Origin: a virus
Lineage: Duplodnaviria; Caudoviricetes
Virus record (IMG/VR): IMGVR_UViG_3300039140_000101
Span: 27,927-91,926 of that record
Length of the DNA stretch: 64,000 bases
Direction: 5' to 3' (one strand)
Shown: positions 1 to 64,000 of the stretch, piece after piece
How the letters are laid out: each line of letters opens with the position of its first letter
Position numbering within the stretch: the first letter of the stretch is position 1
The notes under the pieces: model-generated
Database searches by the model: none
What the model was told of the DNA's origin: nothing
What the model saw: only the letters and a program-made list of their open reading frames with translations
Translations under genes and position numbers: made by a program

Positions 1-1
1 T

Positions 2-160
2 GCAGTTTATGTTCGTGTTGTGGATTCCGGTTTGGCTGCACAGCCGTTGGGCGGTATCGAAGCAGCGGCGGATGGTAGTGATTGCGTTGCTATTGCCGGT
101 GCAATCTTCATGGGTGCCGCTGATGCAGACGGTAATGTGGAAATTTCCTACAACATCTAG
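2..160 (+). CDS. 3' end of capsid decoration/cement protein (partial)
   Basis: Open frame AVYVRV...ADADGNVEISYNI* directly upstream of major capsid gene. Confidence 0.7.
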   Translation, partial: AVYVRVVDSGLAAQPLGGIEAAADGSDCVAIAGAIFMGAADADGNVEISYNI

Positions 161-224
161 TTGTAAAGGATAAAGTGTTAAAACACAATAAATAAATTTA
201 ATTTTAATTGGAGGAACTGGAAAT

Positions 225-1199
225 ATGATTACTTACGATGAAATGACAATAGACAGTACCGGCGCATTTTTGATTGGTGAGCTGGAAAGACTGGATCAGA
301 AACTGCACGAGCCGTTGGTTGCTGTAACGTGGACACGGGACATTGATCTTCGTGAAGATGTTACGATTGCTGATGAAGCGTCCAGCTTTACCAATTCAGC
401 GTTTGCCGCAGCAGGGTCAATGAATTCTTCTGGTAAGAATTTCGTTGGCAAGAACAGTAATGCGATTGCAGGTATTGCTCTGGATATTGGCAAGACCTCC
501 CAGCCTTTGTATCTTTGGGCAATGGAAATCGGCTACACGATTCCTGAACTGCTTTCCGCACAGCAGTTGGGTCGTCCGGTCGATGAACAGAAGTTCAAGG
601 GTATGCAGTTGAAACATCAGATGGACATTGACGAAATGGTTTACATTGGTGACACCGTTGTCGGTAAAGAAGGATTGCTCAATTCTTCTCTGGTCACCGC
701 CGGATTCGTTGATCCAGGTGTTTCCACCACGACCCAGTGGACAACCAAGACCGCTGATGAAATTCTGGAAGATGTAAATACGCTGATTCAGGAATGCTGG
801 CAGTCCGCTGGTTATGCGATTTGCCCGAGCAAGCTTCTGCTTCCTCCTGCTCAGTTCGCATACATCACCAGCCAGAAAGTATCCACCGCTGGTAACGTTT
901 CCATCCTGACCTTCTTGGAAGATAATTCCATTTCCCTGAAGATCAATGGTAAGAAACTCGACATTCAGCCCTGCAAATGGCTGACTGGTCGTGGTGTTGC
1001 CGCAGGTTCTCCTTCAACTGCAACTGACCGCATGGTTTGTTACACGCAGGATGTTGACAGGGTACGTTACCCGATGGTTCCTCTTCAGAGGACTCCGTTG
1101 GAATACCGCAGCCTGTATCAGTTGACCACATATTTCGGTCGTTTGGGTTGTTTGGAGTTTGTGTATCCCGAAACTTTGCGATACGCTGACGGAATCTAA
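225..1199 (+). CDS. Major capsid protein (DUF2184-like, HK97 fold)
   Basis: GAFLIGELERLD N-terminus, DRMVCY and YPETLRYADGI C-terminus typical of this family; GGAGG SD. Confidence 0.9.
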   Translation: MITYDEMTIDSTGAFLIGELERLDQKLHEPLVAVTWTRDIDLREDVTIADEASSFTNSAFAAAGSMNSSGKNFVGKNSNAIAGIALDIGKTSQPLYLWAMEIGYTIPELLSAQQLGRPVDEQKFKGMQLKHQMDIDEMVYIGDTVVGKEGLLNSSLVTAGFVDPGVSTTTQWTTKTADEILEDVNTLIQECWQSAGYAICPSKLLLPPAQFAYITSQKVSTAGNVSILTFLEDNSISLKINGKKLDIQPCKWLTGRGVAAGSPSTATDRMVCYTQDVDRVRYPMVPLQRTPLEYRSLYQLTTYFGRLGCLEFVYPETLRYADGI

Positions 1200-1224
1200 A
1201 TGATTTCAATAGGTTACGAGGTTT

Positions 1225-1998
1225 ATGATGATAATTTATAAGATTGAAAACAATATTAACGGTAAAATTTACATTGGTCTTACTACAAAAGACCTGAGTA
1301 AAAGAATTGCCGGACATATTGCAGAAAACAAATCTTATATTCAGAAAGCCTTGAATAAGTATGGTTTGCAATCGTTTGCCGTGTCCGTCATTGATAGTGC
1401 TGAGTCCAGAGAAATTCTCTGTGAAAAGGAACGATACTGGATTCAGCACTACAATTGTAAAGCACCTAATGGATACAATCTTACTGATGGTGGTGATGGT
1501 TTGATAAATCCTTCAAAGGTTGTAAGGAAGAAAATTTCCAGAACCTTAAAGAAGAAACATATTGTCACCAAAGGGTTTACTGGAAGAAATCACACTGAAG
1601 AGTCAAAAGAACAAATTGGTAAAAGTTCAAAAAGGGTATGGAGTGATTCAAAATTCAGAAAGAAAATGAGTAAGATTCATAAAGGGAAAGTGATTTCTGA
1701 AGAGCAAAAACAAAAGATCAGTAAGGCAAATAAAGGGAAGTTGAAAGGTCGTATTCCGTGGAACAAAGGACGAAAGATGTCTTTAGTTGTCGGGTATGTT
1801 AATCCTATGAAAGGAAAGAAACGACTTGATTTGTCAGAAAGAAATAAGTTGAATAAAGGAAGAAAAGCATCAGAAGAAACCAAAAGAAAAATGAGTATGG
1901 TAAGTAAAGGAAAGTCAAAAACAAAAGAGCATATTTTACATATTGCTGAAGCAAAAGCTCGGGAAAAAGGAATTTATTTAGCTGTCAGCAATCAATAA
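1225..1998 (+). CDS. Free-standing GIY-YIG homing endonuclease with NUMOD3 repeats
   Basis: IIYKIEN..KIYIG, E..WI, GYNLTDGG; HTEESKEQI/SEETKRKMS repeats. Confidence 0.9.
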   Translation: MMIIYKIENNINGKIYIGLTTKDLSKRIAGHIAENKSYIQKALNKYGLQSFAVSVIDSAESREILCEKERYWIQHYNCKAPNGYNLTDGGDGLINPSKVVRKKISRTLKKKHIVTKGFTGRNHTEESKEQIGKSSKRVWSDSKFRKKMSKIHKGKVISEEQKQKISKANKGKLKGRIPWNKGRKMSLVVGYVNPMKGKKRLDLSERNKLNKGRKASEETKRKMSMVSKGKSKTKEHILHIAEAKAREKGIYLAVSNQ

Positions 1999-2019
1999 AA
2001 AGAGAGGAAGGTAAAGATT

Positions 2020-2421
2020 ATGTTAGTGGAAATCGAAGTGAAAAGACCTGTGGCAATCCCCGGAGATGGGAAAAGCAGAGTTATTGATTTGAAAGTTGGA
2101 ATCAATAGCATTGATGATTCCTTATTCAATCACTGGTTCGTCAAGGGATTGGTTGAAAGTGGAGCAATCGGTTTACTGAAAAGGAAAACTCATAACTTTA
2201 AATCACTGGATCAGATTGCAGAAGAAAAGAAACAGAAGATTCTTGCAGAAAAGAAATCTGTCGAAGAGAAGAAAGAACCAGTGGTATTTGCTACTCACGC
2301 AACGATGGCACCTGTGGGGACTGTCCTTGATCAAGAAGAGAAGAAAGAGGAAGTTACGGTGGTTAAAACATCGAAAGCCAAAGAAGAAAAACCAAAAGTG
2401 GTCAGACGTAAAAGGGTATAA
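2020..2421 (+). CDS. Hypothetical head-module protein
   Basis: ORF with SD; HWFVK motif; position between capsid and adaptor. Confidence 0.6.
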   Translation: MLVEIEVKRPVAIPGDGKSRVIDLKVGINSIDDSLFNHWFVKGLVESGAIGLLKRKTHNFKSLDQIAEEKKQKILAEKKSVEEKKEPVVFATHATMAPVGTVLDQEEKKEEVTVVKTSKAKEEKPKVVRRKRV

Positions 2422-2424
2422 CTT

Positions 2425-2826
2425 ATGAGCATAACAATGGACATATCGGCATTCAGGCTTGCATTCCCAGAGTTTGCAGATGAAGTAAAGTATCCGGATG
2501 CCATGATAACTTTCTGGTCAAGTGCTGGATTAATACTCCTGAATGAAGCACGATGGGGTGATTTACTGACGCATGGATTGTGGCTTTATGTAGCACATAA
2601 CATCACGCTTGGGTCTGCCGATATGTCCGCAGGAGATTCAGGCGTGGCTCCGGGTGCTGGTGTCGGCGGGGTGGTTTCAGGCAAAGGAGTGGATGGTGTA
2701 TCAATTAATTATGATACCAATTCCATAACTCTTGAAGGAGCTGGAAATTATAACTCTACAAAATACGGTCGTGAATTCTGGCAACTGGCGATGATTGTTG
2801 GTATGGGAGGTCAACAATTAAGATGA
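2425..2826 (+). CDS. Head-tail adaptor (DUF4054-like)
   Basis: FRLAFPEF..YPD, LYVAH, TKYGREF motifs. Confidence 0.85.
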   Translation: MSITMDISAFRLAFPEFADEVKYPDAMITFWSSAGLILLNEARWGDLLTHGLWLYVAHNITLGSADMSAGDSGVAPGAGVGGVVSGKGVDGVSINYDTNSITLEGAGNYNSTKYGREFWQLAMIVGMGGQQLR

Positions 2827-3467
2827 CAACCCGCTTGCTTGTGAGTATAAAAGAGTACGCCGGAGCTTTTGAAGAGGGCTTTAAGACCAAGATCAATATC
2901 AAAGAAATTGATAAGATGATCAAGGACCAAAAAGCAATTGATAAGGAAAGGAAACTTCTTGAAGACATAAAGAAGATTGCAGATATTGGTATTTATGTGG
3001 GCATCCCCGAAGAAAAGAATGTTCGAGAAAGCGGTGAAATGAATAATGCCACTTTGCTTTACATTCATACCAATGGTTCTGAAAAACGGAATTTGCCTCC
3101 TCGTCCATTGATTGAACCTGCTTTGGAAGCGAATGATGAAAAGATTGCAGCAGATTTAGCAGAGGTTTCGAGATTACTGTTGGAAGGGAATTATCAAGGT
3201 GCATTGAAAATGATGCGTACCACTGGCAAAGATGCCTTGAACATGATCACAGATTTCTATGATGATCCATCACAGAATCAGTGGCCTAGAAATCAGGATG
3301 CAACGGTAAGGGCAAAGATTAAGAAGAAATACAAGTCAAAGAAAAAGAGAAAAGAAGCGATGGAAGAGTATGCGGCAGGGGGAGAGGTTGATCAGGTATT
3401 GGTTGATACTGGTGCATTGAGGAGTTCGATAACCTATGTCATTGGTGATAAGGTGGAAGGCAAATGA
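2823..3467 (+). CDS. Neck/tail-completion morphogenesis protein
   Basis: VGIP, PPRPLIEP, LVDTGALRSSITY motifs. Confidence 0.75.
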   Translation: MTTRLLVSIKEYAGAFEEGFKTKINIKEIDKMIKDQKAIDKERKLLEDIKKIADIGIYVGIPEEKNVRESGEMNNATLLYIHTNGSEKRNLPPRPLIEPALEANDEKIAADLAEVSRLLLEGNYQGALKMMRTTGKDALNMITDFYDDPSQNQWPRNQDATVRAKIKKKYKSKKKRKEAMEEYAAGGEVDQVLVDTGALRSSITYVIGDKVEGK

Positions 3468-3793
3468 ATCCTTCTTTCAAAAGGTATAAAGGATATGAAC
3501 TTCAAATGGGTAATAATGGAATCTGCTTCGTTTACCGAAACAATCAACTCCTTATTACAGAACCGAGTCTACAATTGGCATTGAATGCGATCGACAATCG
3601 GATTTACAGCAATCCTGATTTCAGACTGTCAGGATATCACCAATATGATAATGTAAAAAAGTTTAAGGAGAAAAGAGATGGAAAAGTAAAGAAGAGGAAC
3701 GCTCCCAGACAACAGTTTACAGGAATCTATAAATCAACAGATATAGATGGTAGGAAAATTAAAGTCGAAGTGGTAAGAGGGAGTAAGAAATGA
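3464..3793 (+). CDS. Hypothetical protein
   Basis: ATGA-coupled at both ends within the neck operon. Confidence 0.55.
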   Translation: MNPSFKRYKGYELQMGNNGICFVYRNNQLLITEPSLQLALNAIDNRIYSNPDFRLSGYHQYDNVKKFKEKRDGKVKKRNAPRQQFTGIYKSTDIDGRKIKVEVVRGSKK

Positions 3794-4152
3794 TAAGTGT
3801 CTCTGAAGTCATATCATCTCCAGAATTTGCTCAAATCTTTATTGTTTATAGGAGCATTGGTTCTTTCGTGGATGGTGTATGGACAGAAAGCACCCCAAGG
3901 GCGATAACAATGCGTGGTGTGGTAACGGTTTCCAGTTCAAGGGAATTAGAACAATTGCCCGAAGGAGATCGAGTCAGAGGAGCAATGACCTTTCATACTC
4001 TATTCCCGATTTATGTTACCAGAACAGGTAATTCAGCAGGGACATCTGATAAGATTTTATGGCGAGGAGAATATTATAAACTTGTCAATGTTTACCCCGA
4101 AGTCGATTACGGATACTGGAAAGGCATTGGAGTTAGGATTAAAGGTGCTTAA
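3790..4152 (+). CDS. Head-closure (stopper) protein
   Basis: ELEQLPEGDR, DKILWRGEYY motifs; synteny. Confidence 0.75.
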   Translation: MISVSEVISSPEFAQIFIVYRSIGSFVDGVWTESTPRAITMRGVVTVSSSRELEQLPEGDRVRGAMTFHTLFPIYVTRTGNSAGTSDKILWRGEYYKLVNVYPEVDYGYWKGIGVRIKGA

Positions 4153-4752
4153 ATGGCAGACATAATTTTATCATTAAGTGAATTAAGAAAACTGTTCTAT
4201 GACTTGACTGTTGCAATGGTTGATTCAGTAACACAGGTCCGTATGTCATGGCCGACAGGTGGAGCACCTGCATTTGATATCAATGACAAGATGGCATTCA
4301 TTAGGATATCTGATGTTGCTTCGACATATCATGTTCCACAGGAATTGAAGTATGAACAAGTAGGTTCTCCAGAAGAGGGAAACATGCAGGTTCATTATAC
4401 ACGAACATTGAGAATTATGTGGGTGATGTATGGTTCAAATTCTTGGGATGATGCAGTTTCTTTGAGGACGAAAATCTTTTATCAGACAAATCATGATATA
4501 TTGGCAAGACAGAAGATTTATCTTATACCTAGTTTTGATCCTCCTAAAAGAGTGCCGGAATTGTTTGAAGGGTTATGGTACGAGAGGGTAGATATAACAA
4601 TGGACTTCTATGAAAAGATTTTAATCAATTATGCGGTTCCGTCTATCCTGACTGTGCCGTTGGTTGTTGTAGGTGATTCAGGAACAATTCATGATGGTAT
4701 AATAACTGAATCAACGATAGTGCGTGAAGGTGGTTTGATAATTAACAAATAA
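4153..4752 (+). CDS. Tail terminator/neck protein
   Basis: PELFEGLWYERVD motif; directly before sheath. Confidence 0.7.
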   Translation: MADIILSLSELRKLFYDLTVAMVDSVTQVRMSWPTGGAPAFDINDKMAFIRISDVASTYHVPQELKYEQVGSPEEGNMQVHYTRTLRIMWVMYGSNSWDDAVSLRTKIFYQTNHDILARQKIYLIPSFDPPKRVPELFEGLWYERVDITMDFYEKILINYAVPSILTVPLVVVGDSGTIHDGIITESTIVREGGLIINK

Positions 4753-4761
4753 AACTGTGAG

Positions 4762-5919
4762 GTGAAGATTATGGCAATACCTATTCCGGGAACATTAAGT
4801 TTGGACACCATTGTAGATGTTGAAGTGTTGATAAGTCCTTTGTCAGCACCGAGGTCAACTTTTAATCAGGGGCTGATCATCGGTTCGACAAATATTATTC
4901 CCACTTCAGAAAGAGTGAGAAAATATAATACCGCAGCAGAAGTTCTTGCAGATTTTGCATTGACTGATCCTGAATACATTGCGGCATCATTATATTTCTC
5001 ACAATCGCCTTCTCCTGAAATCCTTTGGATTGGTCGTCAGGAGCTTGGAGTTGAGTCAGTTGTGGAAGCATTGCAGGCTTGTCGTGCAGCGAACTTTGAA
5101 TGGTATATGGCAGTTGCTCTCAATGCAGTCTATGCAGATAATATTGCATGTGCCGCTTATATTGAATCGGCAACTCCTGCAAGCCTGTATGGATTTACAA
5201 CGGGGGATGCGGATTGTTTGACAGGCACGGCATCTCCTCCGGATATCTTCACTTATTTGAAGTCGCTGAATTACTCCCGAACCATTGGCCAGTATGCAAC
5301 GACACAAAGCGGAGTTTATCCCAATAACATTTATGCCATGTGTGCGATCATGGGCTATGCGATGGGACAGAATTCCGGTCTAGCAAATTCCACATTCACG
5401 CTGAAGTTCAAGCAGGAAATCGGCATCTCCATTGAACAACTGACCCCTTCCCAGATCAGCATCATTGAAGGCAATTACGGGAACTGTTACCTGTCTTATG
5501 GTAATTACTACACCATCTTTGAACAAGGCAAGATGAGCAACGGAAGTTTCTTTGATGAGAAGATCAATCTGGATATGCTAGTGAATAATCTCCAGTTGAC
5601 CATTATGGATTTGCTCTATCAGAATCCGAAAGTCCCGCAGACTGATGCAGGTGTCACCCAGTTGATTCAGTGCTGTAATGAAGCATGTGAGGAAGCAGTG
5701 CGAATCGGATTCCTTGGTCCCGGAGTTTGGAAGGGCGTGAACGTTTTAAATCTGTCCTATGATGATGTGTTGCCAAACGGTTATCTGGTTCAGGCAGAAT
5801 CACTGGCAGATCAATCACAGGCAGACAGGGAAGCCAGAGAATCTGTTCCGCTTTATGTGGCGATTAAAGAAGCAGGTGCAGTGCATTCAGTTTTAATCGG
5901 GGTGTATTTGAACAGATAA
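4762..5919 (+). CDS. Contractile tail sheath protein (DUF3383-like)
   Basis: PEYIAASLYFSQSP, TLKFKQE.G, KVPQTDAG, AGAVH motifs. Confidence 0.9.
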   Translation: MKIMAIPIPGTLSLDTIVDVEVLISPLSAPRSTFNQGLIIGSTNIIPTSERVRKYNTAAEVLADFALTDPEYIAASLYFSQSPSPEILWIGRQELGVESVVEALQACRAANFEWYMAVALNAVYADNIACAAYIESATPASLYGFTTGDADCLTGTASPPDIFTYLKSLNYSRTIGQYATTQSGVYPNNIYAMCAIMGYAMGQNSGLANSTFTLKFKQEIGISIEQLTPSQISIIEGNYGNCYLSYGNYYTIFEQGKMSNGSFFDEKINLDMLVNNLQLTIMDLLYQNPKVPQTDAGVTQLIQCCNEACEEAVRIGFLGPGVWKGVNVLNLSYDDVLPNGYLVQAESLADQSQADREARESVPLYVAIKEAGAVHSVLIGVYLNR

Positions 5920-5930
5920 GGGGTTACGAT

Positions 5931-6440
5931 ATGTTTGGTTTATCTGATCATACAACATACAGTTTTTTGGATATTTCTGGTTCGATGTTTCATCCAAAGA
6001 TCGGTCCATTTATCTTTACGGGAAATGGTGTTGGGCGATTGACAATTCAACCGACAGGGGAAAGAACTGAACATGATTATGCAACAGATGGTACAGTAAT
6101 AATCACAAAAGTGCCTCCTATTGGTGGAAAAATAATCATCCAGTGTCAACAGGTGAGTACCGTAAATAGTTGGCTGTTGTGGCTATACTCTATCATTTCA
6201 AGTCCTTTAGGAGACGATAATGACTGGGGGAGAATGGTGGTATTGATCAGGGATGTCCAGCATGGCACTCAGTATAATATTCGAGGGGTATCGTTTTCAA
6301 ATATCCCTGAAACTAATTATGCGGGGGTAGGCGAACATGTTATTTGGAGTTTGCCGTATGCTGCTATGCTGGTATTTCCGCCTCATCCGACTGGAGCAGG
6401 ACAATTATCATCAATTGCAAGAAGAATATTGGGCAGTTAA
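5931..6440 (+). CDS. Tail tube protein paralogue (DUF3277-like)
   Basis: HTTYSFLD...FTG.GVG; aligns with next ORF. Confidence 0.7.
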   Translation: MFGLSDHTTYSFLDISGSMFHPKIGPFIFTGNGVGRLTIQPTGERTEHDYATDGTVIITKVPPIGGKIIIQCQQVSTVNSWLLWLYSIISSPLGDDNDWGRMVVLIRDVQHGTQYNIRGVSFSNIPETNYAGVGEHVIWSLPYAAMLVFPPHPTGAGQLSSIARRILGS

Positions 6441-6470
6441 TAATAGAAAATAAAAACGAGGAGGAAGAAA

Positions 6471-6908
6471 ATGGAACATACTACATACAGTTTTTTAGAT
6501 TTGACTGGTGCTTTGTCCCATGCTCAGTTGGGTAATTACATATTTACTGGGCAGGGAGTAGGAAGTGTAACGGTCGCTTATGCCACGGATAAATCAGCAC
6601 ATGATTTAGCGGCAGATGGTGTTGTAATGGTAAGTAAACTGGCAGGTAAACAAGGAACACTCACTATCGCCTGCCAGCAGACAAGTGCTTTGCACAAATG
6701 GTTGTTGAAGTCCTTAAACAAGTTGTTTGATTTACCAACATCTGAATGGGCGCAAATGTCTGCAACGTTGAGAAATACGTCCGATGGTACTTCTCATATT
6801 ATCACTGGAATTTCTTTTGGGAAACATCCTGATAAAGCCTATGCTGCAACAGGAGCACAGGTCACATGGACATTGTGGGCAGCGTTTATTGATTCCAATG
6901 TTTCATAA
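6471..6908 (+). CDS. Tail tube protein (DUF3277-like)
   Basis: TYSFLD, AADG.VMVS, QQTS motifs; strong SD; follows sheath. Confidence 0.85.
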   Translation: MEHTTYSFLDLTGALSHAQLGNYIFTGQGVGSVTVAYATDKSAHDLAADGVVMVSKLAGKQGTLTIACQQTSALHKWLLKSLNKLFDLPTSEWAQMSATLRNTSDGTSHIITGISFGKHPDKAYAATGAQVTWTLWAAFIDSNVS

Positions 6909-6934
6909 AATAAAAGAAAAAGGAGAAAAGGATC

Positions 6935-7384
6935 ATGGTAGTTAAAAAGAGAGAAGCATTTAAGGATGTAGAATTGAGTGGACGCAGGTGGAGAGTTGGC
7001 CGGTTTGATGCAATGACAGGCAGTTATATCACGATGCTTGTCTTAATGCAGATGTTACCGATGGGATTAGATGAGCAAGTTGGTCTTGGGGCATTAGGTA
7101 AAGGAAGATCATTGATGGATAAGAAAACATTCTTTGATGTTCAAGCAGACTGCTTGAAAATCTGTTCTGAATTGCAACAAGTAGGAGAATCCGTTGCCCC
7201 TATCCCAGTTATGCTTTCTGATGGAAGATGGGGGGTTGGTAATGTGGAAGATGATGTGACCACAATTCTAGCTTTAACAATTCATACATTGATTTTTAAC
7301 ATTTCCGATTTTTTTCAAGAAGGCGCATTGAACGACCTAACCAAAACGTTCTCGGGTACGAACTTGTTCAATGCGAAGGAATAG
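6935..7384 (+). CDS. Tail assembly chaperone (G)
   Basis: Between tube and tape measure; contains T7 slippery run at DFF. Confidence 0.8.
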   Translation: MVVKKREAFKDVELSGRRWRVGRFDAMTGSYITMLVLMQMLPMGLDEQVGLGALGKGRSLMDKKTFFDVQADCLKICSELQQVGESVAPIPVMLSDGRWGVGNVEDDVTTILALTIHTLIFNISDFFQEGALNDLTKTFSGTNLFNAKE

Positions 7385-7560
7385 ATCCGTTTGCGTATGC
7401 GCCTGTATTTGCTGGAGATTGGAAACAACATGAAGTGTGGGATGGTACATATACATTCAAAGATTTATTAGATTGGCATGAAATCGCAGATGTAAAGGCA
7501 GAGAATGAAAGACGCCATAGGGAATGGCAGGAAGCAAATAAAAGTTTAGGGATAATTTAA
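7315..7560 (+). CDS. -1 frameshift extension of the tail chaperone (GT)
   Basis: ATG-less open -1 frame after T7 run (7309-7315) ending in TAA overlapping tape-measure ATG. Confidence 0.75.
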   Translation, partial: SRRRIERPNQNVLGYELVQCEGIDPFAYAPVFAGDWKQHEVWDGTYTFKDLLDWHEIADVKAENERRHREWQEANKSLGII

Positions 7561-9737
7561 TGGATGCCGAAGTTTTTAAAAGCTATCTTATAAAATTAGG
7601 TGTGCAGGTTGACACCGCTGCCTTTGATAAAATGAAGCAGTTGTTGGGCGATCTTGAGAAGGCAATGGGAAAGAATGCCTCCTCTATGGGATTGCAAATG
7701 GTAAAAGGTGCCGGACTTGCTGTCGGTGCTTTAGCCATGATTGACGCTGCAATTGTCAAAACAGTAAAGGCAATTGCAGACGCCGATATGCAATACCAAT
7801 TACTTGGTCAGCGGATGTTTATGTCCACTGATGCAGCCAAAGCGTTTAAACAGGCAACTGACACATTAGGTAAATCCCTAGAAGATATTGCATGGAATAA
7901 AGAGTTAAAGGACAGATATGTTGACTTGGTTCAACAAGTCAATCAACTGAAGCTTCCAAAAGAATCGGCAGAGATGTTCAAGGGTGTTAGAGATATTGGC
8001 TTCCAATTTGACAGATTAAAGTTGGCATCAACACAAGCCCTAGAACATATGGCGTATAATTTGGTGCGAATCAATAAAGGGGAGATGTTTGATTTTAGAA
8101 CCCAATTGAGTTCATGGGTCGATGATTTTATAAAAAAGGTTCCAGAATACGGAAGGAAACTTGCAGAATGGCTACAACCTTTTATTAAAGTTACAAAAAG
8201 TGCAGGTAAAGCAATTATGCAATTGTGGGAGTTTATTCAACCCGGAATAGACAAATTAAAAGAACTTTGGGACAAACTAGATGGTATCCAAAAAATGGGT
8301 GCTGTTTTAGCAGTCACTCTCATTCCTCTTTTCTTGATTGGTTCTCCTTGGTTGCTTGGGTTGGCCGCAATTGGCGCAGCCCTGTTGCTCATAGATGACT
8401 ATATGCACTTTAAAGAAGGGAAGAAATCTCTTCCTCAATTGATTGCACTTTGGGCAACTTTACGTGCTGTGGTTGCATCAGTCCATTTTTATTTGGGTAA
8501 TATTGTAATTGCATTAGATCATATGTATCATTTCTTTTCGGGTAAAGCACATCCAAGTGGCATGTCGTGGTTCCAGCACACAAAGATGTTCAGTAAGGCA
8601 AGACTTAAAGAAATTAAGGAAGGATTATTTGATGCCAAAGAAAAATTGACTGAAGCAGCGGAAAGAGAAAACGCACCCGCTTTGAGAGAAGGAAAAGAGA
8701 AAGTAAAGTGGGAAAAGCAATATATTAAAACGATACAGGTAGTTGAAAAAGGAAGAACCCCTTCTCAAAAGGAAATAGATACGGCTTATAAAGAAGCGGT
8801 AAAACATGGAAGAGTTGCTCCAGAAGTAATTGGAAAGGACGAAACGCCTGTGGAGGCTAAAGGGGAAACAGCAAAACGTGGCAGGGACACTTCCAGTTCT
8901 GCGGTATCTGCTCCAGCCCATTCAGGTCTTACACAATCCGAAAAGAAGTTTTTGACTCAAATATCAAAAGGGGAAGGTACTTCTGAAGAGGAAGCGAGAA
9001 AGCACGGATATGCTACGGGGTATGATGTTACTTTAGGTTATGGAAGATATGCCAAAGAAGAAAAACCAGTTTCTGAAATGACTTTTAGAGAATTAAAAGA
9101 ACATCAAAATAAAATGCTTGCAAAGCAGCGTAGTTTGGGTCTGGGGAAAGACTCCTCAAGTGCTGCTGGGAAATATCAATTTGTAAGAGATACTCTGTTT
9201 GGTAAAAAGGGACAACAAGGTCTTTTGAAACAGGAAGGCATTTCTGAAAATGAAGTATTTTCCCCAGAAATGCAAGATCGTTTGGCACTAGCTTTAATTA
9301 AGGATGCTACCAAGAAATTTAAAACAGGTAGGATGAGTGCAGCAGAGTATCATAATATAGTATCTGGTCAGTGGGCTTCAGTTACTAAATATGGTGCTTC
9401 TGGTGGGTCATATAGGGGACAACGGGCACCAACAACAACCGCAGATTTGGCTCCAATATTTCAATCCTTGAAAAGGGAACCTGTACGGCCTCCAACTTTT
9501 GCTAAAACAAAACAATCTGGTCCTGAATTTGCATCGTTACAAAATTCACCTCCTCCGGGGGCAATGCCAATTAGTACAGAAGGTGCTGCTGCCACTGCGC
9601 CTGTTTACAATGTGACCTCTGTTATTAATGCACAAACAAATGATCCGGCTGAATTGGCAAGGTTGGCAGCAATAGAAAATAAAAAAATGCTGGTTGCAAG
9701 AGAACAGGAAAAAGGAATAAAGAGAAGACAAGGATAG
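7560..9737 (+). CDS. Tape measure protein with lambda-lysozyme-like muralytic domain
   Basis: Helical N-terminus, TM segments, ISKGEG...SSAAGKYQF...QDRLA...QWAS. Confidence 0.85.
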   Translation: MDAEVFKSYLIKLGVQVDTAAFDKMKQLLGDLEKAMGKNASSMGLQMVKGAGLAVGALAMIDAAIVKTVKAIADADMQYQLLGQRMFMSTDAAKAFKQATDTLGKSLEDIAWNKELKDRYVDLVQQVNQLKLPKESAEMFKGVRDIGFQFDRLKLASTQALEHMAYNLVRINKGEMFDFRTQLSSWVDDFIKKVPEYGRKLAEWLQPFIKVTKSAGKAIMQLWEFIQPGIDKLKELWDKLDGIQKMGAVLAVTLIPLFLIGSPWLLGLAAIGAALLLIDDYMHFKEGKKSLPQLIALWATLRAVVASVHFYLGNIVIALDHMYHFFSGKAHPSGMSWFQHTKMFSKARLKEIKEGLFDAKEKLTEAAERENAPALREGKEKVKWEKQYIKTIQVVEKGRTPSQKEIDTAYKEAVKHGRVAPEVIGKDETPVEAKGETAKRGRDTSSSAVSAPAHSGLTQSEKKFLTQISKGEGTSEEEARKHGYATGYDVTLGYGRYAKEEKPVSEMTFRELKEHQNKMLAKQRSLGLGKDSSSAAGKYQFVRDTLFGKKGQQGLLKQEGISENEVFSPEMQDRLALALIKDATKKFKTGRMSAAEYHNIVSGQWASVTKYGASGGSYRGQRAPTTTADLAPIFQSLKREPVRPPTFAKTKQSGPEFASLQNSPPPGAMPISTEGAAATAPVYNVTSVINAQTNDPAELARLAAIENKKMLVAREQEKGIKRRQG

Positions 9738-9746
9738 GGGAATCAA

Positions 9747-10538
9747 ATGTTAGAATCATTTAAGCCAGCCTTTTTAGTGGCCAAAAATACATGGAATGTT
9801 GCTATCACCAATCTGTCCCCTTCTGCTTTGGTTTCAAAATTTATTGGTGATTCTTACCACCCAGTTGGATGGGGAAGTCATTTTGCATCAGAAGCAAAAA
9901 GTGCAGTGTTTATGAAAATGATGCCTAACATTTCTGAAATGCAAACGAAAGAAACGGAGCAAATTGAGTATGGGTATTTCTTTGATGCCTTTATAAGAGA
10001 GGGGCATACAGGTTCTGTCAGAATTACTGAACATCCAGTTCAAGGTGGAGCGAATATCAGTGATCATGCTTATAATCTTCCGGATAAATTAACAATTGAG
10101 ATATTGGTTTCTGATAGCATGGATTGTGTTGTCATGAATCAATTTTCTGAAATGTCAACAAAGTCTATTTCTGCATACCAGCAATTGAGAAAGTTAAAGG
10201 AGAAAAGACAACCCTTATCTGTTAATACAAGATTGCATTTTTATGAAGATATGTTGATTGAATCAATGTCAGTAACGAATGATTATAAGTCCGCATCTAG
10301 TATGCGTTGTACGGTAATGTTGCGACAAATAATAATGGCAAAAGTTTCAACGGAAACTGTTAAGTCAGATAAAAATTATGCTGCTGCAAAAGATGAAGTG
10401 AAAACAAATGCCCCTGTAAAAGAAGAAGGAAGTGTTTTATATGAAAAAGCGTATCCTGATACAGACCCTGATGGTATCTTTACAGGTGCTACTGCCAGAA
10501 CGGGGAGTATTGGAAGTGGGGCAACAAGGTCTTATTAA
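9747..10538 (+). CDS. Baseplate/tail tube initiator (Dit-like)
   Basis: ITEHPVQGGANISDHAY, YEDMLIES motifs. Confidence 0.8.
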   Translation: MLESFKPAFLVAKNTWNVAITNLSPSALVSKFIGDSYHPVGWGSHFASEAKSAVFMKMMPNISEMQTKETEQIEYGYFFDAFIREGHTGSVRITEHPVQGGANISDHAYNLPDKLTIEILVSDSMDCVVMNQFSEMSTKSISAYQQLRKLKEKRQPLSVNTRLHFYEDMLIESMSVTNDYKSASSMRCTVMLRQIIMAKVSTETVKSDKNYAAAKDEVKTNAPVKEEGSVLYEKAYPDTDPDGIFTGATARTGSIGSGATRSY

Positions 10539-10553
10539 GAAGAGGAAAATTTT

Positions 10554-10901
10554 ATGTTTCAAATAATTCCGGTAACTAGCAATCATAATCAAGTGTTTCA
10601 AATAACTCTTCAGATAAATGGAGAGAATTCCTCCCTCAAATTCAATGTTAGATGGAACATGACCGCTGGATACTGGGTAATAACAATAACGGATGTGGTT
10701 ACAGGATTGTGTGTATTGGATTCCCTTCCACTGGTTGCAGGAAAACAATATACAAACAGTTTAAATATTTTAAGAGCATTCGGTTATTTAAAGATAGGGG
10801 AATTATTTTTAATATCGACAAAAACAATACCGCCAACAGATTATCCTAACGAAACAAACCTTGGGACAGAGTTTAAATTGGCATTGGGGGATAATCAATG
10901 A
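10554..10901 (+). CDS. Baseplate plug-like protein
   Basis: RWN..AGYW, LPLVAG, NLG motifs; synteny. Confidence 0.7.
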   Translation: MFQIIPVTSNHNQVFQITLQINGENSSLKFNVRWNMTAGYWVITITDVVTGLCVLDSLPLVAGKQYTNSLNILRAFGYLKIGELFLISTKTIPPTDYPNETNLGTEFKLALGDNQ

Positions 10902-11944
10902 ACGATACAGAATTATTGAAGACTCCAAAATATACTGATACGTTGTATGGGCGAAGATGGAAAGTAAGTGTATTAGTCCCATTATCAGAAGATGTTTCTG
11001 CAACCAATGATGATGATAACAGGTTTACGGCTCATATTTTATCTGACAGCTCTAATGAAGATAAGTCTTTAAGAGTGAAGTTCAACATACAGAAATATGG
11101 ATATACTGCCGTTAATTTATCAACCATTGAAGTGTATAATTTGAATTTGGAAACACAAAATCTCTTAATCAAAAATGGGATGCGTGTGCGTGTGGAAGCA
11201 GGTTATGTCAATGGCAATTACGGGTTGATTTATGATTCACCAATATTCCAACCAATGTGGGAAAGAGAAGACAATGTTACAACAAAGGTCACATTTCGAT
11301 GTGTTGATTGTTTGGATTGGATAACGGATAATTGGGTGGCAACACAAAGCGAAGCTTTACAGTATCAGAAAAATATGGTTTTGGGTATGGCCGGAAAGTC
11401 AATCACACCAATTAATTTAAAGGATAGTGATATTTCAGAAGGTATGCCAAATAATCAATTACCACGGTCAAAAGTATTCTTTGGTCCGCCAATGGATTAC
11501 ATACGGCAATACGCACAGCAAGGCGGAACATTGCCCTCTGTTAATGACAAGGACATTGTTATAAGCAGACTACAGGATGCTCTTCCTGAAGGTGCTGAAA
11601 ACAATGCCATAGTTATTTCTCCGGGAAAGGGTGGACTAATTGGCACCCCACAACAAACACAGGATGGTGTTACTTTTACATGTCTATTGAATCCGAACAT
11701 CAGAGTATTTAAACCACCTATGCTTGTTAAGCTGGATAATACAATTATTAGACAAGCTGCGCTTCAATGGGGGCAAAAAGGGTTTTCAAGATTAGATGAA
11801 GACTGGATGTATAGAGTAATTGGAGTGACTCATGTTGGAGACACAAGGGGAAATGAATGGTACTCAAATGTGATTGGGGCAAATCAGTCTATGGACGGAT
11901 TGCTCCCATCACAATTTATTACTCAACAAGATACAACACCCTGA
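10898..11944 (+). CDS. Baseplate hub protein
   Basis: VYNL, EAGY, GLIGTP, CLLNP, GDTRGNEWY motifs. Confidence 0.85.
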   Translation: MNDTELLKTPKYTDTLYGRRWKVSVLVPLSEDVSATNDDDNRFTAHILSDSSNEDKSLRVKFNIQKYGYTAVNLSTIEVYNLNLETQNLLIKNGMRVRVEAGYVNGNYGLIYDSPIFQPMWEREDNVTTKVTFRCVDCLDWITDNWVATQSEALQYQKNMVLGMAGKSITPINLKDSDISEGMPNNQLPRSKVFFGPPMDYIRQYAQQGGTLPSVNDKDIVISRLQDALPEGAENNAIVISPGKGGLIGTPQQTQDGVTFTCLLNPNIRVFKPPMLVKLDNTIIRQAALQWGQKGFSRLDEDWMYRVIGVTHVGDTRGNEWYSNVIGANQSMDGLLPSQFITQQDTTP

Positions 11945-11958
11945 TCAGGAGAAAATAG

Positions 11959-12726
11959 ATGCCGATAGCCCCGTTACCTATTAATTTGAGATTAGATGAT
12001 TCTGTTGAAAACATCGACCGTAAAATGGAAAAGATGAGTAATAAAATTCGTGTGGCTTGCCCCGGAGTTGTGACTGCTTTTGATTCTGCAAAGCAAACTG
12101 TTTCTGTCCAACTTGCTATTAGAGAAAGGAAGAGTTTTCATGGTAAGCCATTTCAAGATATGGATATCCCCGAATTGAGAGATGTTCCGATCTATATGCC
12201 AAGAGCAGGGAACTTTGTATTGACGATGCCTGTGACCGTTGGTGATGAATGTCTGGTGATCTTTGCTGATATGTGCATTGATAGTTGGTATCAATCCGGC
12301 GGTACGAAGAATACTCAAATGGATAATCGCAGGCATGATTTGAGTGATGGATTTGCCATTATCGGTCCGTGGAGTCAACCGAAAGTTATATCTTCTTATT
12401 CAACTGATTCCGCTTTTTTAAGAAACCTGAATGATGATTCCTATATTGAGATCAGAGACAGTGATATCAATATTAAGACACCGACCAAGATCACCATTGA
12501 AGCTGGTTCAGAAGTTGAAGTGAAAGCCCCGACAGTAAATGTGAATGCCACAACAACCAATGTCAATTCTCCTACGGTAGCAGTGACTGGAGGTAATATC
12601 ACCTTGACAGGCTCAACTATGGTGAACATTGCTGGTGGTAATGCGCAAATTGATGGTAAGGATTTTTTACAACACGTTCATACGAATGTTCAAACAGGCA
12701 TTGGTAATTCAGGACCTGTAGCATAA
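11959..12726 (+). CDS. Baseplate central spike (Gp138-like)
   Basis: GDECLVIFADMCID.W, RRHDLSDGFAI, terminal HVH. Confidence 0.9.
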   Translation: MPIAPLPINLRLDDSVENIDRKMEKMSNKIRVACPGVVTAFDSAKQTVSVQLAIRERKSFHGKPFQDMDIPELRDVPIYMPRAGNFVLTMPVTVGDECLVIFADMCIDSWYQSGGTKNTQMDNRRHDLSDGFAIIGPWSQPKVISSYSTDSAFLRNLNDDSYIEIRDSDINIKTPTKITIEAGSEVEVKAPTVNVNATTTNVNSPTVAVTGGNITLTGSTMVNIAGGNAQIDGKDFLQHVHTNVQTGIGNSGPVA

Positions 12727-12735
12727 GGAGAAGTT

Positions 12736-13131
12736 ATGAAGTACCGTAGGCTCGATAGCTCACATGATTATTGCTTTGGCAGAGGGCAAGGAGATTATTT
12801 GGAAGACACAATTGAAAATCCAGTTGCCATTGCTCAAGCCATTAAGACAAGATTGATGTTGTATCTTGGAGAATGGTTTCTGGATATTAAAGATGGCCTT
12901 CCTTTATGGCAGCAGATTCTTGGCCAGAGAATAAAAAATAAAGGTATAGTGGATGAAATCATAACGAATAGAATAAAAGGATTGCTCACACCTGACAATC
13001 AATATGGTGTAACGGCAGTGAGTGAAGTTTCGTCCACGTATGATGAAACAACAAGGGCATATCAATACACATGCGTTGTTGATACCATTTTTGGAAAATT
13101 ATATATCACTAATGCAGATCAGAGAGGTTAA
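12736..13131 (+). CDS. Baseplate wedge/sheath initiator
   Basis: MKYRRLD..DY.FG, GEWFLD motifs. Confidence 0.8.
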   Translation: MKYRRLDSSHDYCFGRGQGDYLEDTIENPVAIAQAIKTRLMLYLGEWFLDIKDGLPLWQQILGQRIKNKGIVDEIITNRIKGLLTPDNQYGVTAVSEVSSTYDETTRAYQYTCVVDTIFGKLYITNADQRG

Positions 13132-13133
13132 CC

Positions 13134-14360
13134 ATGACATACTTTTCTCCCTACCTTGATTCTAGCGGACTCCACCTTCCGACATTTAATGATATGTTGG
13201 AAAAAAGATTGAATGATGCCAGAAGCATTTTTGGTCAGGACATTTATCTTGGAAATGATTCTGCTGACTATCAATTGATTGCCGTGGAAACATTGGCACT
13301 CTATGATGTCATGCAAGCGATTCAACTGGCATATAATCAGACAAGTCCATCAACGGCAATCGGAGTCGGTCTTTCCAATCTTGTTCAGTTGAATGGTATT
13401 GAAAGATCACCAGCAACTTATTCAACCTGTGATGTGACCTTGATCGGAACGTCTGCTGCAAATATTATCAATGGTGTGGTTCAGGATGTTTCTGGTTATC
13501 TTTGGAATCTCCCAACTCCTCTCCAGTTACAGGCAGCAGGTTCTCCAGTTGGAGAATATTATGCTTTGACAGTAACTGCAACTTGCCAGACTATCGGGGC
13601 AATAACAGCGTTGGCAGGAGATATAAATACCATCAGCACCCCGACAGCAGGATGGACAAGTGTTTCTAATGCAACACAAGCAATAGCAGGACAACCAGTT
13701 GAAACCGATTCCGAGTTAAGGGAACGACAACGAGTGAGTGTGGCACTTCCTTCTCAAACAATGCTGGCTGGAACTGTGGCAGCGATTGCAGGTTTATTGG
13801 GAGTGACACGATACAAGGTATATGAGAATCCGACCAACTCCACCACCTATGGATTCCCCGGAGTTCCATTTGAAGGATCACCGGAGCATTCCATTACCGC
13901 AATTGTTGAAGGTGGAGATATTGCAGATATTGCAGATGCTATTTATTACAATCGTGGATTAGGGTGTTATACAGATGGAGATGTGGTCACGAATATTACT
14001 GACCCTGATTCTGGTGAAATAACACCAATCCGTTTTTATCGTCCTGATTATGTCAATGTGTATATTGAGATGACCGTCAAGATGCTGTCAGGATGGGGAA
14101 CTGGTGACGAAGATGATATCAAAGAAGCAGTTGCTGATTACATCAACACATTGGAAATCAGCGAAGACCTTTATTTGTCCTCTGTGATTTGTGCAGCAGT
14201 TGATGTGAACACTAACAAAGCAAAACCGACATTTTCAGTAACGGCAGTTTTGATGGGAACCGATCCGTCAAGTCCACCTTTGAGTGCTGCGGATATCGTG
14301 GCAGGTTACAAAGAAGTTGTTTTAGGGGATATTGACAATATTACAATTACATTGGTGTAA
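13134..14360 (+). CDS. Baseplate J-like wedge protein
   Basis: GWTSVSN, ETDSELRER, VYEN, IVEGG motifs. Confidence 0.9.
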   Translation: MTYFSPYLDSSGLHLPTFNDMLEKRLNDARSIFGQDIYLGNDSADYQLIAVETLALYDVMQAIQLAYNQTSPSTAIGVGLSNLVQLNGIERSPATYSTCDVTLIGTSAANIINGVVQDVSGYLWNLPTPLQLQAAGSPVGEYYALTVTATCQTIGAITALAGDINTISTPTAGWTSVSNATQAIAGQPVETDSELRERQRVSVALPSQTMLAGTVAAIAGLLGVTRYKVYENPTNSTTYGFPGVPFEGSPEHSITAIVEGGDIADIADAIYYNRGLGCYTDGDVVTNITDPDSGEITPIRFYRPDYVNVYIEMTVKMLSGWGTGDEDDIKEAVADYINTLEISEDLYLSSVICAAVDVNTNKAKPTFSVTAVLMGTDPSSPPLSAADIVAGYKEVVLGDIDNITITLV

Positions 14361-14363
14361 ATT

Positions 14364-15356
14364 ATGGCAGATATAGTTTCGATTGAAATAATTCCTGATG
14401 GTGCAATTCTCTTTTTGGGGACATCCCAGCAGTATCAGGCATTGGCAACCTATGATGATGGGTCGGTGGAAGACATCACTGATCTTGCTGATTGGTCGGT
14501 AAGTGGTTCTCCTGCCATTGGAATATTTGATACAACCACAAAAGGATTGTTTCTTCCATCAGGTGTTGGAACAGGAACGGTTTATGTTGATTATGGCAGT
14601 CCGGTTTATTCTTCCGACATAACAATTCACAATCCTTTGATTGTTGTGCAGACTGCTGACCGATACGTTTATGACCCTGATGTTCAATCCTATCTTGATC
14701 TGATTACAAGTCAGTATCAAAATTCCCCAAAGTATTTGCATTGGATAAGAACCTATTTGGAAATGGTGATGGACATTCGCAGATTGGCAAATAGCCTGAT
14801 GTGTTATTTTTCTTTTAATCAAATCATCACTCCAGATGCTACCAGTTATATAGAAAATGCATGGACGGTCAGGGAAGAGGTTGATTTTGATTTCTTTAAT
14901 TTTGAAGCGTGTATTGGTGATCAATTGGATGTCCTTGGTGTGATTCTTGGGCAGTCACGATATGTTCATTTCAAAGCAGAACCATTTGCAAGTCCTCCGG
15001 TGGATGCAAGAAATGAAGTGTTGAGTGATGACCATTACCGTATTCTTTTGAAGAGCAAGGTTTACTTCAATATTTGGGATGGCAAAGCACAATCATTGCA
15101 GGATAAGTGGCAGGATTTATTTGTTGGTGGCACAATTACGGTTGTGGACAATCAGGATATGACCATTGATGTATGGATCATTGGAGCAATAGATGTGACT
15201 CTTGTTGATCTGATTCAGAATGATTATATCATTCCAAGACCACAAGGGGTCTTGATTAATTATTATTATGGAACAACTCCGTTCTTTGGGTTTGATAGAC
15301 AGGATAATTATATTGCAGCATGGGATGATGGGGTTCTTGCAGGAAACTGGGTATAA
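14364..15356 (+). CDS. Baseplate wedge protein (DUF2612-like) with N-terminal Ig-like domain
   Basis: ATYDDGSVEDIT..WS Ig signature; GDQLDVLG, DNQDMT, PRPQGV, FFGFD. Confidence 0.8.
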   Translation: MADIVSIEIIPDGAILFLGTSQQYQALATYDDGSVEDITDLADWSVSGSPAIGIFDTTTKGLFLPSGVGTGTVYVDYGSPVYSSDITIHNPLIVVQTADRYVYDPDVQSYLDLITSQYQNSPKYLHWIRTYLEMVMDIRRLANSLMCYFSFNQIITPDATSYIENAWTVREEVDFDFFNFEACIGDQLDVLGVILGQSRYVHFKAEPFASPPVDARNEVLSDDHYRILLKSKVYFNIWDGKAQSLQDKWQDLFVGGTITVVDNQDMTIDVWIIGAIDVTLVDLIQNDYIIPRPQGVLINYYYGTTPFFGFDRQDNYIAAWDDGVLAGNWV

Positions 15357-15374
15357 ATAAAAGGAGGTAACACA

Positions 15375-16289
15375 ATGGCATCAAATAATTTCCTTCAGTG
15401 GAATGCTGGGAAAGTTAATCAGGACAATGATTCTGAATATGTTCTGGAAACACAACGAGTAGGTGGGGCTGTTTCTGGATTATTTCCTTCCAAATTGGCA
15501 AATAAACTTTTTTACCAATGCTCAATCATGGCAGCAGCAATGGGAGAGATGATGAAAGGCAAAGGGTTTGAAATGTCGGATGCTGTTTTTGCCGACCTCA
15601 TCACCTCTTTGTCCCACATTCTCACTGATGCTCAATTCGGTTCAAGTGCAGGAACAGTTTGTCAAGGAAATGATCCACGACTAGATAGGGAATTGCCGAC
15701 AGCAACAAAGGTCTGGTTTTGGCAAAATACTGCACCAACAGGATGGACAATCGATGCTACTGCTGCTGCGGATGCCGTCCTTGCAGTAAAAGCAGGATCA
15801 GGAACGTATGCTGTGGCAGGTGGAAGTCAGGCAGGAACATGGACACAACCAAGTCACACCCATACAGGAGGAAGTCACACCCATACGGTAGGCACTCACA
15901 CTCACAGTTTTACTGGAGTTGATCACCTTCATACGACTGGGAATCACACATTAACTATTTCTGAAATGCCTAGTCATCTCCATTCTGGACTTCAAGCTTG
16001 GGGTGGTCAGGGAACAGGTGGGATAGTAGGAAGTACTATTAATGTTGCTTCAGGTACGGCAGTTTGGTTTGCAGATTTGAATGCTGCTAGAACTGGTAGT
16101 GTTGGTGGGGGAAAAGCGCATAATCATGGGAACACTGGTGCAGCAGATAGAAGCTTAGCAGGGACAACTGGTTCTGGTGGTGCAGCAAATACAGGGGCAA
16201 GTGGAACGACAGATACTGGAGCGAGTGCAACACCGAATACTTGGAGACCAGTAGCAAACGTGGGGATTATTTGTAAAAGAGATGCTTAA
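15375..16289 (+). CDS. Tail fibre with collar domain and HxH needle repeats
   Basis: NKLFYQ anchor, APTGW collar, multiple HTH/HLH/HNH motifs. Confidence 0.8.
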   Translation: MASNNFLQWNAGKVNQDNDSEYVLETQRVGGAVSGLFPSKLANKLFYQCSIMAAAMGEMMKGKGFEMSDAVFADLITSLSHILTDAQFGSSAGTVCQGNDPRLDRELPTATKVWFWQNTAPTGWTIDATAAADAVLAVKAGSGTYAVAGGSQAGTWTQPSHTHTGGSHTHTVGTHTHSFTGVDHLHTTGNHTLTISEMPSHLHSGLQAWGGQGTGGIVGSTINVASGTAVWFADLNAARTGSVGGGKAHNHGNTGAADRSLAGTTGSGGAANTGASGTTDTGASATPNTWRPVANVGIICKRDA

Positions 16290-16316
16290 AATATAAAATA
16301 AAGGGAGGATAAAAAA

Positions 16317-16697
16317 GTGGAGAGTACCTGTAAAGGAAAAGAATGCTGGTTTTATTTATTGATCAAGGATTTGAGTGGAGAAAAATCTGAGAGTCTTGAT
16401 TTTCAGAACTGCCCCTTCTATGTCGAGATGATGTTCACTCCGACACCTATTGGTGGAAAAGTCGAAACTGCAAAAATAGTCAAAGATTGTTCTAACAAGC
16501 GAAGCCTTCTGATGTTGCTTGAAGACGTTTATCCTCGTCTGGCAGGGGTGCAGAAATCCAATGAGGAAATGCGGAATGCAAGCGCAGAAGCAAGGGAAAC
16601 AGTTAGAGAGGTTTTTAAAACTTTTGAAAGAATCGGTACAAGACCGGAATTGAAAACCTATGTGCCTCCGATTGAACTTGAAGGAAACAAAGAATGA
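16317..16697 (+). CDS. Cys-rich fibre-associated hypothetical protein
   Basis: C..ECWF...CPF...DCS; follows fibre gene. Confidence 0.55.
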   Translation: MESTCKGKECWFYLLIKDLSGEKSESLDFQNCPFYVEMMFTPTPIGGKVETAKIVKDCSNKRSLLMLLEDVYPRLAGVQKSNEEMRNASAEARETVREVFKTFERIGTRPELKTYVPPIELEGNKE

Positions 16698-17206
16698 ACG
16701 ATGTGATTGCCATCATAGGTCGTGCTCCTTGCTGGGCAATGGATTTTTTTTCTCTCCAGAGTTTTATCAGTAAGGACAAAATGGACATTATGGTAATAGG
16801 GAAGGATTGTGAGTATGCAGGTCATATTGATTTCTTTGCCACATATCACCCTGCCGATATTCCAGTGTATAAGGCAAAGAGAAAATTGGCAGGACAAAAT
16901 ACGGATTATAAAATTGTCTGCCATGTGAATGAAAAAGATAAACCTGTTGATTTGTTATTTCGTTATGAACATCCTTCCGGTTCAAGTGCATTATTAGGAA
17001 CACAGGCAGCAATTTATTCAGGGTATAAAAAGATTGTTTTGTGTGGATGTCCATTGGAAGGAGTGAACGAGCAGAATTACTCATACACTTCTTTCCAAAA
17101 AGGATGGGTGAAGCATAAAGCAGAATTAGAAGATAAGGTCAGATCGATGAGTGGGTGGACGGCAAAATTCTTAGGGAAGTGTGATGAAGAATGGATAAAG
17201 ATATGA
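16694..17206 (+). CDS. Rossmann-like putative glycosyltransferase (GT29/Maf-like fold)
   Basis: IIGRAP, GSSAL, GYKKIVLCGCPL motifs. Confidence 0.45.
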   Translation: MNDVIAIIGRAPCWAMDFFSLQSFISKDKMDIMVIGKDCEYAGHIDFFATYHPADIPVYKAKRKLAGQNTDYKIVCHVNEKDKPVDLLFRYEHPSGSSALLGTQAAIYSGYKKIVLCGCPLEGVNEQNYSYTSFQKGWVKHKAELEDKVRSMSGWTAKFLGKCDEEWIKI

Positions 17207-17856
17207 TACCGGAAAAGTTAAAGCCATTTATGGCACAAAGTTTTTACCAGACGTTTGACTTTCTGAATGAAGAACTGAAAGCCAGCAATAGTGCGGAGAA
17301 ATATGATTTGTCCAGACTGACTACATTTGATTTGGAAAATAAAAACATTCTGGATGTCGGATGCAATGCAGGTTATTTCATGTTCAAGCTTCTGGGAAAG
17401 AATCCGAACTGGATTATGGGAATTGATTCTCATAGACCATTCATTGATATTGCGAGACGAATCAATGAGGAATGTTTTCAGTCCACTAAATTGGACTTTC
17501 ATGTGGGAGATTTTTTTCAGTATAAGTTTCCTCTGAATAAGGCGTTTGATCTGATTTATTGCTTTTCCACATTCCATTATTTCTATGAACAACAGCAATT
17601 GTTCATAGACAAATGTTATGAGCTTTTGAGTAAAGATGGAATACTGCTGGTGGAAATTGAAGAGAGTCCAGATCAGGGAGAAGCTAAAATATTCAGTCCT
17701 CCAAGACCTGCTGATGGCAAATGTTATTTTTACCCGAATCCTGCGATGGTCAAGCAATGGACAAAGGGAATTTTTAAGATTGTGGACAAATATGTTTCCA
17801 CAAAACAAAATGGGTCAGTTTATGAAAGGCAGTTTTATGTTCTTAAAAAATTGTAA
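17191..17856 (+). CDS. Class I SAM-dependent methyltransferase
   Basis: ILDVGCNAGY motif I, GID, FDLIYC. Confidence 0.85.
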   Translation: MDKDMIPEKLKPFMAQSFYQTFDFLNEELKASNSAEKYDLSRLTTFDLENKNILDVGCNAGYFMFKLLGKNPNWIMGIDSHRPFIDIARRINEECFQSTKLDFHVGDFFQYKFPLNKAFDLIYCFSTFHYFYEQQQLFIDKCYELLSKDGILLVEIEESPDQGEAKIFSPPRPADGKCYFYPNPAMVKQWTKGIFKIVDKYVSTKQNGSVYERQFYVLKKL

Positions 17857-18283
17857 TATTGATCCTGCTCTTTGTATGAGGGTGCTTGAAGGAACATATG
17901 AAAAAACGATCCTTCTGATTCGTGGGGCAGGAGGATCAGGGAAATCAACTCTGGCGAACTTGATGCTCCATGATGAATTTTATTACCTGTCAATGGATAT
18001 GGCAATGATAGATCGGGAGTCAGCTATTGAAAGCATTTTGCAGTTTCTGAATGAGTATGGGGATAATGCGATTTATAATATTCATATACTGTCTGCTATT
18101 ATTGAAGAGAAATGTTTTAAAGAGTTTATGGATTTCTTTTTTCAAAAATATATTATTGAAAATGATAGCAGTAATATTATCCTTGATGGATATATTTTTA
18201 CATTTGCAAAAGTGTTTTCTTTATTCAAGGAAAAATGCCGTCAATGTGGGTACAGATTGTGGGATATAAAGAGGGAAGTGTAA
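17837..18283 (+). CDS. P-loop kinase
   Basis: GAGGSGKST Walker A, IILDG; probable ATG 17837. Confidence 0.7.
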   Translation: MFLKNCNIDPALCMRVLEGTYEKTILLIRGAGGSGKSTLANLMLHDEFYYLSMDMAMIDRESAIESILQFLNEYGDNAIYNIHILSAIIEEKCFKEFMDFFFQKYIIENDSSNIILDGYIFTFAKVFSLFKEKCRQCGYRLWDIKREV

Positions 18284-18999
18284 TGATTGGAATTGTAATA
18301 GCAACATACAAAAGACCGGACGATAAGACTCCTTTTTACCTGCGGAGATTATTGAGGACTATCTTCAGTCAGTCCTTTAAGGATTTTAAGGTTTATGCCA
18401 TTGGGGATAAATATGAAGATGATCAGGAATTTGTAAACACCATGCGGTGGTTTCCTGCAAATCAGGTTTATTTTAAGAACCTCCCTATCGCAATGGAACG
18501 AAGCAGATATTTTGATAATCCAGAAGCATTGTGGTGCGTAGGTGGTGTGAATGCTGTGAGTTTTGGAATAGATATTGCTCAAGCAGAAGGATGCAATTAC
18601 CTCTGTTTCCCTGACCATGATGATTATTGGGAACCAAATCATCTTGAGGAGATTGCAAAATTAATCAATGCTGAACAGGCAGATTGGATTTGCACCCGAT
18701 CTATTTATGGTAACAGAGTATTCCCTGAAAATATTACAGAAGATGAGATTCAACCATTTCTTCCGTTGGCAGGTGGAATTATCAAGTCATCAGTCTGTAT
18801 GAATACAAAAACAATTCCCTTGCGGTTCCGTGATACCTATAAGGAACTGCCTGTGGGAAGACCATCTGATGCTGATTTGTGGGACAGGTGCAAAGAGTGG
18901 ATACAGGAAAAAGGACTGAAAAGTTTTCTGATCAATAAAACGACCTGCGTTCACGCTGAAGAGGGATTTGTGTTGAACGGTGGGTTACATAATAAATAA
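18283..18999 (+). CDS. Glycosyltransferase family 2
   Basis: IVIATYKR, DHDDYWEPNHL, DADLW. Confidence 0.85.
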   Translation: MIGIVIATYKRPDDKTPFYLRRLLRTIFSQSFKDFKVYAIGDKYEDDQEFVNTMRWFPANQVYFKNLPIAMERSRYFDNPEALWCVGGVNAVSFGIDIAQAEGCNYLCFPDHDDYWEPNHLEEIAKLINAEQADWICTRSIYGNRVFPENITEDEIQPFLPLAGGIIKSSVCMNTKTIPLRFRDTYKELPVGRPSDADLWDRCKEWIQEKGLKSFLINKTTCVHAEEGFVLNGGLHNK

Positions 19000-19010
19000 A
19001 AAGGAAGAGT

Positions 19011-19562
19011 GTGATGGAATTTAAACAAGTGGGTAAAGGATGCAAGATAAGTGATTGGGCAAGGTTCTACAATCCTCATGTAATAGAATTTGGCAACAAT
19101 ACACGCATCGATGATTTTTGTATGCTGTCCGGTGGTGAAGGGATTAAAATTGGTGACTATGTTCACATTGCCTGTGGTACTTACTTGTACGGTGGTGGTG
19201 GAATTATTATTGAGGACTTTGTGGGGATTTCCACTCATGTAAACATCTGGTCACAGTCGGACGATTTCACAGGACACTCCATGTTCTGTCCACAGATTCC
19301 AGAAAAGTACAAACCTCGTTTGAGAAAAGCACAGGTGATTTTCCGAAAACAGGTTCTGGTCGGGTGTGGGGTTTCCATTTTGCCCGGAGTCACCCTTGGG
19401 GAAGGAAGCATAATCGGTGCTCATTCTCTGGTCACAAAAGATACCTTGCCGTGGTCAATCTATGCAGGAGTGCCAGCAAAGAAAATTGACAATGTAAGTC
19501 AGGATATGTTGAAATTGAGAGAACAGTTTCTTGAGGAGTACGATGGCAAACGGAGTGCATAA
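19011..19562 (+). CDS. Hexapeptide-repeat sugar acyltransferase
   Basis: LbetaH repeats, ILPGVTLGEGSIIGAHSLV, AGVPAK. Confidence 0.9.
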   Translation: MMEFKQVGKGCKISDWARFYNPHVIEFGNNTRIDDFCMLSGGEGIKIGDYVHIACGTYLYGGGGIIIEDFVGISTHVNIWSQSDDFTGHSMFCPQIPEKYKPRLRKAQVIFRKQVLVGCGVSILPGVTLGEGSIIGAHSLVTKDTLPWSIYAGVPAKKIDNVSQDMLKLREQFLEEYDGKRSA

Positions 19563-20205
19563 AGTAACAGAAGATTTTGAGGGTATGATTGCTTCATACA
19601 CCGGAGCAAAGTATGCCATTGCTGTGGATAATGCTTCCAATGCTTTGTATCTCTGTCTTTGCCACGAAAAGATAGAAGGAAAAGAAATTACGATTCCTGC
19701 AAGAACATATCCGTCAGTTCCATGTGAGATTATTCGTGCAGGGGGGAAAGTTAGATTCAAATCTGTGATTGGTACAACACTCAAGGGTGCTTATCCGCTT
19801 GAAGGAACGAGGGTGTGGGATTCAGCATTACGGTTCACTTGCAATATGTATATCCCAAATACTCTGATGTGTCTTTCTTTTACAGGACAATACAAGCATT
19901 TGAAACTAGGCAAAGGTGGAGCAATTATCACGGACGATTATCAGGCAATGCTGTGGTTGAAACGAGCAAGATTTTCTGGTAGGAGAGAATGCTCATACCA
20001 TACAGACAATTTAGACTTTATCGGGTTGAATTGTTATATGTCTCCACAGGTCGCTATACTTGGAATACATTTGATGCCACAATTTTATCACCCTATTACA
20101 GGAGATTTGATTCCGAATGAAGATTTAGAATTGCCCTATCCAGATTTGAGTCAGTTCCCGATTTATACAAAGGCAACAAGAATTGGTGGAAAGGAAGATC
20201 AGTAA
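19543..20205 (+). CDS. DegT/DnrJ-family sugar aminotransferase (short)
   Basis: FEGMIASYTGAKYAIAV..AL, DSA, SF...KHL..GKGG. Confidence 0.8.
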   Translation: MANGVHKVTEDFEGMIASYTGAKYAIAVDNASNALYLCLCHEKIEGKEITIPARTYPSVPCEIIRAGGKVRFKSVIGTTLKGAYPLEGTRVWDSALRFTCNMYIPNTLMCLSFTGQYKHLKLGKGGAIITDDYQAMLWLKRARFSGRRECSYHTDNLDFIGLNCYMSPQVAILGIHLMPQFYHPITGDLIPNEDLELPYPDLSQFPIYTKATRIGGKEDQ

Positions 20206-20208
20206 GAA

Positions 20209-20943
20209 ATGATAGTGGAAGATGTTATAACTGGGGTGACCGTTAGCTGGAATTCTGTTGATCTGGTGAAAAAATCCATCGGGTCAATCAGGGAATTTCA
20301 TCCAGAGATGCAGATTATCATTGTGGACGGTTCACCAAAAGATTCTGATTGCAAAAGTTATGTTCGATATCTGCCGACCATTGATGAAAACATAACGGCA
20401 ATCCTTGTGGAGCATAATATTGGTCATGGTCTGGGAATGAATCTGGGGATCAAATATGTTGAAACACCTTATGTCCTTTTCTTTGATACGGACATTGTGA
20501 TGGTCAAGTCACCATTGCAGGGGATGCTGGACATGATGGAAGATGATACATTTGGTGTTGGATATTCTGAAATCGTAGCACCAGATGGTCACGATTATGG
20601 AGTACTCCCAAAGCATGAGAAAAACAATGATCCAAAAGTTCGATATCTGCATCCTTATTTTCAACTGGTGCAGGTAAAGGAATATCATAAATATAAACCC
20701 TATTGTCACCACGGTGCTCCATGCATTTCCGCAATGTGGGATATTCACAAAAAAGGTTTATCGGATAAAGTGTTGAAAGAATTTTCTGGACTTGGACATA
20801 CAAAGGGTCGTGGTGCTTCTTGGGTTCCGTGTGCAGGAGAATGGGTTTTGCATGATGTAGAACACTTCGGTAGGACAGGACGTATGCGTGAAGCAATGGG
20901 TCTTCCTCATATAGAGGGAAAGTGGGACACAAGTTATGTTTAA
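20209..20943 (+). CDS. Glycosyltransferase family 2
   Basis: IIIVDGS, NIGHGLGMN, FFDTD. Confidence 0.8.
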   Translation: MIVEDVITGVTVSWNSVDLVKKSIGSIREFHPEMQIIIVDGSPKDSDCKSYVRYLPTIDENITAILVEHNIGHGLGMNLGIKYVETPYVLFFDTDIVMVKSPLQGMLDMMEDDTFGVGYSEIVAPDGHDYGVLPKHEKNNDPKVRYLHPYFQLVQVKEYHKYKPYCHHGAPCISAMWDIHKKGLSDKVLKEFSGLGHTKGRGASWVPCAGEWVLHDVEHFGRTGRMREAMGLPHIEGKWDTSYV

Positions 20944-21751
20944 TAATTTTACTGTGATTACTGCAACTGGAGATAGACCTGATTGTTTTTCGCTTCTGAA
21001 AAAGTGGATGAATGCACAGACTTGTCAACCTGCAAATTGGGTGATCGTGGACGATGGAAAAAATGCAATGCTGGAATCAGAATATAATGATCTGCCTAAA
21101 TATGCGACTTTGTTGCGGAGAAATCCAAGACCGGATGACCCGAAGCACACATTGAATATTAACCTGATGGCATCATTGCCTTATGTGACAGGGGATTTCA
21201 TAATTTTCTTTGAGGACGATGAATATTATGCACCGGAATATTTGGCAACGATGTCTAATTATTTGAAGGAGTATGAAGTGGTGGGGATTTGTCGGTCAAG
21301 ATACTATCATCTCCCTACTTACAAATATTATGTGCATCCGAATTATGACCATGCAAGTTTAGCACAGACGGGATTCAGGACAAGTTTTATAGACACATTT
21401 AAAAATCTGTTAAATGGTGATCCTTTTATTGATATGCGGATATGGGCTACAGTTGGCAATAAGAATGAATTGCTTTGGGGTAAAGCAAAATTCAGGACGA
21501 AAGGCAGGGAGATTAACGGCAAAAGAGGGTATCTTTTTGATGATGCCATTGGTGACCGTTACATTTATGTTGGCATGAAGGGATTGAAGGGCAGAGAAGG
21601 AATCGGAAGTGGACATAAAGGCATGGGTGCTTATGATGCTGACCAATCTGTTTTGAAAAAATGGATACCAATTCCAGATCATTTTCGGTGTTATATGGAA
21701 CTGGCAAATACCATTTCAATTCCAGTTCCAGCAAACAAAAGACCGAAATGA
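20936..21751 (+). CDS. Glycosyltransferase family 2
   Basis: TVITATGDRP, WVIVDDG, FEDDEYY. Confidence 0.8.
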   Translation: MFNNFTVITATGDRPDCFSLLKKWMNAQTCQPANWVIVDDGKNAMLESEYNDLPKYATLLRRNPRPDDPKHTLNINLMASLPYVTGDFIIFFEDDEYYAPEYLATMSNYLKEYEVVGICRSRYYHLPTYKYYVHPNYDHASLAQTGFRTSFIDTFKNLLNGDPFIDMRIWATVGNKNELLWGKAKFRTKGREINGKRGYLFDDAIGDRYIYVGMKGLKGREGIGSGHKGMGAYDADQSVLKKWIPIPDHFRCYMELANTISIPVPANKRPK

Positions 21752-21919
21752 ATGATGACCATGAAAGAAAAGGAACTGCTTTTATTCCTGATGAGGTGAG
21801 TATGAATCTTATGGATGCGTGGTGGGCATGGTATCAATGGTATGTCAATACTTTGTATGAGTGGAAAAATATTGTAAGGGATTTGGATTACCTTTTCCAA
21901 AATAAAAAGGCTGATAAAC

Positions 21920-22177
21920 ATGACTGATGAAACTAAAAACGGATGGAATGAATGGGCAAAAAAGGTTTTGACCGACATTGAACGGTTAGACAAAGAGCAG
22001 GAATCCATTTATACTCGTGTGGATAAAAGTTACAAAGAACTACAGGAGTCCATCAACTGTTTGCGAGTGGAAGTTGCAGTGATTAAAACCAAGGCAGGAA
22101 TTTATGGTGCTATCTGGGGTGCGATTGTTGGGATGATTACAACGGTCATTGCTGCTGCTATCATTAAGCACATTTGA
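21920..22177 (+). CDS. Small coiled-coil membrane protein, putative holin/antiholin
   Basis: Coiled coil plus C-terminal TM helix upstream of endolysin. Confidence 0.5.
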   Translation: MTDETKNGWNEWAKKVLTDIERLDKEQESIYTRVDKSYKELQESINCLRVEVAVIKTKAGIYGAIWGAIVGMITTVIAAAIIKHI

Positions 22178-22185
22178 GGTTTGCT

Positions 22186-22608
22186 ATGGACAAGAAAGAA
22201 TTATCTTTAAGGGAACTGACCGAAGCATTGACTTATCGGGATATGATCAAGCAGGAGAATGAACGTAACTTTCAGGATATGTTCTTCCTCAACCCTATTG
22301 CAATGATCATTACGCAGATAGATGGGACGATCGTTAAGATCAATGAGGCAACAACCAGGATCATGGGATATTCAAAAGATGATCTGTACGGAACAAATGT
22401 TTTAAACGTCTATGTGAACAAAGAAGAGAGAAAGGAAATAATAGATGTCTTGAAAAAGGACAGGTGTCTTTTGCATCATCCGATCCTGTTTTATCACAAA
22501 GACGGTCATCCAGTTCCCTGTATCATGTCGAGCAAGATTATTCAGATCAAGGGCGAGGATCATATTTTAAGTGTTTTGTTTGACGTTTCAATGGGAGAAA
22601 TAAAATGA
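22186..22608 (+). CDS. Stand-alone PAS-domain protein
   Basis: NPIAMIITQIDGTIVKINEA...MGYSKDDLYG...HKDG PAS/PAC pattern. Confidence 0.8.
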   Translation: MDKKELSLRELTEALTYRDMIKQENERNFQDMFFLNPIAMIITQIDGTIVKINEATTRIMGYSKDDLYGTNVLNVYVNKEERKEIIDVLKKDRCLLHHPILFYHKDGHPVPCIMSSKIIQIKGEDHILSVLFDVSMGEIK

Positions 22609-23078
22609 GGCAATACACAACTCAGGAAATGATTGAGAAATATGGTAAGCCTAATCAGTCAGGCACTTATCTTGCCTATGCAAATATTCCGTTTCCACTG
22701 GTCATTGCATGGGACACCTCCGTAACTGTAAAGAGGGTCAGGTGTCATAAACTGGAAGTGGCAAATGTAGAAGATATTTTTTGGAACATTCTTAATGTTT
22801 ATGGTTTAGAAAATATTAATGCTTTGGGTATTAATTTATTTGGTGGGTGTTTCAATTATCGGCAGATGCGTGGTGGAAGTTCATGGTCACGGCATTCATG
22901 GGGAACTGCGATAGACCTTGACCCTGTAAGAAACCAGTTGCATGAAACAAAGAAAACAGCACGGTTTGCCAGAAGAGAATATCAAGAGATGATCGACATC
23001 TTTGAAGAACACGGATGGTTGTCATTAGGTAGATTAAGAAATTATGACTGGATGCACTTTGAGGCAGGAGGAAAATAA
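22605..23078 (+). CDS. Endolysin, M15-family peptidase
   Basis: FNYRQMRGG..WSRHSWGTAIDLDP, DWMHFE. Confidence 0.9.
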   Translation: MRQYTTQEMIEKYGKPNQSGTYLAYANIPFPLVIAWDTSVTVKRVRCHKLEVANVEDIFWNILNVYGLENINALGINLFGGCFNYRQMRGGSSWSRHSWGTAIDLDPVRNQLHETKKTARFARREYQEMIDIFEEHGWLSLGRLRNYDWMHFEAGGK

Positions 23079-23785
23079 TGTGGTACATATTAATTGCCAT
23101 TATAGTTTTACTCACGGCATTTATAGCCTATTGCAGTTTCATTAAACCCTTGTGGGAACAGGATTGGTTTTGCAATACAGTTCTGTGGTTGAATGAGCAT
23201 TGGGCATGGTGGAATAAGTATATATGGGGAAACTCAATAAGCATGGAAGACTTTGTTCGGAATCCGGCAGAGGTCTTGCGTGACAATTGTTTCCCCTTTG
23301 TGATTAAAAACATCAAACCTTACTCATTATTCAATCTGCGATTGGGATATAAATACTATCAAGCAGAAAAGATAAACGAATATTTGGCAGAGGGAGCAGA
23401 GCATGGGTATGAACTTGATTCCAATACTTACTGGGATGTGCCATTGGGAGATAAACGAAACTTGATCTGGAAAATAAAAGATTGGGCAATATTTGACTTG
23501 AGAGTATGGAATATATTTTGGACAAAATATGCCAATGCATTTATGTTCTTTCAGATAATTCTTTCAATGAAGTGGTTTATACCGATTCCCTATTTTGTAT
23601 TTTGTTTTAGACCCACGAGAGAATGGTATTTCCAATTTGGGTTAGGGTATAGTCCACAATTTCATTTGGGGAGTCTTGATGTTTACGATACGGTGCTGAC
23701 AGCAAAATTCAGGATAGCAGATCATAAAAGTGAGTCGGCATGGAATCCAAGTGACGTTTTTTCTTGGTGGGAAGGAACAATATAA
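23078..23785 (+). CDS. Trp-rich membrane protein
   Basis: N-terminal and internal TM segments; TAATG coupling to endolysin. Confidence 0.6.
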   Translation: MWYILIAIIVLLTAFIAYCSFIKPLWEQDWFCNTVLWLNEHWAWWNKYIWGNSISMEDFVRNPAEVLRDNCFPFVIKNIKPYSLFNLRLGYKYYQAEKINEYLAEGAEHGYELDSNTYWDVPLGDKRNLIWKIKDWAIFDLRVWNIFWTKYANAFMFFQIILSMKWFIPIPYFVFCFRPTREWYFQFGLGYSPQFHLGSLDVYDTVLTAKFRIADHKSESAWNPSDVFSWWEGTI

Positions 23786-23899
23786 AGTGGAGCAGGGTAA
23801 CAAAACTGGAGGGTTCTGTTTAAAAAGTTGGCAGACTTGTTGGACGGATCGTGAAAGGAATGAAGTCCTGCTCCACGAAAAAGAAAAAGGAAGAGTACG

Positions 23900-24082
23900 A
23901 TGTGGTTCTTTATTGGGTTAACTGCTGGAATGATTATTGGAGTTTTGCTTTTAAGCATTTTACAAGCTGCAAAGCACGGAGATAAGATGATTAAAAAAGT
24001 CCAAATGGAACGTAAAAAAGATGATGTGTTTAATCACTTTTTGCCAGAAAGACGCAAGGGAGAAAGGAGAGTTTCTCAGTAG
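23900..24082 (+). CDS. Small membrane protein
   Basis: N-terminal TM helix, ERRKGERR tail. Confidence 0.5.
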   Translation: MWFFIGLTAGMIIGVLLLSILQAAKHGDKMIKKVQMERKKDDVFNHFLPERRKGERRVSQ

Positions 24083-24122
24083 TCGGATTAAGGTGCTGAA
24101 AAAATAACAAGGAGGGATTATT

Positions 24123-24425
24123 ATGAAACTCGTAACAAAGAAATTTTCTTTTGAACTGGAAACAACGGAAGGGGTTACTGGATTTAATATTTATTACGGA
24201 GTTTCTCCATTGACGTATGAATCAGCAAAGGTCACTTTTCCGGTTGTTCCTGACCAGTTGATTTACGAAGTGGAATTGCCGACAGAAGTTCCTATTGGTG
24301 AAGGGAATTATTTTCTTGGGGTATCAACATTTGATGAGGCAGGTAACGAATCGGACATCGTAGCGATTGAAAGTTTTTTCGATTTTACACCCCCGATGAA
24401 ACCGAAGAACCTGAAAGTAATATAA
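24123..24425 (+). CDS. Fibronectin type III-like protein
   Basis: GFNIYYG, YFLGVSTFDEAGNESD, DFTPP.KPKNL. Confidence 0.7.
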   Translation: MKLVTKKFSFELETTEGVTGFNIYYGVSPLTYESAKVTFPVVPDQLIYEVELPTEVPIGEGNYFLGVSTFDEAGNESDIVAIESFFDFTPPMKPKNLKVI

Positions 24426-24775
24426 TGAAATTTCGGGTGATTCTGATTATTGCTTTTATACTTGCTGTTTTGCTGATGATTGGGGTGGTCGTCATTAAAC
24501 AGACAGCACACGGAGCAGAATGTCAGTACACTTATGATATGGGAACGGAAGTTACCTTGACTGCCAAACCATGTCCCGGATATTCATTTGCAGGGTGGAC
24601 AGGTGCGTGCGAAAAATATGGGAGGAATAAAACCTGTAAGGTGGTGATGGACAAAGAGCGTGTGTTTGTAGGAACAATTTTTTTGCCGTTGCCTAAAAAA
24701 TTGAAAATTACAAAAAAGCTATCTTCTGAACAGTTTGCAAAATGTGGAGAAGGTCAACAAGGGTATACGGAATAG
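24425..24775 (+). CDS. Secreted/membrane protein with InlB B-repeat-like domain
   Basis: Signal/TM then GTEVTLTAKP..GYSFAGWTGAC. Confidence 0.65.
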   Translation: MKFRVILIIAFILAVLLMIGVVVIKQTAHGAECQYTYDMGTEVTLTAKPCPGYSFAGWTGACEKYGRNKTCKVVMDKERVFVGTIFLPLPKKLKITKKLSSEQFAKCGEGQQGYTE

Positions 24776-24787
24776 GAGGAATGAAAA

Positions 24788-25117
24788 ATGACTTCAACTG
24801 CAACAGCATTGATTGAGAATTTTTCCGTGAGTTTGTTTTTCTTATGTGTCGCACTTGGAATATTTGGACAATTATTGAGGTCAATAATTGGTCTATATAA
24901 GATTTACAATGATAAAAATAAAGTGCTGAAAGAAGATTTTAACACAGCTCGATTTTTCATTTCGCTGGCAATTGGTGGGATGGTCGGCATGATGTTGAGT
25001 CTGGTCTATACAGCACCGATGAGCAACATGGATATTTTCGGATGTATCGCTGGTGCTTATGGTGGAACAGATTTTCTGGAAGGATTTTTTAAGAAACGGG
25101 CGGATGCAATACAATGA
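24788..25117 (+). CDS. Multi-TM membrane protein, holin candidate
   Basis: Three hydrophobic segments, GAYGGTDFLEG, basic C-terminus. Confidence 0.5.
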   Translation: MTSTATALIENFSVSLFFLCVALGIFGQLLRSIIGLYKIYNDKNKVLKEDFNTARFFISLAIGGMVGMMLSLVYTAPMSNMDIFGCIAGAYGGTDFLEGFFKKRADAIQ

Positions 25118-25332
25118 GTAATGAACGAAGAAAAAGCAGAATTGATCGGAGAAAAGAAGATAGAAGAAAAAGGGAATTTCATTGTATCCTTTGTGGTGGT
25201 GAGTTGATATATTATATATCAGATAAAATAACGGACAGGGAAACTTTTTGGTGTGAGCATTGCCAGCAGATATATGTATTGGTAGCTCAACACATGAAAG
25301 TCCCTTATCTGGCAAAGGTGGAGAGAAAATGA
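25114..25332 (+). CDS. Small zinc-ribbon protein
   Basis: CILC...CEHC; N-terminal ERR/DRR repeats. Confidence 0.5.
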   Translation: MSNERRKSRIDRRKEDRRKREFHCILCGGELIYYISDKITDRETFWCEHCQQIYVLVAQHMKVPYLAKVERK

Positions 25333-25862
25333 AAGAAGAAATAAAAAGTGAAAGAGAAAAAAAAGAAAAACCAGAACTATCATCTATTGAAGATTGGTTG
25401 GAGAAAAAACAGGCTTGTACAGGAGCAAGAGAATGGGTAATGAAGAACAAATCAACTCTTCAAAAAATAAAATCAAATGTCAAAGGAACTTATAATCTAG
25501 AAGGGTCTGTTTATGCGCTTGGGCAATTTTTATCCGGTGGTAATGAACAACTTCAATGGGCTTTTTGGTATCTTATAGAAATTTTGGATGACGATGAAGA
25601 CGCAATGTGTATGCAGTTTGCTATGAACCTGTTGCCTGTGAATTACAATAAAGACAAAAATGATCCTGTCTATCAGTTTGTAGATGAAGCAGTCAAAAGC
25701 ATGGATATTGCTTTAAAAGAAAAAGATATTTCTATGATTAAAAATGTAATTGTTTGTGTGATGAATGCCAACAAAATTGCCTATCCAGAACAGGATGGTT
25801 ATGATGTATTTAGAAAAGTTATTAAATATGGAATTGGTCTTTTGAAAAAGAGGAAGAAATGA
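25329..25862 (+). CDS. Hypothetical protein
   Basis: ATGA-coupled start at 25329. Confidence 0.55.
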   Translation: MKEEIKSEREKKEKPELSSIEDWLEKKQACTGAREWVMKNKSTLQKIKSNVKGTYNLEGSVYALGQFLSGGNEQLQWAFWYLIEILDDDEDAMCMQFAMNLLPVNYNKDKNDPVYQFVDEAVKSMDIALKEKDISMIKNVIVCVMNANKIAYPEQDGYDVFRKVIKYGIGLLKKRKK

Positions 25863-26018
25863 TGAAAGAAAAGGTCAATCCAGAAGATTTGCAATGCTGT
25901 GGCAACTGCATGGAGTTTTTGACCTGTGGGAAGTATGATGAATCCTACGAATGGTGCAAGTCATGGCAATGGGATTCCATGACTCAATCCAAAAGGGAGA
26001 AAGAGAGGACAGGGGACG

Positions 26019-26603
26019 ATGAAGACTAAAATCATTGCAGGAGTGATTATTGTACTTCTTTCTATTGCATTAATGTCTGCTGTTTATGCGTGGTATAAGG
26101 AACGTAGCAAACCACCTGTCAGTAAGACGGAATATATTGAAGTGGAAAAGATAAAAGAGGTGGAGAAAATCAAAAAGGTGGAAGTGCCGATTGAAAAAAT
26201 AGTAACGATAGAAAAAATAAAACTCGTGGAGAAGGTGAAGATGCCAGATTGGTTTGTTCAAAATGCGGATGAACAGGCTATTGCATCCGGTGTAGCTCCC
26301 TCTCATACTGAAAAAACAAATGTGATTTGCACGGTCAACACGAAAACCGGAGTAGGCAATCTGGTGATGAAACAGGAACCGCAGAAATTTATGGGGTTGC
26401 CGAATGAAAAGCAAATATATGCGAAGGCTGGATATAGCACGAATAAAGAGACACAAGTTACCATTGGTGCAGATTGGAAATTCCTGCGTATCGGGAAGAT
26501 CAAAGTTGGTGTGTTTGGTGAGGGAAGAGCAAGCATTGGCAACGGTGAAACAGGGAATCGTTATCCGGTTGAAGCGGTTGCTGGGGTTATTGTGACGTAT
26601 TAA
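26019..26603 (+). CDS. Membrane-anchored protein, possible spanin-like
   Basis: N-terminal TM, EK-rich stalk, beta-rich C-terminus. Confidence 0.4.
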   Translation: MKTKIIAGVIIVLLSIALMSAVYAWYKERSKPPVSKTEYIEVEKIKEVEKIKKVEVPIEKIVTIEKIKLVEKVKMPDWFVQNADEQAIASGVAPSHTEKTNVICTVNTKTGVGNLVMKQEPQKFMGLPNEKQIYAKAGYSTNKETQVTIGADWKFLRIGKIKVGVFGEGRASIGNGETGNRYPVEAVAGVIVTY

Positions 26604-26626
26604 AACTTTTAAGAGGAGGAAATAAA

Positions 26627-27130
26627 ATGATCAACGAAAAATTAGGGTTTGAGGACAAGATTGCTTTTGGAATGGTTAAGGGAGTTTCGGAAAAATTGGG
26701 TTTGGAATACAATGTCCAGTTAACATTGCGTGATGCCGAAGGGAAGATCAAACAGTTTGAAGAAATCCATAATACTGTTCCGGCAGCAGGTCTGGCAGCA
26801 ATTATGGATCAGTTGCTTGATTCCCCTGCAATTGCCGTTCCGACAGCAATGGAAGTTGGCACAGGTTCCCCTGCGGCAACAAAGTTGGGTGCCTATATCG
26901 CTGGCTCAAGAACAGCATTATCGGCAAAGACAAGGGATGCAGCAGCAGTAGAAATGAAATGTACTTTTGCAGCAGGTGTTGGAACAGGGGCAATTACCGA
27001 AGCTGGTATTTTTTCTGTTGTAACAGAAGATACTCCTGAAATGTATTGCTCTGCTTCTTTTGCGGTCATCAACAAAGCAGCACCAGACAGTTTGGAAATT
27101 GTGTGGACGATAACTGCAACCACAACATAA
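26627..27130 (+). CDS. Virion structural protein (appendage/fibre module)
   Basis: HNTV, GTGAITEAGIF, F.VINK...DSLEIVWTI; strong SD. Confidence 0.6.
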   Translation: MINEKLGFEDKIAFGMVKGVSEKLGLEYNVQLTLRDAEGKIKQFEEIHNTVPAAGLAAIMDQLLDSPAIAVPTAMEVGTGSPAATKLGAYIAGSRTALSAKTRDAAAVEMKCTFAAGVGTGAITEAGIFSVVTEDTPEMYCSASFAVINKAAPDSLEIVWTITATTT

Positions 27131-27137
27131 GATTTTT

Positions 27138-27175
27138 GAAAGTTAGGGGATAATCATTTCCCCTAACTTTTCTTT
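27138..27175 (+). terminator. Intrinsic terminator-like hairpin
   Basis: AAAGTTAGGGG...CCCCTAACTTT then T-rich tract. Confidence 0.6.
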
Positions 27176-27187
27176 AGGGGAAAAAAG

Positions 27188-28708
27188 ATGACTACACGAA
27201 TTTACGGTTTTACTGCTTTGACAGGTGGTGGCACAGGAGCATTGGATAAATACCCTGAAGCTGGAATGCCAGCATTGGCTACAGATGATTATGCCTTTGG
27301 TCATGTCGCAGGGGTGTTTTACATTTACTGGTTCAATGGTGCATCTGCTGAAGCAGAAAGTCCTCCTGCTATCATTGCTCCTGATAGTGGTTCAGGTAGA
27401 TGGATACTGAAAGGATTTTCATTTGCTCATAATGATCTCGCAAGTATTGATGGGGGTAATGTTTCACCAGAAGAATATTACCATTTATCATCTGCTGATT
27501 ATAATACTATTAATACAGCACTTGCACAGTCTATTTTAGCCAATCCAACAGGAGGTGCTGCTCCAATTACAAATTTGACCGTAGCCGAGCAGACACTTGT
27601 TGGCAGAATTACTGGTGGGAATGTAGATGCTCTGTCGGTGGTGCAGGTAAAGGCATTACTCGCCATTGTTTCCGATACCGCTTATGCAGCTTCATGGGAT
27701 GGCGTGACTGATGTAGCTCCGAGTAAAAATACTGTTTATGACGAGCTTTATACCCGACCAAGACGTAATGCTATTATCAATGGGAATATGTCTGTGTGGC
27801 AGAGAGGAACAAGTTTTACGAGTGCGACAATTCCTGCAAATAGGGATGATGTTTACCTGATGGACAGATGGACGTTATTATCAGATGGCAATGACATTGT
27901 AGATGTTTCGCAAGTAACAACACCCGTACCTGTTGGTGCATATAGTGCCGCCTGTTTTGATATTGAAACAGAAGATAAAAAATGGGGCATTATCCAAATT
28001 CTTGAGGCCAAAGATGCCGCAAGTTTCATCGGTGGAACGGTATCCCTATCTTTTAAGGCACGAAGGGGAGCAAGCGATACATCTACAAAACTCCGTGCCG
28101 CTGTTTTGTCATGGAGTTCAACAGCAGATGCAGTAACATCAGATGTTGTCAATGCGTGGGGAGATGAAGGAACGAACCCTACCTTGGTGGCCAACTGGAC
28201 ATTTGAGAATGTTCCCGCCGCCCTTACAGAATTAACAGATGACTATCAGACGTTTAAAATTGAAGGCATTGCCATTGATACGGCCAGCACGACAAACATT
28301 GCGGTGCTTATCTGGTCGGATGACAAGACAAACGCTGTCGGTGATCTTGTTTATATTACAGGCGTTCAATTGGAACTCGGTTCAACTGCAACTGAATTTG
28401 AATACAGACCTTACCAAGAAGAAGAAAGACTCTGTACGCGATATGCTTGGAAGTTAACAGCCGATACACTTGGCGTTGCGCTGAATGTTAACGCCGCTAC
28501 GTCTTCTACTTTGTACTTTCCAACCCCGATGCGGGCAACACCGTCAATGTCTGGACAGTCGTTTACTGTAAACACTGGGAATAACGGGACACCGGCTTTG
28601 TATGCTCCATTGTCAACAAATAAGGCCGTCTATGTTTATAACTCTGATGGCAACTGGACAGTCTCCGCAGCTGTTTCATTGACCGCTTTATTTACTTCAG
28701 AGTTATAG
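27188..28708 (+). CDS. Second tail fibre/receptor-binding protein with carbohydrate-binding-like domain
   Basis: RNAIINGNMSVWQRGT, DRW, ITGVQLELGSTATEFEYRP..E..LC.RY, MRATPS. Confidence 0.75.
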   Translation: MTTRIYGFTALTGGGTGALDKYPEAGMPALATDDYAFGHVAGVFYIYWFNGASAEAESPPAIIAPDSGSGRWILKGFSFAHNDLASIDGGNVSPEEYYHLSSADYNTINTALAQSILANPTGGAAPITNLTVAEQTLVGRITGGNVDALSVVQVKALLAIVSDTAYAASWDGVTDVAPSKNTVYDELYTRPRRNAIINGNMSVWQRGTSFTSATIPANRDDVYLMDRWTLLSDGNDIVDVSQVTTPVPVGAYSAACFDIETEDKKWGIIQILEAKDAASFIGGTVSLSFKARRGASDTSTKLRAAVLSWSSTADAVTSDVVNAWGDEGTNPTLVANWTFENVPAALTELTDDYQTFKIEGIAIDTASTTNIAVLIWSDDKTNAVGDLVYITGVQLELGSTATEFEYRPYQEEERLCTRYAWKLTADTLGVALNVNAATSSTLYFPTPMRATPSMSGQSFTVNTGNNGTPALYAPLSTNKAVYVYNSDGNWTVSAAVSLTALFTSEL

Positions 28709-28717
28709 GAGGTTACA

Positions 28718-29116
28718 ATGTACCAATTAATATATTCGTTTGAGGATGGAAGAGTCTCAAGCATCAAACGGGTTCCAGACGGTGCCTCCATTCCTCTCGC
28801 TGTAGGCAACGCAGACTATCAAGAATTTCTGGAATGGAACGGGGAGCAGGCAGTTTCTCTTGACCTCAATTCCATCTCTCAGGAAATACTGGATGATAAC
28901 GCCGCCAGAATTTTAGCTCAGAAAGCCAAAACACAGTCCATCATCGACAACCTTCCTTCATGGTCTGCTGTCGGAGGGAAGTTCGATAGTATGCTGGCAG
29001 ACGCAAAAGCCGCTACAAACCTTGCACAAGCCAAGGCGGTTTTAATTGAGCTGATCAAGACACAGAAGAAAATGGCCAGAATTTTATACTGGAATACAAA
29101 GGACACAGAGGAATAA
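28718..29116 (+). CDS. Fibre chaperone-like protein
   Basis: IKR..DGASIP....NADYQEFLEW; follows fibre. Confidence 0.65.
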   Translation: MYQLIYSFEDGRVSSIKRVPDGASIPLAVGNADYQEFLEWNGEQAVSLDLNSISQEILDDNAARILAQKAKTQSIIDNLPSWSAVGGKFDSMLADAKAATNLAQAKAVLIELIKTQKKMARILYWNTKDTEE

Positions 29117-29119
29117 AAG

Positions 29120-31495
29120 TTGGCAGATATAATTTACAATAATTCAGCAGATTTCATTTTTCACAATGATGAAGACATTGATACTGGTGATCTCTGGTGG
29201 ATGAGGAATGTCCCTGCATTAACTACAGATGCCATTGCCAATCTGACTGATGATTCTGTAACTGCCAATGGAACAATTACGGAACTGGGTGGAGAAAATT
29301 CCACTCGCAGAGGATTCTGTTACAAGATAGGTGATACAGGTGACCCGACAATTCTGGACACAATTATTTATGATGATGGTGATTTTAGTCTGGGTGCTTT
29401 TCTTGAAGCAATTGCCAGTTTGACTACAGGAAAGAAATACCAGATTCGTGCTTATGCTGTAAACTCCGCAGGGGTAGGATATGGAAGCACCGTTTATTTC
29501 ATCACTGATCTTGCCTTGTCTGATTCGGTTATCTTTGCCGATGTTCTTAATAATAAAAATATTGGTTTGAATAAATCTGACCTGCTTGCTCTTGGTGATA
29601 CTCTTGCCAACAATCCTTCAATCAATAAATCCGATTCTGTCATACTTGGTGATGATATTATAAAAAATATAATGTTAGATAAGTCTGATTCAGTTATACT
29701 TGCCGATACTATCAGTAATCTTATCACCCTTATTTTAAAAGAATTTGATGTATTTATTATAACTGATTCTATGACTAATAATCCAAATCTGAATAAATCA
29801 GATTCAATCATTCTGGCAGATGCCATTGATAACAAAAATATCGGATTGGTAAAGAATGATTTGATCATTGTTACTGATGCCATTGATAATAAAAATATTG
29901 GTTTGAATAAATCCGATTCCATTATACTTGGAGATGGTATTATCAAAAACATTGGATTGGTCAAGTCGGATTCAATCATTCTGGCAGATGTTATTGTTAA
30001 AAGCATTTTGAAGGACTTGCAGGAACAAATTAATATCACCGATTCGATGCTGAAGAATATTCAAGTTGTGTTACAAGAAAATGTTATATTAAATGATGTT
30101 ATTACAAAGAATTTCCTGTTGCCTTCTTTAGAAGACAGCTTTATTTTAACTGACAATATTGTAAAGAACGTATCTATACCGAAATCAGATTCCATCAATA
30201 TCACAGACTCATTATTAAAAAACATACAATTGAACAAATCAGATTCCCTCAACATCACCGACACGACATTAAAGAATATCCTGACCGATTTACAGGATGC
30301 TTTAATTATTGCCGATGACATTGTAAAAAATATTGCCATACCGGAATTTGACACGATTGAAATATCCGATTCTCTCCACTTCAATGCTCTGCTTCAGTTA
30401 GTGGATTCAATTGACGTTGCCGATGCAATTGTCAAAAACATCACCATACTGCTTCAGGATTCGATTGATATCACCGATGCTCTCATTACCAATACCATCA
30501 AGGATTTGCAGGAGCAGATAATCCTTACAGATGGTATTATTAAGAACATCACTATTGTAAAAGATGATCACGCTCATTTCCATGATGATATAAATCTGTT
30601 CATGGGATTTTTGGTCACCTTGCATGATACAGTGGTGTTCAGAGATTCTATCACAAAGAATGTTGCTCATCCGATAGATGATACCTTTAATGTTTATGAT
30701 GCTATTGTAAAGAATGCCAGTATTCCTGAACAGGATTTTATCAACCTGTCCGATGGCATTGATAATAAAAATGTTCAAGTCAATTTACAAGATGCTATCA
30801 ATATAACAGATTCCTTTATTAGAAATATTGTTTTTGCTCTACAGGATCAAGTCATTTTAAATGATGACCTTGTAAAAAATGGCACAATAAATAAAAATGA
30901 TTCCATTCTTTTAACTGATTCTTTTCAAAGGATTGTAAATTATATTAGAACAGTCCAAGACTTGTTTGTCTTGAGAGATGATTTTGCAGCAACCCTGATC
31001 ACCGGAGTAGCGGAATACTTCCGTGATATGGTGATATCGGGAAAAGTTAAGAGTGTTTTAAGTCAACTAAAAGTAAAACAGATTCTTTCCAAAGTAATGA
31101 CAAGGGAAGCATTATCAGAAAACATCAGGCAGGTAAACCTTGAGCCGAGAAGGAGGCAAGTAATGTGTACACCAGTTGATGAGCAAGGAACAAATGATTT
31201 ATTGGAATTTTCCACGAAACAAACATGGGAAGAATACTATGTTGCTTTTAATTTTGCAAGAGTGATTACACCACTCACTACGATTCAAAGCACGGTGATT
31301 TTGGTTTATGATGCGGAAGGGGTTGAGGTGAGTGAAACATTCACCGATGATACCAAGACCCAGATCACAGGTGCAAAAGTCTTTGTGTGGGTCAGGGGTG
31401 GCACGGCACAGATTTATAAAATCACCTGCAGAATCATTATGAGCAATGGGGAAAAGTTTGAACAGGATGCAACTCTGGAAGTGGTGGAGGTCTGA
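29120..31495 (+). CDS. Large repeat virion protein: Fn3-like domain, 19-aa tandem repeats, C-terminal adaptor-like domain
   Basis: YQIRAYAVNSAGVGYG; repeated KSDSIIL.D.I.KNI. Confidence 0.7.
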   Translation: MADIIYNNSADFIFHNDEDIDTGDLWWMRNVPALTTDAIANLTDDSVTANGTITELGGENSTRRGFCYKIGDTGDPTILDTIIYDDGDFSLGAFLEAIASLTTGKKYQIRAYAVNSAGVGYGSTVYFITDLALSDSVIFADVLNNKNIGLNKSDLLALGDTLANNPSINKSDSVILGDDIIKNIMLDKSDSVILADTISNLITLILKEFDVFIITDSMTNNPNLNKSDSIILADAIDNKNIGLVKNDLIIVTDAIDNKNIGLNKSDSIILGDGIIKNIGLVKSDSIILADVIVKSILKDLQEQINITDSMLKNIQVVLQENVILNDVITKNFLLPSLEDSFILTDNIVKNVSIPKSDSINITDSLLKNIQLNKSDSLNITDTTLKNILTDLQDALIIADDIVKNIAIPEFDTIEISDSLHFNALLQLVDSIDVADAIVKNITILLQDSIDITDALITNTIKDLQEQIILTDGIIKNITIVKDDHAHFHDDINLFMGFLVTLHDTVVFRDSITKNVAHPIDDTFNVYDAIVKNASIPEQDFINLSDGIDNKNVQVNLQDAINITDSFIRNIVFALQDQVILNDDLVKNGTINKNDSILLTDSFQRIVNYIRTVQDLFVLRDDFAATLITGVAEYFRDMVISGKVKSVLSQLKVKQILSKVMTREALSENIRQVNLEPRRRQVMCTPVDEQGTNDLLEFSTKQTWEEYYVAFNFARVITPLTTIQSTVILVYDAEGVEVSETFTDDTKTQITGAKVFVWVRGGTAQIYKITCRIIMSNGEKFEQDATLEVVEV

Positions 31496-31562
31496 TATTA
31501 TATCTTTTTTGAGATCTCTAAGCAGAAATCGTCGTAGGCTATAAATACTTGCCTAGTTTTAT

Positions 31563-31640
31563 CCATCCTTGCACTCCACCAAGGATGGTTTGGGGCTGGC
31601 ATGGGGGTTTCGCCTCTCTTCCCCCATGCCAGTTCTGTTT
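31563..31640. terminator. Paired hairpins at convergent gene junction (bidirectional terminator)
   Basis: CCATCCTT/AAGGATGG and CTGGCATGGGGG/CCCCCATGCCAG stems between the + and - arms. Confidence 0.7.
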
Positions 31641-31989
31641 AATGTAACATCAGTCCAGATTTTATTTGTTCTCTTTGTTTATTTGCAACATCCACCAATG
31701 CTCTGATTTCGTCCAGCATTTTTCCTGTAGTGATTCCCTTGACAGTAGCAAATAAAATACTTACGGTCTTGTCCCTCAAATCATAATCCATTTCTTTGTC
31801 CATAATTTTGATTATGATGTCAGTCAATTCATCAGCAATCCCATGCATATACAGATAAGGTTCAAACCATTCTGCTTCTGGATTTTCTTCCCTTATCTGC
31901 TTGACGGCAATCGTTCTTCCTTCTCTCATGTCAAACAATGTTTGCTTGACATGATTCTCTATTGCCTCTCTTCTCTTTTTCTGTTCCAT
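31639..31989 (-). CDS. Hypothetical protein
   Basis: ORF with AGGAG SD. Confidence 0.55.
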   Translation of the reverse strand: MEQKKRREAIENHVKQTLFDMREGRTIAVKQIREENPEAEWFEPYLYMHGIADELTDIIIKIMDKEMDYDLRDKTVSILFATVKGITTGKMLDEIRALVDVANKQREQIKSGLMLH

Positions 31990-32000
31990 CTTTCTTCTCC

Positions 32001-32591
32001 TTACATCAATACTGTTCCTTGTGCCACATGGACGGTGGACGGTTCTTCAAGCATGAAATCTATTGCCATGATTTCTTCTCCGGTCAGATTCTGCAATACC
32101 TGATCAAATACCCTATCAGCTACAATTTCCATATATTCATATTCAATTTCTGGCATTGATGCCATTGCTTCCTTTATGGCATTCTGGTACTCCTCTTTTT
32201 TCTCGACAGGAATCCCCGATTTGAAATTAGCATAGGTTTCGTATTTCTCCAAAATCACTTTGACAGCTTCTAAGTCTAACATTCTTACACCACTTATCTC
32301 AACCGACACCCCTTCTTGTGTTTTTAAAGGACTCAAAACAGACATTAGCTCCTTTTTAAACTCTGGATATTTAGATAAAGGTATAAAAGGATTCTGCGGA
32401 GTATCAACTGAATACTGCCTGATGATTTCCTGTGCCTTTTCAAACCATGCCTTGATGTGAGGCTTTAACCAATCCCAATTTCTGTCCAACCAATACACCC
32501 TCTTCCGATCAATGCCATTGTAAGACCGCAATTTTGAAAGCACATTGTAAACCAATACCACTTTTTCCATGTCCAGTTTAATCTTTTTCAT
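32001..32591 (-). CDS. Hypothetical protein
   Basis: ATGA-coupled ORF with SD. Confidence 0.55.
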   Translation of the reverse strand: MKKIKLDMEKVVLVYNVLSKLRSYNGIDRKRVYWLDRNWDWLKPHIKAWFEKAQEIIRQYSVDTPQNPFIPLSKYPEFKKELMSVLSPLKTQEGVSVEISGVRMLDLEAVKVILEKYETYANFKSGIPVEKKEEYQNAIKEAMASMPEIEYEYMEIVADRVFDQVLQNLTGEEIMAIDFMLEEPSTVHVAQGTVLM

Positions 32592-32997
32592 TTCTCCTCC
32601 ATATCAATATTCTTTTTATCTTCTACGGCATCACCTGCCGCCCTCAAACATTCGGCTAACCCATTTGATGCTTTATGGTCAAAGGTACAAATCAATTTAT
32701 CATTAACCTTGACTTCATATTGTTGCCAACCTGTGAGGCTACATTCTTTAGAAATATTATGAATGATGATCATTTCATTTCTCCCTTCTTTTTGAGTGGC
32801 ATATAACCAAAAGTATCGTCCTTGTGTTCCCCCTTTATTTAATGATCCCAATTTGACCTGTCTGTGCAGATAAACTGTTACTGGTTTGCCACAACGTCTG
32901 CAAAGAATATCATAGAAGTTGCTTCCATAGTTTTCACAATTTCTATAAGCAACTTCTGGCACACAATTTCTATCATTGATATTGCACCACGGACATT

Positions 32998-33348
32998 TCA
33001 TAACTTTTCCTTTTTATATTCCTCTTCAAAATACTGTTTCAGAATTTTAGCGATTGCATCCGCACAGGACAATACTTTTTCCTCATCCACCACAATTGCC
33101 GAATGACAGCTTACCCCTGACAGCAACTTAATGATGCTGGTGATCTGACCACCATTCTGTAGCGAGTAGGAGATCAGCCTACTGATGCAATCCAGTTGTG
33201 CTGTGGCACATCCTCCGGCTTTCCCCATAGTGGCTAAAAATTCATAAGGGTTTTCATCACAATCATTAATAGTGATGTATAATTTTCCACAACCAGTTTT
33301 TATCCGGTAAGTTTTTCCTGCTAACTTTTGCGGTCTTTTCTTTTTCAT
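32998..33348 (-). CDS. TSCPD-domain protein (class II ribonucleotide reductase C-terminal-like)
   Basis: RPQKLAGKT..IKTGCGKLYITIN, GKAGGC, SCADAIA. Confidence 0.85.
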   Translation of the reverse strand: MKKKRPQKLAGKTYRIKTGCGKLYITINDCDENPYEFLATMGKAGGCATAQLDCISRLISYSLQNGGQITSIIKLLSGVSCHSAIVVDEEKVLSCADAIAKILKQYFEEEYKKEKL

Positions 33349-33569
33349 AATAACCGTCCTCTTTTATCTTTTTCTGGATCATATTCCTCATGAAAGAATT
33401 GTGATGCATTTCTAAAAATGGTTTTCATTACATCAATGGCATCACTTTCCCATAACATTTCAGTATAACTCAATTTTCTCCCCTCATCATCCTCAATCGT
33501 AAACACCATTCTGCGATCATCGGGATGTATTCTCAACATTTCAATCGTCACTTTATTAATTTTCATCAT
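33345..33569 (-). CDS. Hypothetical protein (start codon is the IscB insertion target)
   Basis: ATGATG start abutting element end. Confidence 0.55.
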   Translation of the reverse strand: MMKINKVTIEMLRIHPDDRRMVFTIEDDEGRKLSYTEMLWESDAIDVMKTIFRNASQFFHEEYDPEKDKRGRLL

Positions 33570-33620
33570 TTTTCGGCAAGGAGACCCCGTCCGAAAGGTC
33601 GGGGAGGAATTGCCGCCCTT

Positions 33621-34838
33621 TTAGGCCGCAATCTGCTTCGTTCCTGCCATCCTCCTTTCGATTAAGAATGTATTGCCTCTTTCGAGACGTTTAATGTGTT
33701 TTGCGTTGGCGGAAGCATGAATCTTTGTGCCGTCCAGAAGCCGAAGGTCAAAATACCCGGTACTTCTCCGGCCAAACACGAAGCACTCCTGCCCCTGAAA
33801 TCTGACCTTGTCGTACCGCTGGAATCCTTTAATGAGCCGTGGAGCCGTGTTCCGGATGTGGCTGTGGTCGCCTTTGAAGAGTTTGCGGTTGCATTTCCGC
33901 ACCTGCTTAACCCTGAACGGGCTGACTCTTTCCTGCACGGTTCCGCCGGCAATCACATAGGCATCATTTACATGGGATTTGGCCAAACCGAGGGCTATCC
34001 GGTTCGTTTTCGTGATGTATCCGTAGGTATGATCTGCTCCGGTTTCGTTAACCAATCGCCAGCGCACCATCGACATGAAGGTTTCTGCCTTGAATCCTTT
34101 GCTCTGTGCAAGGGTAAGGCGAACCATCCCCTTATGGTGCCTGTCGTGACAGGACTCGCAAAGCGTAATCAGATTATCCGGGCGATTGCCGCCGGTTTTG
34201 CGGCTTTCGATATGGTGAACATTCAGGACTTTATCCTTGCCGTTGCACTTTGGAGCCTGACACTTGTGTCCGTCCCGGTAAAGGACATATTCCCGAACAT
34301 TCCAGAACCCGGCTTGATCTCCATTCTGGTATCCTGTGCCTTCTGTATCCGGGTTTTTGATTTTCTGAATGTCAAATGCAGCGACTTCGATAATCACCAG
34401 GTCAATAGGAAGGATTGCCTTTACCCCCTTGATCAGCTTCTTGTGGCTGTCCAGTTTGTGCTGAATGGAAGGGGCAAGACAGCCTTCAGGCTTCCTTCGG
34501 TTATCAAACCGGGGCTGCCGATACCATGTTTTACGGTTGCGTCTGTTCCGCCGATACATCCGCCGTTCACTGTTCAGATCGACCAAATCCCTTCGAAGTT
34601 CCACATCTGCCGCGTAAATCTCTTTCGTGCCCGTGACAACGGAAATCCCCACATGGGTAAACCCGCTATCCACGCCCATTGTAACCGGCTGGACGTACCC
34701 GCTGCTTCCGTGGAGAAGCCGGATAACAAAAGGGGTCCGTTTAGCCACGGTTGCCTTGCCCGCCGATAAGAGCATCCTTGCCTTCCGCGAAGAACACGGC
34801 ATCAGCGGGCGGCCATTCTTGTTCAAAACATAAACCAT
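33621..34838 (-). CDS. iscB: RNA-guided endonuclease IscB
   Basis: PLMP motif, RuvC-I GVDSG, Arg-rich bridge helix, RuvC-II IIE, HNH (VHHI..NLITLCESCH), RuvC-III SHVNDA. Confidence 0.95.
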   Translation of the reverse strand: MVYVLNKNGRPLMPCSSRKARMLLSAGKATVAKRTPFVIRLLHGSSGYVQPVTMGVDSGFTHVGISVVTGTKEIYAADVELRRDLVDLNSERRMYRRNRRNRKTWYRQPRFDNRRKPEGCLAPSIQHKLDSHKKLIKGVKAILPIDLVIIEVAAFDIQKIKNPDTEGTGYQNGDQAGFWNVREYVLYRDGHKCQAPKCNGKDKVLNVHHIESRKTGGNRPDNLITLCESCHDRHHKGMVRLTLAQSKGFKAETFMSMVRWRLVNETGADHTYGYITKTNRIALGLAKSHVNDAYVIAGGTVQERVSPFRVKQVRKCNRKLFKGDHSHIRNTAPRLIKGFQRYDKVRFQGQECFVFGRRSTGYFDLRLLDGTKIHASANAKHIKRLERGNTFLIERRMAGTKQIAA

Positions 34839-34849
34839 GTCCTTCCTCC

Positions 34850-35102
34850 TTTCTGTAATTTGCCGGGTAAAATAGAACCGGCCAGTCCGCAAAGGACTGT
34901 AAGCGCCGCATCGGGGTTGTTGGAGTGGCTTGTCGTGCCGGCAACACCGTCCCTACCTCCCAGGACTTTTAATCACCGGCGACAGAGCCTGAAGCGTGCG
35001 GAATACCCCAGGGTGTCGTGACCATACCAACTGCTGCTTTTTCAAGCCCCCTTGTCAACTCGGGCTTCTACAAGCCCCTTCCGTTAGGGAGGGGTAGTTG
35101 AC
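34850..35102 (-). ncRNA. omegaRNA/HEARO scaffold (guide from flank ~35103-35122)
   Basis: Structured ~250-nt non-coding leader of iscB starting GTCAACTACCCC...GGGGCTTG. Confidence 0.85.
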
Positions 35103-35281
35103 TTTCTCTCCTTCCCCACATAATATGCCACGACAATTTGTCCTTTATAAACCACTCTGGTATCTATTTTCCTGCTTTGATGAATACGATAAGCCTTAAA
35201 CACCGCATCACTTTCTTTCATATGCCGTGATTTTATTTTCCAATGATTGTCCTCAAAGATTTCCACCCGATGTTTAATCAT
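35084..35281 (-). CDS. Hypothetical protein, C-terminus altered by IscB element
   Basis: ...YVGKERK then element-derived STTPP*; start uncertain. Confidence 0.5.
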   Translation of the reverse strand: MIKHRVEIFEDNHWKIKSRHMKESDAVFKAYRIHQSRKIDTRVVYKGQIVVAYYVGKERKSTTPP

Positions 35282-35708
35282 CACTACTCCAGTTTCATTC
35301 TTGTAATCTTTAACCATTTTTTTGATTTGTTGTTTTCAGCATAATACATATCTTTAATGCTGATACTCGTATTTTCTCTGAAGGTTTTTGGAACTGCATT
35401 CAAGGCTTTTTCCATACTGGAAAATATTCTTACAATCTCTGGTGAATCGTAATACCTTCCACTTTTATACAAATACACAAATCTTACTTTCATCATTCCA
35501 CCTCCACCGGAATATCTCTCCATTCACCTATGGCATCTCCATTATTATTTATACCTGACCACCATTGCTGAAGGACAGAAACCTGCATTGTGACAGGTGG
35601 AGCACATATGCCTGCAAAAGGGTCGCCATAAGGAATTGATGCATACCCATAAGTAGGGACTTGAACTGTTCTCGTTATCCATCGCAATCTATTTGTCGGA
35701 ATCATTTT

Positions 35709-36062
35709 TCATTCTCCTTTAAACCAGCCCTGATATTCTTTCAACCATTCATCAGGGATTGGTTTCTTTTCAGTCATATATCGAATTATAGCCTGACAAA
35801 CCTCATCATGTCTTTCCTCGTCCGCTATTGATTTTGGCTTTAAACCAAGTGGAGGTTTCTTGTATAAGGATTGTTTTGGTTTCTCTCTTTCTCCATCAAA
35901 AAGATCGGCAGGAACTTTAACCCAATATTTTGTGAATACAGTCACCATTCCATCTTCAATCGGAGAAGTGATATATTCCCTGCCCTTCACCAGTTCTAAT
36001 TTGTCACCATTTACTGCTTCCAACACAAAATCTTCTATGCAATCTCTATAAAATATTTTCAT
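35709..36062 (-). CDS. Hypothetical protein
   Basis: KPPLGLKP..IPDEW motif; coupled ORF. Confidence 0.5.
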   Translation of the reverse strand: MKIFYRDCIEDFVLEAVNGDKLELVKGREYITSPIEDGMVTVFTKYWVKVPADLFDGEREKPKQSLYKKPPLGLKPKSIADEERHDEVCQAIIRYMTEKKPIPDEWLKEYQGWFKGE

Positions 36063-36978
36063 CTTCTACTCTCCCTGAAACCATCTCTTTGGCATTTTTT
36101 GTATTCTTCATAATTTTCTTTTTCTTGTCTTGCACAATCACATAGACCACAAAAGAAACAACGAGTATCGGGGAACACCAGACAATCAAAGTATGCTTTC
36201 ATATCTTCTTTGACTCGTCTTTCCAATTCATGTTCTAAAATTCTATAGTATCCTAGCATTACAATTTTTCCATCCGTTTCAGTATATTTTCCAACCTCTG
36301 ATCAATTCTATTCAAGTTGTCAATTATCGGTATCGTTGACAGAAGAATCAGCACACTAAACAGGATCAGTATAAATAAAAGAAATTCCATTTTCACCTCT
36401 CCTCAAAAAAGGATAGGATTGTAGCCATACATACCATTACCATACTACCTGCTATGAATTGAATCACATCATGGTTATCGACCTACAATCCTATCCCCTT
36501 ATAAACCATTTTTAAATATAAAATAAACAACGAGAACAACACCAGCTATTGCCAAACCACTCTTTATCAAATCTGCCAGATTAGAACCGATCTCAATCAT
36601 TTGCCACCTCTTAAATAAACCATTCTCCACCCTTTTGGAAGTGGAATGTATTTTGTGATTTTCATTCTCTCTGAAAACAGCAAAGGTGTTTTCTTGAAAG
36701 CCACTCCACAGTTAAACCATTTCAACCTGATCCAAATTACATCGTGCGATATGTAACCATATATGAATCGAATATTAAAATTTCCCATCATCAACCTTCT
36801 ATTTAAAACAATATAAAATAGCCGTCCCTAACAATCCAAATAAAAGCACCCCCGACAATACTTGATACAGGAAAATAGTATTGTGTTGCCGTTTAACCAC
36901 ACCCAATAAAAAGATATGTTGCTCTTTAAGTGCATCTATTTTTTCAATAAGCGGATTAATATCTGCCATAACTTTCCC

Positions 36979-37188
36979 TTAAAACAAAGACAGTTGATTA
37001 TAATTACTTGACCGGACTTCCCCTCTCCGTTCCTGTAGATCACCTAATTGTTTCACCACATTATTCCTGATGCAGTTCATGCTGACACCACTTTTATTAC
37101 AGCAGACAGGACAACCGGAATGTTTGCTTGAATAGATGACATCACACTCAGCACAGTATAAAGCTTGACTGTAGGAAATAGATACCAT
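36979..37188 (-). CDS. Small zinc-finger protein with C-terminal clamp-binding-like motif
   Basis: CAEC..CPVC; ends QLSLF; AAGGAG SD. Confidence 0.55.
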   Translation of the reverse strand: MVSISYSQALYCAECDVIYSSKHSGCPVCCNKSGVSMNCIRNNVVKQLGDLQERRGEVRSSNYNQLSLF

Positions 37189-37382
37189 GATTATTTCTCC
37201 TTAAAAGAATTATTCAATCGTTCAAATTCCTTTTTCTTGTTTCGCAGATTGACCCCCATTTCTCCGGTGTAAGGCTTTCCTACTTGCCATGAAAAACGAA
37301 TTGCATTTGCGAATGAGGATTTGCATCCCTCAAGCCAGAATAAAAACCGATCATGTTTATCTGTCAGCATTAGTCCTCCCTT

Positions 37383-37709
37383 TCAACTAATATACGGTTC
37401 AATTCCTACTATCTTACATAAATCTGACCATATATCATTTATTATCATGTTTAAGGCACAATCCCTGCCTTCCACATTAAGATGGTCTGTCTTAAATCGT
37501 TCACGAAGAGCATTCACTCTTTTACGAATTGCTTCATATAGCTTTTTCTTCTCTGCTAGATCAGCAATCCGTTCAGGGTCAATTTCAAAGATGAGATTGC
37601 CGTTCATGTCCCAGTATTGCGTGACAATTCTGATAGGGTCTGCCGATATCCCAGTTCCTCTCCTTAATAATCTCGTTTCAATCACTGACATCACTTTTAC
37701 AGTTTCCAT
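37383..37709 (-). CDS. Hypothetical protein
   Basis: RRGTG...DPIR.VTQYW..GNL..E.DP; GGAGG SD. Confidence 0.55.
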   Translation of the reverse strand: METVKVMSVIETRLLRRGTGISADPIRIVTQYWDMNGNLIFEIDPERIADLAEKKKLYEAIRKRVNALRERFKTDHLNVEGRDCALNMIINDIWSDLCKIVGIEPYIS

Positions 37710-38351
37710 TCAATCCTCCCCATTTAAAATACGGAATTGTTGTTCAAGTTCTTTTACCTGTGCTTCTAAAGCAACCAATTTTTCTTCACAGGTGAAACAG
37801 GTTGCTCTGGTAATGTTTGATATTAAATCTATGGCAATGTCCCGAATTTCATTTCCACAGATTCCACAAAAGATTCTGCCAGCAGGTCTTTCTTTTTGTG
37901 GTGGAGTCCACCCAAGATTTATTAATGCTTCTCTGACTCCAGCCTCTTGCAAAAACATAACTTTCAGCTTTATGAGGTTGCCTGAAAACCATGTTTCCTG
38001 TGTAATGCTGATATCGGTATACATTGTTTTGACTTCAAGCATATTTTCATTTTTATCTGTCATATTATTTTCTCGCAGATGTTTTATAAGCATTGATAAG
38101 TAGTTTTCTATCATAAACAGGAGTCTTAAATATCATCAACGGTTTCTCAAATCTTCCACTTGGAGGCAATGTCATCCACGGATGGACTATCTTCTTTTTT
38201 ATTTCCTGAAGCAGTTCCTCAACATTATAATTACGATAAGCAGTATCAGACACTTCATAATATGTGCTTTCTGTGGAATTGGCAGCAGCAGTTCCATCGT
38301 TAGTGCTATAAGTGACCATAGCATATGAAGATCGATGATAAATGCAAGCCA

Positions 38352-38702
38352 TCACACCATCACCTCCGGTGGCAAAGGAATTTTTTCGGTATGGGGTCGC
38401 CAAAGATGCAAGCAGAATTCCATGATGTTGATATGGTGACTTCGTGCCGGATGCAACTGCATGACCACTTCATCCTCTTTGAAGAATAGACTGCGGACAT
38501 AATCCATCTCTATCCATGTCGGTATTCGCTTTTTCATGGAAACAGATACATGATCCCAACCTTCGCTAATTGAAGCAATAATAAAAAGGTCTTGATTCTT
38601 CTGCAAGGGTGACTGTACTTTGAAACAACCACCACGAGAATCACCCCATCCCCTTGTCGGATGCTTGATTTTGTATTTCATCAGTTCGCTTAAATTTTTC
38701 AT
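38352..38702 (-). CDS. Conserved phage hypothetical protein
   Basis: GWDHVSVS..R.PTW.EM..V..LFF...QLHP...H.N...CLHLW. Confidence 0.7.
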   Translation of the reverse strand: MKNLSELMKYKIKHPTRGWGDSRGGCFKVQSPLQKNQDLFIIASISEGWDHVSVSMKKRIPTWIEMDYVRSLFFKEDEVVMQLHPARSHHINIMEFCLHLWRPHTEKIPLPPEVMV

Positions 38703-39876
38703 TCCTCACCTCAATGACTAACAGGCATATCTTCTCTTTTATTGAGTGTTTCCAATTTCATTAACAGTTCGATTTCCAGAACAGGAATCCAAACCAAGGC
38801 ACATCTCCAATCCTCTTGGAATTTTCCTTCAGCATCTTTGATCGGAAAATTGAGAAACCAAAGACATCTTTTATTTGCCTCCTCATCAAAGCATTTACGA
38901 TCCAATGGACATTCCAGAATTGTCTTACTCATCATTGCTCCCTTCAGCGTCCCCAACTGGAGTTGGTTTGAAATTTCTTACTTGCCTCTCACAAAATACA
39001 TAAGGTCCGTTCAGATGATGATCTTCATCTATCCATTCTTGGCATACTCGATTATCAGTAAATTCACATCTAACAACAACTGCTAGATCAGAGTTCAAAT
39101 ATTTACACGGCATTTCGTTTTATTTTAACCTCCTTTAATTTGCAGGCTCTTGTCCGGATGTAAGTCTGGGTCATGTTATTTTTCTTCAAAGGAGTCCATG
39201 CTCCAATCAGACTGCAATGACAAATGTAGATTTTTTTATCCTCTACAATTTCCCCTTCAACCATTTGGAAATAAGCACAGTCAGGGGAGCAATATGTTTC
39301 TCCTATTGTTTTGATTCCCACAATCACCAGTTTGCGTTTCGTATCCATTGCCATATTATTTTTCTCCTATCACAGATAATGATATTAAAAATAACCTTGA
39401 TTCTGGAGTTATTTTGGATAGTCCTATGTTTTCTTTTTTAAGACCCTCCCATATATCTTCTTTCAGCTTTTCATAATTTTCTGCGATGGATAAATCCATA
39501 CTACTGCCAATTACACCATCACAGTATCCACTTTCTTTACTTTTCAATCCCTCTACTATTCCGCAGAATTGGTATACTCTCATTGGATATAAACCCCTCT
39601 TGAATAAGTTGCGATGTGAATAATGATATAAAGCAATCCGATGACTCCAACAATCCACCCTGCATAACTGATGGTATTGAATCCTTCATCGCTGGAAATC
39701 CAATCAATAAATTTTTTAATCATATCTATTTTCCTTTCATGTCATTAAATATTTTGGTTGCTGATTCAGTTGAATACTCCACTCTAAAGGTTTCTCTAAA
39801 GCAATAGATTGGTCGTAAAATTGGATATTGTTGTGCATCATTTTTTCTTCTGTGGTGTAGACCAATTTTGCTTCAT

Positions 39877-40425
39877 TCATCTTTTGCCCCCTGAGTATTT
39901 TCTTTTGCAATACTCCGCTATCAATAGCGCCTCTGCCCTGCCGTCCAACATCCTTCCTTTTGGTGTAAAGAATTCATTCTTCATTTTAGGGAACATCTGC
40001 ATGGCAATCTTTACGGCCATCTCTTTTCTTTTCTTCTGGGCAACTCCTTTTTCTTTTGCAGTCATTTTTTCTTTTTTCTCGCCTTGCTTCTTTTTCTTTA
40101 ATCCACTCAGGCCAAATTCTGTTTTCCACTTATTAGACCTTACTTCCTCAAATGGGGCGTCCAAAATATTCAAGACTGCCAGAATAGTATGGTATCCTCC
40201 ACCATAATTGAACATGGCAACAGAACTCTGACCGGGCATGGATTGAGCCTTTTCAATCATCACATAAATATCATCCTTTTTTAGGAGGTCCCAAAACAGT
40301 TTATAAAGAGCTTTTGCGTCAATTCCTTTTTCTGGTAATAAAGGCATGTCGATAATCTGAGTGCTATGTTTGTATATGAGTGCTATTGCCCCTTCTTGCC
40401 CTGGATCAATTCCTACGAATATCAT
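39877..40425 (-). CDS. RuvC-like Holliday junction resolvase
   Basis: VGIDPG..GAIA, IEK, WK, DGRAEALLIA. Confidence 0.85.
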   Translation of the reverse strand: MIFVGIDPGQEGAIALIYKHSTQIIDMPLLPEKGIDAKALYKLFWDLLKKDDIYVMIEKAQSMPGQSSVAMFNYGGGYHTILAVLNILDAPFEEVRSNKWKTEFGLSGLKKKKQGEKKEKMTAKEKGVAQKKRKEMAVKIAMQMFPKMKNEFFTPKGRMLDGRAEALLIAEYCKRKYSGGKR

Positions 40426-40823
40426 GATGCTTTTCCTTTCTTTTTGGCTCTTTCATCCACAATATAATTTGATATTGCCTTCTTACATAATTTTATTTGG
40501 TTATAAACATACTGTTTTGAACACTGGAGTTGACGAGCGATTTCATCAATGTCCATACGGCAAAAGAAAAATAATTTTATAATTTCTATTTTTTTGTTTA
40601 TGTTTAAATAATAATTAACGAGTGGTGAATCTATCCTCTCGAGATTCATGTTGATGTCTGAAAATAAAACCTCATATTTAATATAATCTTGTTTATCTTG
40701 ATTAATATATTTTTTATAACCCCAACAGAGAGTATTGTTTTTGAACGGGTCTTCTTTCCGTTTACAGGTATGGCGTCTCTTGCATAATTTAAGTTTACAA
40801 TAACCAGAAGTTTTCACTTCCAT
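40422..40823 (-). CDS. HTH (sigma-70 region 4-like) DNA-binding protein
   Basis: EIARQLQCSKQYV helix-turn-helix. Confidence 0.55.
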   Translation of the reverse strand: MEVKTSGYCKLKLCKRRHTCKRKEDPFKNNTLCWGYKKYINQDKQDYIKYEVLFSDINMNLERIDSPLVNYYLNINKKIEIIKLFFFCRMDIDEIARQLQCSKQYVYNQIKLCKKAISNYIVDERAKKKGKAS

Positions 40824-40833
40824 CTCCCTCTTT

Positions 40834-40867
40834 ATAATAGCCCACCCTTTTCAGAGTGGGCTATTAT
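40834..40867 (-). terminator. Hairpin terminator
   Basis: ATAATAGCCCAC/GTGGGCTATTAT inverted repeat after the histone-like gene. Confidence 0.6.
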
Positions 40868-40874
40868 GCGTAGA

Positions 40875-41087
40875 TTACTTGCGTGAAGTTTTGATCTCCT
40901 GTACCAGATCTCTTACTTTTTTGATGGAAACTTTAATGTCCTGCAGACCCGTTCTTACTCGGGTTCCGGCAGCATTATTTCCTTCATCAAATTTTTTCGC
41001 ATCTTCAATAATGAAACCGAGTTTTGATTGAATTTTTCCCTCAATTGAGGCCGCTACTGATTCAGGTTCTTTTGTTTTCTTTGCCAT
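40875..41087 (-). CDS. Histone H1/Hc1-like nucleoid protein
   Basis: DAKKFDEGNNAAGTRVR motif. Confidence 0.7.
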   Translation of the reverse strand: MAKKTKEPESVAASIEGKIQSKLGFIIEDAKKFDEGNNAAGTRVRTGLQDIKVSIKKVRDLVQEIKTSRK

Positions 41088-41096
41088 ATTCGCTCC

Positions 41097-41714
41097 CTAT
41101 GAAAAAATTGTTGATATCCCCGACTTGCCTTTTCTGCAAAGCCAACTTCTGTCCGCTACATCCATTAATCGTTCATCATGCGTGACCATGATAATTTGTA
41201 GACCTAAGTTTTTACTGATTTCTTTCATCATGACCGCCGCCTCTTCTGTTAGGCTTCCTGTCCATTTGAAAGGTTCATCCATGATAATAACATTTCTTGT
41301 CCGTGGATTTGTCAGGCTCCACAATACCACACGCAAGGCAAAACTTATAATATCCAATAGGCCACCACCCTGTTCATCTTTTGGGATATAAATTTCATCA
41401 GTTTCTCCATCTTTAACCATCAGGTTAATTTGAGGACGATTATTTTGTAAAATAAATTCCACAATAAACTGATAATTCCTATCAGGAAAAACTGACTGTA
41501 TCGCCGATGTAACCAATTCCTCAACAAGGATTTTAAACTGCTCCTGAGTAAGCCTAGAGGCCTCAGCGACGATATCTCTTGCCTCTATATGGTCATTGAT
41601 ATCCTCCTTTAAAATCTTTTGTCTGAGCTCATTCTTATCATATTGTTCAAGCAGTATTTTTTCTTTTGCCTCTTTTTCGGCCAGAAGGTCTTTTGCCTCT
41701 TTAAGTGTTATCAT
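41097..41714 (-). CDS. SbcC/Rad50-like ATPase, C-terminal half
   Basis: QGGG signature, IIMDEPF Walker B, VTHD. Confidence 0.8.
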   Translation of the reverse strand: MITLKEAKDLLAEKEAKEKILLEQYDKNELRQKILKEDINDHIEARDIVAEASRLTQEQFKILVEELVTSAIQSVFPDRNYQFIVEFILQNNRPQINLMVKDGETDEIYIPKDEQGGGLLDIISFALRVVLWSLTNPRTRNVIIMDEPFKWTGSLTEEAAVMMKEISKNLGLQIIMVTHDERLMDVADRSWLCRKGKSGISTIFS

Positions 41715-41953
41715 ACGTATTTACTTTCATATGTTTTGAGCATTTCTTCCATTTCGGTTTCCAATTTATCACGCTCATTTTGTTTTTTCTTTAACATTTT
41801 TTTTGCATCTTCAACAGTGCCCACATCAAATCTTTTTTTCAATTGTTCAACAAGGGTCTGATGACGGCCTTTTTCTTTATCATAGGCTCTTTGTATGGTA
41901 TCCAGTTCTTTTTTGTATCTGTCAATCTTTATCCTTACTGTTTCGTTGTTCAT
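41711..41953 (-). CDS. Coiled-coil protein (probable SbcC middle segment)
   Basis: Heptad-rich 80 aa, ATGA-coupled. Confidence 0.5.
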   Translation of the reverse strand: MNNETVRIKIDRYKKELDTIQRAYDKEKGRHQTLVEQLKKRFDVGTVEDAKKMLKKKQNERDKLETEMEEMLKTYESKYV

Positions 41954-42882
41954 AAGTCTTTTCTCTCCTCTGCCATATACGAATCAATTATCTTACGGAC
42001 ATCTTTGCTTGTTTTATTTTTAAACATAACCATTTTTAGATTTTCTGAAAAATCAATAGAACTGCCGGACGACTTTTCCCTTACTTTTTCCACAAAGGCT
42101 GCAAAATTATCTTGACGCTCCTTGCGTTGATCTATGTGTTCTCGAGACATAACTTGCTTGCCATCGGTGACAGGAATATTAACTGTTTTGATTTTATGAC
42201 TATCTGTATCATATACATAAAAGCAGGGTTGATGTGACATTATATATTCCGTTGCTTCTTTTCTTAATAGCGGACCGGTATTGCAAATAATTTGTTTATC
42301 GCCTTCTATTAAAAATTTTTCATGGATGTCCCCGCACAAAATCAAATCAAAATCCTTATTCTTTTTCATAAACCGTACCGCATCAACATGCTCAACATGG
42401 GGAGTATTCATTACACCAATAGGTGCATGAATAACCAATATATTGCACGTTTGTTTATTTCCAACTTTTGGCACATCTTCACCAAAAGATGCTCCATAAA
42501 TTAATATGGAACTATTAGAATCTCGAACGAACACGTTTGGTTCTGGACCAAGCAAAGTCAAAAGCCCACTTGAAATCAAAACACCTGTTGTTGTTTTTTG
42601 ATTTTCCATGTCGTGATAGTAACTATCATGCTGACCCTTGACACAGTATATTTTTACTTTCTGGCGTAATGGTGAGAAATAATCGGCGAGCTTTTGTAGC
42701 AATTCCCATGATCGCTTAGTGTCGGTAAAATCTCCGGCCTGTAAAATATGCCTTATATTTTCTTTTCTGGCATAGGAAAAAATGAAGTCAAGTTTTTCCC
42801 ACTGCACCTCTGTTAAATTATCCAGTCTTGCAATTGGATTGTCATTAATAAGATGAAGGTCTGACAACAAAATCATTTTCAT
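41950..42882 (-). CDS. SbcD/Mre11-like metallophosphoesterase nuclease
   Basis: SDLH, AGD, GQHD, GDIH, NTG motifs. Confidence 0.85.
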   Translation of the reverse strand: MKMILLSDLHLINDNPIARLDNLTEVQWEKLDFIFSYARKENIRHILQAGDFTDTKRSWELLQKLADYFSPLRQKVKIYCVKGQHDSYYHDMENQKTTTGVLISSGLLTLLGPEPNVFVRDSNSSILIYGASFGEDVPKVGNKQTCNILVIHAPIGVMNTPHVEHVDAVRFMKKNKDFDLILCGDIHEKFLIEGDKQIICNTGPLLRKEATEYIMSHQPCFYVYDTDSHKIKTVNIPVTDGKQVMSREHIDQRKERQDNFAAFVEKVREKSSGSSIDFSENLKMVMFKNKTSKDVRKIIDSYMAEERKDL

Positions 42883-43829
42883 ATTTCGAGTTCCTTTACA
42901 TTAAGGTCATGGTTATCAATTGGTGTTTTGCACTTATTACAGTATGGGCAAATTTTAATAGTTTTTAGGAATTCTTGATACTCTTTTCGTGCCTCGTTAT
43001 GATTATTATATTGTCTGTTCATCACATCTTCTGATTCTTCAATATTTTTTATCAGTGTTGATAATTCAGTGTTGTCAATTGATTTGATTTCGTTATTCTT
43101 TGTTTCAATTTTTTGTAGTTCCTGCTTTGCCTTTGCAGTATCAACCATTTCTTCGATTGTTCTTTGCACTGCTTGAATTTCATTAATTTGATTTTGTAAA
43201 TATCTGACATCCTCAATGGATTTTTCAAGAGTTTTATTGACTGCTTCTATTTTTTTAATATCATTTTTCATTTTGGGGATATTAACAAGTGCGTCAAGTT
43301 GATCTTGCAGTTCTGTCTGTTCCAATAACAGCATTCTTGACTGCTTATTGAGTGAATTGATTTCTGTTGTTAGGGCTGCAATAACCTTGTCAGGCTTTTC
43401 CATATTGGATATACGGTTAAATATCTTTGCAACTTCACCACCCGTTTCACAGATTAAAAAAGGCTTATCCATCTGTGTTTGTAGATTGTGCTCGGCTATA
43501 TTGGCAATGTTTGCGACGGTATCTGGCACATCAGACCCGACTGCTTCTAAGGGCACATCATTATAAAAATAGGCTGACTTTGTTTTGGATTTAACGAGTC
43601 CTATTATTTGCTTGTCATCAAATTCAATCTCAACAGAAGTCGGATCTTTAGTAAAATTGGAATGAAAGCGGAACCCTAATGGCCGATTAGTTAAAACCCA
43701 ATTGATTGCCCGAATAATATTTGTCTTGCCCGAATCAGGCAAACCAACGATGCAATTAACACCTTCACTCAATATCAATTCAGTTTTCTTGTGCGATCGG
43801 AAATTTTCAATCGTGATTTTTTTAATCAT
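42879..43829 (-). CDS. SbcC/Rad50-like ATPase, N-terminal half
   Basis: IENFRSH, GLPDSGKT Walker A, coiled coil, CPYC zinc hook. Confidence 0.85.
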   Translation of the reverse strand: MIKKITIENFRSHKKTELILSEGVNCIVGLPDSGKTNIIRAINWVLTNRPLGFRFHSNFTKDPTSVEIEFDDKQIIGLVKSKTKSAYFYNDVPLEAVGSDVPDTVANIANIAEHNLQTQMDKPFLICETGGEVAKIFNRISNMEKPDKVIAALTTEINSLNKQSRMLLLEQTELQDQLDALVNIPKMKNDIKKIEAVNKTLEKSIEDVRYLQNQINEIQAVQRTIEEMVDTAKAKQELQKIETKNNEIKSIDNTELSTLIKNIEESEDVMNRQYNNHNEARKEYQEFLKTIKICPYCNKCKTPIDNHDLNVKELEI

Positions 43830-44695
43830 TACCGTCTTCCTTTTTGCAATCCGAAAGCCTCTTTCCACTTATCAAAGTTCTTATCAATTAAGAATGAATT
43901 GAGGCCATATTTTTTAAATACATCCATAAAGTCAAGAGAGAACAATACATCCGCTATTGGTTCTTTCATTGAAATTGGTTCATCACCAGCGTAAGGCAAT
44001 GCAACAAGGTTAAATGTTTTCTTAAATATCTCTTTGCCTTCTTTACTTTCAATTTTACTTTTTGCTACTCCATCTTTTAAAACATTGTTGAGATATTTTA
44101 CGGCCGTTCCTTTCCCAATCCCAGGTATGCCCGCAACAGTATCAGAAGCGCATCCTGCATATCCTTTAACCCATGCCCAAAGTTGTGGCTCTATGCCATA
44201 TTTGGTAATAAAATCTTTTGCAGTGAAAACCTTATCATAGTCGTATGTCGAAACAGAACAATGACGGTCTTCAACTAATAATTGCAAGAGGTCATTATCT
44301 CTTGAAACAATAATATAGTGATCTGGGAATCGCATTGTGCACCATGCAATCAAATCATCGGCCTCATACCCTGATTGACGATAGTTATTTTGAAATCCTA
44401 AATCAGGTAGCACATTTTTATAAAGCTCTTTAAATTGCTGATGAGCTTTATCAATGATTTCTTTTTTCTTTGGATCTATTGGTCTTTGTTTATAGGTATC
44501 ACAATCAAGGCGTCGATATGACCTTCTTGAATCCCAACAAAATACAAATTGGTTGGTTTGGAATTTGTTGGCGAGCTGATATATTTGCTCTAAAAAGCCA
44601 TATATCACGCCAGTCGGATGTTTCTTAAAAGACAATTCCGACATGGCATAAACACTACGGTATGCAAGACCATTACAATCAATAATCAAGTGCAT
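43829..44695 (-). CDS. 5'-3' exonuclease/flap endonuclease
   Basis: IIDCN, EADD, SRDNDL.QL, GC.SD...GIPGIGKGTA. Confidence 0.9.
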   Translation of the reverse strand: MHLIIDCNGLAYRSVYAMSELSFKKHPTGVIYGFLEQIYQLANKFQTNQFVFCWDSRRSYRRLDCDTYKQRPIDPKKKEIIDKAHQQFKELYKNVLPDLGFQNNYRQSGYEADDLIAWCTMRFPDHYIIVSRDNDLLQLLVEDRHCSVSTYDYDKVFTAKDFITKYGIEPQLWAWVKGYAGCASDTVAGIPGIGKGTAVKYLNNVLKDGVAKSKIESKEGKEIFKKTFNLVALPYAGDEPISMKEPIADVLFSLDFMDVFKKYGLNSFLIDKNFDKWKEAFGLQKGRR

Positions 44696-45771
44696 TAAAA
44701 CTTCCTCTTTCGTTCAGGCACCATCGCTTCTTCAATTTCTCGCCACCTGTCTTCGCACATTTTGGATAGTTCTTCTTCAAGATCGCCATCCTCAATATAC
44801 AGTATAAGATCCTCTTTAGTTTTAAATTCATAATCGTCGAAAGTAATTTTTTTGGCCTGTGGACCCCATAAATAGTTAATCATGGACGAAATATTATCGA
44901 CTCCATAATCGAATAATATGACTGATTCTGCTTGTCTGAATGGTTTAGCAGTTTTATTTCTTTTTATCTTTGCTAACATTCTAACGCCATTTACTCTTGT
45001 TTCACCTTTGAAGGTTTTCTTGAGTTTTTCTACTTCGGCGAGCCATGGTACCTGATGGGTATAAAAATTTAAAGCATCTCCTCCAGACCGGTAATGCTTC
45101 TCACCAAATGTAACTCCTATCTTGCTTCTGGTCTGTGATATAATCAATAAAGTGATATCTTTGTTGGTCATCAAATCACAAGCATTATTGAAAAATTCTT
45201 TACTGGCATAAGCAGCTTTTTCTGTTTTATAACTTCCATCTGCCGGAGTATCTTTTAACGCTGCTTGTTTAAATCGTTCCTGACCAGCTTCGGAGTTCAT
45301 GGAATCCCAAGAATCAAGAATGATTATGATACAATCTCCTTTTTCATAATCAAGGGCAAGACGGCCAAAAAATCTGCCGAACTCTTCAATGGTAGTAATA
45401 TCATAACGCCACTCAACGGCCTCAAAGAAATCTTGCCCGTACATTTTTTCAACTGGGAAGTCCATAACACGTTCACGGTTGACATATACAATTTTTATAT
45501 TATCGACAGCGGGAAATATTTTTGATTTGATTTTCTTGATATTGCGGAAAACCCAGTGGGCGGTTTCAAGTGCTATAAGAGTTTTCCCTGATGAACCATC
45601 TCCGACAATATTAATGATTCGATTTCGTGCAAATCCACCATTGATTCCTTTTTGAGACAAGGCCAGATTTAGCATTGTAGAACCCGTACTGATAAATTCA
45701 ACCCTCTCTTTTGCTATTGGGGTAGAATTTTTTATATCTCTTTTGATTTCTTCTACTTCCTTTTTTCTCAT
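44695..45771 (-). CDS. RecA/UvsX-like recombinase
   Basis: ISTGS..LNLAL, GDGSSGKT, ILDS, SQTR.KIG, SGG.AL.FY, KRNK..PFR. Confidence 0.9.
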   Translation of the reverse strand: MRKKEVEEIKRDIKNSTPIAKERVEFISTGSTMLNLALSQKGINGGFARNRIINIVGDGSSGKTLIALETAHWVFRNIKKIKSKIFPAVDNIKIVYVNRERVMDFPVEKMYGQDFFEAVEWRYDITTIEEFGRFFGRLALDYEKGDCIIIILDSWDSMNSEAGQERFKQAALKDTPADGSYKTEKAAYASKEFFNNACDLMTNKDITLLIISQTRSKIGVTFGEKHYRSGGDALNFYTHQVPWLAEVEKLKKTFKGETRVNGVRMLAKIKRNKTAKPFRQAESVILFDYGVDNISSMINYLWGPQAKKITFDDYEFKTKEDLILYIEDGDLEEELSKMCEDRWREIEEAMVPERKRKF

Positions 45772-45788
45772 TTTATCCTCTCACAAAT

Positions 45789-45826
45789 ATTTCCCAGCGG
45801 TGATTTGGATGCCACCGCTGGGAAAT
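45789..45826 (-). terminator. Hairpin terminator after SSB
   Basis: ATTTCCCAGCGGTG/CACCGCTGGGAAAT. Confidence 0.65.
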
Positions 45827-45831
45827 GATGG

Positions 45832-47061
45832 TTATCTACGATTGCGTCTCCTTGGTGCCGGTTCCGGTTCTTCTTCTTCCGGTTCAGATTGACGGCTACG
45901 TCTTGATGGCGTTGGTTCTTCTTCTGGTTCAGGCTGGCGATTGCGTCTCCTTGGTGCCGGTTCCGGTTCTTCTTCTTCAACAGGGGCTCTTCTTCTTGGT
46001 GCTGGTTCTTCTTCTTCAACTGGTGGACGTTTACGGCTTGGAGGCTCTTCATCATTGGCTTTTGCTTTTCTTGTAGCCTTCACGCATTCTTTCCATTGGT
46101 CGCAATCTTCGCAATCGTCAGGAAATTTATTTGCATCTTTACCAAAGACATGACCGAACTCGCACTGTTCATCAGGGACATCATCAACAGGTTTCCCTCT
46201 TCTCGGTGCCGGTTCGTCATCATCGACAGGTGCTCTTCTTCTTGGCGTGGGTTCGTCATCATCGACAGGCTTCCGTTTACGGCTTGTCGGTTCTTCGCGT
46301 TTCTCACCCGCTACGGTATTGTATATTTCTTCCACTTCTTCATAAGTGGGTATCTTGATTATTTCATCAATACAGAAACACTGGTCAAGGACATCATTTT
46401 TGATTTTGAAACCTTTAGGCCGATCAAGCAACTGATGTCCATAAAAACGGGTATCATTTGCCCCTTCACCTTCACGCCTGAAATAAACCGATTTACCTTC
46501 ATCAGGATCCATAAAAGGAATGATGGGGTCGAGTTCATTTTCCATACCTTCTCGTATCGGAACACTGGCAAGTTCAAGAAGATGTTTACCCATGAACCAA
46601 TGGGATACAATAAACAATTGGACGCCCTTCTTGTCTTCGCCTTTATCCCAACAAAGGATGTTATAAATAGATTTGGGATTACGTTTGGGCATGAGTGCTT
46701 TGATTATTGCCTCATCCTCTCCATCTTTTTGCATCCGGATAATATCTTCGCAAATTGGGCACGGCTTATTATAGGTTTTATTTAAACACATGGCCTGTTG
46801 CTTTCCATCCAGACCTAAATTTGCATGGAAATAATACTCAAAGACATACTGCATGTCTCCTTTTTTTGCATTGGGGTCAAAGCGACCCGCCTCATAAGGC
46901 AAAATGTCAATGATGTGTTTACCTTCTTTACATTTCCATATTGCCTTTTTTGCATCCTCATCTTTGAAAAGTAAACCTCCTCCAAATGATTCACTGCGTT
47001 CCTGATTTTCTTTGAGACGTTTTGCTAACTGTTCCCTCATACTATTTTTTGACATCACCAT
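45832..47061 (-). CDS. gp32-like single-stranded DNA-binding protein with repetitive tail
   Basis: ILP, H..C...CPIC Zn site, DPDEG; context next to UvsX/UvsY. Confidence 0.75.
   Translation of the reverse strand: MVMSKNSMREQLAKRLKENQERSESFGGGLLFKDEDAKKAIWKCKEGKHIIDILPYEAGRFDPNAKKGDMQYVFEYYFHANLGLDGKQQAMCLNKTYNKPCPICEDIIRMQKDGEDEAIIKALMPKRNPKSIYNILCWDKGEDKKGVQLFIVSHWFMGKHLLELASVPIREGMENELDPIIPFMDPDEGKSVYFRREGEGANDTRFYGHQLLDRPKGFKIKNDVLDQCFCIDEIIKIPTYEEVEEIYNTVAGEKREEPTSRKRKPVDDDEPTPRRRAPVDDDEPAPRRGKPVDDVPDEQCEFGHVFGKDANKFPDDCEDCDQWKECVKATRKAKANDEEPPSRKRPPVEEEEPAPRRRAPVEEEEPEPAPRRRNRQPEPEEEPTPSRRSRQSEPEEEEPEPAPRRRNRR
45839..46270. repeat. Degenerate tandem repeats encoding (D/E)3-4-P-x-P-RRR
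   Basis: ~40-bp direct repeat at ~45839 and ~45938 plus shorter units. Confidence 0.8.
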
Positions 47062-47211
47062 TCTCCTTCTTTGTTTTATGCAACAGTGTTAAAAATTCGC
47101 TCTTGGCCTGAAAGTAGCTTTTAAACATACCAAAAGTCAAGAGCCTAAACAAAATATATCCTGCTATTAAAACAAAAATAGCAAGTATTGTGTATGAAAT
47201 ATATGTACCCA

Positions 47212-47655
47212 TCATTCCGCCTTTTTATTCAATTTGTCTCTTAAAGCCTTCTGTGTGTTAACAGTCGGGTCGGCATAAAGGCCATTAATAATTCCTTGCT
47301 GTAACAATTCAAGAGATGTTTTACGCTGTTGAAAAGCCCACTTGACATCCATCATGACGGCCTCTTCTTCAATGGCATTGATTAACTCTTCACTGATTTT
47401 TATATATTTTTTATCAGTGCGTATAGAAGCGTCTAGACGATTTTCAGTAATCTTTTCACTCGTTTTTTCGAGTTTTAAACGATACTGACTGTCGAGTTCC
47501 GCCCTTATAACTTTCTTTTGTTTCTCCAAGGTCAGTCTATTTGCCATTGCATGTGCTGCTTTTTCTGCCCATTTCAAATACAGGACGGGTTGGTTAATGA
47601 TTTCCTCATGTAAACGATACTGATTTATTTTGATATCATCCTTATAATCAGACAT
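47212..47655 (-). CDS. UvsY-like recombination mediator
   Basis: DIKIN..L.EE...QP.LY..W helical protein, KITE; synteny. Confidence 0.6.
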   Translation of the reverse strand: MSDYKDDIKINQYRLHEEIINQPVLYLKWAEKAAHAMANRLTLEKQKKVIRAELDSQYRLKLEKTSEKITENRLDASIRTDKKYIKISEELINAIEEEAVMMDVKWAFQQRKTSLELLQQGIINGLYADPTVNTQKALRDKLNKKAE

Positions 47656-47679
47656 ATTTCTTCCTTCCTCCTTTTCATT

Positions 47680-47693
47680 ATTATATCATATTT
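47680..47693 (-). promoter_or_regulatory. Extended -10 promoter-like motif AAATATGATATAAT
   Basis: TGnTATAAT upstream of SD of 47655 gene; near-identical copy at 59258-59271. Confidence 0.5.
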
Positions 47694-47694
47694 A

Positions 47695-48591
47695 CTATAA
47701 AACTGACTGATAGCAGGCCAAAATTAAACCTGCTCTTTTTGAATAAATAAACGACTCGGCAAAGCAACTGATAACAACAGGAGCCTGAGTATTGTTGCCA
47801 TTAAGTAACACAGATGACATGTAGCCTAGTATGGCATATCGAATTGACTCAGGCTCTTCTTTTATATCCTTGAGAATGGGTGCAATATTTACCCACTTGT
47901 CTCTTTTCAGAAGCATACGGCAAAGGTCAATAATTTTTGGATCGGTTTTACCTGTCATTAATAATTGAGATGCTTCTTCAATGTCAGAAATGTCTCTGAG
48001 CATGTCGATTGCAACTACAATTTCTCTTGGGATTCCATTACATTCATCAACAATCAGTTCTTTGATTGCTTGTGATAAATCAATTTTTTCTTCACCACAA
48101 ATCCAATCAATGAGTTCACACGATGCGTCATAGTTGAGTGGTTTTACCTCATAAGATTTGCACCGGCTTTTAATAGTTTCTGTTACCTTATTTGGATCGG
48201 TGGTACATAAGACAAAATAACATGATTTGGGTGGTTCTTCAAAAACCTTGAGTAGAGAATCCATTGCATTTGATGATAACCGGTGGCACTCATCAATGAT
48301 ATAAATTTTATTTTTTCCGGCAAGTGGTGATAAATAAGCGGTGGACTTTAAATGGCGGGCATCGTCAACAGATGTCTTATCTGCTGCATCTATTTCGTAT
48401 ATATCCATGTCGTGAATTTTAAGTTCTTTGGCAATCAAACGGGCAAGCGTTGTTTTACCACACCCCCTCATTCCATGCAACATAAAAGTTTGCGTTCGAT
48501 TTAAAACACTTTTGATATTTTTGACGAGTGTTGGGTTGCCAATGTATTCGTCAAATGTCCTTGGTCGATACTCGAGATGTAATGGTTTCAT
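47695..48591 (-). CDS. dnaX: Clamp loader, DnaX gamma/tau-like
   Basis: YRPRTF, GMRGCGKTTLAR, EIDAA, IIDECH.LS, EEPP, TIKSRC. Confidence 0.9.
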   Translation of the reverse strand: MKPLHLEYRPRTFDEYIGNPTLVKNIKSVLNRTQTFMLHGMRGCGKTTLARLIAKELKIHDMDIYEIDAADKTSVDDARHLKSTAYLSPLAGKNKIYIIDECHRLSSNAMDSLLKVFEEPPKSCYFVLCTTDPNKVTETIKSRCKSYEVKPLNYDASCELIDWICGEEKIDLSQAIKELIVDECNGIPREIVVAIDMLRDISDIEEASQLLMTGKTDPKIIDLCRMLLKRDKWVNIAPILKDIKEEPESIRYAILGYMSSVLLNGNNTQAPVVISCFAESFIYSKRAGLILACYQSVL

Positions 48592-51500
48592 TAAATGCCT
48601 CCCAATTCTTTTATTTTATCAATAAAATTTTTGATACTATCGTTAAATAATATTTTGTTTGATGGATTATGCAACACAGAAGAAGGATGAATGCACCAAC
48701 AAAAGTGCGTCTGATATGTTTCGTTCCATTCTATCTTACCAGATAGGTCTATAATGCCTGATTCCTTATGCTTGAATGCTCTTAACGATGTGTTCCCAAA
48801 GGCAAGGATAATTGCAGGCTTCAAATATTTAATTTCGGCGTCAATCCACTTCTTGCACTTTGTAATATGCTCTTGGGTGGGTGTTTTTATGTTCCCTGGA
48901 TAGCATTTGCATACATTAGTGATATGAAAATCATTTCTTGTAAATCCGTACTGTTTTATAGCAGGCCATAAAATGTCTCTACCAGATCGCCCTACAAACC
49001 CGACACCTCTATCATCTTCATCTTTGCCCGGTGCTTCTCCACAAATCATAATATTGAAAATGCCCGGTGATGGTAAAACTGGTGCGGAGCATTCGGTACA
49101 CAGTTCACATTTTTCACAAGATAAAATTCTTTCGTTGGGTTGTATTGAACGTTGCATGATTGACCCATGATATTTTTTTGGTGGTTTTACATTGGAAATA
49201 GAAAATGAAAAATAATCAGAGACATTATCTTCTGGTTCATTTCCGTATGCACCAATTGTATATAAAATCTTTTCGATTTTTGTTTTCTTTTCAGGACTCG
49301 AATTAGTATCTTTTGTTTCAAAGAATCCTTTTTGTTTCTGCTGTTTTGTTTTGATCTTGGTACATTCTTCCGCTGTCTTTTCTCCAATGCCTTTGATTTC
49401 CACAAAAGGAACATAAAGTTTATTATCTTTAGCAATCCATTTGAAGGCATCAGAAATACCCACTTTCGGTAGTATCAAAGTTAGCCCTAATCTTTTTGAT
49501 TCTTCAATCAGCTCTTCTTTTTTCGATTCTGCTCCGTGTATCAAATTGGCACAAATAAATTCTGTCGGGTAATAGTATTTAACATAGGCACAATAGTATC
49601 CTATGATGGCATATTCTGTTGAGTGGGACTTATTGAAACTGTAATGGCCGTGAGCTTGCAACGCTTCCCAAAAATCTTCTGCCTCTTTTTTATTCAGTGT
49701 CTTTTGTTTCAGACATCCTTCAATAAAAGCCTTTTTGAAGGGTACAAAAAGTTTTGTATCTTGTTTTTTAGCGATGATTTTTCTGATTTTATCTGCTGTA
49801 GAATATGATAGACCGGCTACCTCATGAATTACGTTCATGACTTGTTCCTGATAGATCATAACTCCGTAGGTGGATTTCATTATTTTTTCATACGTCGGAT
49901 GTTTCTTTTTCCATGGTTTACCATTTCGGCGTTTAACATAAAGGTCTGACATTCCTGCATCCATCGCCCCCGGTCGGACTAAAGCAATTACATCACTCAA
50001 TAACTCGATTGAATCAGGCATAACTTCTTTTGCCATTTTAGTGGTCACCCAAGTATTGATTTGGAACACACCTACATTATTGCCTACCGATATTTCACGG
50101 TAGACATTTTGATCATCTAGAGGGATTTTTTCATAATTAATTTCAACGCCATGATTTTGTTTGATCAGGCTTTTTGTCTCGTTGAGAATGGATAATGTGT
50201 TTAGACCAAGGACATCGAGTTTCATTAAGCCCATATATTCGGAATCTTCCATATCCCAGTTTGAAACAATCATATTGTTGCGGTTAACCAGATTGCCTTT
50301 TGTCCCTTTTCTTAAATCATCGGCAGAAATAACAACCGCTGCGGCATGTTGGCCATTGCCACGGATAGTGCCTTCTAAAATAATTGCATGATCACAAACG
50401 TTGGGGTACTTATTGTCAAAAACTCTGCCGATTTCTGTTTTTGTACATGCCTCTTCGATACTATTTTCTTCTTCATAAACAATAGATTTGGCAAATTCAT
50501 CGACTTCTTTAAGAGGCACATTAAAGACCCTGCCGACATCTCTTATTGCTGCTTTTCCTTTCATGGATAGAAATGTAGAAATAGATGCTATGTTATTTTT
50601 ACCATAAAGTTCTTCAAGATGTTCACGGACAAAGTGCCTTTTGGAATCCTCAAAATCAAGGTCAATATCAGGCAAATCATTTCTGTCTTCAGCGATAAAT
50701 CTTGAAAACAACAGGTCATAACGCAAAGGGTCAACTGCAGTAATATTTAACAAATAAGCAACCAAAGATCCGCCTACCGAATTATGAACAAATACTCCTG
50801 AGGACAATGCAAAATTATGATATTTTTCTACCTCAATATCATACATATTACATATTTTATTTATAATTTTAATTGAAATCACTTTATGATTTAAAAATTT
50901 CCCGTTAATTAATTTTTTGCCTTTATTCCATACTGGTTTTCCTTTTTTAGATGCTGATATTTTTTTACAGGTTTCCTCTGAAACTATCCGTCCTGTCATC
51001 CTTTTTTTTATTTGTTGTTTTTCTTGAATGCCTTTTTCTGTCTTAAAATATCTTTTTCTGCCAATGGATACTTTTTCTCTATGTTCTTTTGTTTTATTCC
51101 TTTCAATTATTTCATCTCTTCTTTCAAAATTATGTATTTTAGTATGTTCCCCTTTTAATATTTGTTCAAGATTTTCAGGACAATTATCTAATTTATTAAA
51201 ATTTTTATGATGTACAATGTATTTTCTTTTTTTATCAAAAAGCATGTATTGAGTTAATTTTCTTCTATTACCCATTAAATCAAAATATTCTTCATACCCG
51301 TCTTTGTTATTGTAATAACGATATAAAGGCATCAAACTATCACCAACCAATAATTTATCTGCTCTTTTGTATTTTCCTTTCCTCATTAAAAATCTATGAT
51401 CTAAAGTACATTTAATTTCCTCATTATTATCTAATTTCACTATACATATTTTATCTACTTTTTTTGTAATTCTTGGATTTTTTGCTTTACCAACAACGAT

Positions 51501-52709
51501 TTTGCCATCTTTAGTACAAGAATAGACATCAAACTTTTTATCTTTATATTTAGTTGTTAGTTCTTTAAAAGACATTTCAGTTCCATTAAGAAGAGACACT
51601 TTTGTATCACCAGTAAAACATCCTCTGCCCGGTCCGACCATGATTTCATTTTCTCTGCACCACTTAACAAGATCAAATACAATCATAAAATAGGGTATGA
51701 AATTTTTTGTTTCAATCAAATCGAACTCGGCATCAAGTCGGTTGAGGTATGCTTCATAGGGTGCAAATTGTTCTATACGCTTCAGTTGTTTATGGCATTT
51801 GTTGTATAAAAATTTTGATATTTCATCTTCATTATTCAGATTATAACCAGGGACTTTGGGCAGGTAAATGGATTGCTTTTTGATTTCAAATTCTGCACAT
51901 TTTTCTGCCACTTCAATTGTATTAATCATGGCCTTATTGATTTGACTATCCGAAAGCGTATCTTGTTTAATGAAGGCGTCTATCATTTCATCGGCTGTTT
52001 TTAAGTGCAACCCAGTCACATTAAATTCCCACCGATTAGGGTCGTCCCACTTTGCTTTGCTTTGTATTGCCAATAATACCTCTTGAGTTACAGAATGTTC
52101 TTTTTCAATATAATGGCAATCATTAGTGGCGACTGTTTTTAAGCCGGTTTCGTTTTTAATGTCAAGCAAAATCTTGTTGAGTTCTTTTTGTTTTTTGAAA
52201 TTATGCGGCATGAGTTCAAGATAGAGGTCGTCTTTGATCTTTTTATGTAAGTCATAAAACAAATCAATTCCGCCTTCATGATTCAAAAAGGATTCTGAAC
52301 ATCCTGATAAAATCACCAGACCTTTACAATTATCATACAGTAAATCATAATCAATTCGTGGCCGGTGATAAAACCCTTCAAGATTTGCCATACTTAACAT
52401 CTTGCAGAGATTTTCAAACCCTTGTTGGCTTTTAATGAGTAGAGTGACATGACCTCTTTTTTCACCCTTCTCTTTTTTATTGAGATTGGGAACAATATAT
52501 GCTTCGCAACCCAGTATTGGTTTGATATTATTTTCTTTACAAGCTCTTTGGAATTTGATCAGGCCGTCAATGTTGCCATGATTTGTAAGACTTAAATACC
52601 TGAACTCTATTTCCCTTGCTTTTTTCGCGTATTGATTTGCAGTTCCTAACCCATCCAATATCGAGTACTCGTTATGGACATGAAGGTGACAAAAATATTT
52701 ATTTTTCAT
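48591..52709 (-). CDS. dnaE: DNA polymerase III alpha with intein and C-terminal family-4 uracil-DNA glycosylase domain
   Basis: PHP HLHVH.EYS.LDG, GPGRG|S, PDIDLDF, KLDVLGL, FNKSH; GEAPG...HPS UDG. Confidence 0.95.
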   Translation of the reverse strand: MKNKYFCHLHVHNEYSILDGLGTANQYAKKAREIEFRYLSLTNHGNIDGLIKFQRACKENNIKPILGCEAYIVPNLNKKEKGEKRGHVTLLIKSQQGFENLCKMLSMANLEGFYHRPRIDYDLLYDNCKGLVILSGCSESFLNHEGGIDLFYDLHKKIKDDLYLELMPHNFKKQKELNKILLDIKNETGLKTVATNDCHYIEKEHSVTQEVLLAIQSKAKWDDPNRWEFNVTGLHLKTADEMIDAFIKQDTLSDSQINKAMINTIEVAEKCAEFEIKKQSIYLPKVPGYNLNNEDEISKFLYNKCHKQLKRIEQFAPYEAYLNRLDAEFDLIETKNFIPYFMIVFDLVKWCRENEIMVGPGRGCFTGDTKVSLLNGTEMSFKELTTKYKDKKFDVYSCTKDGKIVVGKAKNPRITKKVDKICIVKLDNNEEIKCTLDHRFLMRKGKYKRADKLLVGDSLMPLYRYYNNKDGYEEYFDLMGNRRKLTQYMLFDKKRKYIVHHKNFNKLDNCPENLEQILKGEHTKIHNFERRDEIIERNKTKEHREKVSIGRKRYFKTEKGIQEKQQIKKRMTGRIVSEETCKKISASKKGKPVWNKGKKLINGKFLNHKVISIKIINKICNMYDIEVEKYHNFALSSGVFVHNSVGGSLVAYLLNITAVDPLRYDLLFSRFIAEDRNDLPDIDLDFEDSKRHFVREHLEELYGKNNIASISTFLSMKGKAAIRDVGRVFNVPLKEVDEFAKSIVYEEENSIEEACTKTEIGRVFDNKYPNVCDHAIILEGTIRGNGQHAAAVVISADDLRKGTKGNLVNRNNMIVSNWDMEDSEYMGLMKLDVLGLNTLSILNETKSLIKQNHGVEINYEKIPLDDQNVYREISVGNNVGVFQINTWVTTKMAKEVMPDSIELLSDVIALVRPGAMDAGMSDLYVKRRNGKPWKKKHPTYEKIMKSTYGVMIYQEQVMNVIHEVAGLSYSTADKIRKIIAKKQDTKLFVPFKKAFIEGCLKQKTLNKKEAEDFWEALQAHGHYSFNKSHSTEYAIIGYYCAYVKYYYPTEFICANLIHGAESKKEELIEESKRLGLTLILPKVGISDAFKWIAKDNKLYVPFVEIKGIGEKTAEECTKIKTKQQKQKGFFETKDTNSSPEKKTKIEKILYTIGAYGNEPEDNVSDYFSFSISNVKPPKKYHGSIMQRSIQPNERILSCEKCELCTECSAPVLPSPGIFNIMICGEAPGKDEDDRGVGFVGRSGRDILWPAIKQYGFTRNDFHITNVCKCYPGNIKTPTQEHITKCKKWIDAEIKYLKPAIILAFGNTSLRAFKHKESGIIDLSGKIEWNETYQTHFCWCIHPSSVLHNPSNKILFNDSIKNFIDKIKELGGI
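50781..51620 (-). mobile_element. Intein (280 aa) with HNH-type endonuclease in DnaE
   Basis: GPGRG|CFTGDT...TLDHRF...VHHKNFNKLDN...FVHN|SVGGS. Confidence 0.9.
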
Positions 52710-53500
52710 GCGGCTACCCTTATTTCTTCTTCTTTATATTTTAATCTCACTATTGTAGTATAGGTTTTTTCCCAGAACTTTCGGTTATGATTTGCCTTAC
52801 TATTGCAAACACAACATAGAGTTATTAAATTTAAATCCGAACAATTGTCTTTGAAATAATCTATGTGGTGAACAGAGAGTATTTTAGTTTTACCTGAACA
52901 ATTTGGATTTTGGCATTCGTTGTTGTCCCTTTTTATTATTCTTTGCCTTAATTTCTTTGTCCATATTGAAGGATAAGGAAGAAAAGATGCTCCGTTTTTC
53001 CAATTTGGGTTTTGTTCTCTATTATGATCGTGTTTTCCTTTCCCAGAGATGCTCCGTTTTTTACAAGTTTCTTCTGATTGCTTTCTTCCCTTATTTTTCT
53101 TAGAAGCTATTTGAAGAGATTGTTTTGCTTTATCAATTCTTTGTTTTCTTCTTTTTTTTGGCATATTATCCCACAATTGTTGAATTGTTTTTCTTCTTTT
53201 TTCAATAGTGGTCTCGGATTGTTTTCTCCCAATCATTTTATTTTTTTTCTTCTCTATCGTTTCTAAAGATTGTTTTCTTCCGGTTGCTTTGATTCTTATT
53301 TTTTGTAATGTTTCTTCCGAATATATACCAGTTTTCCCTTTATTCCAAGGGATCTTACCTTTAGCATTTTGAGGAGGATTAAGTTTGCAATAATGCCCTT
53401 TTAAATAATTAGGAATACCATAATATTTATGGTATGGTTTTATAATTATTTGCTGCCCACAGCCACAATTACAAAGATAAACCTTTTTGTTGTTTTTCAT
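52706..53500 (-). CDS. Free-standing HNH homing endonuclease with NUMOD3 repeats
   Basis: CNCGCG, SEET repeats, RD..CQ..C, VHHIDY..NLITLC..CN. Confidence 0.85.
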   Translation of the reverse strand: MKNNKKVYLCNCGCGQQIIIKPYHKYYGIPNYLKGHYCKLNPPQNAKGKIPWNKGKTGIYSEETLQKIRIKATGRKQSLETIEKKKNKMIGRKQSETTIEKRRKTIQQLWDNMPKKRRKQRIDKAKQSLQIASKKNKGRKQSEETCKKRSISGKGKHDHNREQNPNWKNGASFLPYPSIWTKKLRQRIIKRDNNECQNPNCSGKTKILSVHHIDYFKDNCSDLNLITLCCVCNSKANHNRKFWEKTYTTIVRLKYKEEEIRVAA

Positions 53501-54519
53501 TTCACCACCAACGATATAATATGTTTGAAATGCTGGTCTGTAAATAGGATTTTCCCGTCCCCCAAAAACATTGATGCAGTATGATCCAAAATTTTCATGA
53601 GGAACAAAGGGTTGATGATAAATTCTATTGGTTCACCATCATACTCAATCTTGCCTGTATTGGTAATCCACCCTCTTGCGTTCTGCCCTTTGCATGATAA
53701 CTGATTGGACTCGATTTTGACAGTGATTTCTTTTTCCAAGTCAAAGTCACCAACTGCCAGTACAGATACCATTTCAATCATCTGTTTGGTATTTTTGGGC
53801 AGTGTGATTTCCACTTTCTCAAATCCTTTTAAAAATTTTGAGTAATCAGGAAACTTGTCTATGATAATCATGCAACAAAAGATGGCGTTTTGTTTATTGA
53901 TAAAATATGCCCATGACTTTTCGATGTAAAATTTCAGTGGTTCAAATTTTACTAATTCCACAATTGATGTGGCCGGTACAATGATTTCGTCATTATCAAT
54001 TCCGGAGGCCATCTTATACTCACTAATCCTGAACCCGTCGGTCGATGCAATATAATCACCATCAATCAGGACTCCTGTCAATGCCGGTCGTGTGGCGTCT
54101 TTCGATGTGGAGAACATACACATCGTGATTGCTTCCACAAAATCTTTTGGAAGCTTCTGTGACTTTTTAAGGCTTTTGTTATAGGATAAGAGATTTGCAC
54201 GCTCCAAGATTTGGTCACCAGTATCTGTGGCCAGTGACGCTTTGATTTTCTTCCCCTTGATAGAAATATTTTTATCCACCAAGGATACATCCAAAGTATC
54301 ATCATCAGTACTGGAAATGATTTTATAAAGTTCTTCTGATGGAACCGAACAGGAAAAATCTGTTTCAAATGGATAAACAACACAAATCCGATCATTGTAG
54401 GTCAGGATAGATTCGCCAGTAAAAATGAAATGCGTTGCCTGTTCCACAATATCCTTTTTGGCGAGACCACTTTTGACTGCTTCCAAGGCATTTAAAAATT
54501 CCATTTTGTTAATTTTCAT
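53497..54519 (-). CDS. dnaN: Sliding clamp, DnaN-like
   Basis: RPALTGV, STDGFR, FPDY, INP.FL; next to dnaE. Confidence 0.8.
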   Translation of the reverse strand: MKINKMEFLNALEAVKSGLAKKDIVEQATHFIFTGESILTYNDRICVVYPFETDFSCSVPSEELYKIISSTDDDTLDVSLVDKNISIKGKKIKASLATDTGDQILERANLLSYNKSLKKSQKLPKDFVEAITMCMFSTSKDATRPALTGVLIDGDYIASTDGFRISEYKMASGIDNDEIIVPATSIVELVKFEPLKFYIEKSWAYFINKQNAIFCCMIIIDKFPDYSKFLKGFEKVEITLPKNTKQMIEMVSVLAVGDFDLEKEITVKIESNQLSCKGQNARGWITNTGKIEYDGEPIEFIINPLFLMKILDHTASMFLGDGKILFTDQHFKHIISLVVK

Positions 54520-54701
54520 TTTGTTTTCTCCTTTTTTTTATTTTCATTTCTTATCTCCTCTACGATAATTTTGTACGATTGTTTTCTGAATGGTGTCGGG
54601 CCTACTGTCAAATCATAATATGAAAATAACAGATTGGGTGACTTCATGTGGTCAATACACCCCATTGCATCAATTCCAACGGCTGCAAAATATACCCTCA
54701 C
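54516..54701 (-). CDS. Mini-protein D (DpdA N-terminal-module-like)
   Basis: MRVYFAA...LLFSYYD. Confidence 0.65.
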   Translation of the reverse strand: MRVYFAAVGIDAMGCIDHMKSPNLLFSYYDLTVGPTPFRKQSYKIIVEEIRNENKKKEKTK

Positions 54702-54862
54702 GATTTTTTACCTATACCCGTCTTTGCATATCGCTTAATATAATTCGGATCGTTTTTGATTTCCCTCAAGAAGTAGTAAGACATTAGCCTATACCTTGCC
54801 TCCTGATTTGTTAACGATACTGCCTGATTTTCTTCAAGCCACGTGGCTAAAAAAATTCGCAC
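54698..54862 (-). CDS. Mini-protein C (DpdA N-terminal-module-like), 54 aa, absent from ORF track
   Basis: GTG start, GAGGAGG SD; MRIFLAT...RLMSYYF; GTGA overlap with next gene. Confidence 0.6.
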   Translation of the reverse strand: MRIFLATWLEENQAVSLTNQEARYRLMSYYFLREIKNDPNYIKRYAKTGIGKKS

Positions 54863-55307
54863 GCTTCCCTCCTCTTTTTGCGATTACCCGACCTATGTCG
54901 GTATTCATAAATTCTTCTTTTGGTATTACCCCAACACGACCAAGATCCAAGCGATCGGCATCCCAACATGTTGCAATATGGATATTATCTGTATTGATAA
55001 CATGTGTGTGATAACGAATTGCTTCCAAAAGGTATAAAAAATATTCGTCCGAAAGGTTTGGCAAATAAGACCTCATAGATGCAACCCATCTAGCGGCCCT
55101 TTTCCCATGATTGTAATCTCCATCATCATTTAAACGGCAACTGTCATGAAACAAAGCGAAGAGTTCAACCACCTCAACATTTGCTCCAGTTTCTTTGGCC
55201 ATAATAAGGCCGTTTTCACAGACTCGTCTCCAATGGGTAAGACCATGAATTATTGATTCTGCCCTCCTCATTTTAGATACCATTTCCCAAAGTTCATTGT
55301 ATTTCAT
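54834..55307 (-). CDS. HD-domain phosphohydrolase
   Basis: HG..HW.RV, FHD, HG, DADRLD. Confidence 0.85.
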   Translation of the reverse strand: MKYNELWEMVSKMRRAESIIHGLTHWRRVCENGLIMAKETGANVEVVELFALFHDSCRLNDDGDYNHGKRAARWVASMRSYLPNLSDEYFLYLLEAIRYHTHVINTDNIHIATCWDADRLDLGRVGVIPKEEFMNTDIGRVIAKRGGKRANFFSHVA

Positions 55308-55477
55308 TTTTTCTTCCTCTTCTTTTTTGCTTTGCCAAACTCTTCAAATCGATTTTCTGCCCCATATCCTCTTGTATTGTCTATTAGATCAATATAGGAA
55401 AAGAGCCGTGAAGCTTTTTTCTTAATAAAGTTCCCTTCCAATTCTTTACTGACTACGCCTGCAAAATATACTTTCAT
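55304..55477 (-). CDS. Mini-protein B (DpdA N-terminal-module-like), 57 aa, absent from ORF track
   Basis: MKVYFAG...RLFSYID; ATGA overlaps at both ends. Confidence 0.65.
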   Translation of the reverse strand: MKVYFAGVVSKELEGNFIKKKASRLFSYIDLIDNTRGYGAENRFEEFGKAKKKRKKK

Positions 55478-55632
55478 TTTTTAATTTTCAGTAGTTCCTG
55501 AAATTCCTTTTTACCATCTTCAGTGGATATGTCATAATAGGAGATTAATTTTTGTTTCATACCGGCTTTAATCCATTGCCTTAACCGGTTTATGTTGCTG
55601 ATTCCTGATAACCCAGCAAAGTAAATCTTCAC
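55474..55632 (-). CDS. Mini-protein A (DpdA N-terminal-module-like), 52 aa, absent from ORF track
   Basis: MKIYFAG...KLISYYD; GTGA overlap with dpdA stop. Confidence 0.65.
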   Translation of the reverse strand: MKIYFAGLSGISNINRLRQWIKAGMKQKLISYYDISTEDGKKEFQELLKIKK

Positions 55633-56624
55633 AGGTCAAATCCCTTATTGGATTTTACTTTAAATGGCCACGGCCATTTGGGCAGACTGCGTTCAAGGTC
55701 GAGAAAATATATGATGTTCAATTCATCACGCAATCTGTAATCGTTTGATAATCCCGGTTCTATTATGATCTCCACAAGATCTTTCATGGCAAGTTTGTCA
55801 GGTGGGACATACTTCCCGAGATTTTCAATCAGGTCTCTGCAAGCTTCGGCATCAATACTGTTCACCCATCTTTCACCGTCTTTCAGTTTGTATTTCTTTC
55901 GATCTTCTTTACGATACTCAGATCTGCCTACAGCAAAACCTTTTTCGTCAAAATATTTCAATATTTGTTTTTGTTCCATTGGACTGAAAGTGGTAAAATG
56001 CTGGCCGTCGTCTTTTTGAGACGGTGATTGGTTGGAAATGGTTACTTTTAATGAATTTTCGTTATAGACATATTGGCCTCTCCTAAATTTTGGGACATAG
56101 ACTCCACCAAATCTTCCGGTCTGAACCCATGATGTTGAGTCAACGCTCCACCACGGATATCGCCACATCAGGTCCAAAGAAGTCATTGCAAAACCATGAA
56201 CTTTTACTTTAGGCATACCATCACGATCACAAATATGGTCACTCCATGCTGGGTCTGCCCACTGATAATATTTTTGCTTTGTAAAGAATTGGCCTAATCC
56301 ACCCAACCCAATATATTCACAACCCATGTCAATATATTGGTCAATCCATTTATGATCTTCTCCCGGATGGACAACGCCGATTGGCTTCAATCCTTGCTTA
56401 ACCATATATTTGTAATTTTTCATTGACCTGACTGGGTCGTTAATAACATCAAGGTTAACATAGACATCAATGACCTCTTCATTCTCTTTAATAAATTCAA
56501 TGTAATTTTTAAAGTATTTGTCATACTCCTTTTCATTGAAAGTATTATTCTGTAACATGAGTTTCATATATAAAGAGTGGGCACCCGAATCCAAAAACAA
56601 AGTTACTTCTTTTTTCTGTTTCAT
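55629..56624 (-). CDS. dpdA: DpdA-like DNA 7-deazaguanine transglycosylase (TGT fold)
   Basis: LFLDSGA, LDVI, PIGVVH, YIGLGG, KVHGFA, SVDSTSW; que/folE context. Confidence 0.8.
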   Translation of the reverse strand: MKQKKEVTLFLDSGAHSLYMKLMLQNNTFNEKEYDKYFKNYIEFIKENEEVIDVYVNLDVINDPVRSMKNYKYMVKQGLKPIGVVHPGEDHKWIDQYIDMGCEYIGLGGLGQFFTKQKYYQWADPAWSDHICDRDGMPKVKVHGFAMTSLDLMWRYPWWSVDSTSWVQTGRFGGVYVPKFRRGQYVYNENSLKVTISNQSPSQKDDGQHFTTFSPMEQKQILKYFDEKGFAVGRSEYRKEDRKKYKLKDGERWVNSIDAEACRDLIENLGKYVPPDKLAMKDLVEIIIEPGLSNDYRLRDELNIIYFLDLERSLPKWPWPFKVKSNKGFDL

Positions 56625-56637
56625 AAGAACCTCTCTT

Positions 56638-57654
56638 TTAAAAAAACAACGCTTGTATTTTGTTAGCAATTCTTATTGCAGATTTGTCATACTGTTCTGC
56701 AATAAGAGACATGTTGACTGGGTTTTTTAAATATTTCCAAACCAATTCAACAGCCTCATCAATGGTATCGTATCTGAAACACTTCGGATACATTTCACAA
56801 TAGGAAAGCCTATCAGGGACCACAATTGCGTTGCCTAATGCAATACCCTCGAGCACGCCATATCCAAAATTTTCCTGATCGGCAGCGGAAAAGACTACTT
56901 TCGACTTTGCCAGAAGATCGAAATATTCATCTTTACTTAAATCCATGGTCATAGTTTTTAAAAATTGAACATTAGGTGAACGCATGGATATTATATCGGC
57001 GACATAATCAAAATCTTCCGGATGCTTTTCATCATCAAGACGGCTGTTGAAAACAACGATATCCTCTTTATGTTTACAGAGTTCAATCCGATGTTCATTG
57101 ACAATATCTTTTGTATCAAAAGGCAATCCGGTAACGAAAATTTTGTTGGGTTCATCCGAAACATTGCATCTTAATATTTCAGATTTGTGAAATTCTGACC
57201 CGACGAAAATCGCATCCACCATTTTGAACCAGCCCATCTCCACATAATGAGCCCAGTTTTTAAGTTGAGCAACATAGTCGGTAGTCGTCCATGATCCGGC
57301 ATGGAAAATTCCACAAATACTAATATCAATATTATGGAACATTGCCATGTAAGGAATAGCAATCAGGCCAGGGAACCATAAGTCACTGACAAAAAAGACA
57401 TCGCGATTTTTTACCTTGCCTTGTTGAAATGCCTGACATATTTTTTGTAGCTGACTGAACTTGAAAAAATTGGTTCCGTCGGAATCCAGAAAAGCACCTG
57501 TCTGGATAACTCCTTTTGTCAGGTCTTCTCCGACCACCTTAATAACGGAATCAATACCCACCTCTTCAAATGCGGCGTCAAGTTGCTTGTCCATCAGTTG
57601 GGTATACCTTTTATCAAGATATTCCAACGGCAAATACCAGAGATTTTTTTTCAT
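56638..57654 (-). CDS. GT-B (GT4-like) glycosyltransferase
   Basis: R...EKHP, QENFGYGVLEG, PDRLSY.EM. Confidence 0.85.
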   Translation of the reverse strand: MKKNLWYLPLEYLDKRYTQLMDKQLDAAFEEVGIDSVIKVVGEDLTKGVIQTGAFLDSDGTNFFKFSQLQKICQAFQQGKVKNRDVFFVSDLWFPGLIAIPYMAMFHNIDISICGIFHAGSWTTTDYVAQLKNWAHYVEMGWFKMVDAIFVGSEFHKSEILRCNVSDEPNKIFVTGLPFDTKDIVNEHRIELCKHKEDIVVFNSRLDDEKHPEDFDYVADIISMRSPNVQFLKTMTMDLSKDEYFDLLAKSKVVFSAADQENFGYGVLEGIALGNAIVVPDRLSYCEMYPKCFRYDTIDEAVELVWKYLKNPVNMSLIAEQYDKSAIRIANKIQALFF

Positions 57655-57983
57655 ATATACACCTTTACCCCGTTTTCATTATCTTCAAAAACAGATACAT
57701 ACCTGATAGGATATCCACCGTTAATGAAGTGAGCCAATATTTTGTTTGCCATAGACTCGCATGACGATCTCATTGGAAAGGGGTTTGCGACCAAATATAA
57801 ATCAATGAGCCTTTTGACTTGGAAAAATTCTAACTCTCTTTCCTCATGAGATACAAAAAATGCTGCCTCAACACAAAAGATATGACGATGTGGGTTCTTT
57901 AAAAAGCCCACATCATCAGGTGCTTCCGGCCAGCAATGAAACCCTTCAAATTGTGTGCGAACAATTATTTCAGTAGTAGACAT
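57651..57983 (-). CDS. QueD-paralogue T-fold enzyme, DpdL-like
   Basis: LKNPHRHIF (LxxxHRHxF), RELEF, SCE, EDNENG. Confidence 0.7.
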   Translation of the reverse strand: MSTTEIIVRTQFEGFHCWPEAPDDVGFLKNPHRHIFCVEAAFFVSHEERELEFFQVKRLIDLYLVANPFPMRSSCESMANKILAHFINGGYPIRYVSVFEDNENGVKVYI

Positions 57984-57984
57984 T

Positions 57985-58578
57985 TTACCCTCCAAATGTT
58001 CTTGACAATTTTATTAACTCCAACGCCTCAAGACGGGTATCAATGTTGGTTCTGAAACAACCCCTGGTAGCCGATGTAATCATTCCTGCTCCCATACCCG
58101 TTTTGACACCACGGCATGACATACATCCATGCACGGCACGCATGACCAACATAACACCTTTTGGCCTGATATGTTTGACCACGGCCTCAATAACTTCTAA
58201 AGAAAGGTTTTCTTGAAGCTGTGGTTTCTTTGAATAGAAGTTAATGATTCTACACGCTTTTGATGCACCCATCAATTTATGGTCAGGAACATAAAGCAAC
58301 CATGCAAGGCCAGGGAACGGCAAAAGGTGATGACTGCAAAGAGAAACAAAAGGAATATTGTCAAGCAATACGATTTCATCAAATCCTTTGTCGTTCGGGA
58401 ATGACTTAATAATTTTCTTTAAGACTTTGTCATCGACCTTGGCATTTAACATGAATTCCGTAGCGATCATTTTTGCAAATCGCTTTGGGGTCTCAGCAAG
58501 GTTTGGATCTGATAAATCCAGACCCAAACCTTGCTCCATTACGTCCTTAAATAACTTCTCCGTTTTTTTAAGGTCCAT
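57985..58578 (-). CDS. folE: GTP cyclohydrolase I
   Basis: ETPKR, SLCSHHLLPF, PQLQE, HGCMSCRGV. Confidence 0.95.
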   Translation of the reverse strand: MDLKKTEKLFKDVMEQGLGLDLSDPNLAETPKRFAKMIATEFMLNAKVDDKVLKKIIKSFPNDKGFDEIVLLDNIPFVSLCSHHLLPFPGLAWLLYVPDHKLMGASKACRIINFYSKKPQLQENLSLEVIEAVVKHIRPKGVMLVMRAVHGCMSCRGVKTGMGAGMITSATRGCFRTNIDTRLEALELIKLSRTFGG

Positions 58579-58584
58579 TGATTA

Positions 58585-59709
58585 TTATCCTTGCGATTTC
58601 TTGATCTGGACGATATCGCCCTTTTCAACGAACTTGATTCCTTTTTCTTTAACCATGTGGTGATAGTGGCTCTTGATTCTGCTTTCGGTCAGTTTCAGTT
58701 CTTTGGCAAAGGACTCAAACGTTCCACCCTTCTCAAAAGCAGTGTCAATTAATGCTGCCTGAGAACCGTCTCTGTGGCCATACTTGTTTTTCGTTACTTG
58801 CTCTTTGGCCACTTTTTCTTTTTTCGGCTTCGGCTCCTTCACCTTGGTTTCTTTTCCCGGTTTCTTTGCTTTGGCATCGGCCTTGGTATCAGCCTTGGCA
58901 TCGGCTTTCACCTTACCATTGGTCTTGCCATTGGCTTTTGCTTTCTTCGCCTCCGGTTTTGCTGCTTCAATCTTCTTCGTCATTTCTTGTTTTTCCTCCT
59001 TTTTTTCGATATCCACCATTTTGTTAAAATACTCTAACGCAATCTCTGCACCAGTCGGGAAATTTTTGGTTTCGGGATCATCTTCGATCTGTTCCATTGC
59101 CTCCATAAACTGTTCGTAAATCTTTTCTTTTGGCAAGGCCACCAATGGGATCGACTTCTTGATAAGTTTTGACTGGTTGAGATTAACTACCGCCGCTCTT
59201 AAATCCTTAAAATTCACTTCCATAATTACCTCCCTTTGATTTCTGTTCTTTATTTTTATTGTATCATATTTTTCAAAAAGTTGTTGGGCTACATACAAAC
59301 TTTTTCGTTCGGGGTCTCCTTTCAATTTGTCTCCCCATATATTTGACATACCAAATCCATGCAACAATCCCAACTTTTCGAGTGATAATACTAGGTTATA
59401 TATCTGTATTTGTATGGCTCCGTTGGATTTGCAAAAATCTAACACCTTTGTAAAACTATGAATCTTTTTTATAAGTGCTCTTACTCTGTTTCTACCGGCC
59501 TTTTTCGTTGCGTTGTATTCAAGTTCTAAAAATTCAGAAAACTGTAATAATTGTTCCTTCATATTATCCGCAGCGTGCGAACGGTCTTGATATTGGACAT
59601 GGGGTAAATGAAACATTAAAATATCCCTCAGCATATCAGATGAATCATCGTATCCGATAGCTTTGTCATTCACGAGTGCCCTCATCTGTTTATGTTTTCT
59701 TTCTGTCAT
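58585..59709 (-). CDS. Hypothetical protein in frame with a Lys/Ala-rich histone-like plus HTH protein (internal start 59223)
   Basis: KADAKA repeats, YGHRDGSQAA, GGT..R.KSH; GGAGG SD before ATG 59223. Confidence 0.55.
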   Translation of the reverse strand: MTERKHKQMRALVNDKAIGYDDSSDMLRDILMFHLPHVQYQDRSHAADNMKEQLLQFSEFLELEYNATKKAGRNRVRALIKKIHSFTKVLDFCKSNGAIQIQIYNLVLSLEKLGLLHGFGMSNIWGDKLKGDPERKSLYVAQQLFEKYDTIKIKNRNQREVIMEVNFKDLRAAVVNLNQSKLIKKSIPLVALPKEKIYEQFMEAMEQIEDDPETKNFPTGAEIALEYFNKMVDIEKKEEKQEMTKKIEAAKPEAKKAKANGKTNGKVKADAKADTKADAKAKKPGKETKVKEPKPKKEKVAKEQVTKNKYGHRDGSQAALIDTAFEKGGTFESFAKELKLTESRIKSHYHHMVKEKGIKFVEKGDIVQIKKSQG

Positions 59710-61298
59710 GGCAGATTCACTATTTTGTGGATTTGGATATTCATGACCACCTTCAGATTTGCCAGCGCCTCTGTCTGCATAATCCACTGCAGGAGTAAAG
59801 GAACATTGATTGGTTCACAATCAACGAATACGGGTGAAAAGGCCAGAACGGGTTTAGTAATGCCTTGACTGGTTATGAGATGAATGGCATCACTGAAATC
59901 CTTTTTATCGGCAACGACAAATTTAATGCAGTCATGAGTTCCGAGTTGTTTATAATTGCTTAATAACATGTGCTCCATCATTCTGCTGGAACTGGTTTTA
60001 TAATCCACCACCCAACAGACTGGCCACCAAGTTATAACTTTGTATGTGCCATTTGTTTCAATGGATATCTGTTTATATCCTTTCCCCCACAATTGGTCTA
60101 TCAGAAATATCAACTCATTTTGCTGCAATAATGGCTCCCCACCCGTAATTGTGATGCAATGGGTTTTCGCTCCATGCTCGACAACCTTGCTAACTATTTC
60201 CTCTACAGTCATTTGCCTCCCTGCCGTTGAATCTTGGGCATAAACGGTATCACAATTATGAACCCACATATAGTCAATCAAAAAACTATTATAGGGTTTG
60301 CAGGATAGGTTGTATACTTTAAGAGGTTTGGGCCTGATAGATGGAGGAAAATTATTTCTATTAATTTTTTTAATAGATAAAACTTTCAACCCATTCATCG
60401 CTATTAATCTCTTACCGTCAACCCTATTATTATTTTTCCAAAAATTATAACCAATTTTATGTATAGTGTAATGGCAAGATTCACATAAAATTTCTAAATT
60501 TTCCGAAGCATCGTTTTCATGGTCATTATCTTTGTGGTGGACATCTAAAGGTTTGGGTTCTAAACATTTGGAGCAAAATTTTATTTTCCCTTTTTTTATT
60601 TGTTGTTTTAATTTTTCATAATTAGGAGCTATACCACCTTTCCAATTAGGATTTTTATCTCCCATTTTAGATAAAGAAAGTTTTTCCCTCACTTCTTTTT
60701 GAGCATTTTTTGAAAGGGAATCAAAAGACGATATGTAAATTCCTTCGGCTTGTTTTCTCTTAATGGTGGTGCTTACTTTTTTACCAATTGCTTTATAATC
60801 GGTATTTTCAAATACTCTTTTTTTAACATCTTCATTTGTCATAGGGTTTTTATTTCCCCTCATTTTAAAAGATAATTTGTCCTTAAAATGAGAATGATAA
60901 ATTTCATCTCCCACCTGTAGGTTTTTTGCTTGTTTTAAACCCTTTGTTGTAAAAAATGGATGTTCTTCTGTTACAAAATATTCATGGTTCTCAATTTTGA
61001 TTCTTAACCAAGAATCAACCTTTCTTATAACAAGATTTGTTACTTCTGTTTCTACCAATTCCTTCTTGTTATTAAATGTTAATAATTTATCTCCTATTTT
61101 TACATCAAATATTTTTTTATTTGGTCTTTCAGATAAAATAACTTTAGGGATGTGCCTACCAGAAACAACCCCAAAACAATAGGAGCATCGGAGCGGGCAA
61201 CCCGCAAGCCGGATGAATGTACAAAGACTGCCTTGGTGATAGGCGTTGACTTCACCATTGATACTCGGAAAGATTGAGTGCACATTTAATGTATTCAT
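59706..61298 (-). CDS. queE: 7-carboxy-7-deazaguanine synthase QueE (radical SAM) with intein
   Basis: IFPSINGE, FIRLAGCPLRCSY|CDT, ITGGEPLLQ, IETNGT, IQIHK. Confidence 0.9.
   Translation of the reverse strand: MNTLNVHSIFPSINGEVNAYHQGSLCTFIRLAGCPLRCSYCFGVVSGRHIPKVILSERPNKKIFDVKIGDKLLTFNNKKELVETEVTNLVIRKVDSWLRIKIENHEYFVTEEHPFFTTKGLKQAKNLQVGDEIYHSHFKDKLSFKMRGNKNPMTNEDVKKRVFENTDYKAIGKKVSTTIKRKQAEGIYISSFDSLSKNAQKEVREKLSLSKMGDKNPNWKGGIAPNYEKLKQQIKKGKIKFCSKCLEPKPLDVHHKDNDHENDASENLEILCESCHYTIHKIGYNFWKNNNRVDGKRLIAMNGLKVLSIKKINRNNFPPSIRPKPLKVYNLSCKPYNSFLIDYMWVHNCDTVYAQDSTAGRQMTVEEIVSKVVEHGAKTHCITITGGEPLLQQNELIFLIDQLWGKGYKQISIETNGTYKVITWWPVCWVVDYKTSSSRMMEHMLLSNYKQLGTHDCIKFVVADKKDFSDAIHLITSQGITKPVLAFSPVFVDCEPINVPLLLQWIMQTEALANLKVVMNIQIHKIVNLP
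60255..61178 (-). mobile_element. Intein (308 aa) with HNH endonuclease in QueE
   Basis: Y|CFG...TEEHPF...DVHHKD..ENL..LCESCH...WVHN|CDT. Confidence 0.9.
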
Positions 61299-61305
61299 GG
61301 CGATT

Positions 61306-61659
61306 TTATTTCCTCCACTCAGCATAGGATGTTGATGTTTCCCAAAGACGGATACTTACCAATTTACAATTTTTTAATTGCCCCATTAAATGTTCTTTGA
61401 TCCACCAGACCATATTTTCTGCGGTTGGGTATCCTGGGAACCAATCGTTTATAAAAGTATGATCGAAATAATTATCGACGACATATTTCATCATATTTTT
61501 CAGATCGCCAAAATCCATAACCATTCCGTCTACCAATGTATCGGAACCGACCGTCACTTCTAATTTGTAACTGTGCCCGTGGACATTTTTACATTTTCCT
61601 TTATGGCCTGTTAAACAATGGGCCGCTTCAAATTCCATTATCTTTGTTATGGTAAACAT
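61306..61659 (-). CDS. queD: 6-carboxytetrahydropterin synthase QueD
   Basis: FEAAH, C..VHGHSY, GMVMDF, PTAEN, LWET. Confidence 0.95.
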   Translation of the reverse strand: MFTITKIMEFEAAHCLTGHKGKCKNVHGHSYKLEVTVGSDTLVDGMVMDFGDLKNMMKYVVDNYFDHTFINDWFPGYPTAENMVWWIKEHLMGQLKNCKLVSIRLWETSTSYAEWRK

Positions 61660-63201
61660 TTATTCCTCCTCTTTCTTTTTACGTTTCCGTTTGCTTTCCC
61701 ATTCACTATCAAGGAACGGCTGTCCTAATTTCAATTGTTGCAATACAATTACCTGCCCTTTTTCTGACGCCTCATCATGCCTGTGAACTAATGTATCAAT
61801 GCGTATCCTCCCTTCTTTCTTTTCCGATGGTAATTGATTTAAAACAAATAAGGCGTCTACATGGGCGAGCTTTCTGATATCTTCACCAGTATTTTTTTGC
61901 CCAATATTTTTTCTGTCGATTGAATCTCTGTTACTCTGGTTGCAATTAATGACTAAAGCTCTTCTGACTCCGGCGAGATTTTTACCTCTTTGCCACTTTA
62001 TATTGGCATCCGCTCTTTCATCATCATTTGTCTTTGCAGTAATATCAAAATAATCAATTAGGATAATGTCAGGAATAAAATTTTCAGTATATTCTAAATT
62101 GTCCAAATCGGAAATGAGGTCATCGAAAGTTGCAGAGAAAGGCGGGTGGCACATGAGCCTCAAATTATTTCCATAAAGTTGTTTAAAGGTTTTTACTTTT
62201 TTGGCAATAGCCTCTGTGGATAAATCTTGTTTTTGCTTTTGGGTTTTCCACCACCAAGATAAGGCATAGTCTGGAGATTTATTACGACGGCACCAATCAC
62301 ATGGCTTATATTTACTATTCGGAGTGTACTCTGGAAGAGTACCATCTTCACTGATTAATGTTCTCCGATTTTGTCTCTTTTCGCTTAAACAAGCCCCATC
62401 CTGATTATGTAGGCAATCAAAAACAGGATAATCATACTCACCACCATACTCCGCCATGGCAGTCATGCGTTTATAGATTCTCTTTTTAAATTGAGTTGAG
62501 TTCATTTCGAGTGAAAAGACTACAACTTTTAATCGTGCAATCAAACCATGATAGGCAATTTCCCAAGCGTAGAAACTCTTTCCTCTTTTCATCGGTCCCA
62601 TGACCGCAATTAACCATTCCCGTTTCAGGGTTCCTATTAGATCACCCAAAGCACCGGGCAATTTAAAAAGATTGTCGGAACTATCATCATCAAGTGTTTT
62701 GTCTACTTCCTTTTTATCAAATGGATTGACCCATCTAGAGGTTTCTTTGGCAACTTTATTGAAACCTCTTATTGCATCAGACACTTTATCAAGTTTGCCT
62801 TGCAATAAACCGCCTTCAATTTGTTCTTTTAAAATTTCGTATGATCGGGCTTCGGCATATTTGTATGTCTGGTCGAGTAAATATTCTGAGTTGAAAACTT
62901 CTTTTTGTTCATACTGGGTTGATAACTCTTTCAGAAACTCTTCAACAATTCCGGCCTCAGCAGCTTTCATCGTTTTTTCTTCTGCCTGAAATATGGCTTG
63001 TATGTCCTTGCCCGGGGCTTTTTTATACTTCTTATAATACTCATCAATCCATTGGACTACCCTTCTTGCATAATCAATTTGAAAATACTTTAACCTTAAA
63101 ATCGGGATTGCATCCCTACAAAATTTATTGTCAACAATCAGGCCAGTAATAATTCTCTTTTCAATATCACCCTGTAATATTTCATGCCTTGTAAAAGTCA
63201 T
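61660..63201 (-). CDS. DnaB-like replicative helicase
   Basis: GPMKRGKS, FSLEM, ILIDY, QSNR, EDIRK. Confidence 0.85.
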   Translation of the reverse strand: MTFTRHEILQGDIEKRIITGLIVDNKFCRDAIPILRLKYFQIDYARRVVQWIDEYYKKYKKAPGKDIQAIFQAEEKTMKAAEAGIVEEFLKELSTQYEQKEVFNSEYLLDQTYKYAEARSYEILKEQIEGGLLQGKLDKVSDAIRGFNKVAKETSRWVNPFDKKEVDKTLDDDSSDNLFKLPGALGDLIGTLKREWLIAVMGPMKRGKSFYAWEIAYHGLIARLKVVVFSLEMNSTQFKKRIYKRMTAMAEYGGEYDYPVFDCLHNQDGACLSEKRQNRRTLISEDGTLPEYTPNSKYKPCDWCRRNKSPDYALSWWWKTQKQKQDLSTEAIAKKVKTFKQLYGNNLRLMCHPPFSATFDDLISDLDNLEYTENFIPDIILIDYFDITAKTNDDERADANIKWQRGKNLAGVRRALVINCNQSNRDSIDRKNIGQKNTGEDIRKLAHVDALFVLNQLPSEKKEGRIRIDTLVHRHDEASEKGQVIVLQQLKLGQPFLDSEWESKRKRKKKEEE

Positions 63202-63981
63202 TTACCCTCCATACATTTCGTGTAATTGGTTAACAAAATCTGACTGGTCATCGTCATCATCGTCAAAATCATTGTCCATCATTCCTTGGTGGTATAAATA
63301 AGATGGGAAACGCTTTTTAAACATTACATCGGAACATAGCCAAGCTGGTGTCACTATTTTTAAATTATCTGTCTTTTCAATAATGGCCTCATAAAGATAT
63401 TTTGAATCTCGAGGCAAATTGTTGATGTCTATATTGTCATGTAAAGCAACATTATTACGATTCTTTTTTATAAATTTCCTGAATTTTGTTGCAGCAAGTC
63501 TGAAGCAATCTTCGTCCCCCGGTGATTGTGGCACCTCTTTACTAATGTAAGTTTTCCAGTATTTCTTTAATTGAGTGGTTATTTCAGGATCGGTATTTTC
63601 TACTTTATGTTTAGCATATATCCTGTCAATGTAGACTTCTCCTTTCATGCATTCATCGAACCATGATTGGATATCATAAGCGCAATTTTTCTTATCAATG
63701 CGTGATCTTGTGAAATCTGAAAATCGGAAAAACTCGTTTAAGCCAATAAGGTGCCCTGGGGCTCTCATTGAGAGTTTATAATCTTGAGCGGAACTGATAA
63801 TCTTGTGGTATAATAGCATGGCATTGGCAATCTTATCAGGGTCATGAAGCTTTACGGCCTTCTTTAAAGCACAAATTGCATCATGATTTGTTTTACTGCC
63901 ATTTCGATGTTGCTTGATAGGTGATCCGAGATTTCTCCATAAGTCATAAAGGTTTTGAACATCTGGTGAATAAGCTGTCAT
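63202..63981 (-). CDS. Hypothetical, possibly replication initiator/helicase loader (start uncertain at window edge)
   Basis: Directly upstream of helicase; acidic C-terminus. Confidence 0.4.
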   Translation of the reverse strand: MTAYSPDVQNLYDLWRNLGSPIKQHRNGSKTNHDAICALKKAVKLHDPDKIANAMLLYHKIISSAQDYKLSMRAPGHLIGLNEFFRFSDFTRSRIDKKNCAYDIQSWFDECMKGEVYIDRIYAKHKVENTDPEITTQLKKYWKTYISKEVPQSPGDEDCFRLAATKFRKFIKKNRNNVALHDNIDINNLPRDSKYLYEAIIEKTDNLKIVTPAWLCSDVMFKKRFPSYLYHQGMMDNDFDDDDDDQSDFVNQLHEMYGG

Positions 63982-64000
63982 ATCAACTTTATAAGATTTC

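Follow-up and report, generated by a model that had tools for sequence, protein, structure and literature searches.

The DNA analyzed here (64,000 nucleotides; the whole stretch is called the window) comprises the late region of a contractile-tailed phage that is uncultured, has a genome of 92 kb and is related to cyanophage Pam3. Features described below lie on the plus strand unless otherwise stated. The major capsid protein (225..1199; phrog_264, E 2e-82) has an HK97 fold, and its nearest solved structure is the Pam3 capsid (8hdt). The window also encodes a tail terminator-like protein (4153..4752; phrog_1973 and phrog_7975), the tail sheath (4762..5919; phrog_205), a baseplate J-like wedge protein (13134..14360; phrog_6), a baseplate wedge/structural protein (14364..15356; phrog_587), a virion-region protein without assigned function (26627..27130; phrog_5417) and a tail fibre protein (27188..28708; phrog_4492). 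The outer particle proteins of this phage carry extra short Ser-Pro loops, with Gly, Ala or Ser as the usual residue before the serine.

Ser-Pro motifs in the window

All the Gly-Ser-Pro (GSP) and related motifs that the first-pass annotation had listed as a candidate glycosylation sequon were recovered at their given positions by a sequence check. GSP occurs once in the capsid protein (1005-1013, loop VAAGSPSTAT) and once in the terminator-like protein (4363-4371, as GSPEE), twice in the baseplate J-like protein (13539-13547 and 13875-13883), twice in the wedge protein (14505-14513 and 14595-14603) and once in the phrog_5417 protein (26864-26872, TGSPAA), which also contains DSPAI. Ser-Pro-Pro motifs are present in the sheath (TASPPD, 5233-5241), the J-like protein (SSPP, 14271-14279) and the wedge protein (ASPP, 14991-14999), while the tail fibre contains ESPPA (27359-27367) and VSPEE (27464-27469). 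In total, the sheath and the wedge protein have four Ser-Pro pairs each and the J-like protein has six. By contrast, the most exposed proteins of the window are nearly devoid of Ser-Pro, which speaks against a role of the motif as acceptor site: no Ser-Pro at all was found in two fibres (15375-16289 and 29120-31495). Of two tube-like proteins, 6471-6908 is free of Ser-Pro and 5931-6440 contains it once.

As first reported, exactly one GSP occurs among the minus-strand proteins (in 63202-63981). Two further copies had been missed. The one in the tape measure protein (8340-8348) is an unconserved copy within the hydrophobic stretch TLIPLFLIGSPWLLGLAAIGAAL, probably there by chance and not a surface loop. 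The other (20329-20337, VDGSPKD) lies inside a GT2 enzyme (20209-20943) and was judged to be an enzyme motif and not an acceptor site, 'DGS' presumably being the usual GT2 nucleotide-binding motif. The homologue in genome G001 likewise has a GSP within its GT2 part (TWKGSPKEY), which does not imply positional equivalence to the window copy. Both the tape measure and the GT2 copies are very unlikely acceptor sites. The statement that codons differ between GSP copies held for some of them, but five of the nine share GGT-TCT-CC[T/A].

The candidate priming transferase and the glycan gene cluster

The glycosyltransferase cluster invoked in the first-pass annotation is real. It is headed by a gene (16694..17206), hereafter the mini-Maf gene, for a 170-residue protein with a predicted Maf/sialyltransferase fold. 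The rest of the cluster (17191..21751) was assigned by Pfam to a SAM methyltransferase, a P-loop protein, a GT2 protein, a hexapeptide acyltransferase, a short DegT-like protein and two more GT2 proteins. The three GT2 genes, which together with the mini-Maf gene sit between the fibre and lysis genes, exceeded the curated PF00535 cut-off of 23.3 bits (18235-18999, 35.2 bits; 20209-20943, 47.6; 20936-21751, 31.3). GT2 and DegT homologues were present in genomes G001-G003; all 10 relatives without the capsid GSP loop lacked them. Neither a NeuB-type synthase nor a CMP-sugar synthetase (PF03102, PF02348) was detected in the complete 92-kb genome, in a search whose positive controls worked. The sugar donor could come from the host.

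The fold of the mini-Maf protein was assigned from homologue matches, an AlphaFold model and Foldseek. The window protein itself had no Pfam match, and a genome-wide search of G000-G003 returned no PF01973 (MptE-like/Maf); five of its 40 aligned homologues, however, matched this family (best E 7e-5). The AlphaFold model (pLDDT 95, pTM 0.90) was best matched by the Campylobacter jejuni sialyltransferase Cst-II (GT42; PDB 1ro7, 2x61; for 1ro7, probability 1.0 and TMq 0.64), an enzyme of about 290 residues with 13-14% identity to the window protein that acts on lipo-oligosaccharide and not on protein. Maf (5mu5) was also matched (probability 0.99, TMq 0.58), with Foldseek E-values for the protein of only 1e-3 to 3e-2. 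Further, the family consensus begins IxGxAPC, which we take to resemble GNGPS, the nucleotide-binding start in enzymes of the GT42 and Maf types. Based on the model, the protein is predicted to have a sialyltransferase-like (GT42-like) fold, as in Cst-II and Maf, and is a candidate priming transferase, a small Maf/sialyltransferase-fold protein that was previously unrecognised.

The Foldseek list also included thiamin pyrophosphokinases (2omk, 3k94; probability 0.96-0.99) and SteA, and PF01973 takes its name from a pterin pyrophosphokinase. Since the fold is common to pyrophosphokinases (MptE, thiamin pyrophosphokinase), the small protein could recognise Ser-Pro loops and transfer a phosphate-containing or other non-sugar group to the serine, or the loops could be docking sites for an accessory protein. 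We consider this quite improbable, as sialyltransferases and Maf top the structural matches, and GT2-type genes nearly always follow the mini-Maf gene.

A protein search returned 211 homologues of the mini-Maf protein at E<=0.001, and 201 relatives were found in viral contigs; most members of the family have 160-200 residues. The gene is widespread in uncultured phages and nearly missing from cultured ones, the sole cultured phage with a (distant) homologue being Paracoccus phage Pkon1, which is without GSP.

The Gly-Ser-Pro tripeptide and the Ser-Pro pair

In the virion proteins of the window, GSP was observed eight times, compared to 1.4 expected from composition and 2.6 under a first-order Markov model (P=0.005), and Ser-Pro 30 times compared to 18.1 (P=0.005). 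In the other proteins of the window, Ser-Pro was at expectation (7/6.1 and 18/17.2; observed/expected, here and below). The GSP excess in virion proteins was only nominal: GSP ranked just seventh among all 8000 tripeptides, and an equally extreme tripeptide arose in 16% of shuffled proteomes (family-wise P ~0.16 for GSP), so that the motif is not established by the window alone.

The exact tripeptide did not hold up as the unit in wider comparisons either. Family-weighted GSP counts were not significant, neither in the clade carrying the transferase genes (12.8/8.3) nor in gene-carrying loci (26.1/21.2). After de-duplication at 50%, GSP (64/41.4) was no commoner than PSG (64) or GTP (50/33.8), and in six complete genomes carrying the mini-Maf gene it was not enriched (23/21.1). 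Conservation of GSP sites was high yet unexceptional (rank 82 of 1689). GSP is one variant of a wider motif, the Ser-Pro loop.

The same figures speak for ordinary protein architecture combined with a motif picked post hoc. Gly, Ser and Pro are the residues that turns and inserted loops usually contain, and Ser-Pro-Glu commonly caps helices; GSPEE, GSPEH and VSPEE presumably fit a Ser/Thr-Pro-Glu helix-cap pattern. The excess would then reflect the choice of tripeptide, a few homologous sites counted repeatedly and a background distorted because Gly-Pro (0.3-0.4 of expectation) is depleted through avoidance of the site GGNCC (23 observed vs. 127 expected). Both SPE and TPE were enriched in the clade and in transferase-less relatives alike, TPE equally so in the latter. 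In addition, the head-tail protein family of 2823-3467 conserves a GSP (HxxGSP) in relatives without any transferase, where the window protein has GSE. Compared with homologues lacking the transferases, several motifs of the window are loop insertions, as described below.

The Ser-Pro pair behaved differently from what ordinary turns and helix caps would give. In the late blocks of six clade genomes, Ser-Pro (204/155.4) and GSP (37/11.8) exceeded expectation, while the remaining blocks gave 57/80.7 and 2/4.9; this contrast was missing in transferase-less relatives (157/154.6 and 14/14.7). When matched families were compared, the capsid, terminator, sheath, baseplate J and wedge proteins had an approximately 2.3-fold excess of Ser-Pro in the clade (64/27.6), while the same five families in transferase-less relatives had none (32/35.2). 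Eight inner families were at about 1 in both groups, the replication proteins of the clade showed no Ser-Pro excess, and Thr-Pro did not differ between clade and transferase-less relatives in the matched families. Ordinary architecture leaves this outer-protein bias, the specificity for serine over threonine and the dependence on the gene unaccounted for, and we regard it as a somewhat unlikely explanation.

Outer-protein loops and the mini-Maf gene across phage lineages

The proposal that the capsid copy is an insertion was borne out. The GSP, at residue 261 of 324, belongs to an internal seven-residue loop, in which G-S-P is invariant in 35 of 35 relatives with at least 70% identity and which is absent or different in 44 more distant relatives. 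All seven records carrying the mini-Maf gene have this loop, and all 10 lacking the gene are without it. In the terminator-like protein, the site is GSP or VSP in four of five clade members and in no transferase-less relative. The Ser-Pro at residue 158 of the sheath is itself a two-residue insertion, which G003 and G005 also have and transferase-less relatives lack, and Ser-Pro in the sheath family was 17/5.7 inside the clade and 12/8.1 outside it. The corresponding values for the wedge (phrog_587) family were 12/5.9 and 3/6.7. In the baseplate J-like protein, the residue 136 site opens an insertion (GSPxGxYY) present only in four mini-Maf-carrying phages, and the residue 248 site is GAP in the nearest relatives. 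No homologue of the phrog_5417 protein was found among the relatives examined.

Two further families of virion-region proteins have gained Ser-Pro at fixed loops in records with the gene. Two separate gene-carrying subclades of a phrog_644-like family have 4.0 and 2.4 Ser-Pro per ~150 residues, compared to 0-2, mostly 0, in relatives on 25 records without the gene; an SPS(P) insertion arose at the same loop in both subclades, twice independently, while ~45 relatives stayed at 0-1 Ser-Pro. In a phrog_49-like family of head decoration proteins, the members from gene-carrying phages show DGSP in place of the DG[AT]x of the rest, as well as a three-residue insertion creating TSPA, and mean Ser-Pro is 2.7 with the gene and 0.33 without it. 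Neither the recurrent SPS(P) gain nor the change to DGSP is explained by ordinary architecture. Further, the protein encoded directly upstream of the mini-Maf gene (~30 loci) has a [G/A]SP insertion and a tandem SPxSPVTY. Ser-Pro loops in outer virion proteins therefore track the mini-Maf gene in three phage lineages. Enrichment and enzyme dependence, as expected of a sequon, were found for Ser-Pro as a correlation in these lineages, and were not found for exact GSP.

The presence of Ser-Pro loops in phage particle proteins wherever this small sugar-transferase-like gene occurs suggests that they may serve for sugar attachment. We give a probability of roughly 50% to the reading that they are acceptor sites for phage-encoded O-glycosylation, in which every link between gene and motif is a correlation drawn from sequence. 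The earlier idea of surface serine tags for the cluster would thus persist for the Ser-Pro loops, which follow the mini-Maf gene, but not for GSP as their unit. Under this reading, the mini-Maf protein would recognise Ser-Pro loops on newly made virion proteins in the infected cell and add the first sugar to the loop serine. The three GT2 enzymes would lengthen the chain, and the DegT-like, hexapeptide acyltransferase, methyltransferase and P-loop genes would make or decorate an N-acyl amino sugar. We infer the serine modification itself, the sugar nature of the modification and the identity of the priming enzyme. More tentatively, and with somewhat less than even odds, a minimal 170-residue Maf/GT42-fold enzyme may read the Ser-Pro loop signal and prime O-glycosylation of many outer virion proteins, and lineages that acquire it may then evolve Ser-Pro loops by small insertions or substitutions at fixed surface positions. 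If true, this would be a general sequon-based sugar-coating system for phage particles.

The independent phage lineages number only about three, so that common ancestry or common hosts could give the same pattern. Loops and cluster would then mark a lineage or host without being substrate and enzyme to each other; the cluster would modify the host envelope or phage DNA, and the loops would serve stability or protease resistance in the same hosts. The genome has no complete sugar-donor pathway, and phage glycosyltransferases are, as summarised in PMC12619734, best known to act on DNA and host surface sugars. However, the cluster is located within the virion gene block in ~70 loci, either immediately behind the fibre genes or next to those for head and neck, and the Pfam matches of its proteins are confined to the methyltransferase, P-loop, GT2, hexapeptide and DegT families, with no membrane, flippase or oligosaccharyltransferase family among them. 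Moreover, it is precisely in the gene-carrying members that virion proteins have changed to Ser-Pro, and at fixed loops. We therefore hold the marker explanation to be improbable.

Among known systems, the Maf flagellin O-glycosyltransferases (PF01973/DUF115; Magnetospirillum magneticum Maf, PDB 5mu5) are among the closest to the proposed O-glycosylation, and their central domain shares the fold predicted for the mini-Maf protein. Maf acts in the cytoplasm and glycosylates Ser/Thr residues of a structural surface protein ahead of its assembly; the mini-Maf protein would play the same role, with virion proteins instead of flagellin as the substrates. Maf has about 600 residues (632 in 5mu5), with extra flanking substrate-binding domains, compared to 170 here. 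It uses CMP-activated nonulosonic acids, whereas this phage lacks the NeuB-type and CMP-synthetase genes of the Maf pathway and has only the short DegT-like and hexapeptide acyltransferase genes. We know of no agreed sequon for Maf.

Virion glycosylation of mycobacteriophages (Che8 type) was reportedly described by Freeman et al. in 2023. As summarised in PMC12619734, glycosyltransferases encoded by these phages decorate the phages' own capsid and tail proteins, with glycans at the C-termini of capsid and tail-tube subunits, and a Maf-like enzyme is not part of the system as described there. Host group and phage type differ from those of the present phage, and the candidate sites here, known from sequence alone, are internal loops over at least five proteins. 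Common to both are phage-encoded glycosyltransferases, represented here by the three GT2 genes and the Maf-fold gene.

Ser-Pro motifs in the late region of the window

The window covers bases 27927-91926 of a complete 91.9-kb virus record. Late genes of a phage with a contractile tail occupy its plus strand from 225 to 31495; they encode the major capsid protein, a homing endonuclease of the GIY-YIG type, a terminator-like protein, the sheath, the tape measure, a baseplate J-like protein (J), a wedge protein and fibres. The capsid has the HK97 fold, with the capsid of cyanophage Pam3 as the nearest solved structure, and a DNA-level search among cultured phages returned none similar to the window. 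The homing endonuclease gene (1225-1998) lies directly 3' of the major capsid gene; among the relatives examined, a homologue occurred only in the genomes G004 (54% identity) and G009 (32%).

The first-pass annotation had proposed that recurrent G/A/S-S-P loops in the structural proteins constitute a glycosylation sequon. All the motifs that it listed were found where it had placed them and, as it had counted, the minus-strand proteins contain a single Gly-Ser-Pro (GSP). It had overlooked two further copies: that at 8340 falls in a hydrophobic part of the tape measure, that at 20329 within a GT2 enzyme. The 26 virion proteins contain eight copies of GSP vs. 1.4 expected from composition, or 2.6 under a first-order Markov model (P = 0.005), and 30 of Ser-Pro vs. 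18.1 (P = 0.005), with the remaining proteins at expectation. Ser-Pro is almost lacking from the large fibres, which counts against the glycosylation reading. Since the motif had been picked after looking, GSP ranks 7th of all tripeptides and 16% of shuffled proteomes give an equally extreme tripeptide, the claimed enrichment in virion proteins stands as a nominal excess, of which the window alone gives no proof. The ranking of all tripeptides therefore ruled out exact GSP as a significant motif of the window.

The capsid loop and the mini-Maf gene

The capsid copy had been described as an insertion. An alignment of 80 capsid relatives bears this out, as all 35 relatives of at least 70% identity carry 7 inserted residues, in which G-S-P is invariant and its flanks vary, whereas the 44 more distant ones have a short or different loop. 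Judged by the order of secondary-structure elements, two strands in the late part of the A domain flank this loop; given the HK97/encapsulin topology, it is probably the loop that sits close to each capsomer's centre. The presence of the loop paralleled that of a gene for a 170-residue protein of Maf/sialyltransferase fold (mini-Maf; 16694-17206, plus strand). All four long or complete records that show the capsid GSP loop have this gene, and ten records without the loop lack it, six of these being at least 90% complete. Three further mini-Maf records, found via the gene itself, all had the capsid loop, one of them at only 66% capsid identity.

The mini-Maf gene heads a glycan cluster (16694-21751) between the fibre and lysis genes, which also encodes a methyltransferase, a P-loop protein, three GT2 enzymes, a hexapeptide acyltransferase and a short DegT-like protein; the glycosyltransferase cluster claimed by the first-pass annotation is thus real. 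The DegT-like protein (19531-20205) has 224 residues and matches profile positions 25-91 of 360 only; this short form is conserved, with 67% identity in the genome G003 and 45% in the viral-contig locus L126.

The mini-Maf gene itself was unannotated, and its family is well conserved, with 211 matches at E ≤ 0.001 in a protein search and 201 relatives in viral contigs. PF01973 was matched weakly by 5 of 40 aligned family members, and PF01973 profile searches of the genomes, the window's own included, gave no match. The structural model (pLDDT 95) was most similar to the sialyltransferase Cst-II, and a Maf glycosyltransferase was also matched. From the weak PF01973 matches in the family, together with these structural similarities, the protein is predicted to be a minimal form of the Maf-enzyme fold, without the flanking domains that Maf enzymes carry. 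Two observations count against the glycosylation reading, namely that the fold is also common to pyrophosphokinases and that the donor pathway is incomplete in the genome, where neither a nonulosonic-acid synthase nor a CMP-sugar synthetase was found.

Among cultured phages, a protein search with mini-Maf yielded a single distant match, gene p38 of Paracoccus phage vB_PkoS_Pkon1 (locus L211:19950-20816), whose 288-residue product is annotated as hypothetical and shares 28% identity with mini-Maf. GSP occurs nowhere in this phage, which also counts against glycosylation. There, p38 and the end of the major capsid gene overlap. Two tandem mini-Maf-like genes were observed in a complete 50.6-kb phage genome (G017:C1:21615-22675).

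Ser-Pro and exact GSP among relatives

We compared the clade, comprising the window's phage and the relatives with the capsid GSP loop and transferase genes, with gene-less relatives. Observed vs. expected counts in the late-gene blocks of the clade were 204 vs. 155.4 for Ser-Pro and 37 vs. 11.8 for GSP, and in its other blocks 57 vs. 80.7 and 2 vs. 4.9. No contrast between late and other blocks was seen for either motif in the gene-less relatives. In a matched comparison of the 13 protein families common to both groups, five outer families (capsid, terminator, sheath, J and wedge) had 64 Ser-Pro vs. 27.6 expected in the clade, compared to 32 vs. 35.2 in the gene-less relatives, the grouping into outer and inner families having been made post hoc with the numbers already seen. 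For the eight inner families the ratio was near 1 in both groups. Thr-Pro showed no difference between clade and gene-less relatives across the 13 families. A paired sign test over these families was not significant (8/13), because the effect is confined to the five outer proteins.

Exact GSP fared less well. Pooled over the clade, it was found 65 times vs. 25.6 expected, ranking 5th of 8000 tripeptides, but this excess was rejected as evidence since it collapses when each protein family is counted once (12.8 vs. 8.3, not significant). Most of it comes from a few conserved sites in the capsid, the terminator and a head-tail protein, and a test in 80 mini-Maf-carrying loci was discarded because the excess was again due to conserved sites. 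Locus searches with baseplate J or GT2 alone yielded few loci. In the head-tail family (window 2823-3467 and homologues), HxxGSP is conserved with and without transferase genes, the window copy reading GSE; the motif can thus serve a purely structural role.

Enrichment of SPE and TPE, which fit a common helix-cap pattern, was seen whether or not a phage has the cluster. Permutations of G, S and P proved a misleading control for GSP, as they are confounded by the depletion of Gly-Pro, which stands at 0.3-0.4 of expectation in the clade because the genome avoids GGNCC. This sequence is strongly avoided in the whole window (23 copies vs. 126.6 ± 9 expected; sites at, e.g., 2924, 4236 and 5716), a pattern that looks like evasion of a host restriction enzyme.

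Unrelated lineages and a putative glycosylation mechanism

The capsid is unrelated to that of the window in 7 of the 10 long mini-Maf-carrying records. In six complete mini-Maf genomes with unrelated capsids, GSP was not enriched (23 vs. 21.1 expected), and Ser-Pro reached 1.23 times expectation overall and 1.17-1.32 times in each genome. The proteins richest in Ser-Pro in such genomes were a phrog_644 protein of about 150 residues, head decoration proteins and a protein encoded just upstream of mini-Maf.

For the phrog_644-like family, whose function is unknown, 80 loci were collected (L233-L312) and whole records were checked for mini-Maf, which was missing from 25 of them (a positive control detected the gene in 5 of 5). 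In the family tree, members from mini-Maf-carrying phages fall into two separate subclades (4.0 and 2.4 Ser-Pro per protein), both nested among relatives with 0-1. Both subclades share a 3-residue SPS(P) insertion at one common loop (…advl-SPSP-ev…), which all gene-less relatives lack, so that the members with the insertion are exactly those from mini-Maf-carrying phages.

In the head decoration family, the mini-Maf-carrying members form one clade, in which DG[AT]x is changed to DGSP and a 3-residue insertion creates TSPA; mean Ser-Pro is 2.7 with mini-Maf vs. 0.33 without. Two members on short contigs, L319 and L336, are nested in this Ser-Pro clade and have lost the serines, the former reading GAPP and VPP, the latter GATD without the insertion.

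The Maf-fold gene is thus linked to Ser-Pro loops of virion proteins in three lineages of phages and also at the level of single sites, and ordinary loop composition by itself would hardly account for this. The motif of the first-pass annotation is best read as Ser-Pro within a small loop, exact GSP being too narrow. In the most economical mechanism, the mini-Maf enzyme would recognise the Ser-Pro loop on a virion protein and attach a sugar to its serine, and the GT2 enzymes would then lengthen the sugar chain. We give this putative scheme, which draws on few independent events, about an even chance.

Full-text literature searches returned nothing on Ser-Pro or GSP tags, nor on Maf-like genes in phages. 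So far, sugar-coated phage particles have been documented solely among certain mycobacteriophages, in which the coats change recognition by the immune system. Virion glycosylation of mycobacteriophages is documented for the C-terminal ends of the capsid and tail-tube proteins (PMC12619734). If the mechanism were true, a short acceptor signal recognised by a very small transferase would show particle glycosylation to be common in environmental phages, and would provide a sequence rule for predicting glycosylated virion proteins as well as a compact pair of enzyme and tag with which sugars could be attached to proteins.

A Maf gene adjoining the capsid gene was also sought and none is there, the capsid-upstream genes all being of other kinds (portal-topoisomerase fusion, Mu F-like, HNH, DUF2213 and cement). 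The fusion joins a portal (PF06381) and a C-terminal topoisomerase-IB-like domain (PF01028) in one 978-residue frame upstream of the window (L131:5553-8489, equivalent to 19553-22489 of the window's own genome, G000). Just before it, L131:3652-5556 encodes a protein of 634 residues whose N-terminal domain is an inorganic pyrophosphatase (PF18823). Within the window, a stand-alone PAS-domain protein (22174-22608) is encoded between a holin-like gene and an M15 endolysin.

Follow-up and report, generated by a model that had tools for sequence, protein, structure and literature searches.

A split phage DpdA encoded with four small paralogous genes that may complete its barrel

The window analyzed here, 64,000 nucleotides of a Caudoviricetes virus (IMG/VR record IMGVR_UViG_3300039140_000101, positions 27,927 to 91,926), encodes a DpdA that, as modelled, begins beyond the first quarter of its TIM barrel, together with four small paralogous genes on the same strand that are homologous to the N-terminal module it lacks. 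DpdA is a DNA 7-deazaguanine transglycosylase, a DNA-modifying enzyme that exchanges guanine for a 7-deazaguanine. Split DpdAs with free quarter-barrel genes are common in uncultured phages. The best explanation, which we hold with modest confidence, is a split enzyme whose quarter-barrel is supplied in trans in four versions that give it different specificities. The 331-aa core would provide strands β3 to β8 along with residues matching the published catalytic ones by motif, and the first barrel quarter (β1, helix, β2, helix) would come from a protein of 52–61 aa slotting between β8 and β3. Four diverged quarters, co-transcribed and translationally coupled with the core, would each form a different holoenzyme.

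The initial annotation placed four open reading frames of 52–61 aa beyond dpdA, and all of them, here called mini1 to mini4, are present on the minus strand (Table 1). It described them as a coupled string; the start and stop overlaps bear this out, but the continuity does not hold, as an HD-domain gene parts mini2 from mini3. The close relatives L084, L087, and L004 have no such gene at the corresponding position, and it is probably an insertion outside the system. The GTG of mini3 lies 5 nt past a GGAGGG Shine–Dalgarno sequence and the gene overlaps the end of the preceding one by 29 nt, while the stop codon of mini4 overlaps the start of the sliding-clamp gene (ATGA). Coupled translation would put the minis at about 4:1 over cores. 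FolE in the same operon links dpdA to 7-deazaguanine precursor genes, and in L084 the homologues of the upstream genes of the window encode PTPS/QueD along with a radical-SAM (QueE-like) protein. The whole 91.9-kb phage record contains one dpdA and exactly four matches to the N-module.

Table 1. Features of the dpdA region, in order of descending coordinate
Feature	Position	Strand	Description
GTP cyclohydrolase I (FolE)	57985–58578	minus	Pfam GTP_cyclohydroI, E 1.1e-44; dpdA operon
Small gene	57651–57995	minus	114 aa; no Pfam match
GT-B-like glycosyltransferase	56638–57654	minus	Weak matches, E 0.003
dpdA core	55629–56624	minus	331 aa; TGT-like TIM barrel strands β3–β8 (as modelled)
mini1	55474–55632	minus	52 aa; GTG start overlaps dpdA stop (GTGA); β1, helix, β2, helix
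mini2	55304–55477	minus	57 aa; ATGA overlap; subtype S-Y-I-D-L-I-D..R-G-x-G-A-E after β2
HD-domain gene	54834–55307	minus	157 aa; between mini2 and mini3; Pfam HD, E 1.4e-4
mini3	54698–54862	minus	54 aa; GTG start; subtype A-T-W-L...Q-G-x-S-L-T-K
mini4	54516–54701	minus	61 aa; GTGA overlap; subtype L-L-S-Y-Y-D-L...P-F-R-K
Sliding clamp	53497–54519	minus	Pfam DNA_pol3_beta_2, E 1.2e-10; downstream module boundary

The dpdA gene starts with the ATG at 56624, which gives MKQKKEVT followed by LFLDSGA, and its close relatives begin likewise; the start had been placed close before LFLDSGA, as it is, although the distance measures 8 residues rather than the 7 first counted. A longer dpdA from the TTG at 56669 was rejected, as it overlaps the upstream gene and gains no module, and relatives use the ATG. 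No N-module was found upstream of the dpdA start in any frame. PHROG 887 matches the core at E 4.6e-45, over profile positions 54–272 only. Modelled alone with AF2 (pLDDT 87.6), the core forms six barrel strands followed by a coil tail, and not a complete single-chain (β/α)8 barrel. A VIA-align search identified DpdA 7ui4_A as its closest structure (Z 12.9, rmsd 3.2 over 220 residues), with further matches to archaeal TGT 1iq8 (Z 12.5), QTRT2 (Z 11.7), and bacterial TGT 3unt (Z 11.3), and with unrelated barrels at Z 8.3 or less. Foldseek gave weak TGT matches only, and PDB sequence searches using a fused relative, the family profile, or the phage 9g DpdA as queries gave no useful match. Residues 1–316 of the core model align with residues 81–409 of the 7ui4 chain, leaving those before about residue 81 uncovered; residues 1–77 of that structure comprise β1, Ins1, β2, and Ins2 (PMC10164549). 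Because the core matches 7ui4 only from about residue 81, the window DpdA is, on this modelling, without barrel strands β1 and β2. Circular permutation or a substitute C-terminal strand was also rejected, since residues 314–331 are modelled as low-confidence coil, and the earlier reading of a DpdA without its N-terminal module agrees with the six modelled strands and the lack of any permuted substitute.

The residues D12-S13-G14-A15 of the core are invariant across 52 homologues, D12 being the Asp of the DSG motif on β3. The spacing from D12 to the gate equals that of Asp95...Phe99 in the Salmonella DpdA, with His16 at the gate position here. D59, H86, and D162 (in S-V-D-S on the last modelled barrel strand) are likewise invariant and stand in the right order to be candidate counterparts of Asp256, Asp130, and His181. 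The published catalytic residues of DpdA (Asp95, Phe99, Asp130, His181, and Asp256) all fall after residue 81, so the N-module would be a structural or recognition element and not a catalytic one.

An N-module profile was built from 176 modules of other loci, with the window excluded, and compared with all 1,429 segments obtained by translating the window in six frames. It recovered mini2 (E 1e-10), mini1 (3e-10), mini3 (7e-8), and mini4 (1e-7), the best non-mini segment having an E value of 0.47, and these searches confirm as homology the resemblance of the minis to the missing DpdA N-terminus that had been proposed. A second profile, made from 25 fused DpdA N-termini only, matched mini1 at 1.5e-9, mini2 at 5e-5, mini4 at 0.05, and mini3 at 0.4. 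Given the weak values of mini3 and mini4 in the latter, their tie to the fused module runs mainly through the wider family and through P0109, where a module of the mini4 subtype forms a natural fusion with a DpdA core (BLAST E 2e-4). The module that had been ascribed to longer phage DpdAs is real: M-K-I-Y-x-A...L-x-S-Y precedes the DSGA strand in phage 9g, in Pseudomonas phage DpdAs, and in about one-quarter of the closest homologues. All four minis have the features of the family, namely a length of 45–90 aa, a module-first start, a β1 of the form M-[KR]-[IVL]-[YF]-[LF]-A, and a β2 of the form [RK]-L-x-S-[YF]. Pfam and PHROGs returned nothing meaningful for the four minis, and the ESM Atlas no usable match for mini3.

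Supply of the first barrel strands in trans had been put forward from the sequence; the core model is indeed without them and mini1 closes the barrel in a complex model, the modelling covering mini1 only. Each of the three runs gave the complex of mini1 with the core an ipSAE of 0.85, and the best control scored 0.00, in a test that a split enzyme can pass through its likeness to solved TIM barrels. Among solved complexes, 58 of 80 reach the score mark, as do 2 of 110 mismatched pairs, a calibration that is only rough for a complex model built on our own alignments. Partner pLDDT was 72–82, and at least 80% of the contacts were common between runs. The lowest-error contacts join core residues 8–13 (β3) to mini1 residues 28–32 (β2) and core residues 160–162 (β8) to mini1 residues 2–4 (β1), with helix α8 also contacting mini1. 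The modelled strand order β8-β1-β2-β3 is that required by a closed barrel. An AF2 model of a naturally fused relative gave the N-module a pLDDT of only 43–65. As modelled, mini1 would dock at the open side of the barrel, between β8 and β3; all four minis may dock in the core.

Related phages were surveyed through 80 viral contigs, which carry from 1 to 5 or more mini-genes per locus, and the suspected co-occurrence of a short DpdA with minis proved widespread. Nearly all split loci have at least one free mini, the exceptions being L017, the marginal L075, and the truncated L078. Searching with the mini profile yields 890 protein clusters; of the 150 best representatives, 136 are no longer than 90 aa. 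Orthologues of mini2 in L087 and L004 are 71–73% identical (dN 0.18), those of mini3 74–76% (dN 0.14–0.17), both with saturated dS, and the mini4 orthologue in L084 is 60% identical; for the minis overall, dN is 0.14–0.29 with dS saturated. Judged by these substitution patterns, the minis are real genes under purifying selection. One could take the small reading frames for nonfunctional relics of duplicated dpdA 5' ends, as they are short, some are skipped by most gene callers, and some copies in relatives are frameshifted. This reading, to which we attach almost no probability, is already contradicted by the data: 146 of 147 free copies have a start codon (ATG, GTG, or TTG) at profile position 1, all 227 profile matches at E ≤ 0.01 in the 80 loci lie on the dpdA strand and 0 on the opposite one, and starts overlap stops, with dN far below saturated dS across a family of so many protein clusters.

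The conserved gene order is FolE, minis, DpdA, minis, clamp, minis, and PolIII alpha. The minis found between clamp and polymerase genes in many loci, the tandem doublets that exist without a core, and the presence of exactly four minis in the window would suit proteins acting independently of DpdA, either by self-assembly of four quarters into a barrel or by binding neighboring replisome proteins. We regard this as very improbable, because copy number varies among loci over the range given above, several subtypes occur as natural fusions with DpdA cores, mini1 docks into the core in the complex model with controls at zero, and no fusion of the module to any other protein occurs among the 150 best representatives. 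A search of longer proteins with the mini profile also returned nothing, a weak result as candidates were crowded out.

The distribution of the module is more complex than one copy per core. Free minis are also present at about 20 of the 25 loci with a fused DpdA, and some DpdAs carry two or three tandem modules, so a picture with a single module for each core is incomplete. The subtypes are conserved between loci and seldom repeated inside one locus. That of mini3 is the commonest (29 free copies, 0 fused), and neither of the two commonest subtypes, mini3's included, is ever fused, so that a barrel-piece role is assigned to them through family membership alone. The conserved columns I3, Y4, A6, R28, L29, S31, and Y32 coincide with the docking strands, and the variable columns 8–27 and 34–43 include the loops on the catalytic face.

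It is conceivable that the minis are regulators or decoys at the β1-β2 site, or assembly chaperones, with one mini or a fused module giving the active DpdA. Minis occur alongside fused DpdAs and are more numerous than the core, their commonest subtypes are not found fused, and every subtype conserves the docking strands, as a competitor would need to. We nevertheless think this improbable. The window has no fused module, nor does its clade in a quick tree, and a working enzyme there would need one or more productive minis; purifying selection extends over the full length of the minis, variable loops included; and no precedent was found.

Differing sets of minis in the nearest relatives bear on a further alternative. 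In L084, mini3, mini4, and an extra copy after the clamp are intact, and mini1 and mini2 are frameshifted at A-runs; mini1 is absent from L087 and L004. The mini that was modelled is therefore the one missing or frameshifted in the nearest relatives, which counts against a simple missing-piece reading. Dinucleotide repeats of at least four units are about 13-fold enriched in the minis of related loci, and homing-endonuclease-like genes occur within these modules; ORFs of 150–230 aa interleaved with minis elsewhere have no Pfam match in 9 of 10 cases, the tenth being endonuclease VII-like. The minis might accordingly be redundant spares for the same enzyme, kept against disruption by frameshifts and homing-endonuclease insertions or for on/off switching, and the differing intact subsets, the repeats, and the endonuclease-like genes are all in accord with this. 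We consider it unlikely, though less so than the other alternatives, since the subtypes are old, kept across distant loci, and seldom duplicated within one, which fits distinct roles better. Moreover, the four minis of the window contain mononucleotide runs (A6, A6, T7, and A8) but no dinucleotide repeat, and the subtype-specific sequence sits in the catalytic-face loops.

We therefore return to the split enzyme with quarter-barrels of differing specificity. The loops after β1 and β2, which differ by subtype, would lie on the catalytic, DNA-facing side, corresponding to Ins1 and Ins2 of bacterial DpdA, and the subunits, which may be interchangeable, probably change the specificity of the enzyme for DNA or partners. 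According to two reports, phage DpdAs have DNA target motifs (PMC10484667, PMC7544227). The likeliest use of the four subunits would be to equip a single core with several specificities for DNA context or partner, and thereby to protect phage DNA more broadly. In a fuller version, a three-quarter barrel would be served by a library of quarter-barrels in the genome, each reshaping the DNA-facing loops, so that one phage makes several isoenzymes of DpdA differing in target motif or base substrate, and relatives expand, fuse, and switch the copies. Such a natural combinatorial enzyme, formed by swapping parts of its own fold, is tentative and in that complete form doubtful.

The closest known enzymes are the phage DpdA1 proteins (Enterobacteria phage 9g, CAjan, and Pseudomonas Queuovirinae-like phages), which belong to the same family (35–38% core identity, PHROG 887), have the DSGA and S-x-D-S motifs, and are encoded in the same neighborhood of FolE, DpdA, clamp, and polymerase. 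Their N-terminus is the same module (I-[YF]-M-A-A...I-L-E-S-[WY]-H-Y), but it is fused and has no free copies adjoining, whereas the window has an enzyme without the module and four separate paralogous genes. The bacterial DpdA of the Dpd restriction-modification system (Salmonella Montevideo, 7UI4) shares the TGT-like TIM barrel and a large insertion after β8. It differs in having a complete one-chain barrel, a CxCx2Cx22H zinc site, and the partner ATPase DpdB, the window core starting at about its residue 81 and having His in place of the gate Phe99. The 331-aa core contains no CxCxxC motif and a ParB-like DpdB gene was not seen in the dpdA operon, which groups the gene with phage enzymes of the DpdA1 type rather than with the bacterial DpdA.

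Eukaryotic QTRT1/QTRT2 likewise pairs a TGT-family catalytic subunit with a paralogous noncatalytic protein; QTRT2, however, is a single partner and a whole second barrel dimerizing with a complete QTRT1, whereas the minis form a set and would be quarter-barrels completing an unfinished fold. In type I restriction-modification, one catalytic machine uses alternative HsdS subunits, encoded nearby and sometimes switchable, that set its DNA specificity. The analogy is limited, as HsdS is a separate DNA-binding protein without homology to the minis and is not a piece of a catalytic fold; for the minis, a specificity role is putative. (β/α)8 barrels have been cut and reassembled from fragments, with half-barrels and quarter swaps serving as models of barrel evolution, according to two studies (PMC4591997, PMC13137295). 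Such laboratory splits are engineered, whereas that of the phage is natural, falls after the second strand, and involves a small fragment that has radiated into conserved subtypes.

A tblastn search of 50,697 cultured-phage records gave no match for mini3 and one at E 0.8 for mini1; we know of no isolate with this arrangement and found no description of it in the literature searched. As gene callers routinely miss the mini-genes, many "truncated" metagenomic DpdAs may have been misjudged as defective. DpdA-type modification makes phage DNA resistant to restriction enzymes and to Cas9, and to our knowledge what determines DpdA target motifs is not understood. If our proposal is correct, exchangeable subunits that complete the fold would explain how several motifs are covered by one core. 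The arrangement would also be a rare natural split within a barrel, bearing on the evolution of TIM barrels from smaller pieces, and would offer a ready scaffold for engineering the specificity of DNA base exchange.

The DpdA of the window begins without the N-terminal module (beta1, helix, beta2, helix) of longer relatives. Its match to PHROG 887 starts at profile position 54, and the DpdA proteins of phage 9g and a Pseudomonas phage carry ~60 additional N-terminal residues, I-[YF]-M-A-A...I-L-E-S-[WY]-H-Y, ahead of F-L-D-S-G-A. Most of the 120 best homologues start 3–12 residues ahead of the DSGA strand, like the window DpdA, and ~25 have an N-terminal M-K-I-Y-L-A-G...L-x-S-Y-Y module, as the initial annotation had stated for longer phage proteins. 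The AF2 model of this core (pLDDT 87.6) shows six strands of the barrel and ends in a disordered C-terminal tail; nothing therefore substitutes for the missing strands, which argues against a barrel completed by circular permutation. The top structural match, the crystal structure of bacterial DpdA from Salmonella Montevideo (7ui4; Z 12.9, 220 residues aligned at rmsd 3.2, model 1–316 vs chain 81–409), likewise aligns only from chain residue 81, in agreement with the proposed loss of the module; other matches were TGTs at Z 11–12.5 and unrelated barrels at ≤8.3. Residues 1–77 of 7ui4 contain beta1, Ins1, beta2, and Ins2, and the catalytic residues Asp95, Phe99, Asp130, His181, and Asp256 all follow them (PMC10164549). 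Because invariant D12 (DSG), D59, H86, and D162 are kept and the N-terminal strands are absent, the modeled core appears to retain the chemistry without one quarter of the fold. DpdA residue 16 (56575–56577, minus strand; D-S-G-A-H-S) is a His at the position of the gate Phe99 of Salmonella DpdA (D-S-G-A-F), where relatives have F, Y, or H; the His could be linked to a different base substrate.

The four mini-genes downstream of dpdA had been said to resemble the missing module. Against a profile of 176 free and fused modules from other loci, with the window excluded, they scored E values between 1e-10 and 1e-7; among 1,429 six-frame segments, the best other one reached 0.47. With fused N-termini only, the values were 1.5e-9 (mini1), 5e-5 (mini2), 0.05 (mini4), and 0.4 (mini3), and one homologue (P0109) is a natural fusion carrying the mini4 subtype. 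Across the entire phage record there are exactly four N-module sequences. The split of DpdA and the homology of the minis to the N-module are established.

Complex prediction for the core with mini1, with a separate alignment for each, three runs, and three controls, gave an ipSAE of 0.85 in 3/3 runs against 0.00 for the best control, in a test that split-enzyme halves can pass via resemblance to solved barrels. The mark used was reached by 58/80 solved complexes and 2/110 mismatched pairs, a rough calibration as custom alignments were used. Partner pLDDT was 72–82, and at least 80% of contacts were common to the runs. The most confident contacts pair core 8–13 (beta3) with mini1 28–32 (beta2) and core 160–162 (S-V-D strand) with mini1 2–4 (beta1); core helix 297–317 also contacts mini1. 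The resulting beta8-beta1-beta2-beta3 order is, in the model, that which closes a TIM barrel. When a naturally fused relative was modeled with AF2, its N-module had a pLDDT of just 43–65. Barrel completion in trans, as initially proposed, is well supported by modeling for this one mini.

The 64 kb window forms the right-hand part of a viral record of 91.9 kb that is rated complete, and a densely packed minus-strand operon spans 58578 to 48591, its consecutive genes joined by ATGA or GTGA overlaps.

Genes of the dpdA operon, in operon order
Feature	Position	Strand	Remarks
GTP cyclohydrolase I (FolE)	57985-58578	-	first in operon order
114-aa gene	57651-57995	-	H-R-H-x-F motif; no Pfam match
Glycosyltransferase, weakly GT-B-like	56638-57654	-	directly upstream of dpdA
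dpdA	55629-56624	-	
mini1	55474-55632	-	
mini2	55304-55477	-	
HD-domain gene, 157 aa	54834-55307	-	between mini2 and mini3
mini3	54698-54862	-	
mini4	54516-54701	-	
Sliding clamp	53497-54519	-	
HNH-type gene, 264 aa	52706-53500	-	between clamp and PolIII alpha
PolIII alpha, intein-bearing	48591-52709	-	last in operon order

The initial annotation gave the coordinates and motifs of dpdA and the minis correctly, bar two small corrections: dpdA does start near LFLDSGA, at a distance of 8 rather than 7 residues, and the four coupled ORFs exist, although the HD gene breaks their string. This gene looks like an insertion, since close relatives L084, L087, and L004 have no gene there; its last 29 nt contain the Shine–Dalgarno sequence and start of mini3 (GGAGGG, 5 nt, GTG). 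Read by eye, the 52706–53500 product resembles an HNH or NUMOD-repeat homing endonuclease. At the same place L084 has a fifth mini-gene (7656–7820, 'I-I-N-V-K-G-R-E' subtype), and the endonuclease may have displaced a mini-gene. The glycosyltransferase and 114-aa gene pair (56638–57995) is shared by just 6/80 related loci.

These 80 IMG/VR loci, with DpdA 41–67% identical, share the order FolE, minis, DpdA, minis, clamp, minis, PolIII alpha. The module profile has 227 matches in them at E≤0.01, every one on the same strand as dpdA, and opposite-strand matches begin only near E 1; profile position 1 is ATG, GTG, or TTG in 146/147 free copies (median length 58 aa). Against orthologues in close relatives the minis have dN of 0.14–0.29 with saturated dS, as do dpdA, the clamp, and the glycosyltransferase. 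Among 1.84 billion representative proteins there are 890 clusters at E≤0.001, and 136 of their best 150 representatives are ≤90 aa. Short DpdA and free minis co-occur as anticipated, with at least one free mini in nearly all split loci (exceptions L017, marginal L075, and truncated L078).

Free minis also occur in ~20/25 loci with fused DpdA. Five representatives (DpdA homologues P0130, P0131, P0162, P0203, and P0261) have two or three tandem N-modules, each Met-initial, before a single core. Tandem doublets, 99–117 aa long, occur free as well. In 21/25 fused dpdA genes (e.g., L043, L067, L040, and L063) an in-frame ATG lies 4–14 codons before beta3, the exact start site of split cores, with a Shine–Dalgarno-like purine run upstream in about half of them. 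Such an ATG would fit either internal initiation or repeated rounds of fission and fusion, and could mark an internal start or be left over from a recent fusion. The tree of cores, quick and unrooted, calls for 15 fused/split changes, at least 4 forced by well-supported branches, and places the window core in an all-split group of 18.

Subsets of minis differ among close relatives. Mini1, the modeled partner, is not essential in this lineage, because it is absent from L087 and L004 and frameshifted in L084, an 83%-identical relative. There (5999–6318) changed A-runs throw mini1 and mini2 out of frame, one A longer in mini1 and one short directly after the ATG in mini2, identically in three samples, mini3 and mini4 are intact, and an extra mini follows the clamp at the site of the window's HNH gene. 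Dinucleotide repeats of at least 4 units are ~13x enriched in minis of related loci vs large ORFs (1.18 vs 0.09 per kb); no such repeat occurs in the four minis of the window, only A6, A6, T7, and A8 runs. In many related-locus minis (L013, L025, L027, L033, L056, L083, and others) R-E-R-E is encoded by runs of (AG)n or (GA)n, and several of these minis are cut off or frameshifted immediately past them.

The DpdA literature searched describes subfamilies bDpdA and DpdA1-4, and makes no mention of split DpdA or accessory mini-proteins. DpdA itself is already known; a natural intra-barrel split with radiated alternative quarter-barrel subunits appears undescribed. The minis group into conserved subtypes that recur in distant loci, seldom twice in one locus; some occur both free and fused, and the two commonest are free only (A-T-W-L, that of mini3, 29 free/0 fused; A-P-G-N-E, 20 free/0 fused). 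Conserved columns among 123 minis comprise the docking strands (I3, Y4, A6, R28, L29, S31, and Y32) and two helix positions; columns 8–27 and 34–43 are variable. The variable stretches come after beta1 and beta2, and stretches after beta strands in TIM barrels form the catalytic face. Their counterparts in bacterial DpdA are Ins1, assigned to the DNA-binding surface, and Ins2, assigned to a position flanking the active site (PMC10164549). On account of this placement we infer that mini subtypes might alter DNA or partner recognition; interchangeability of the minis and tuning of specificity are plausible.
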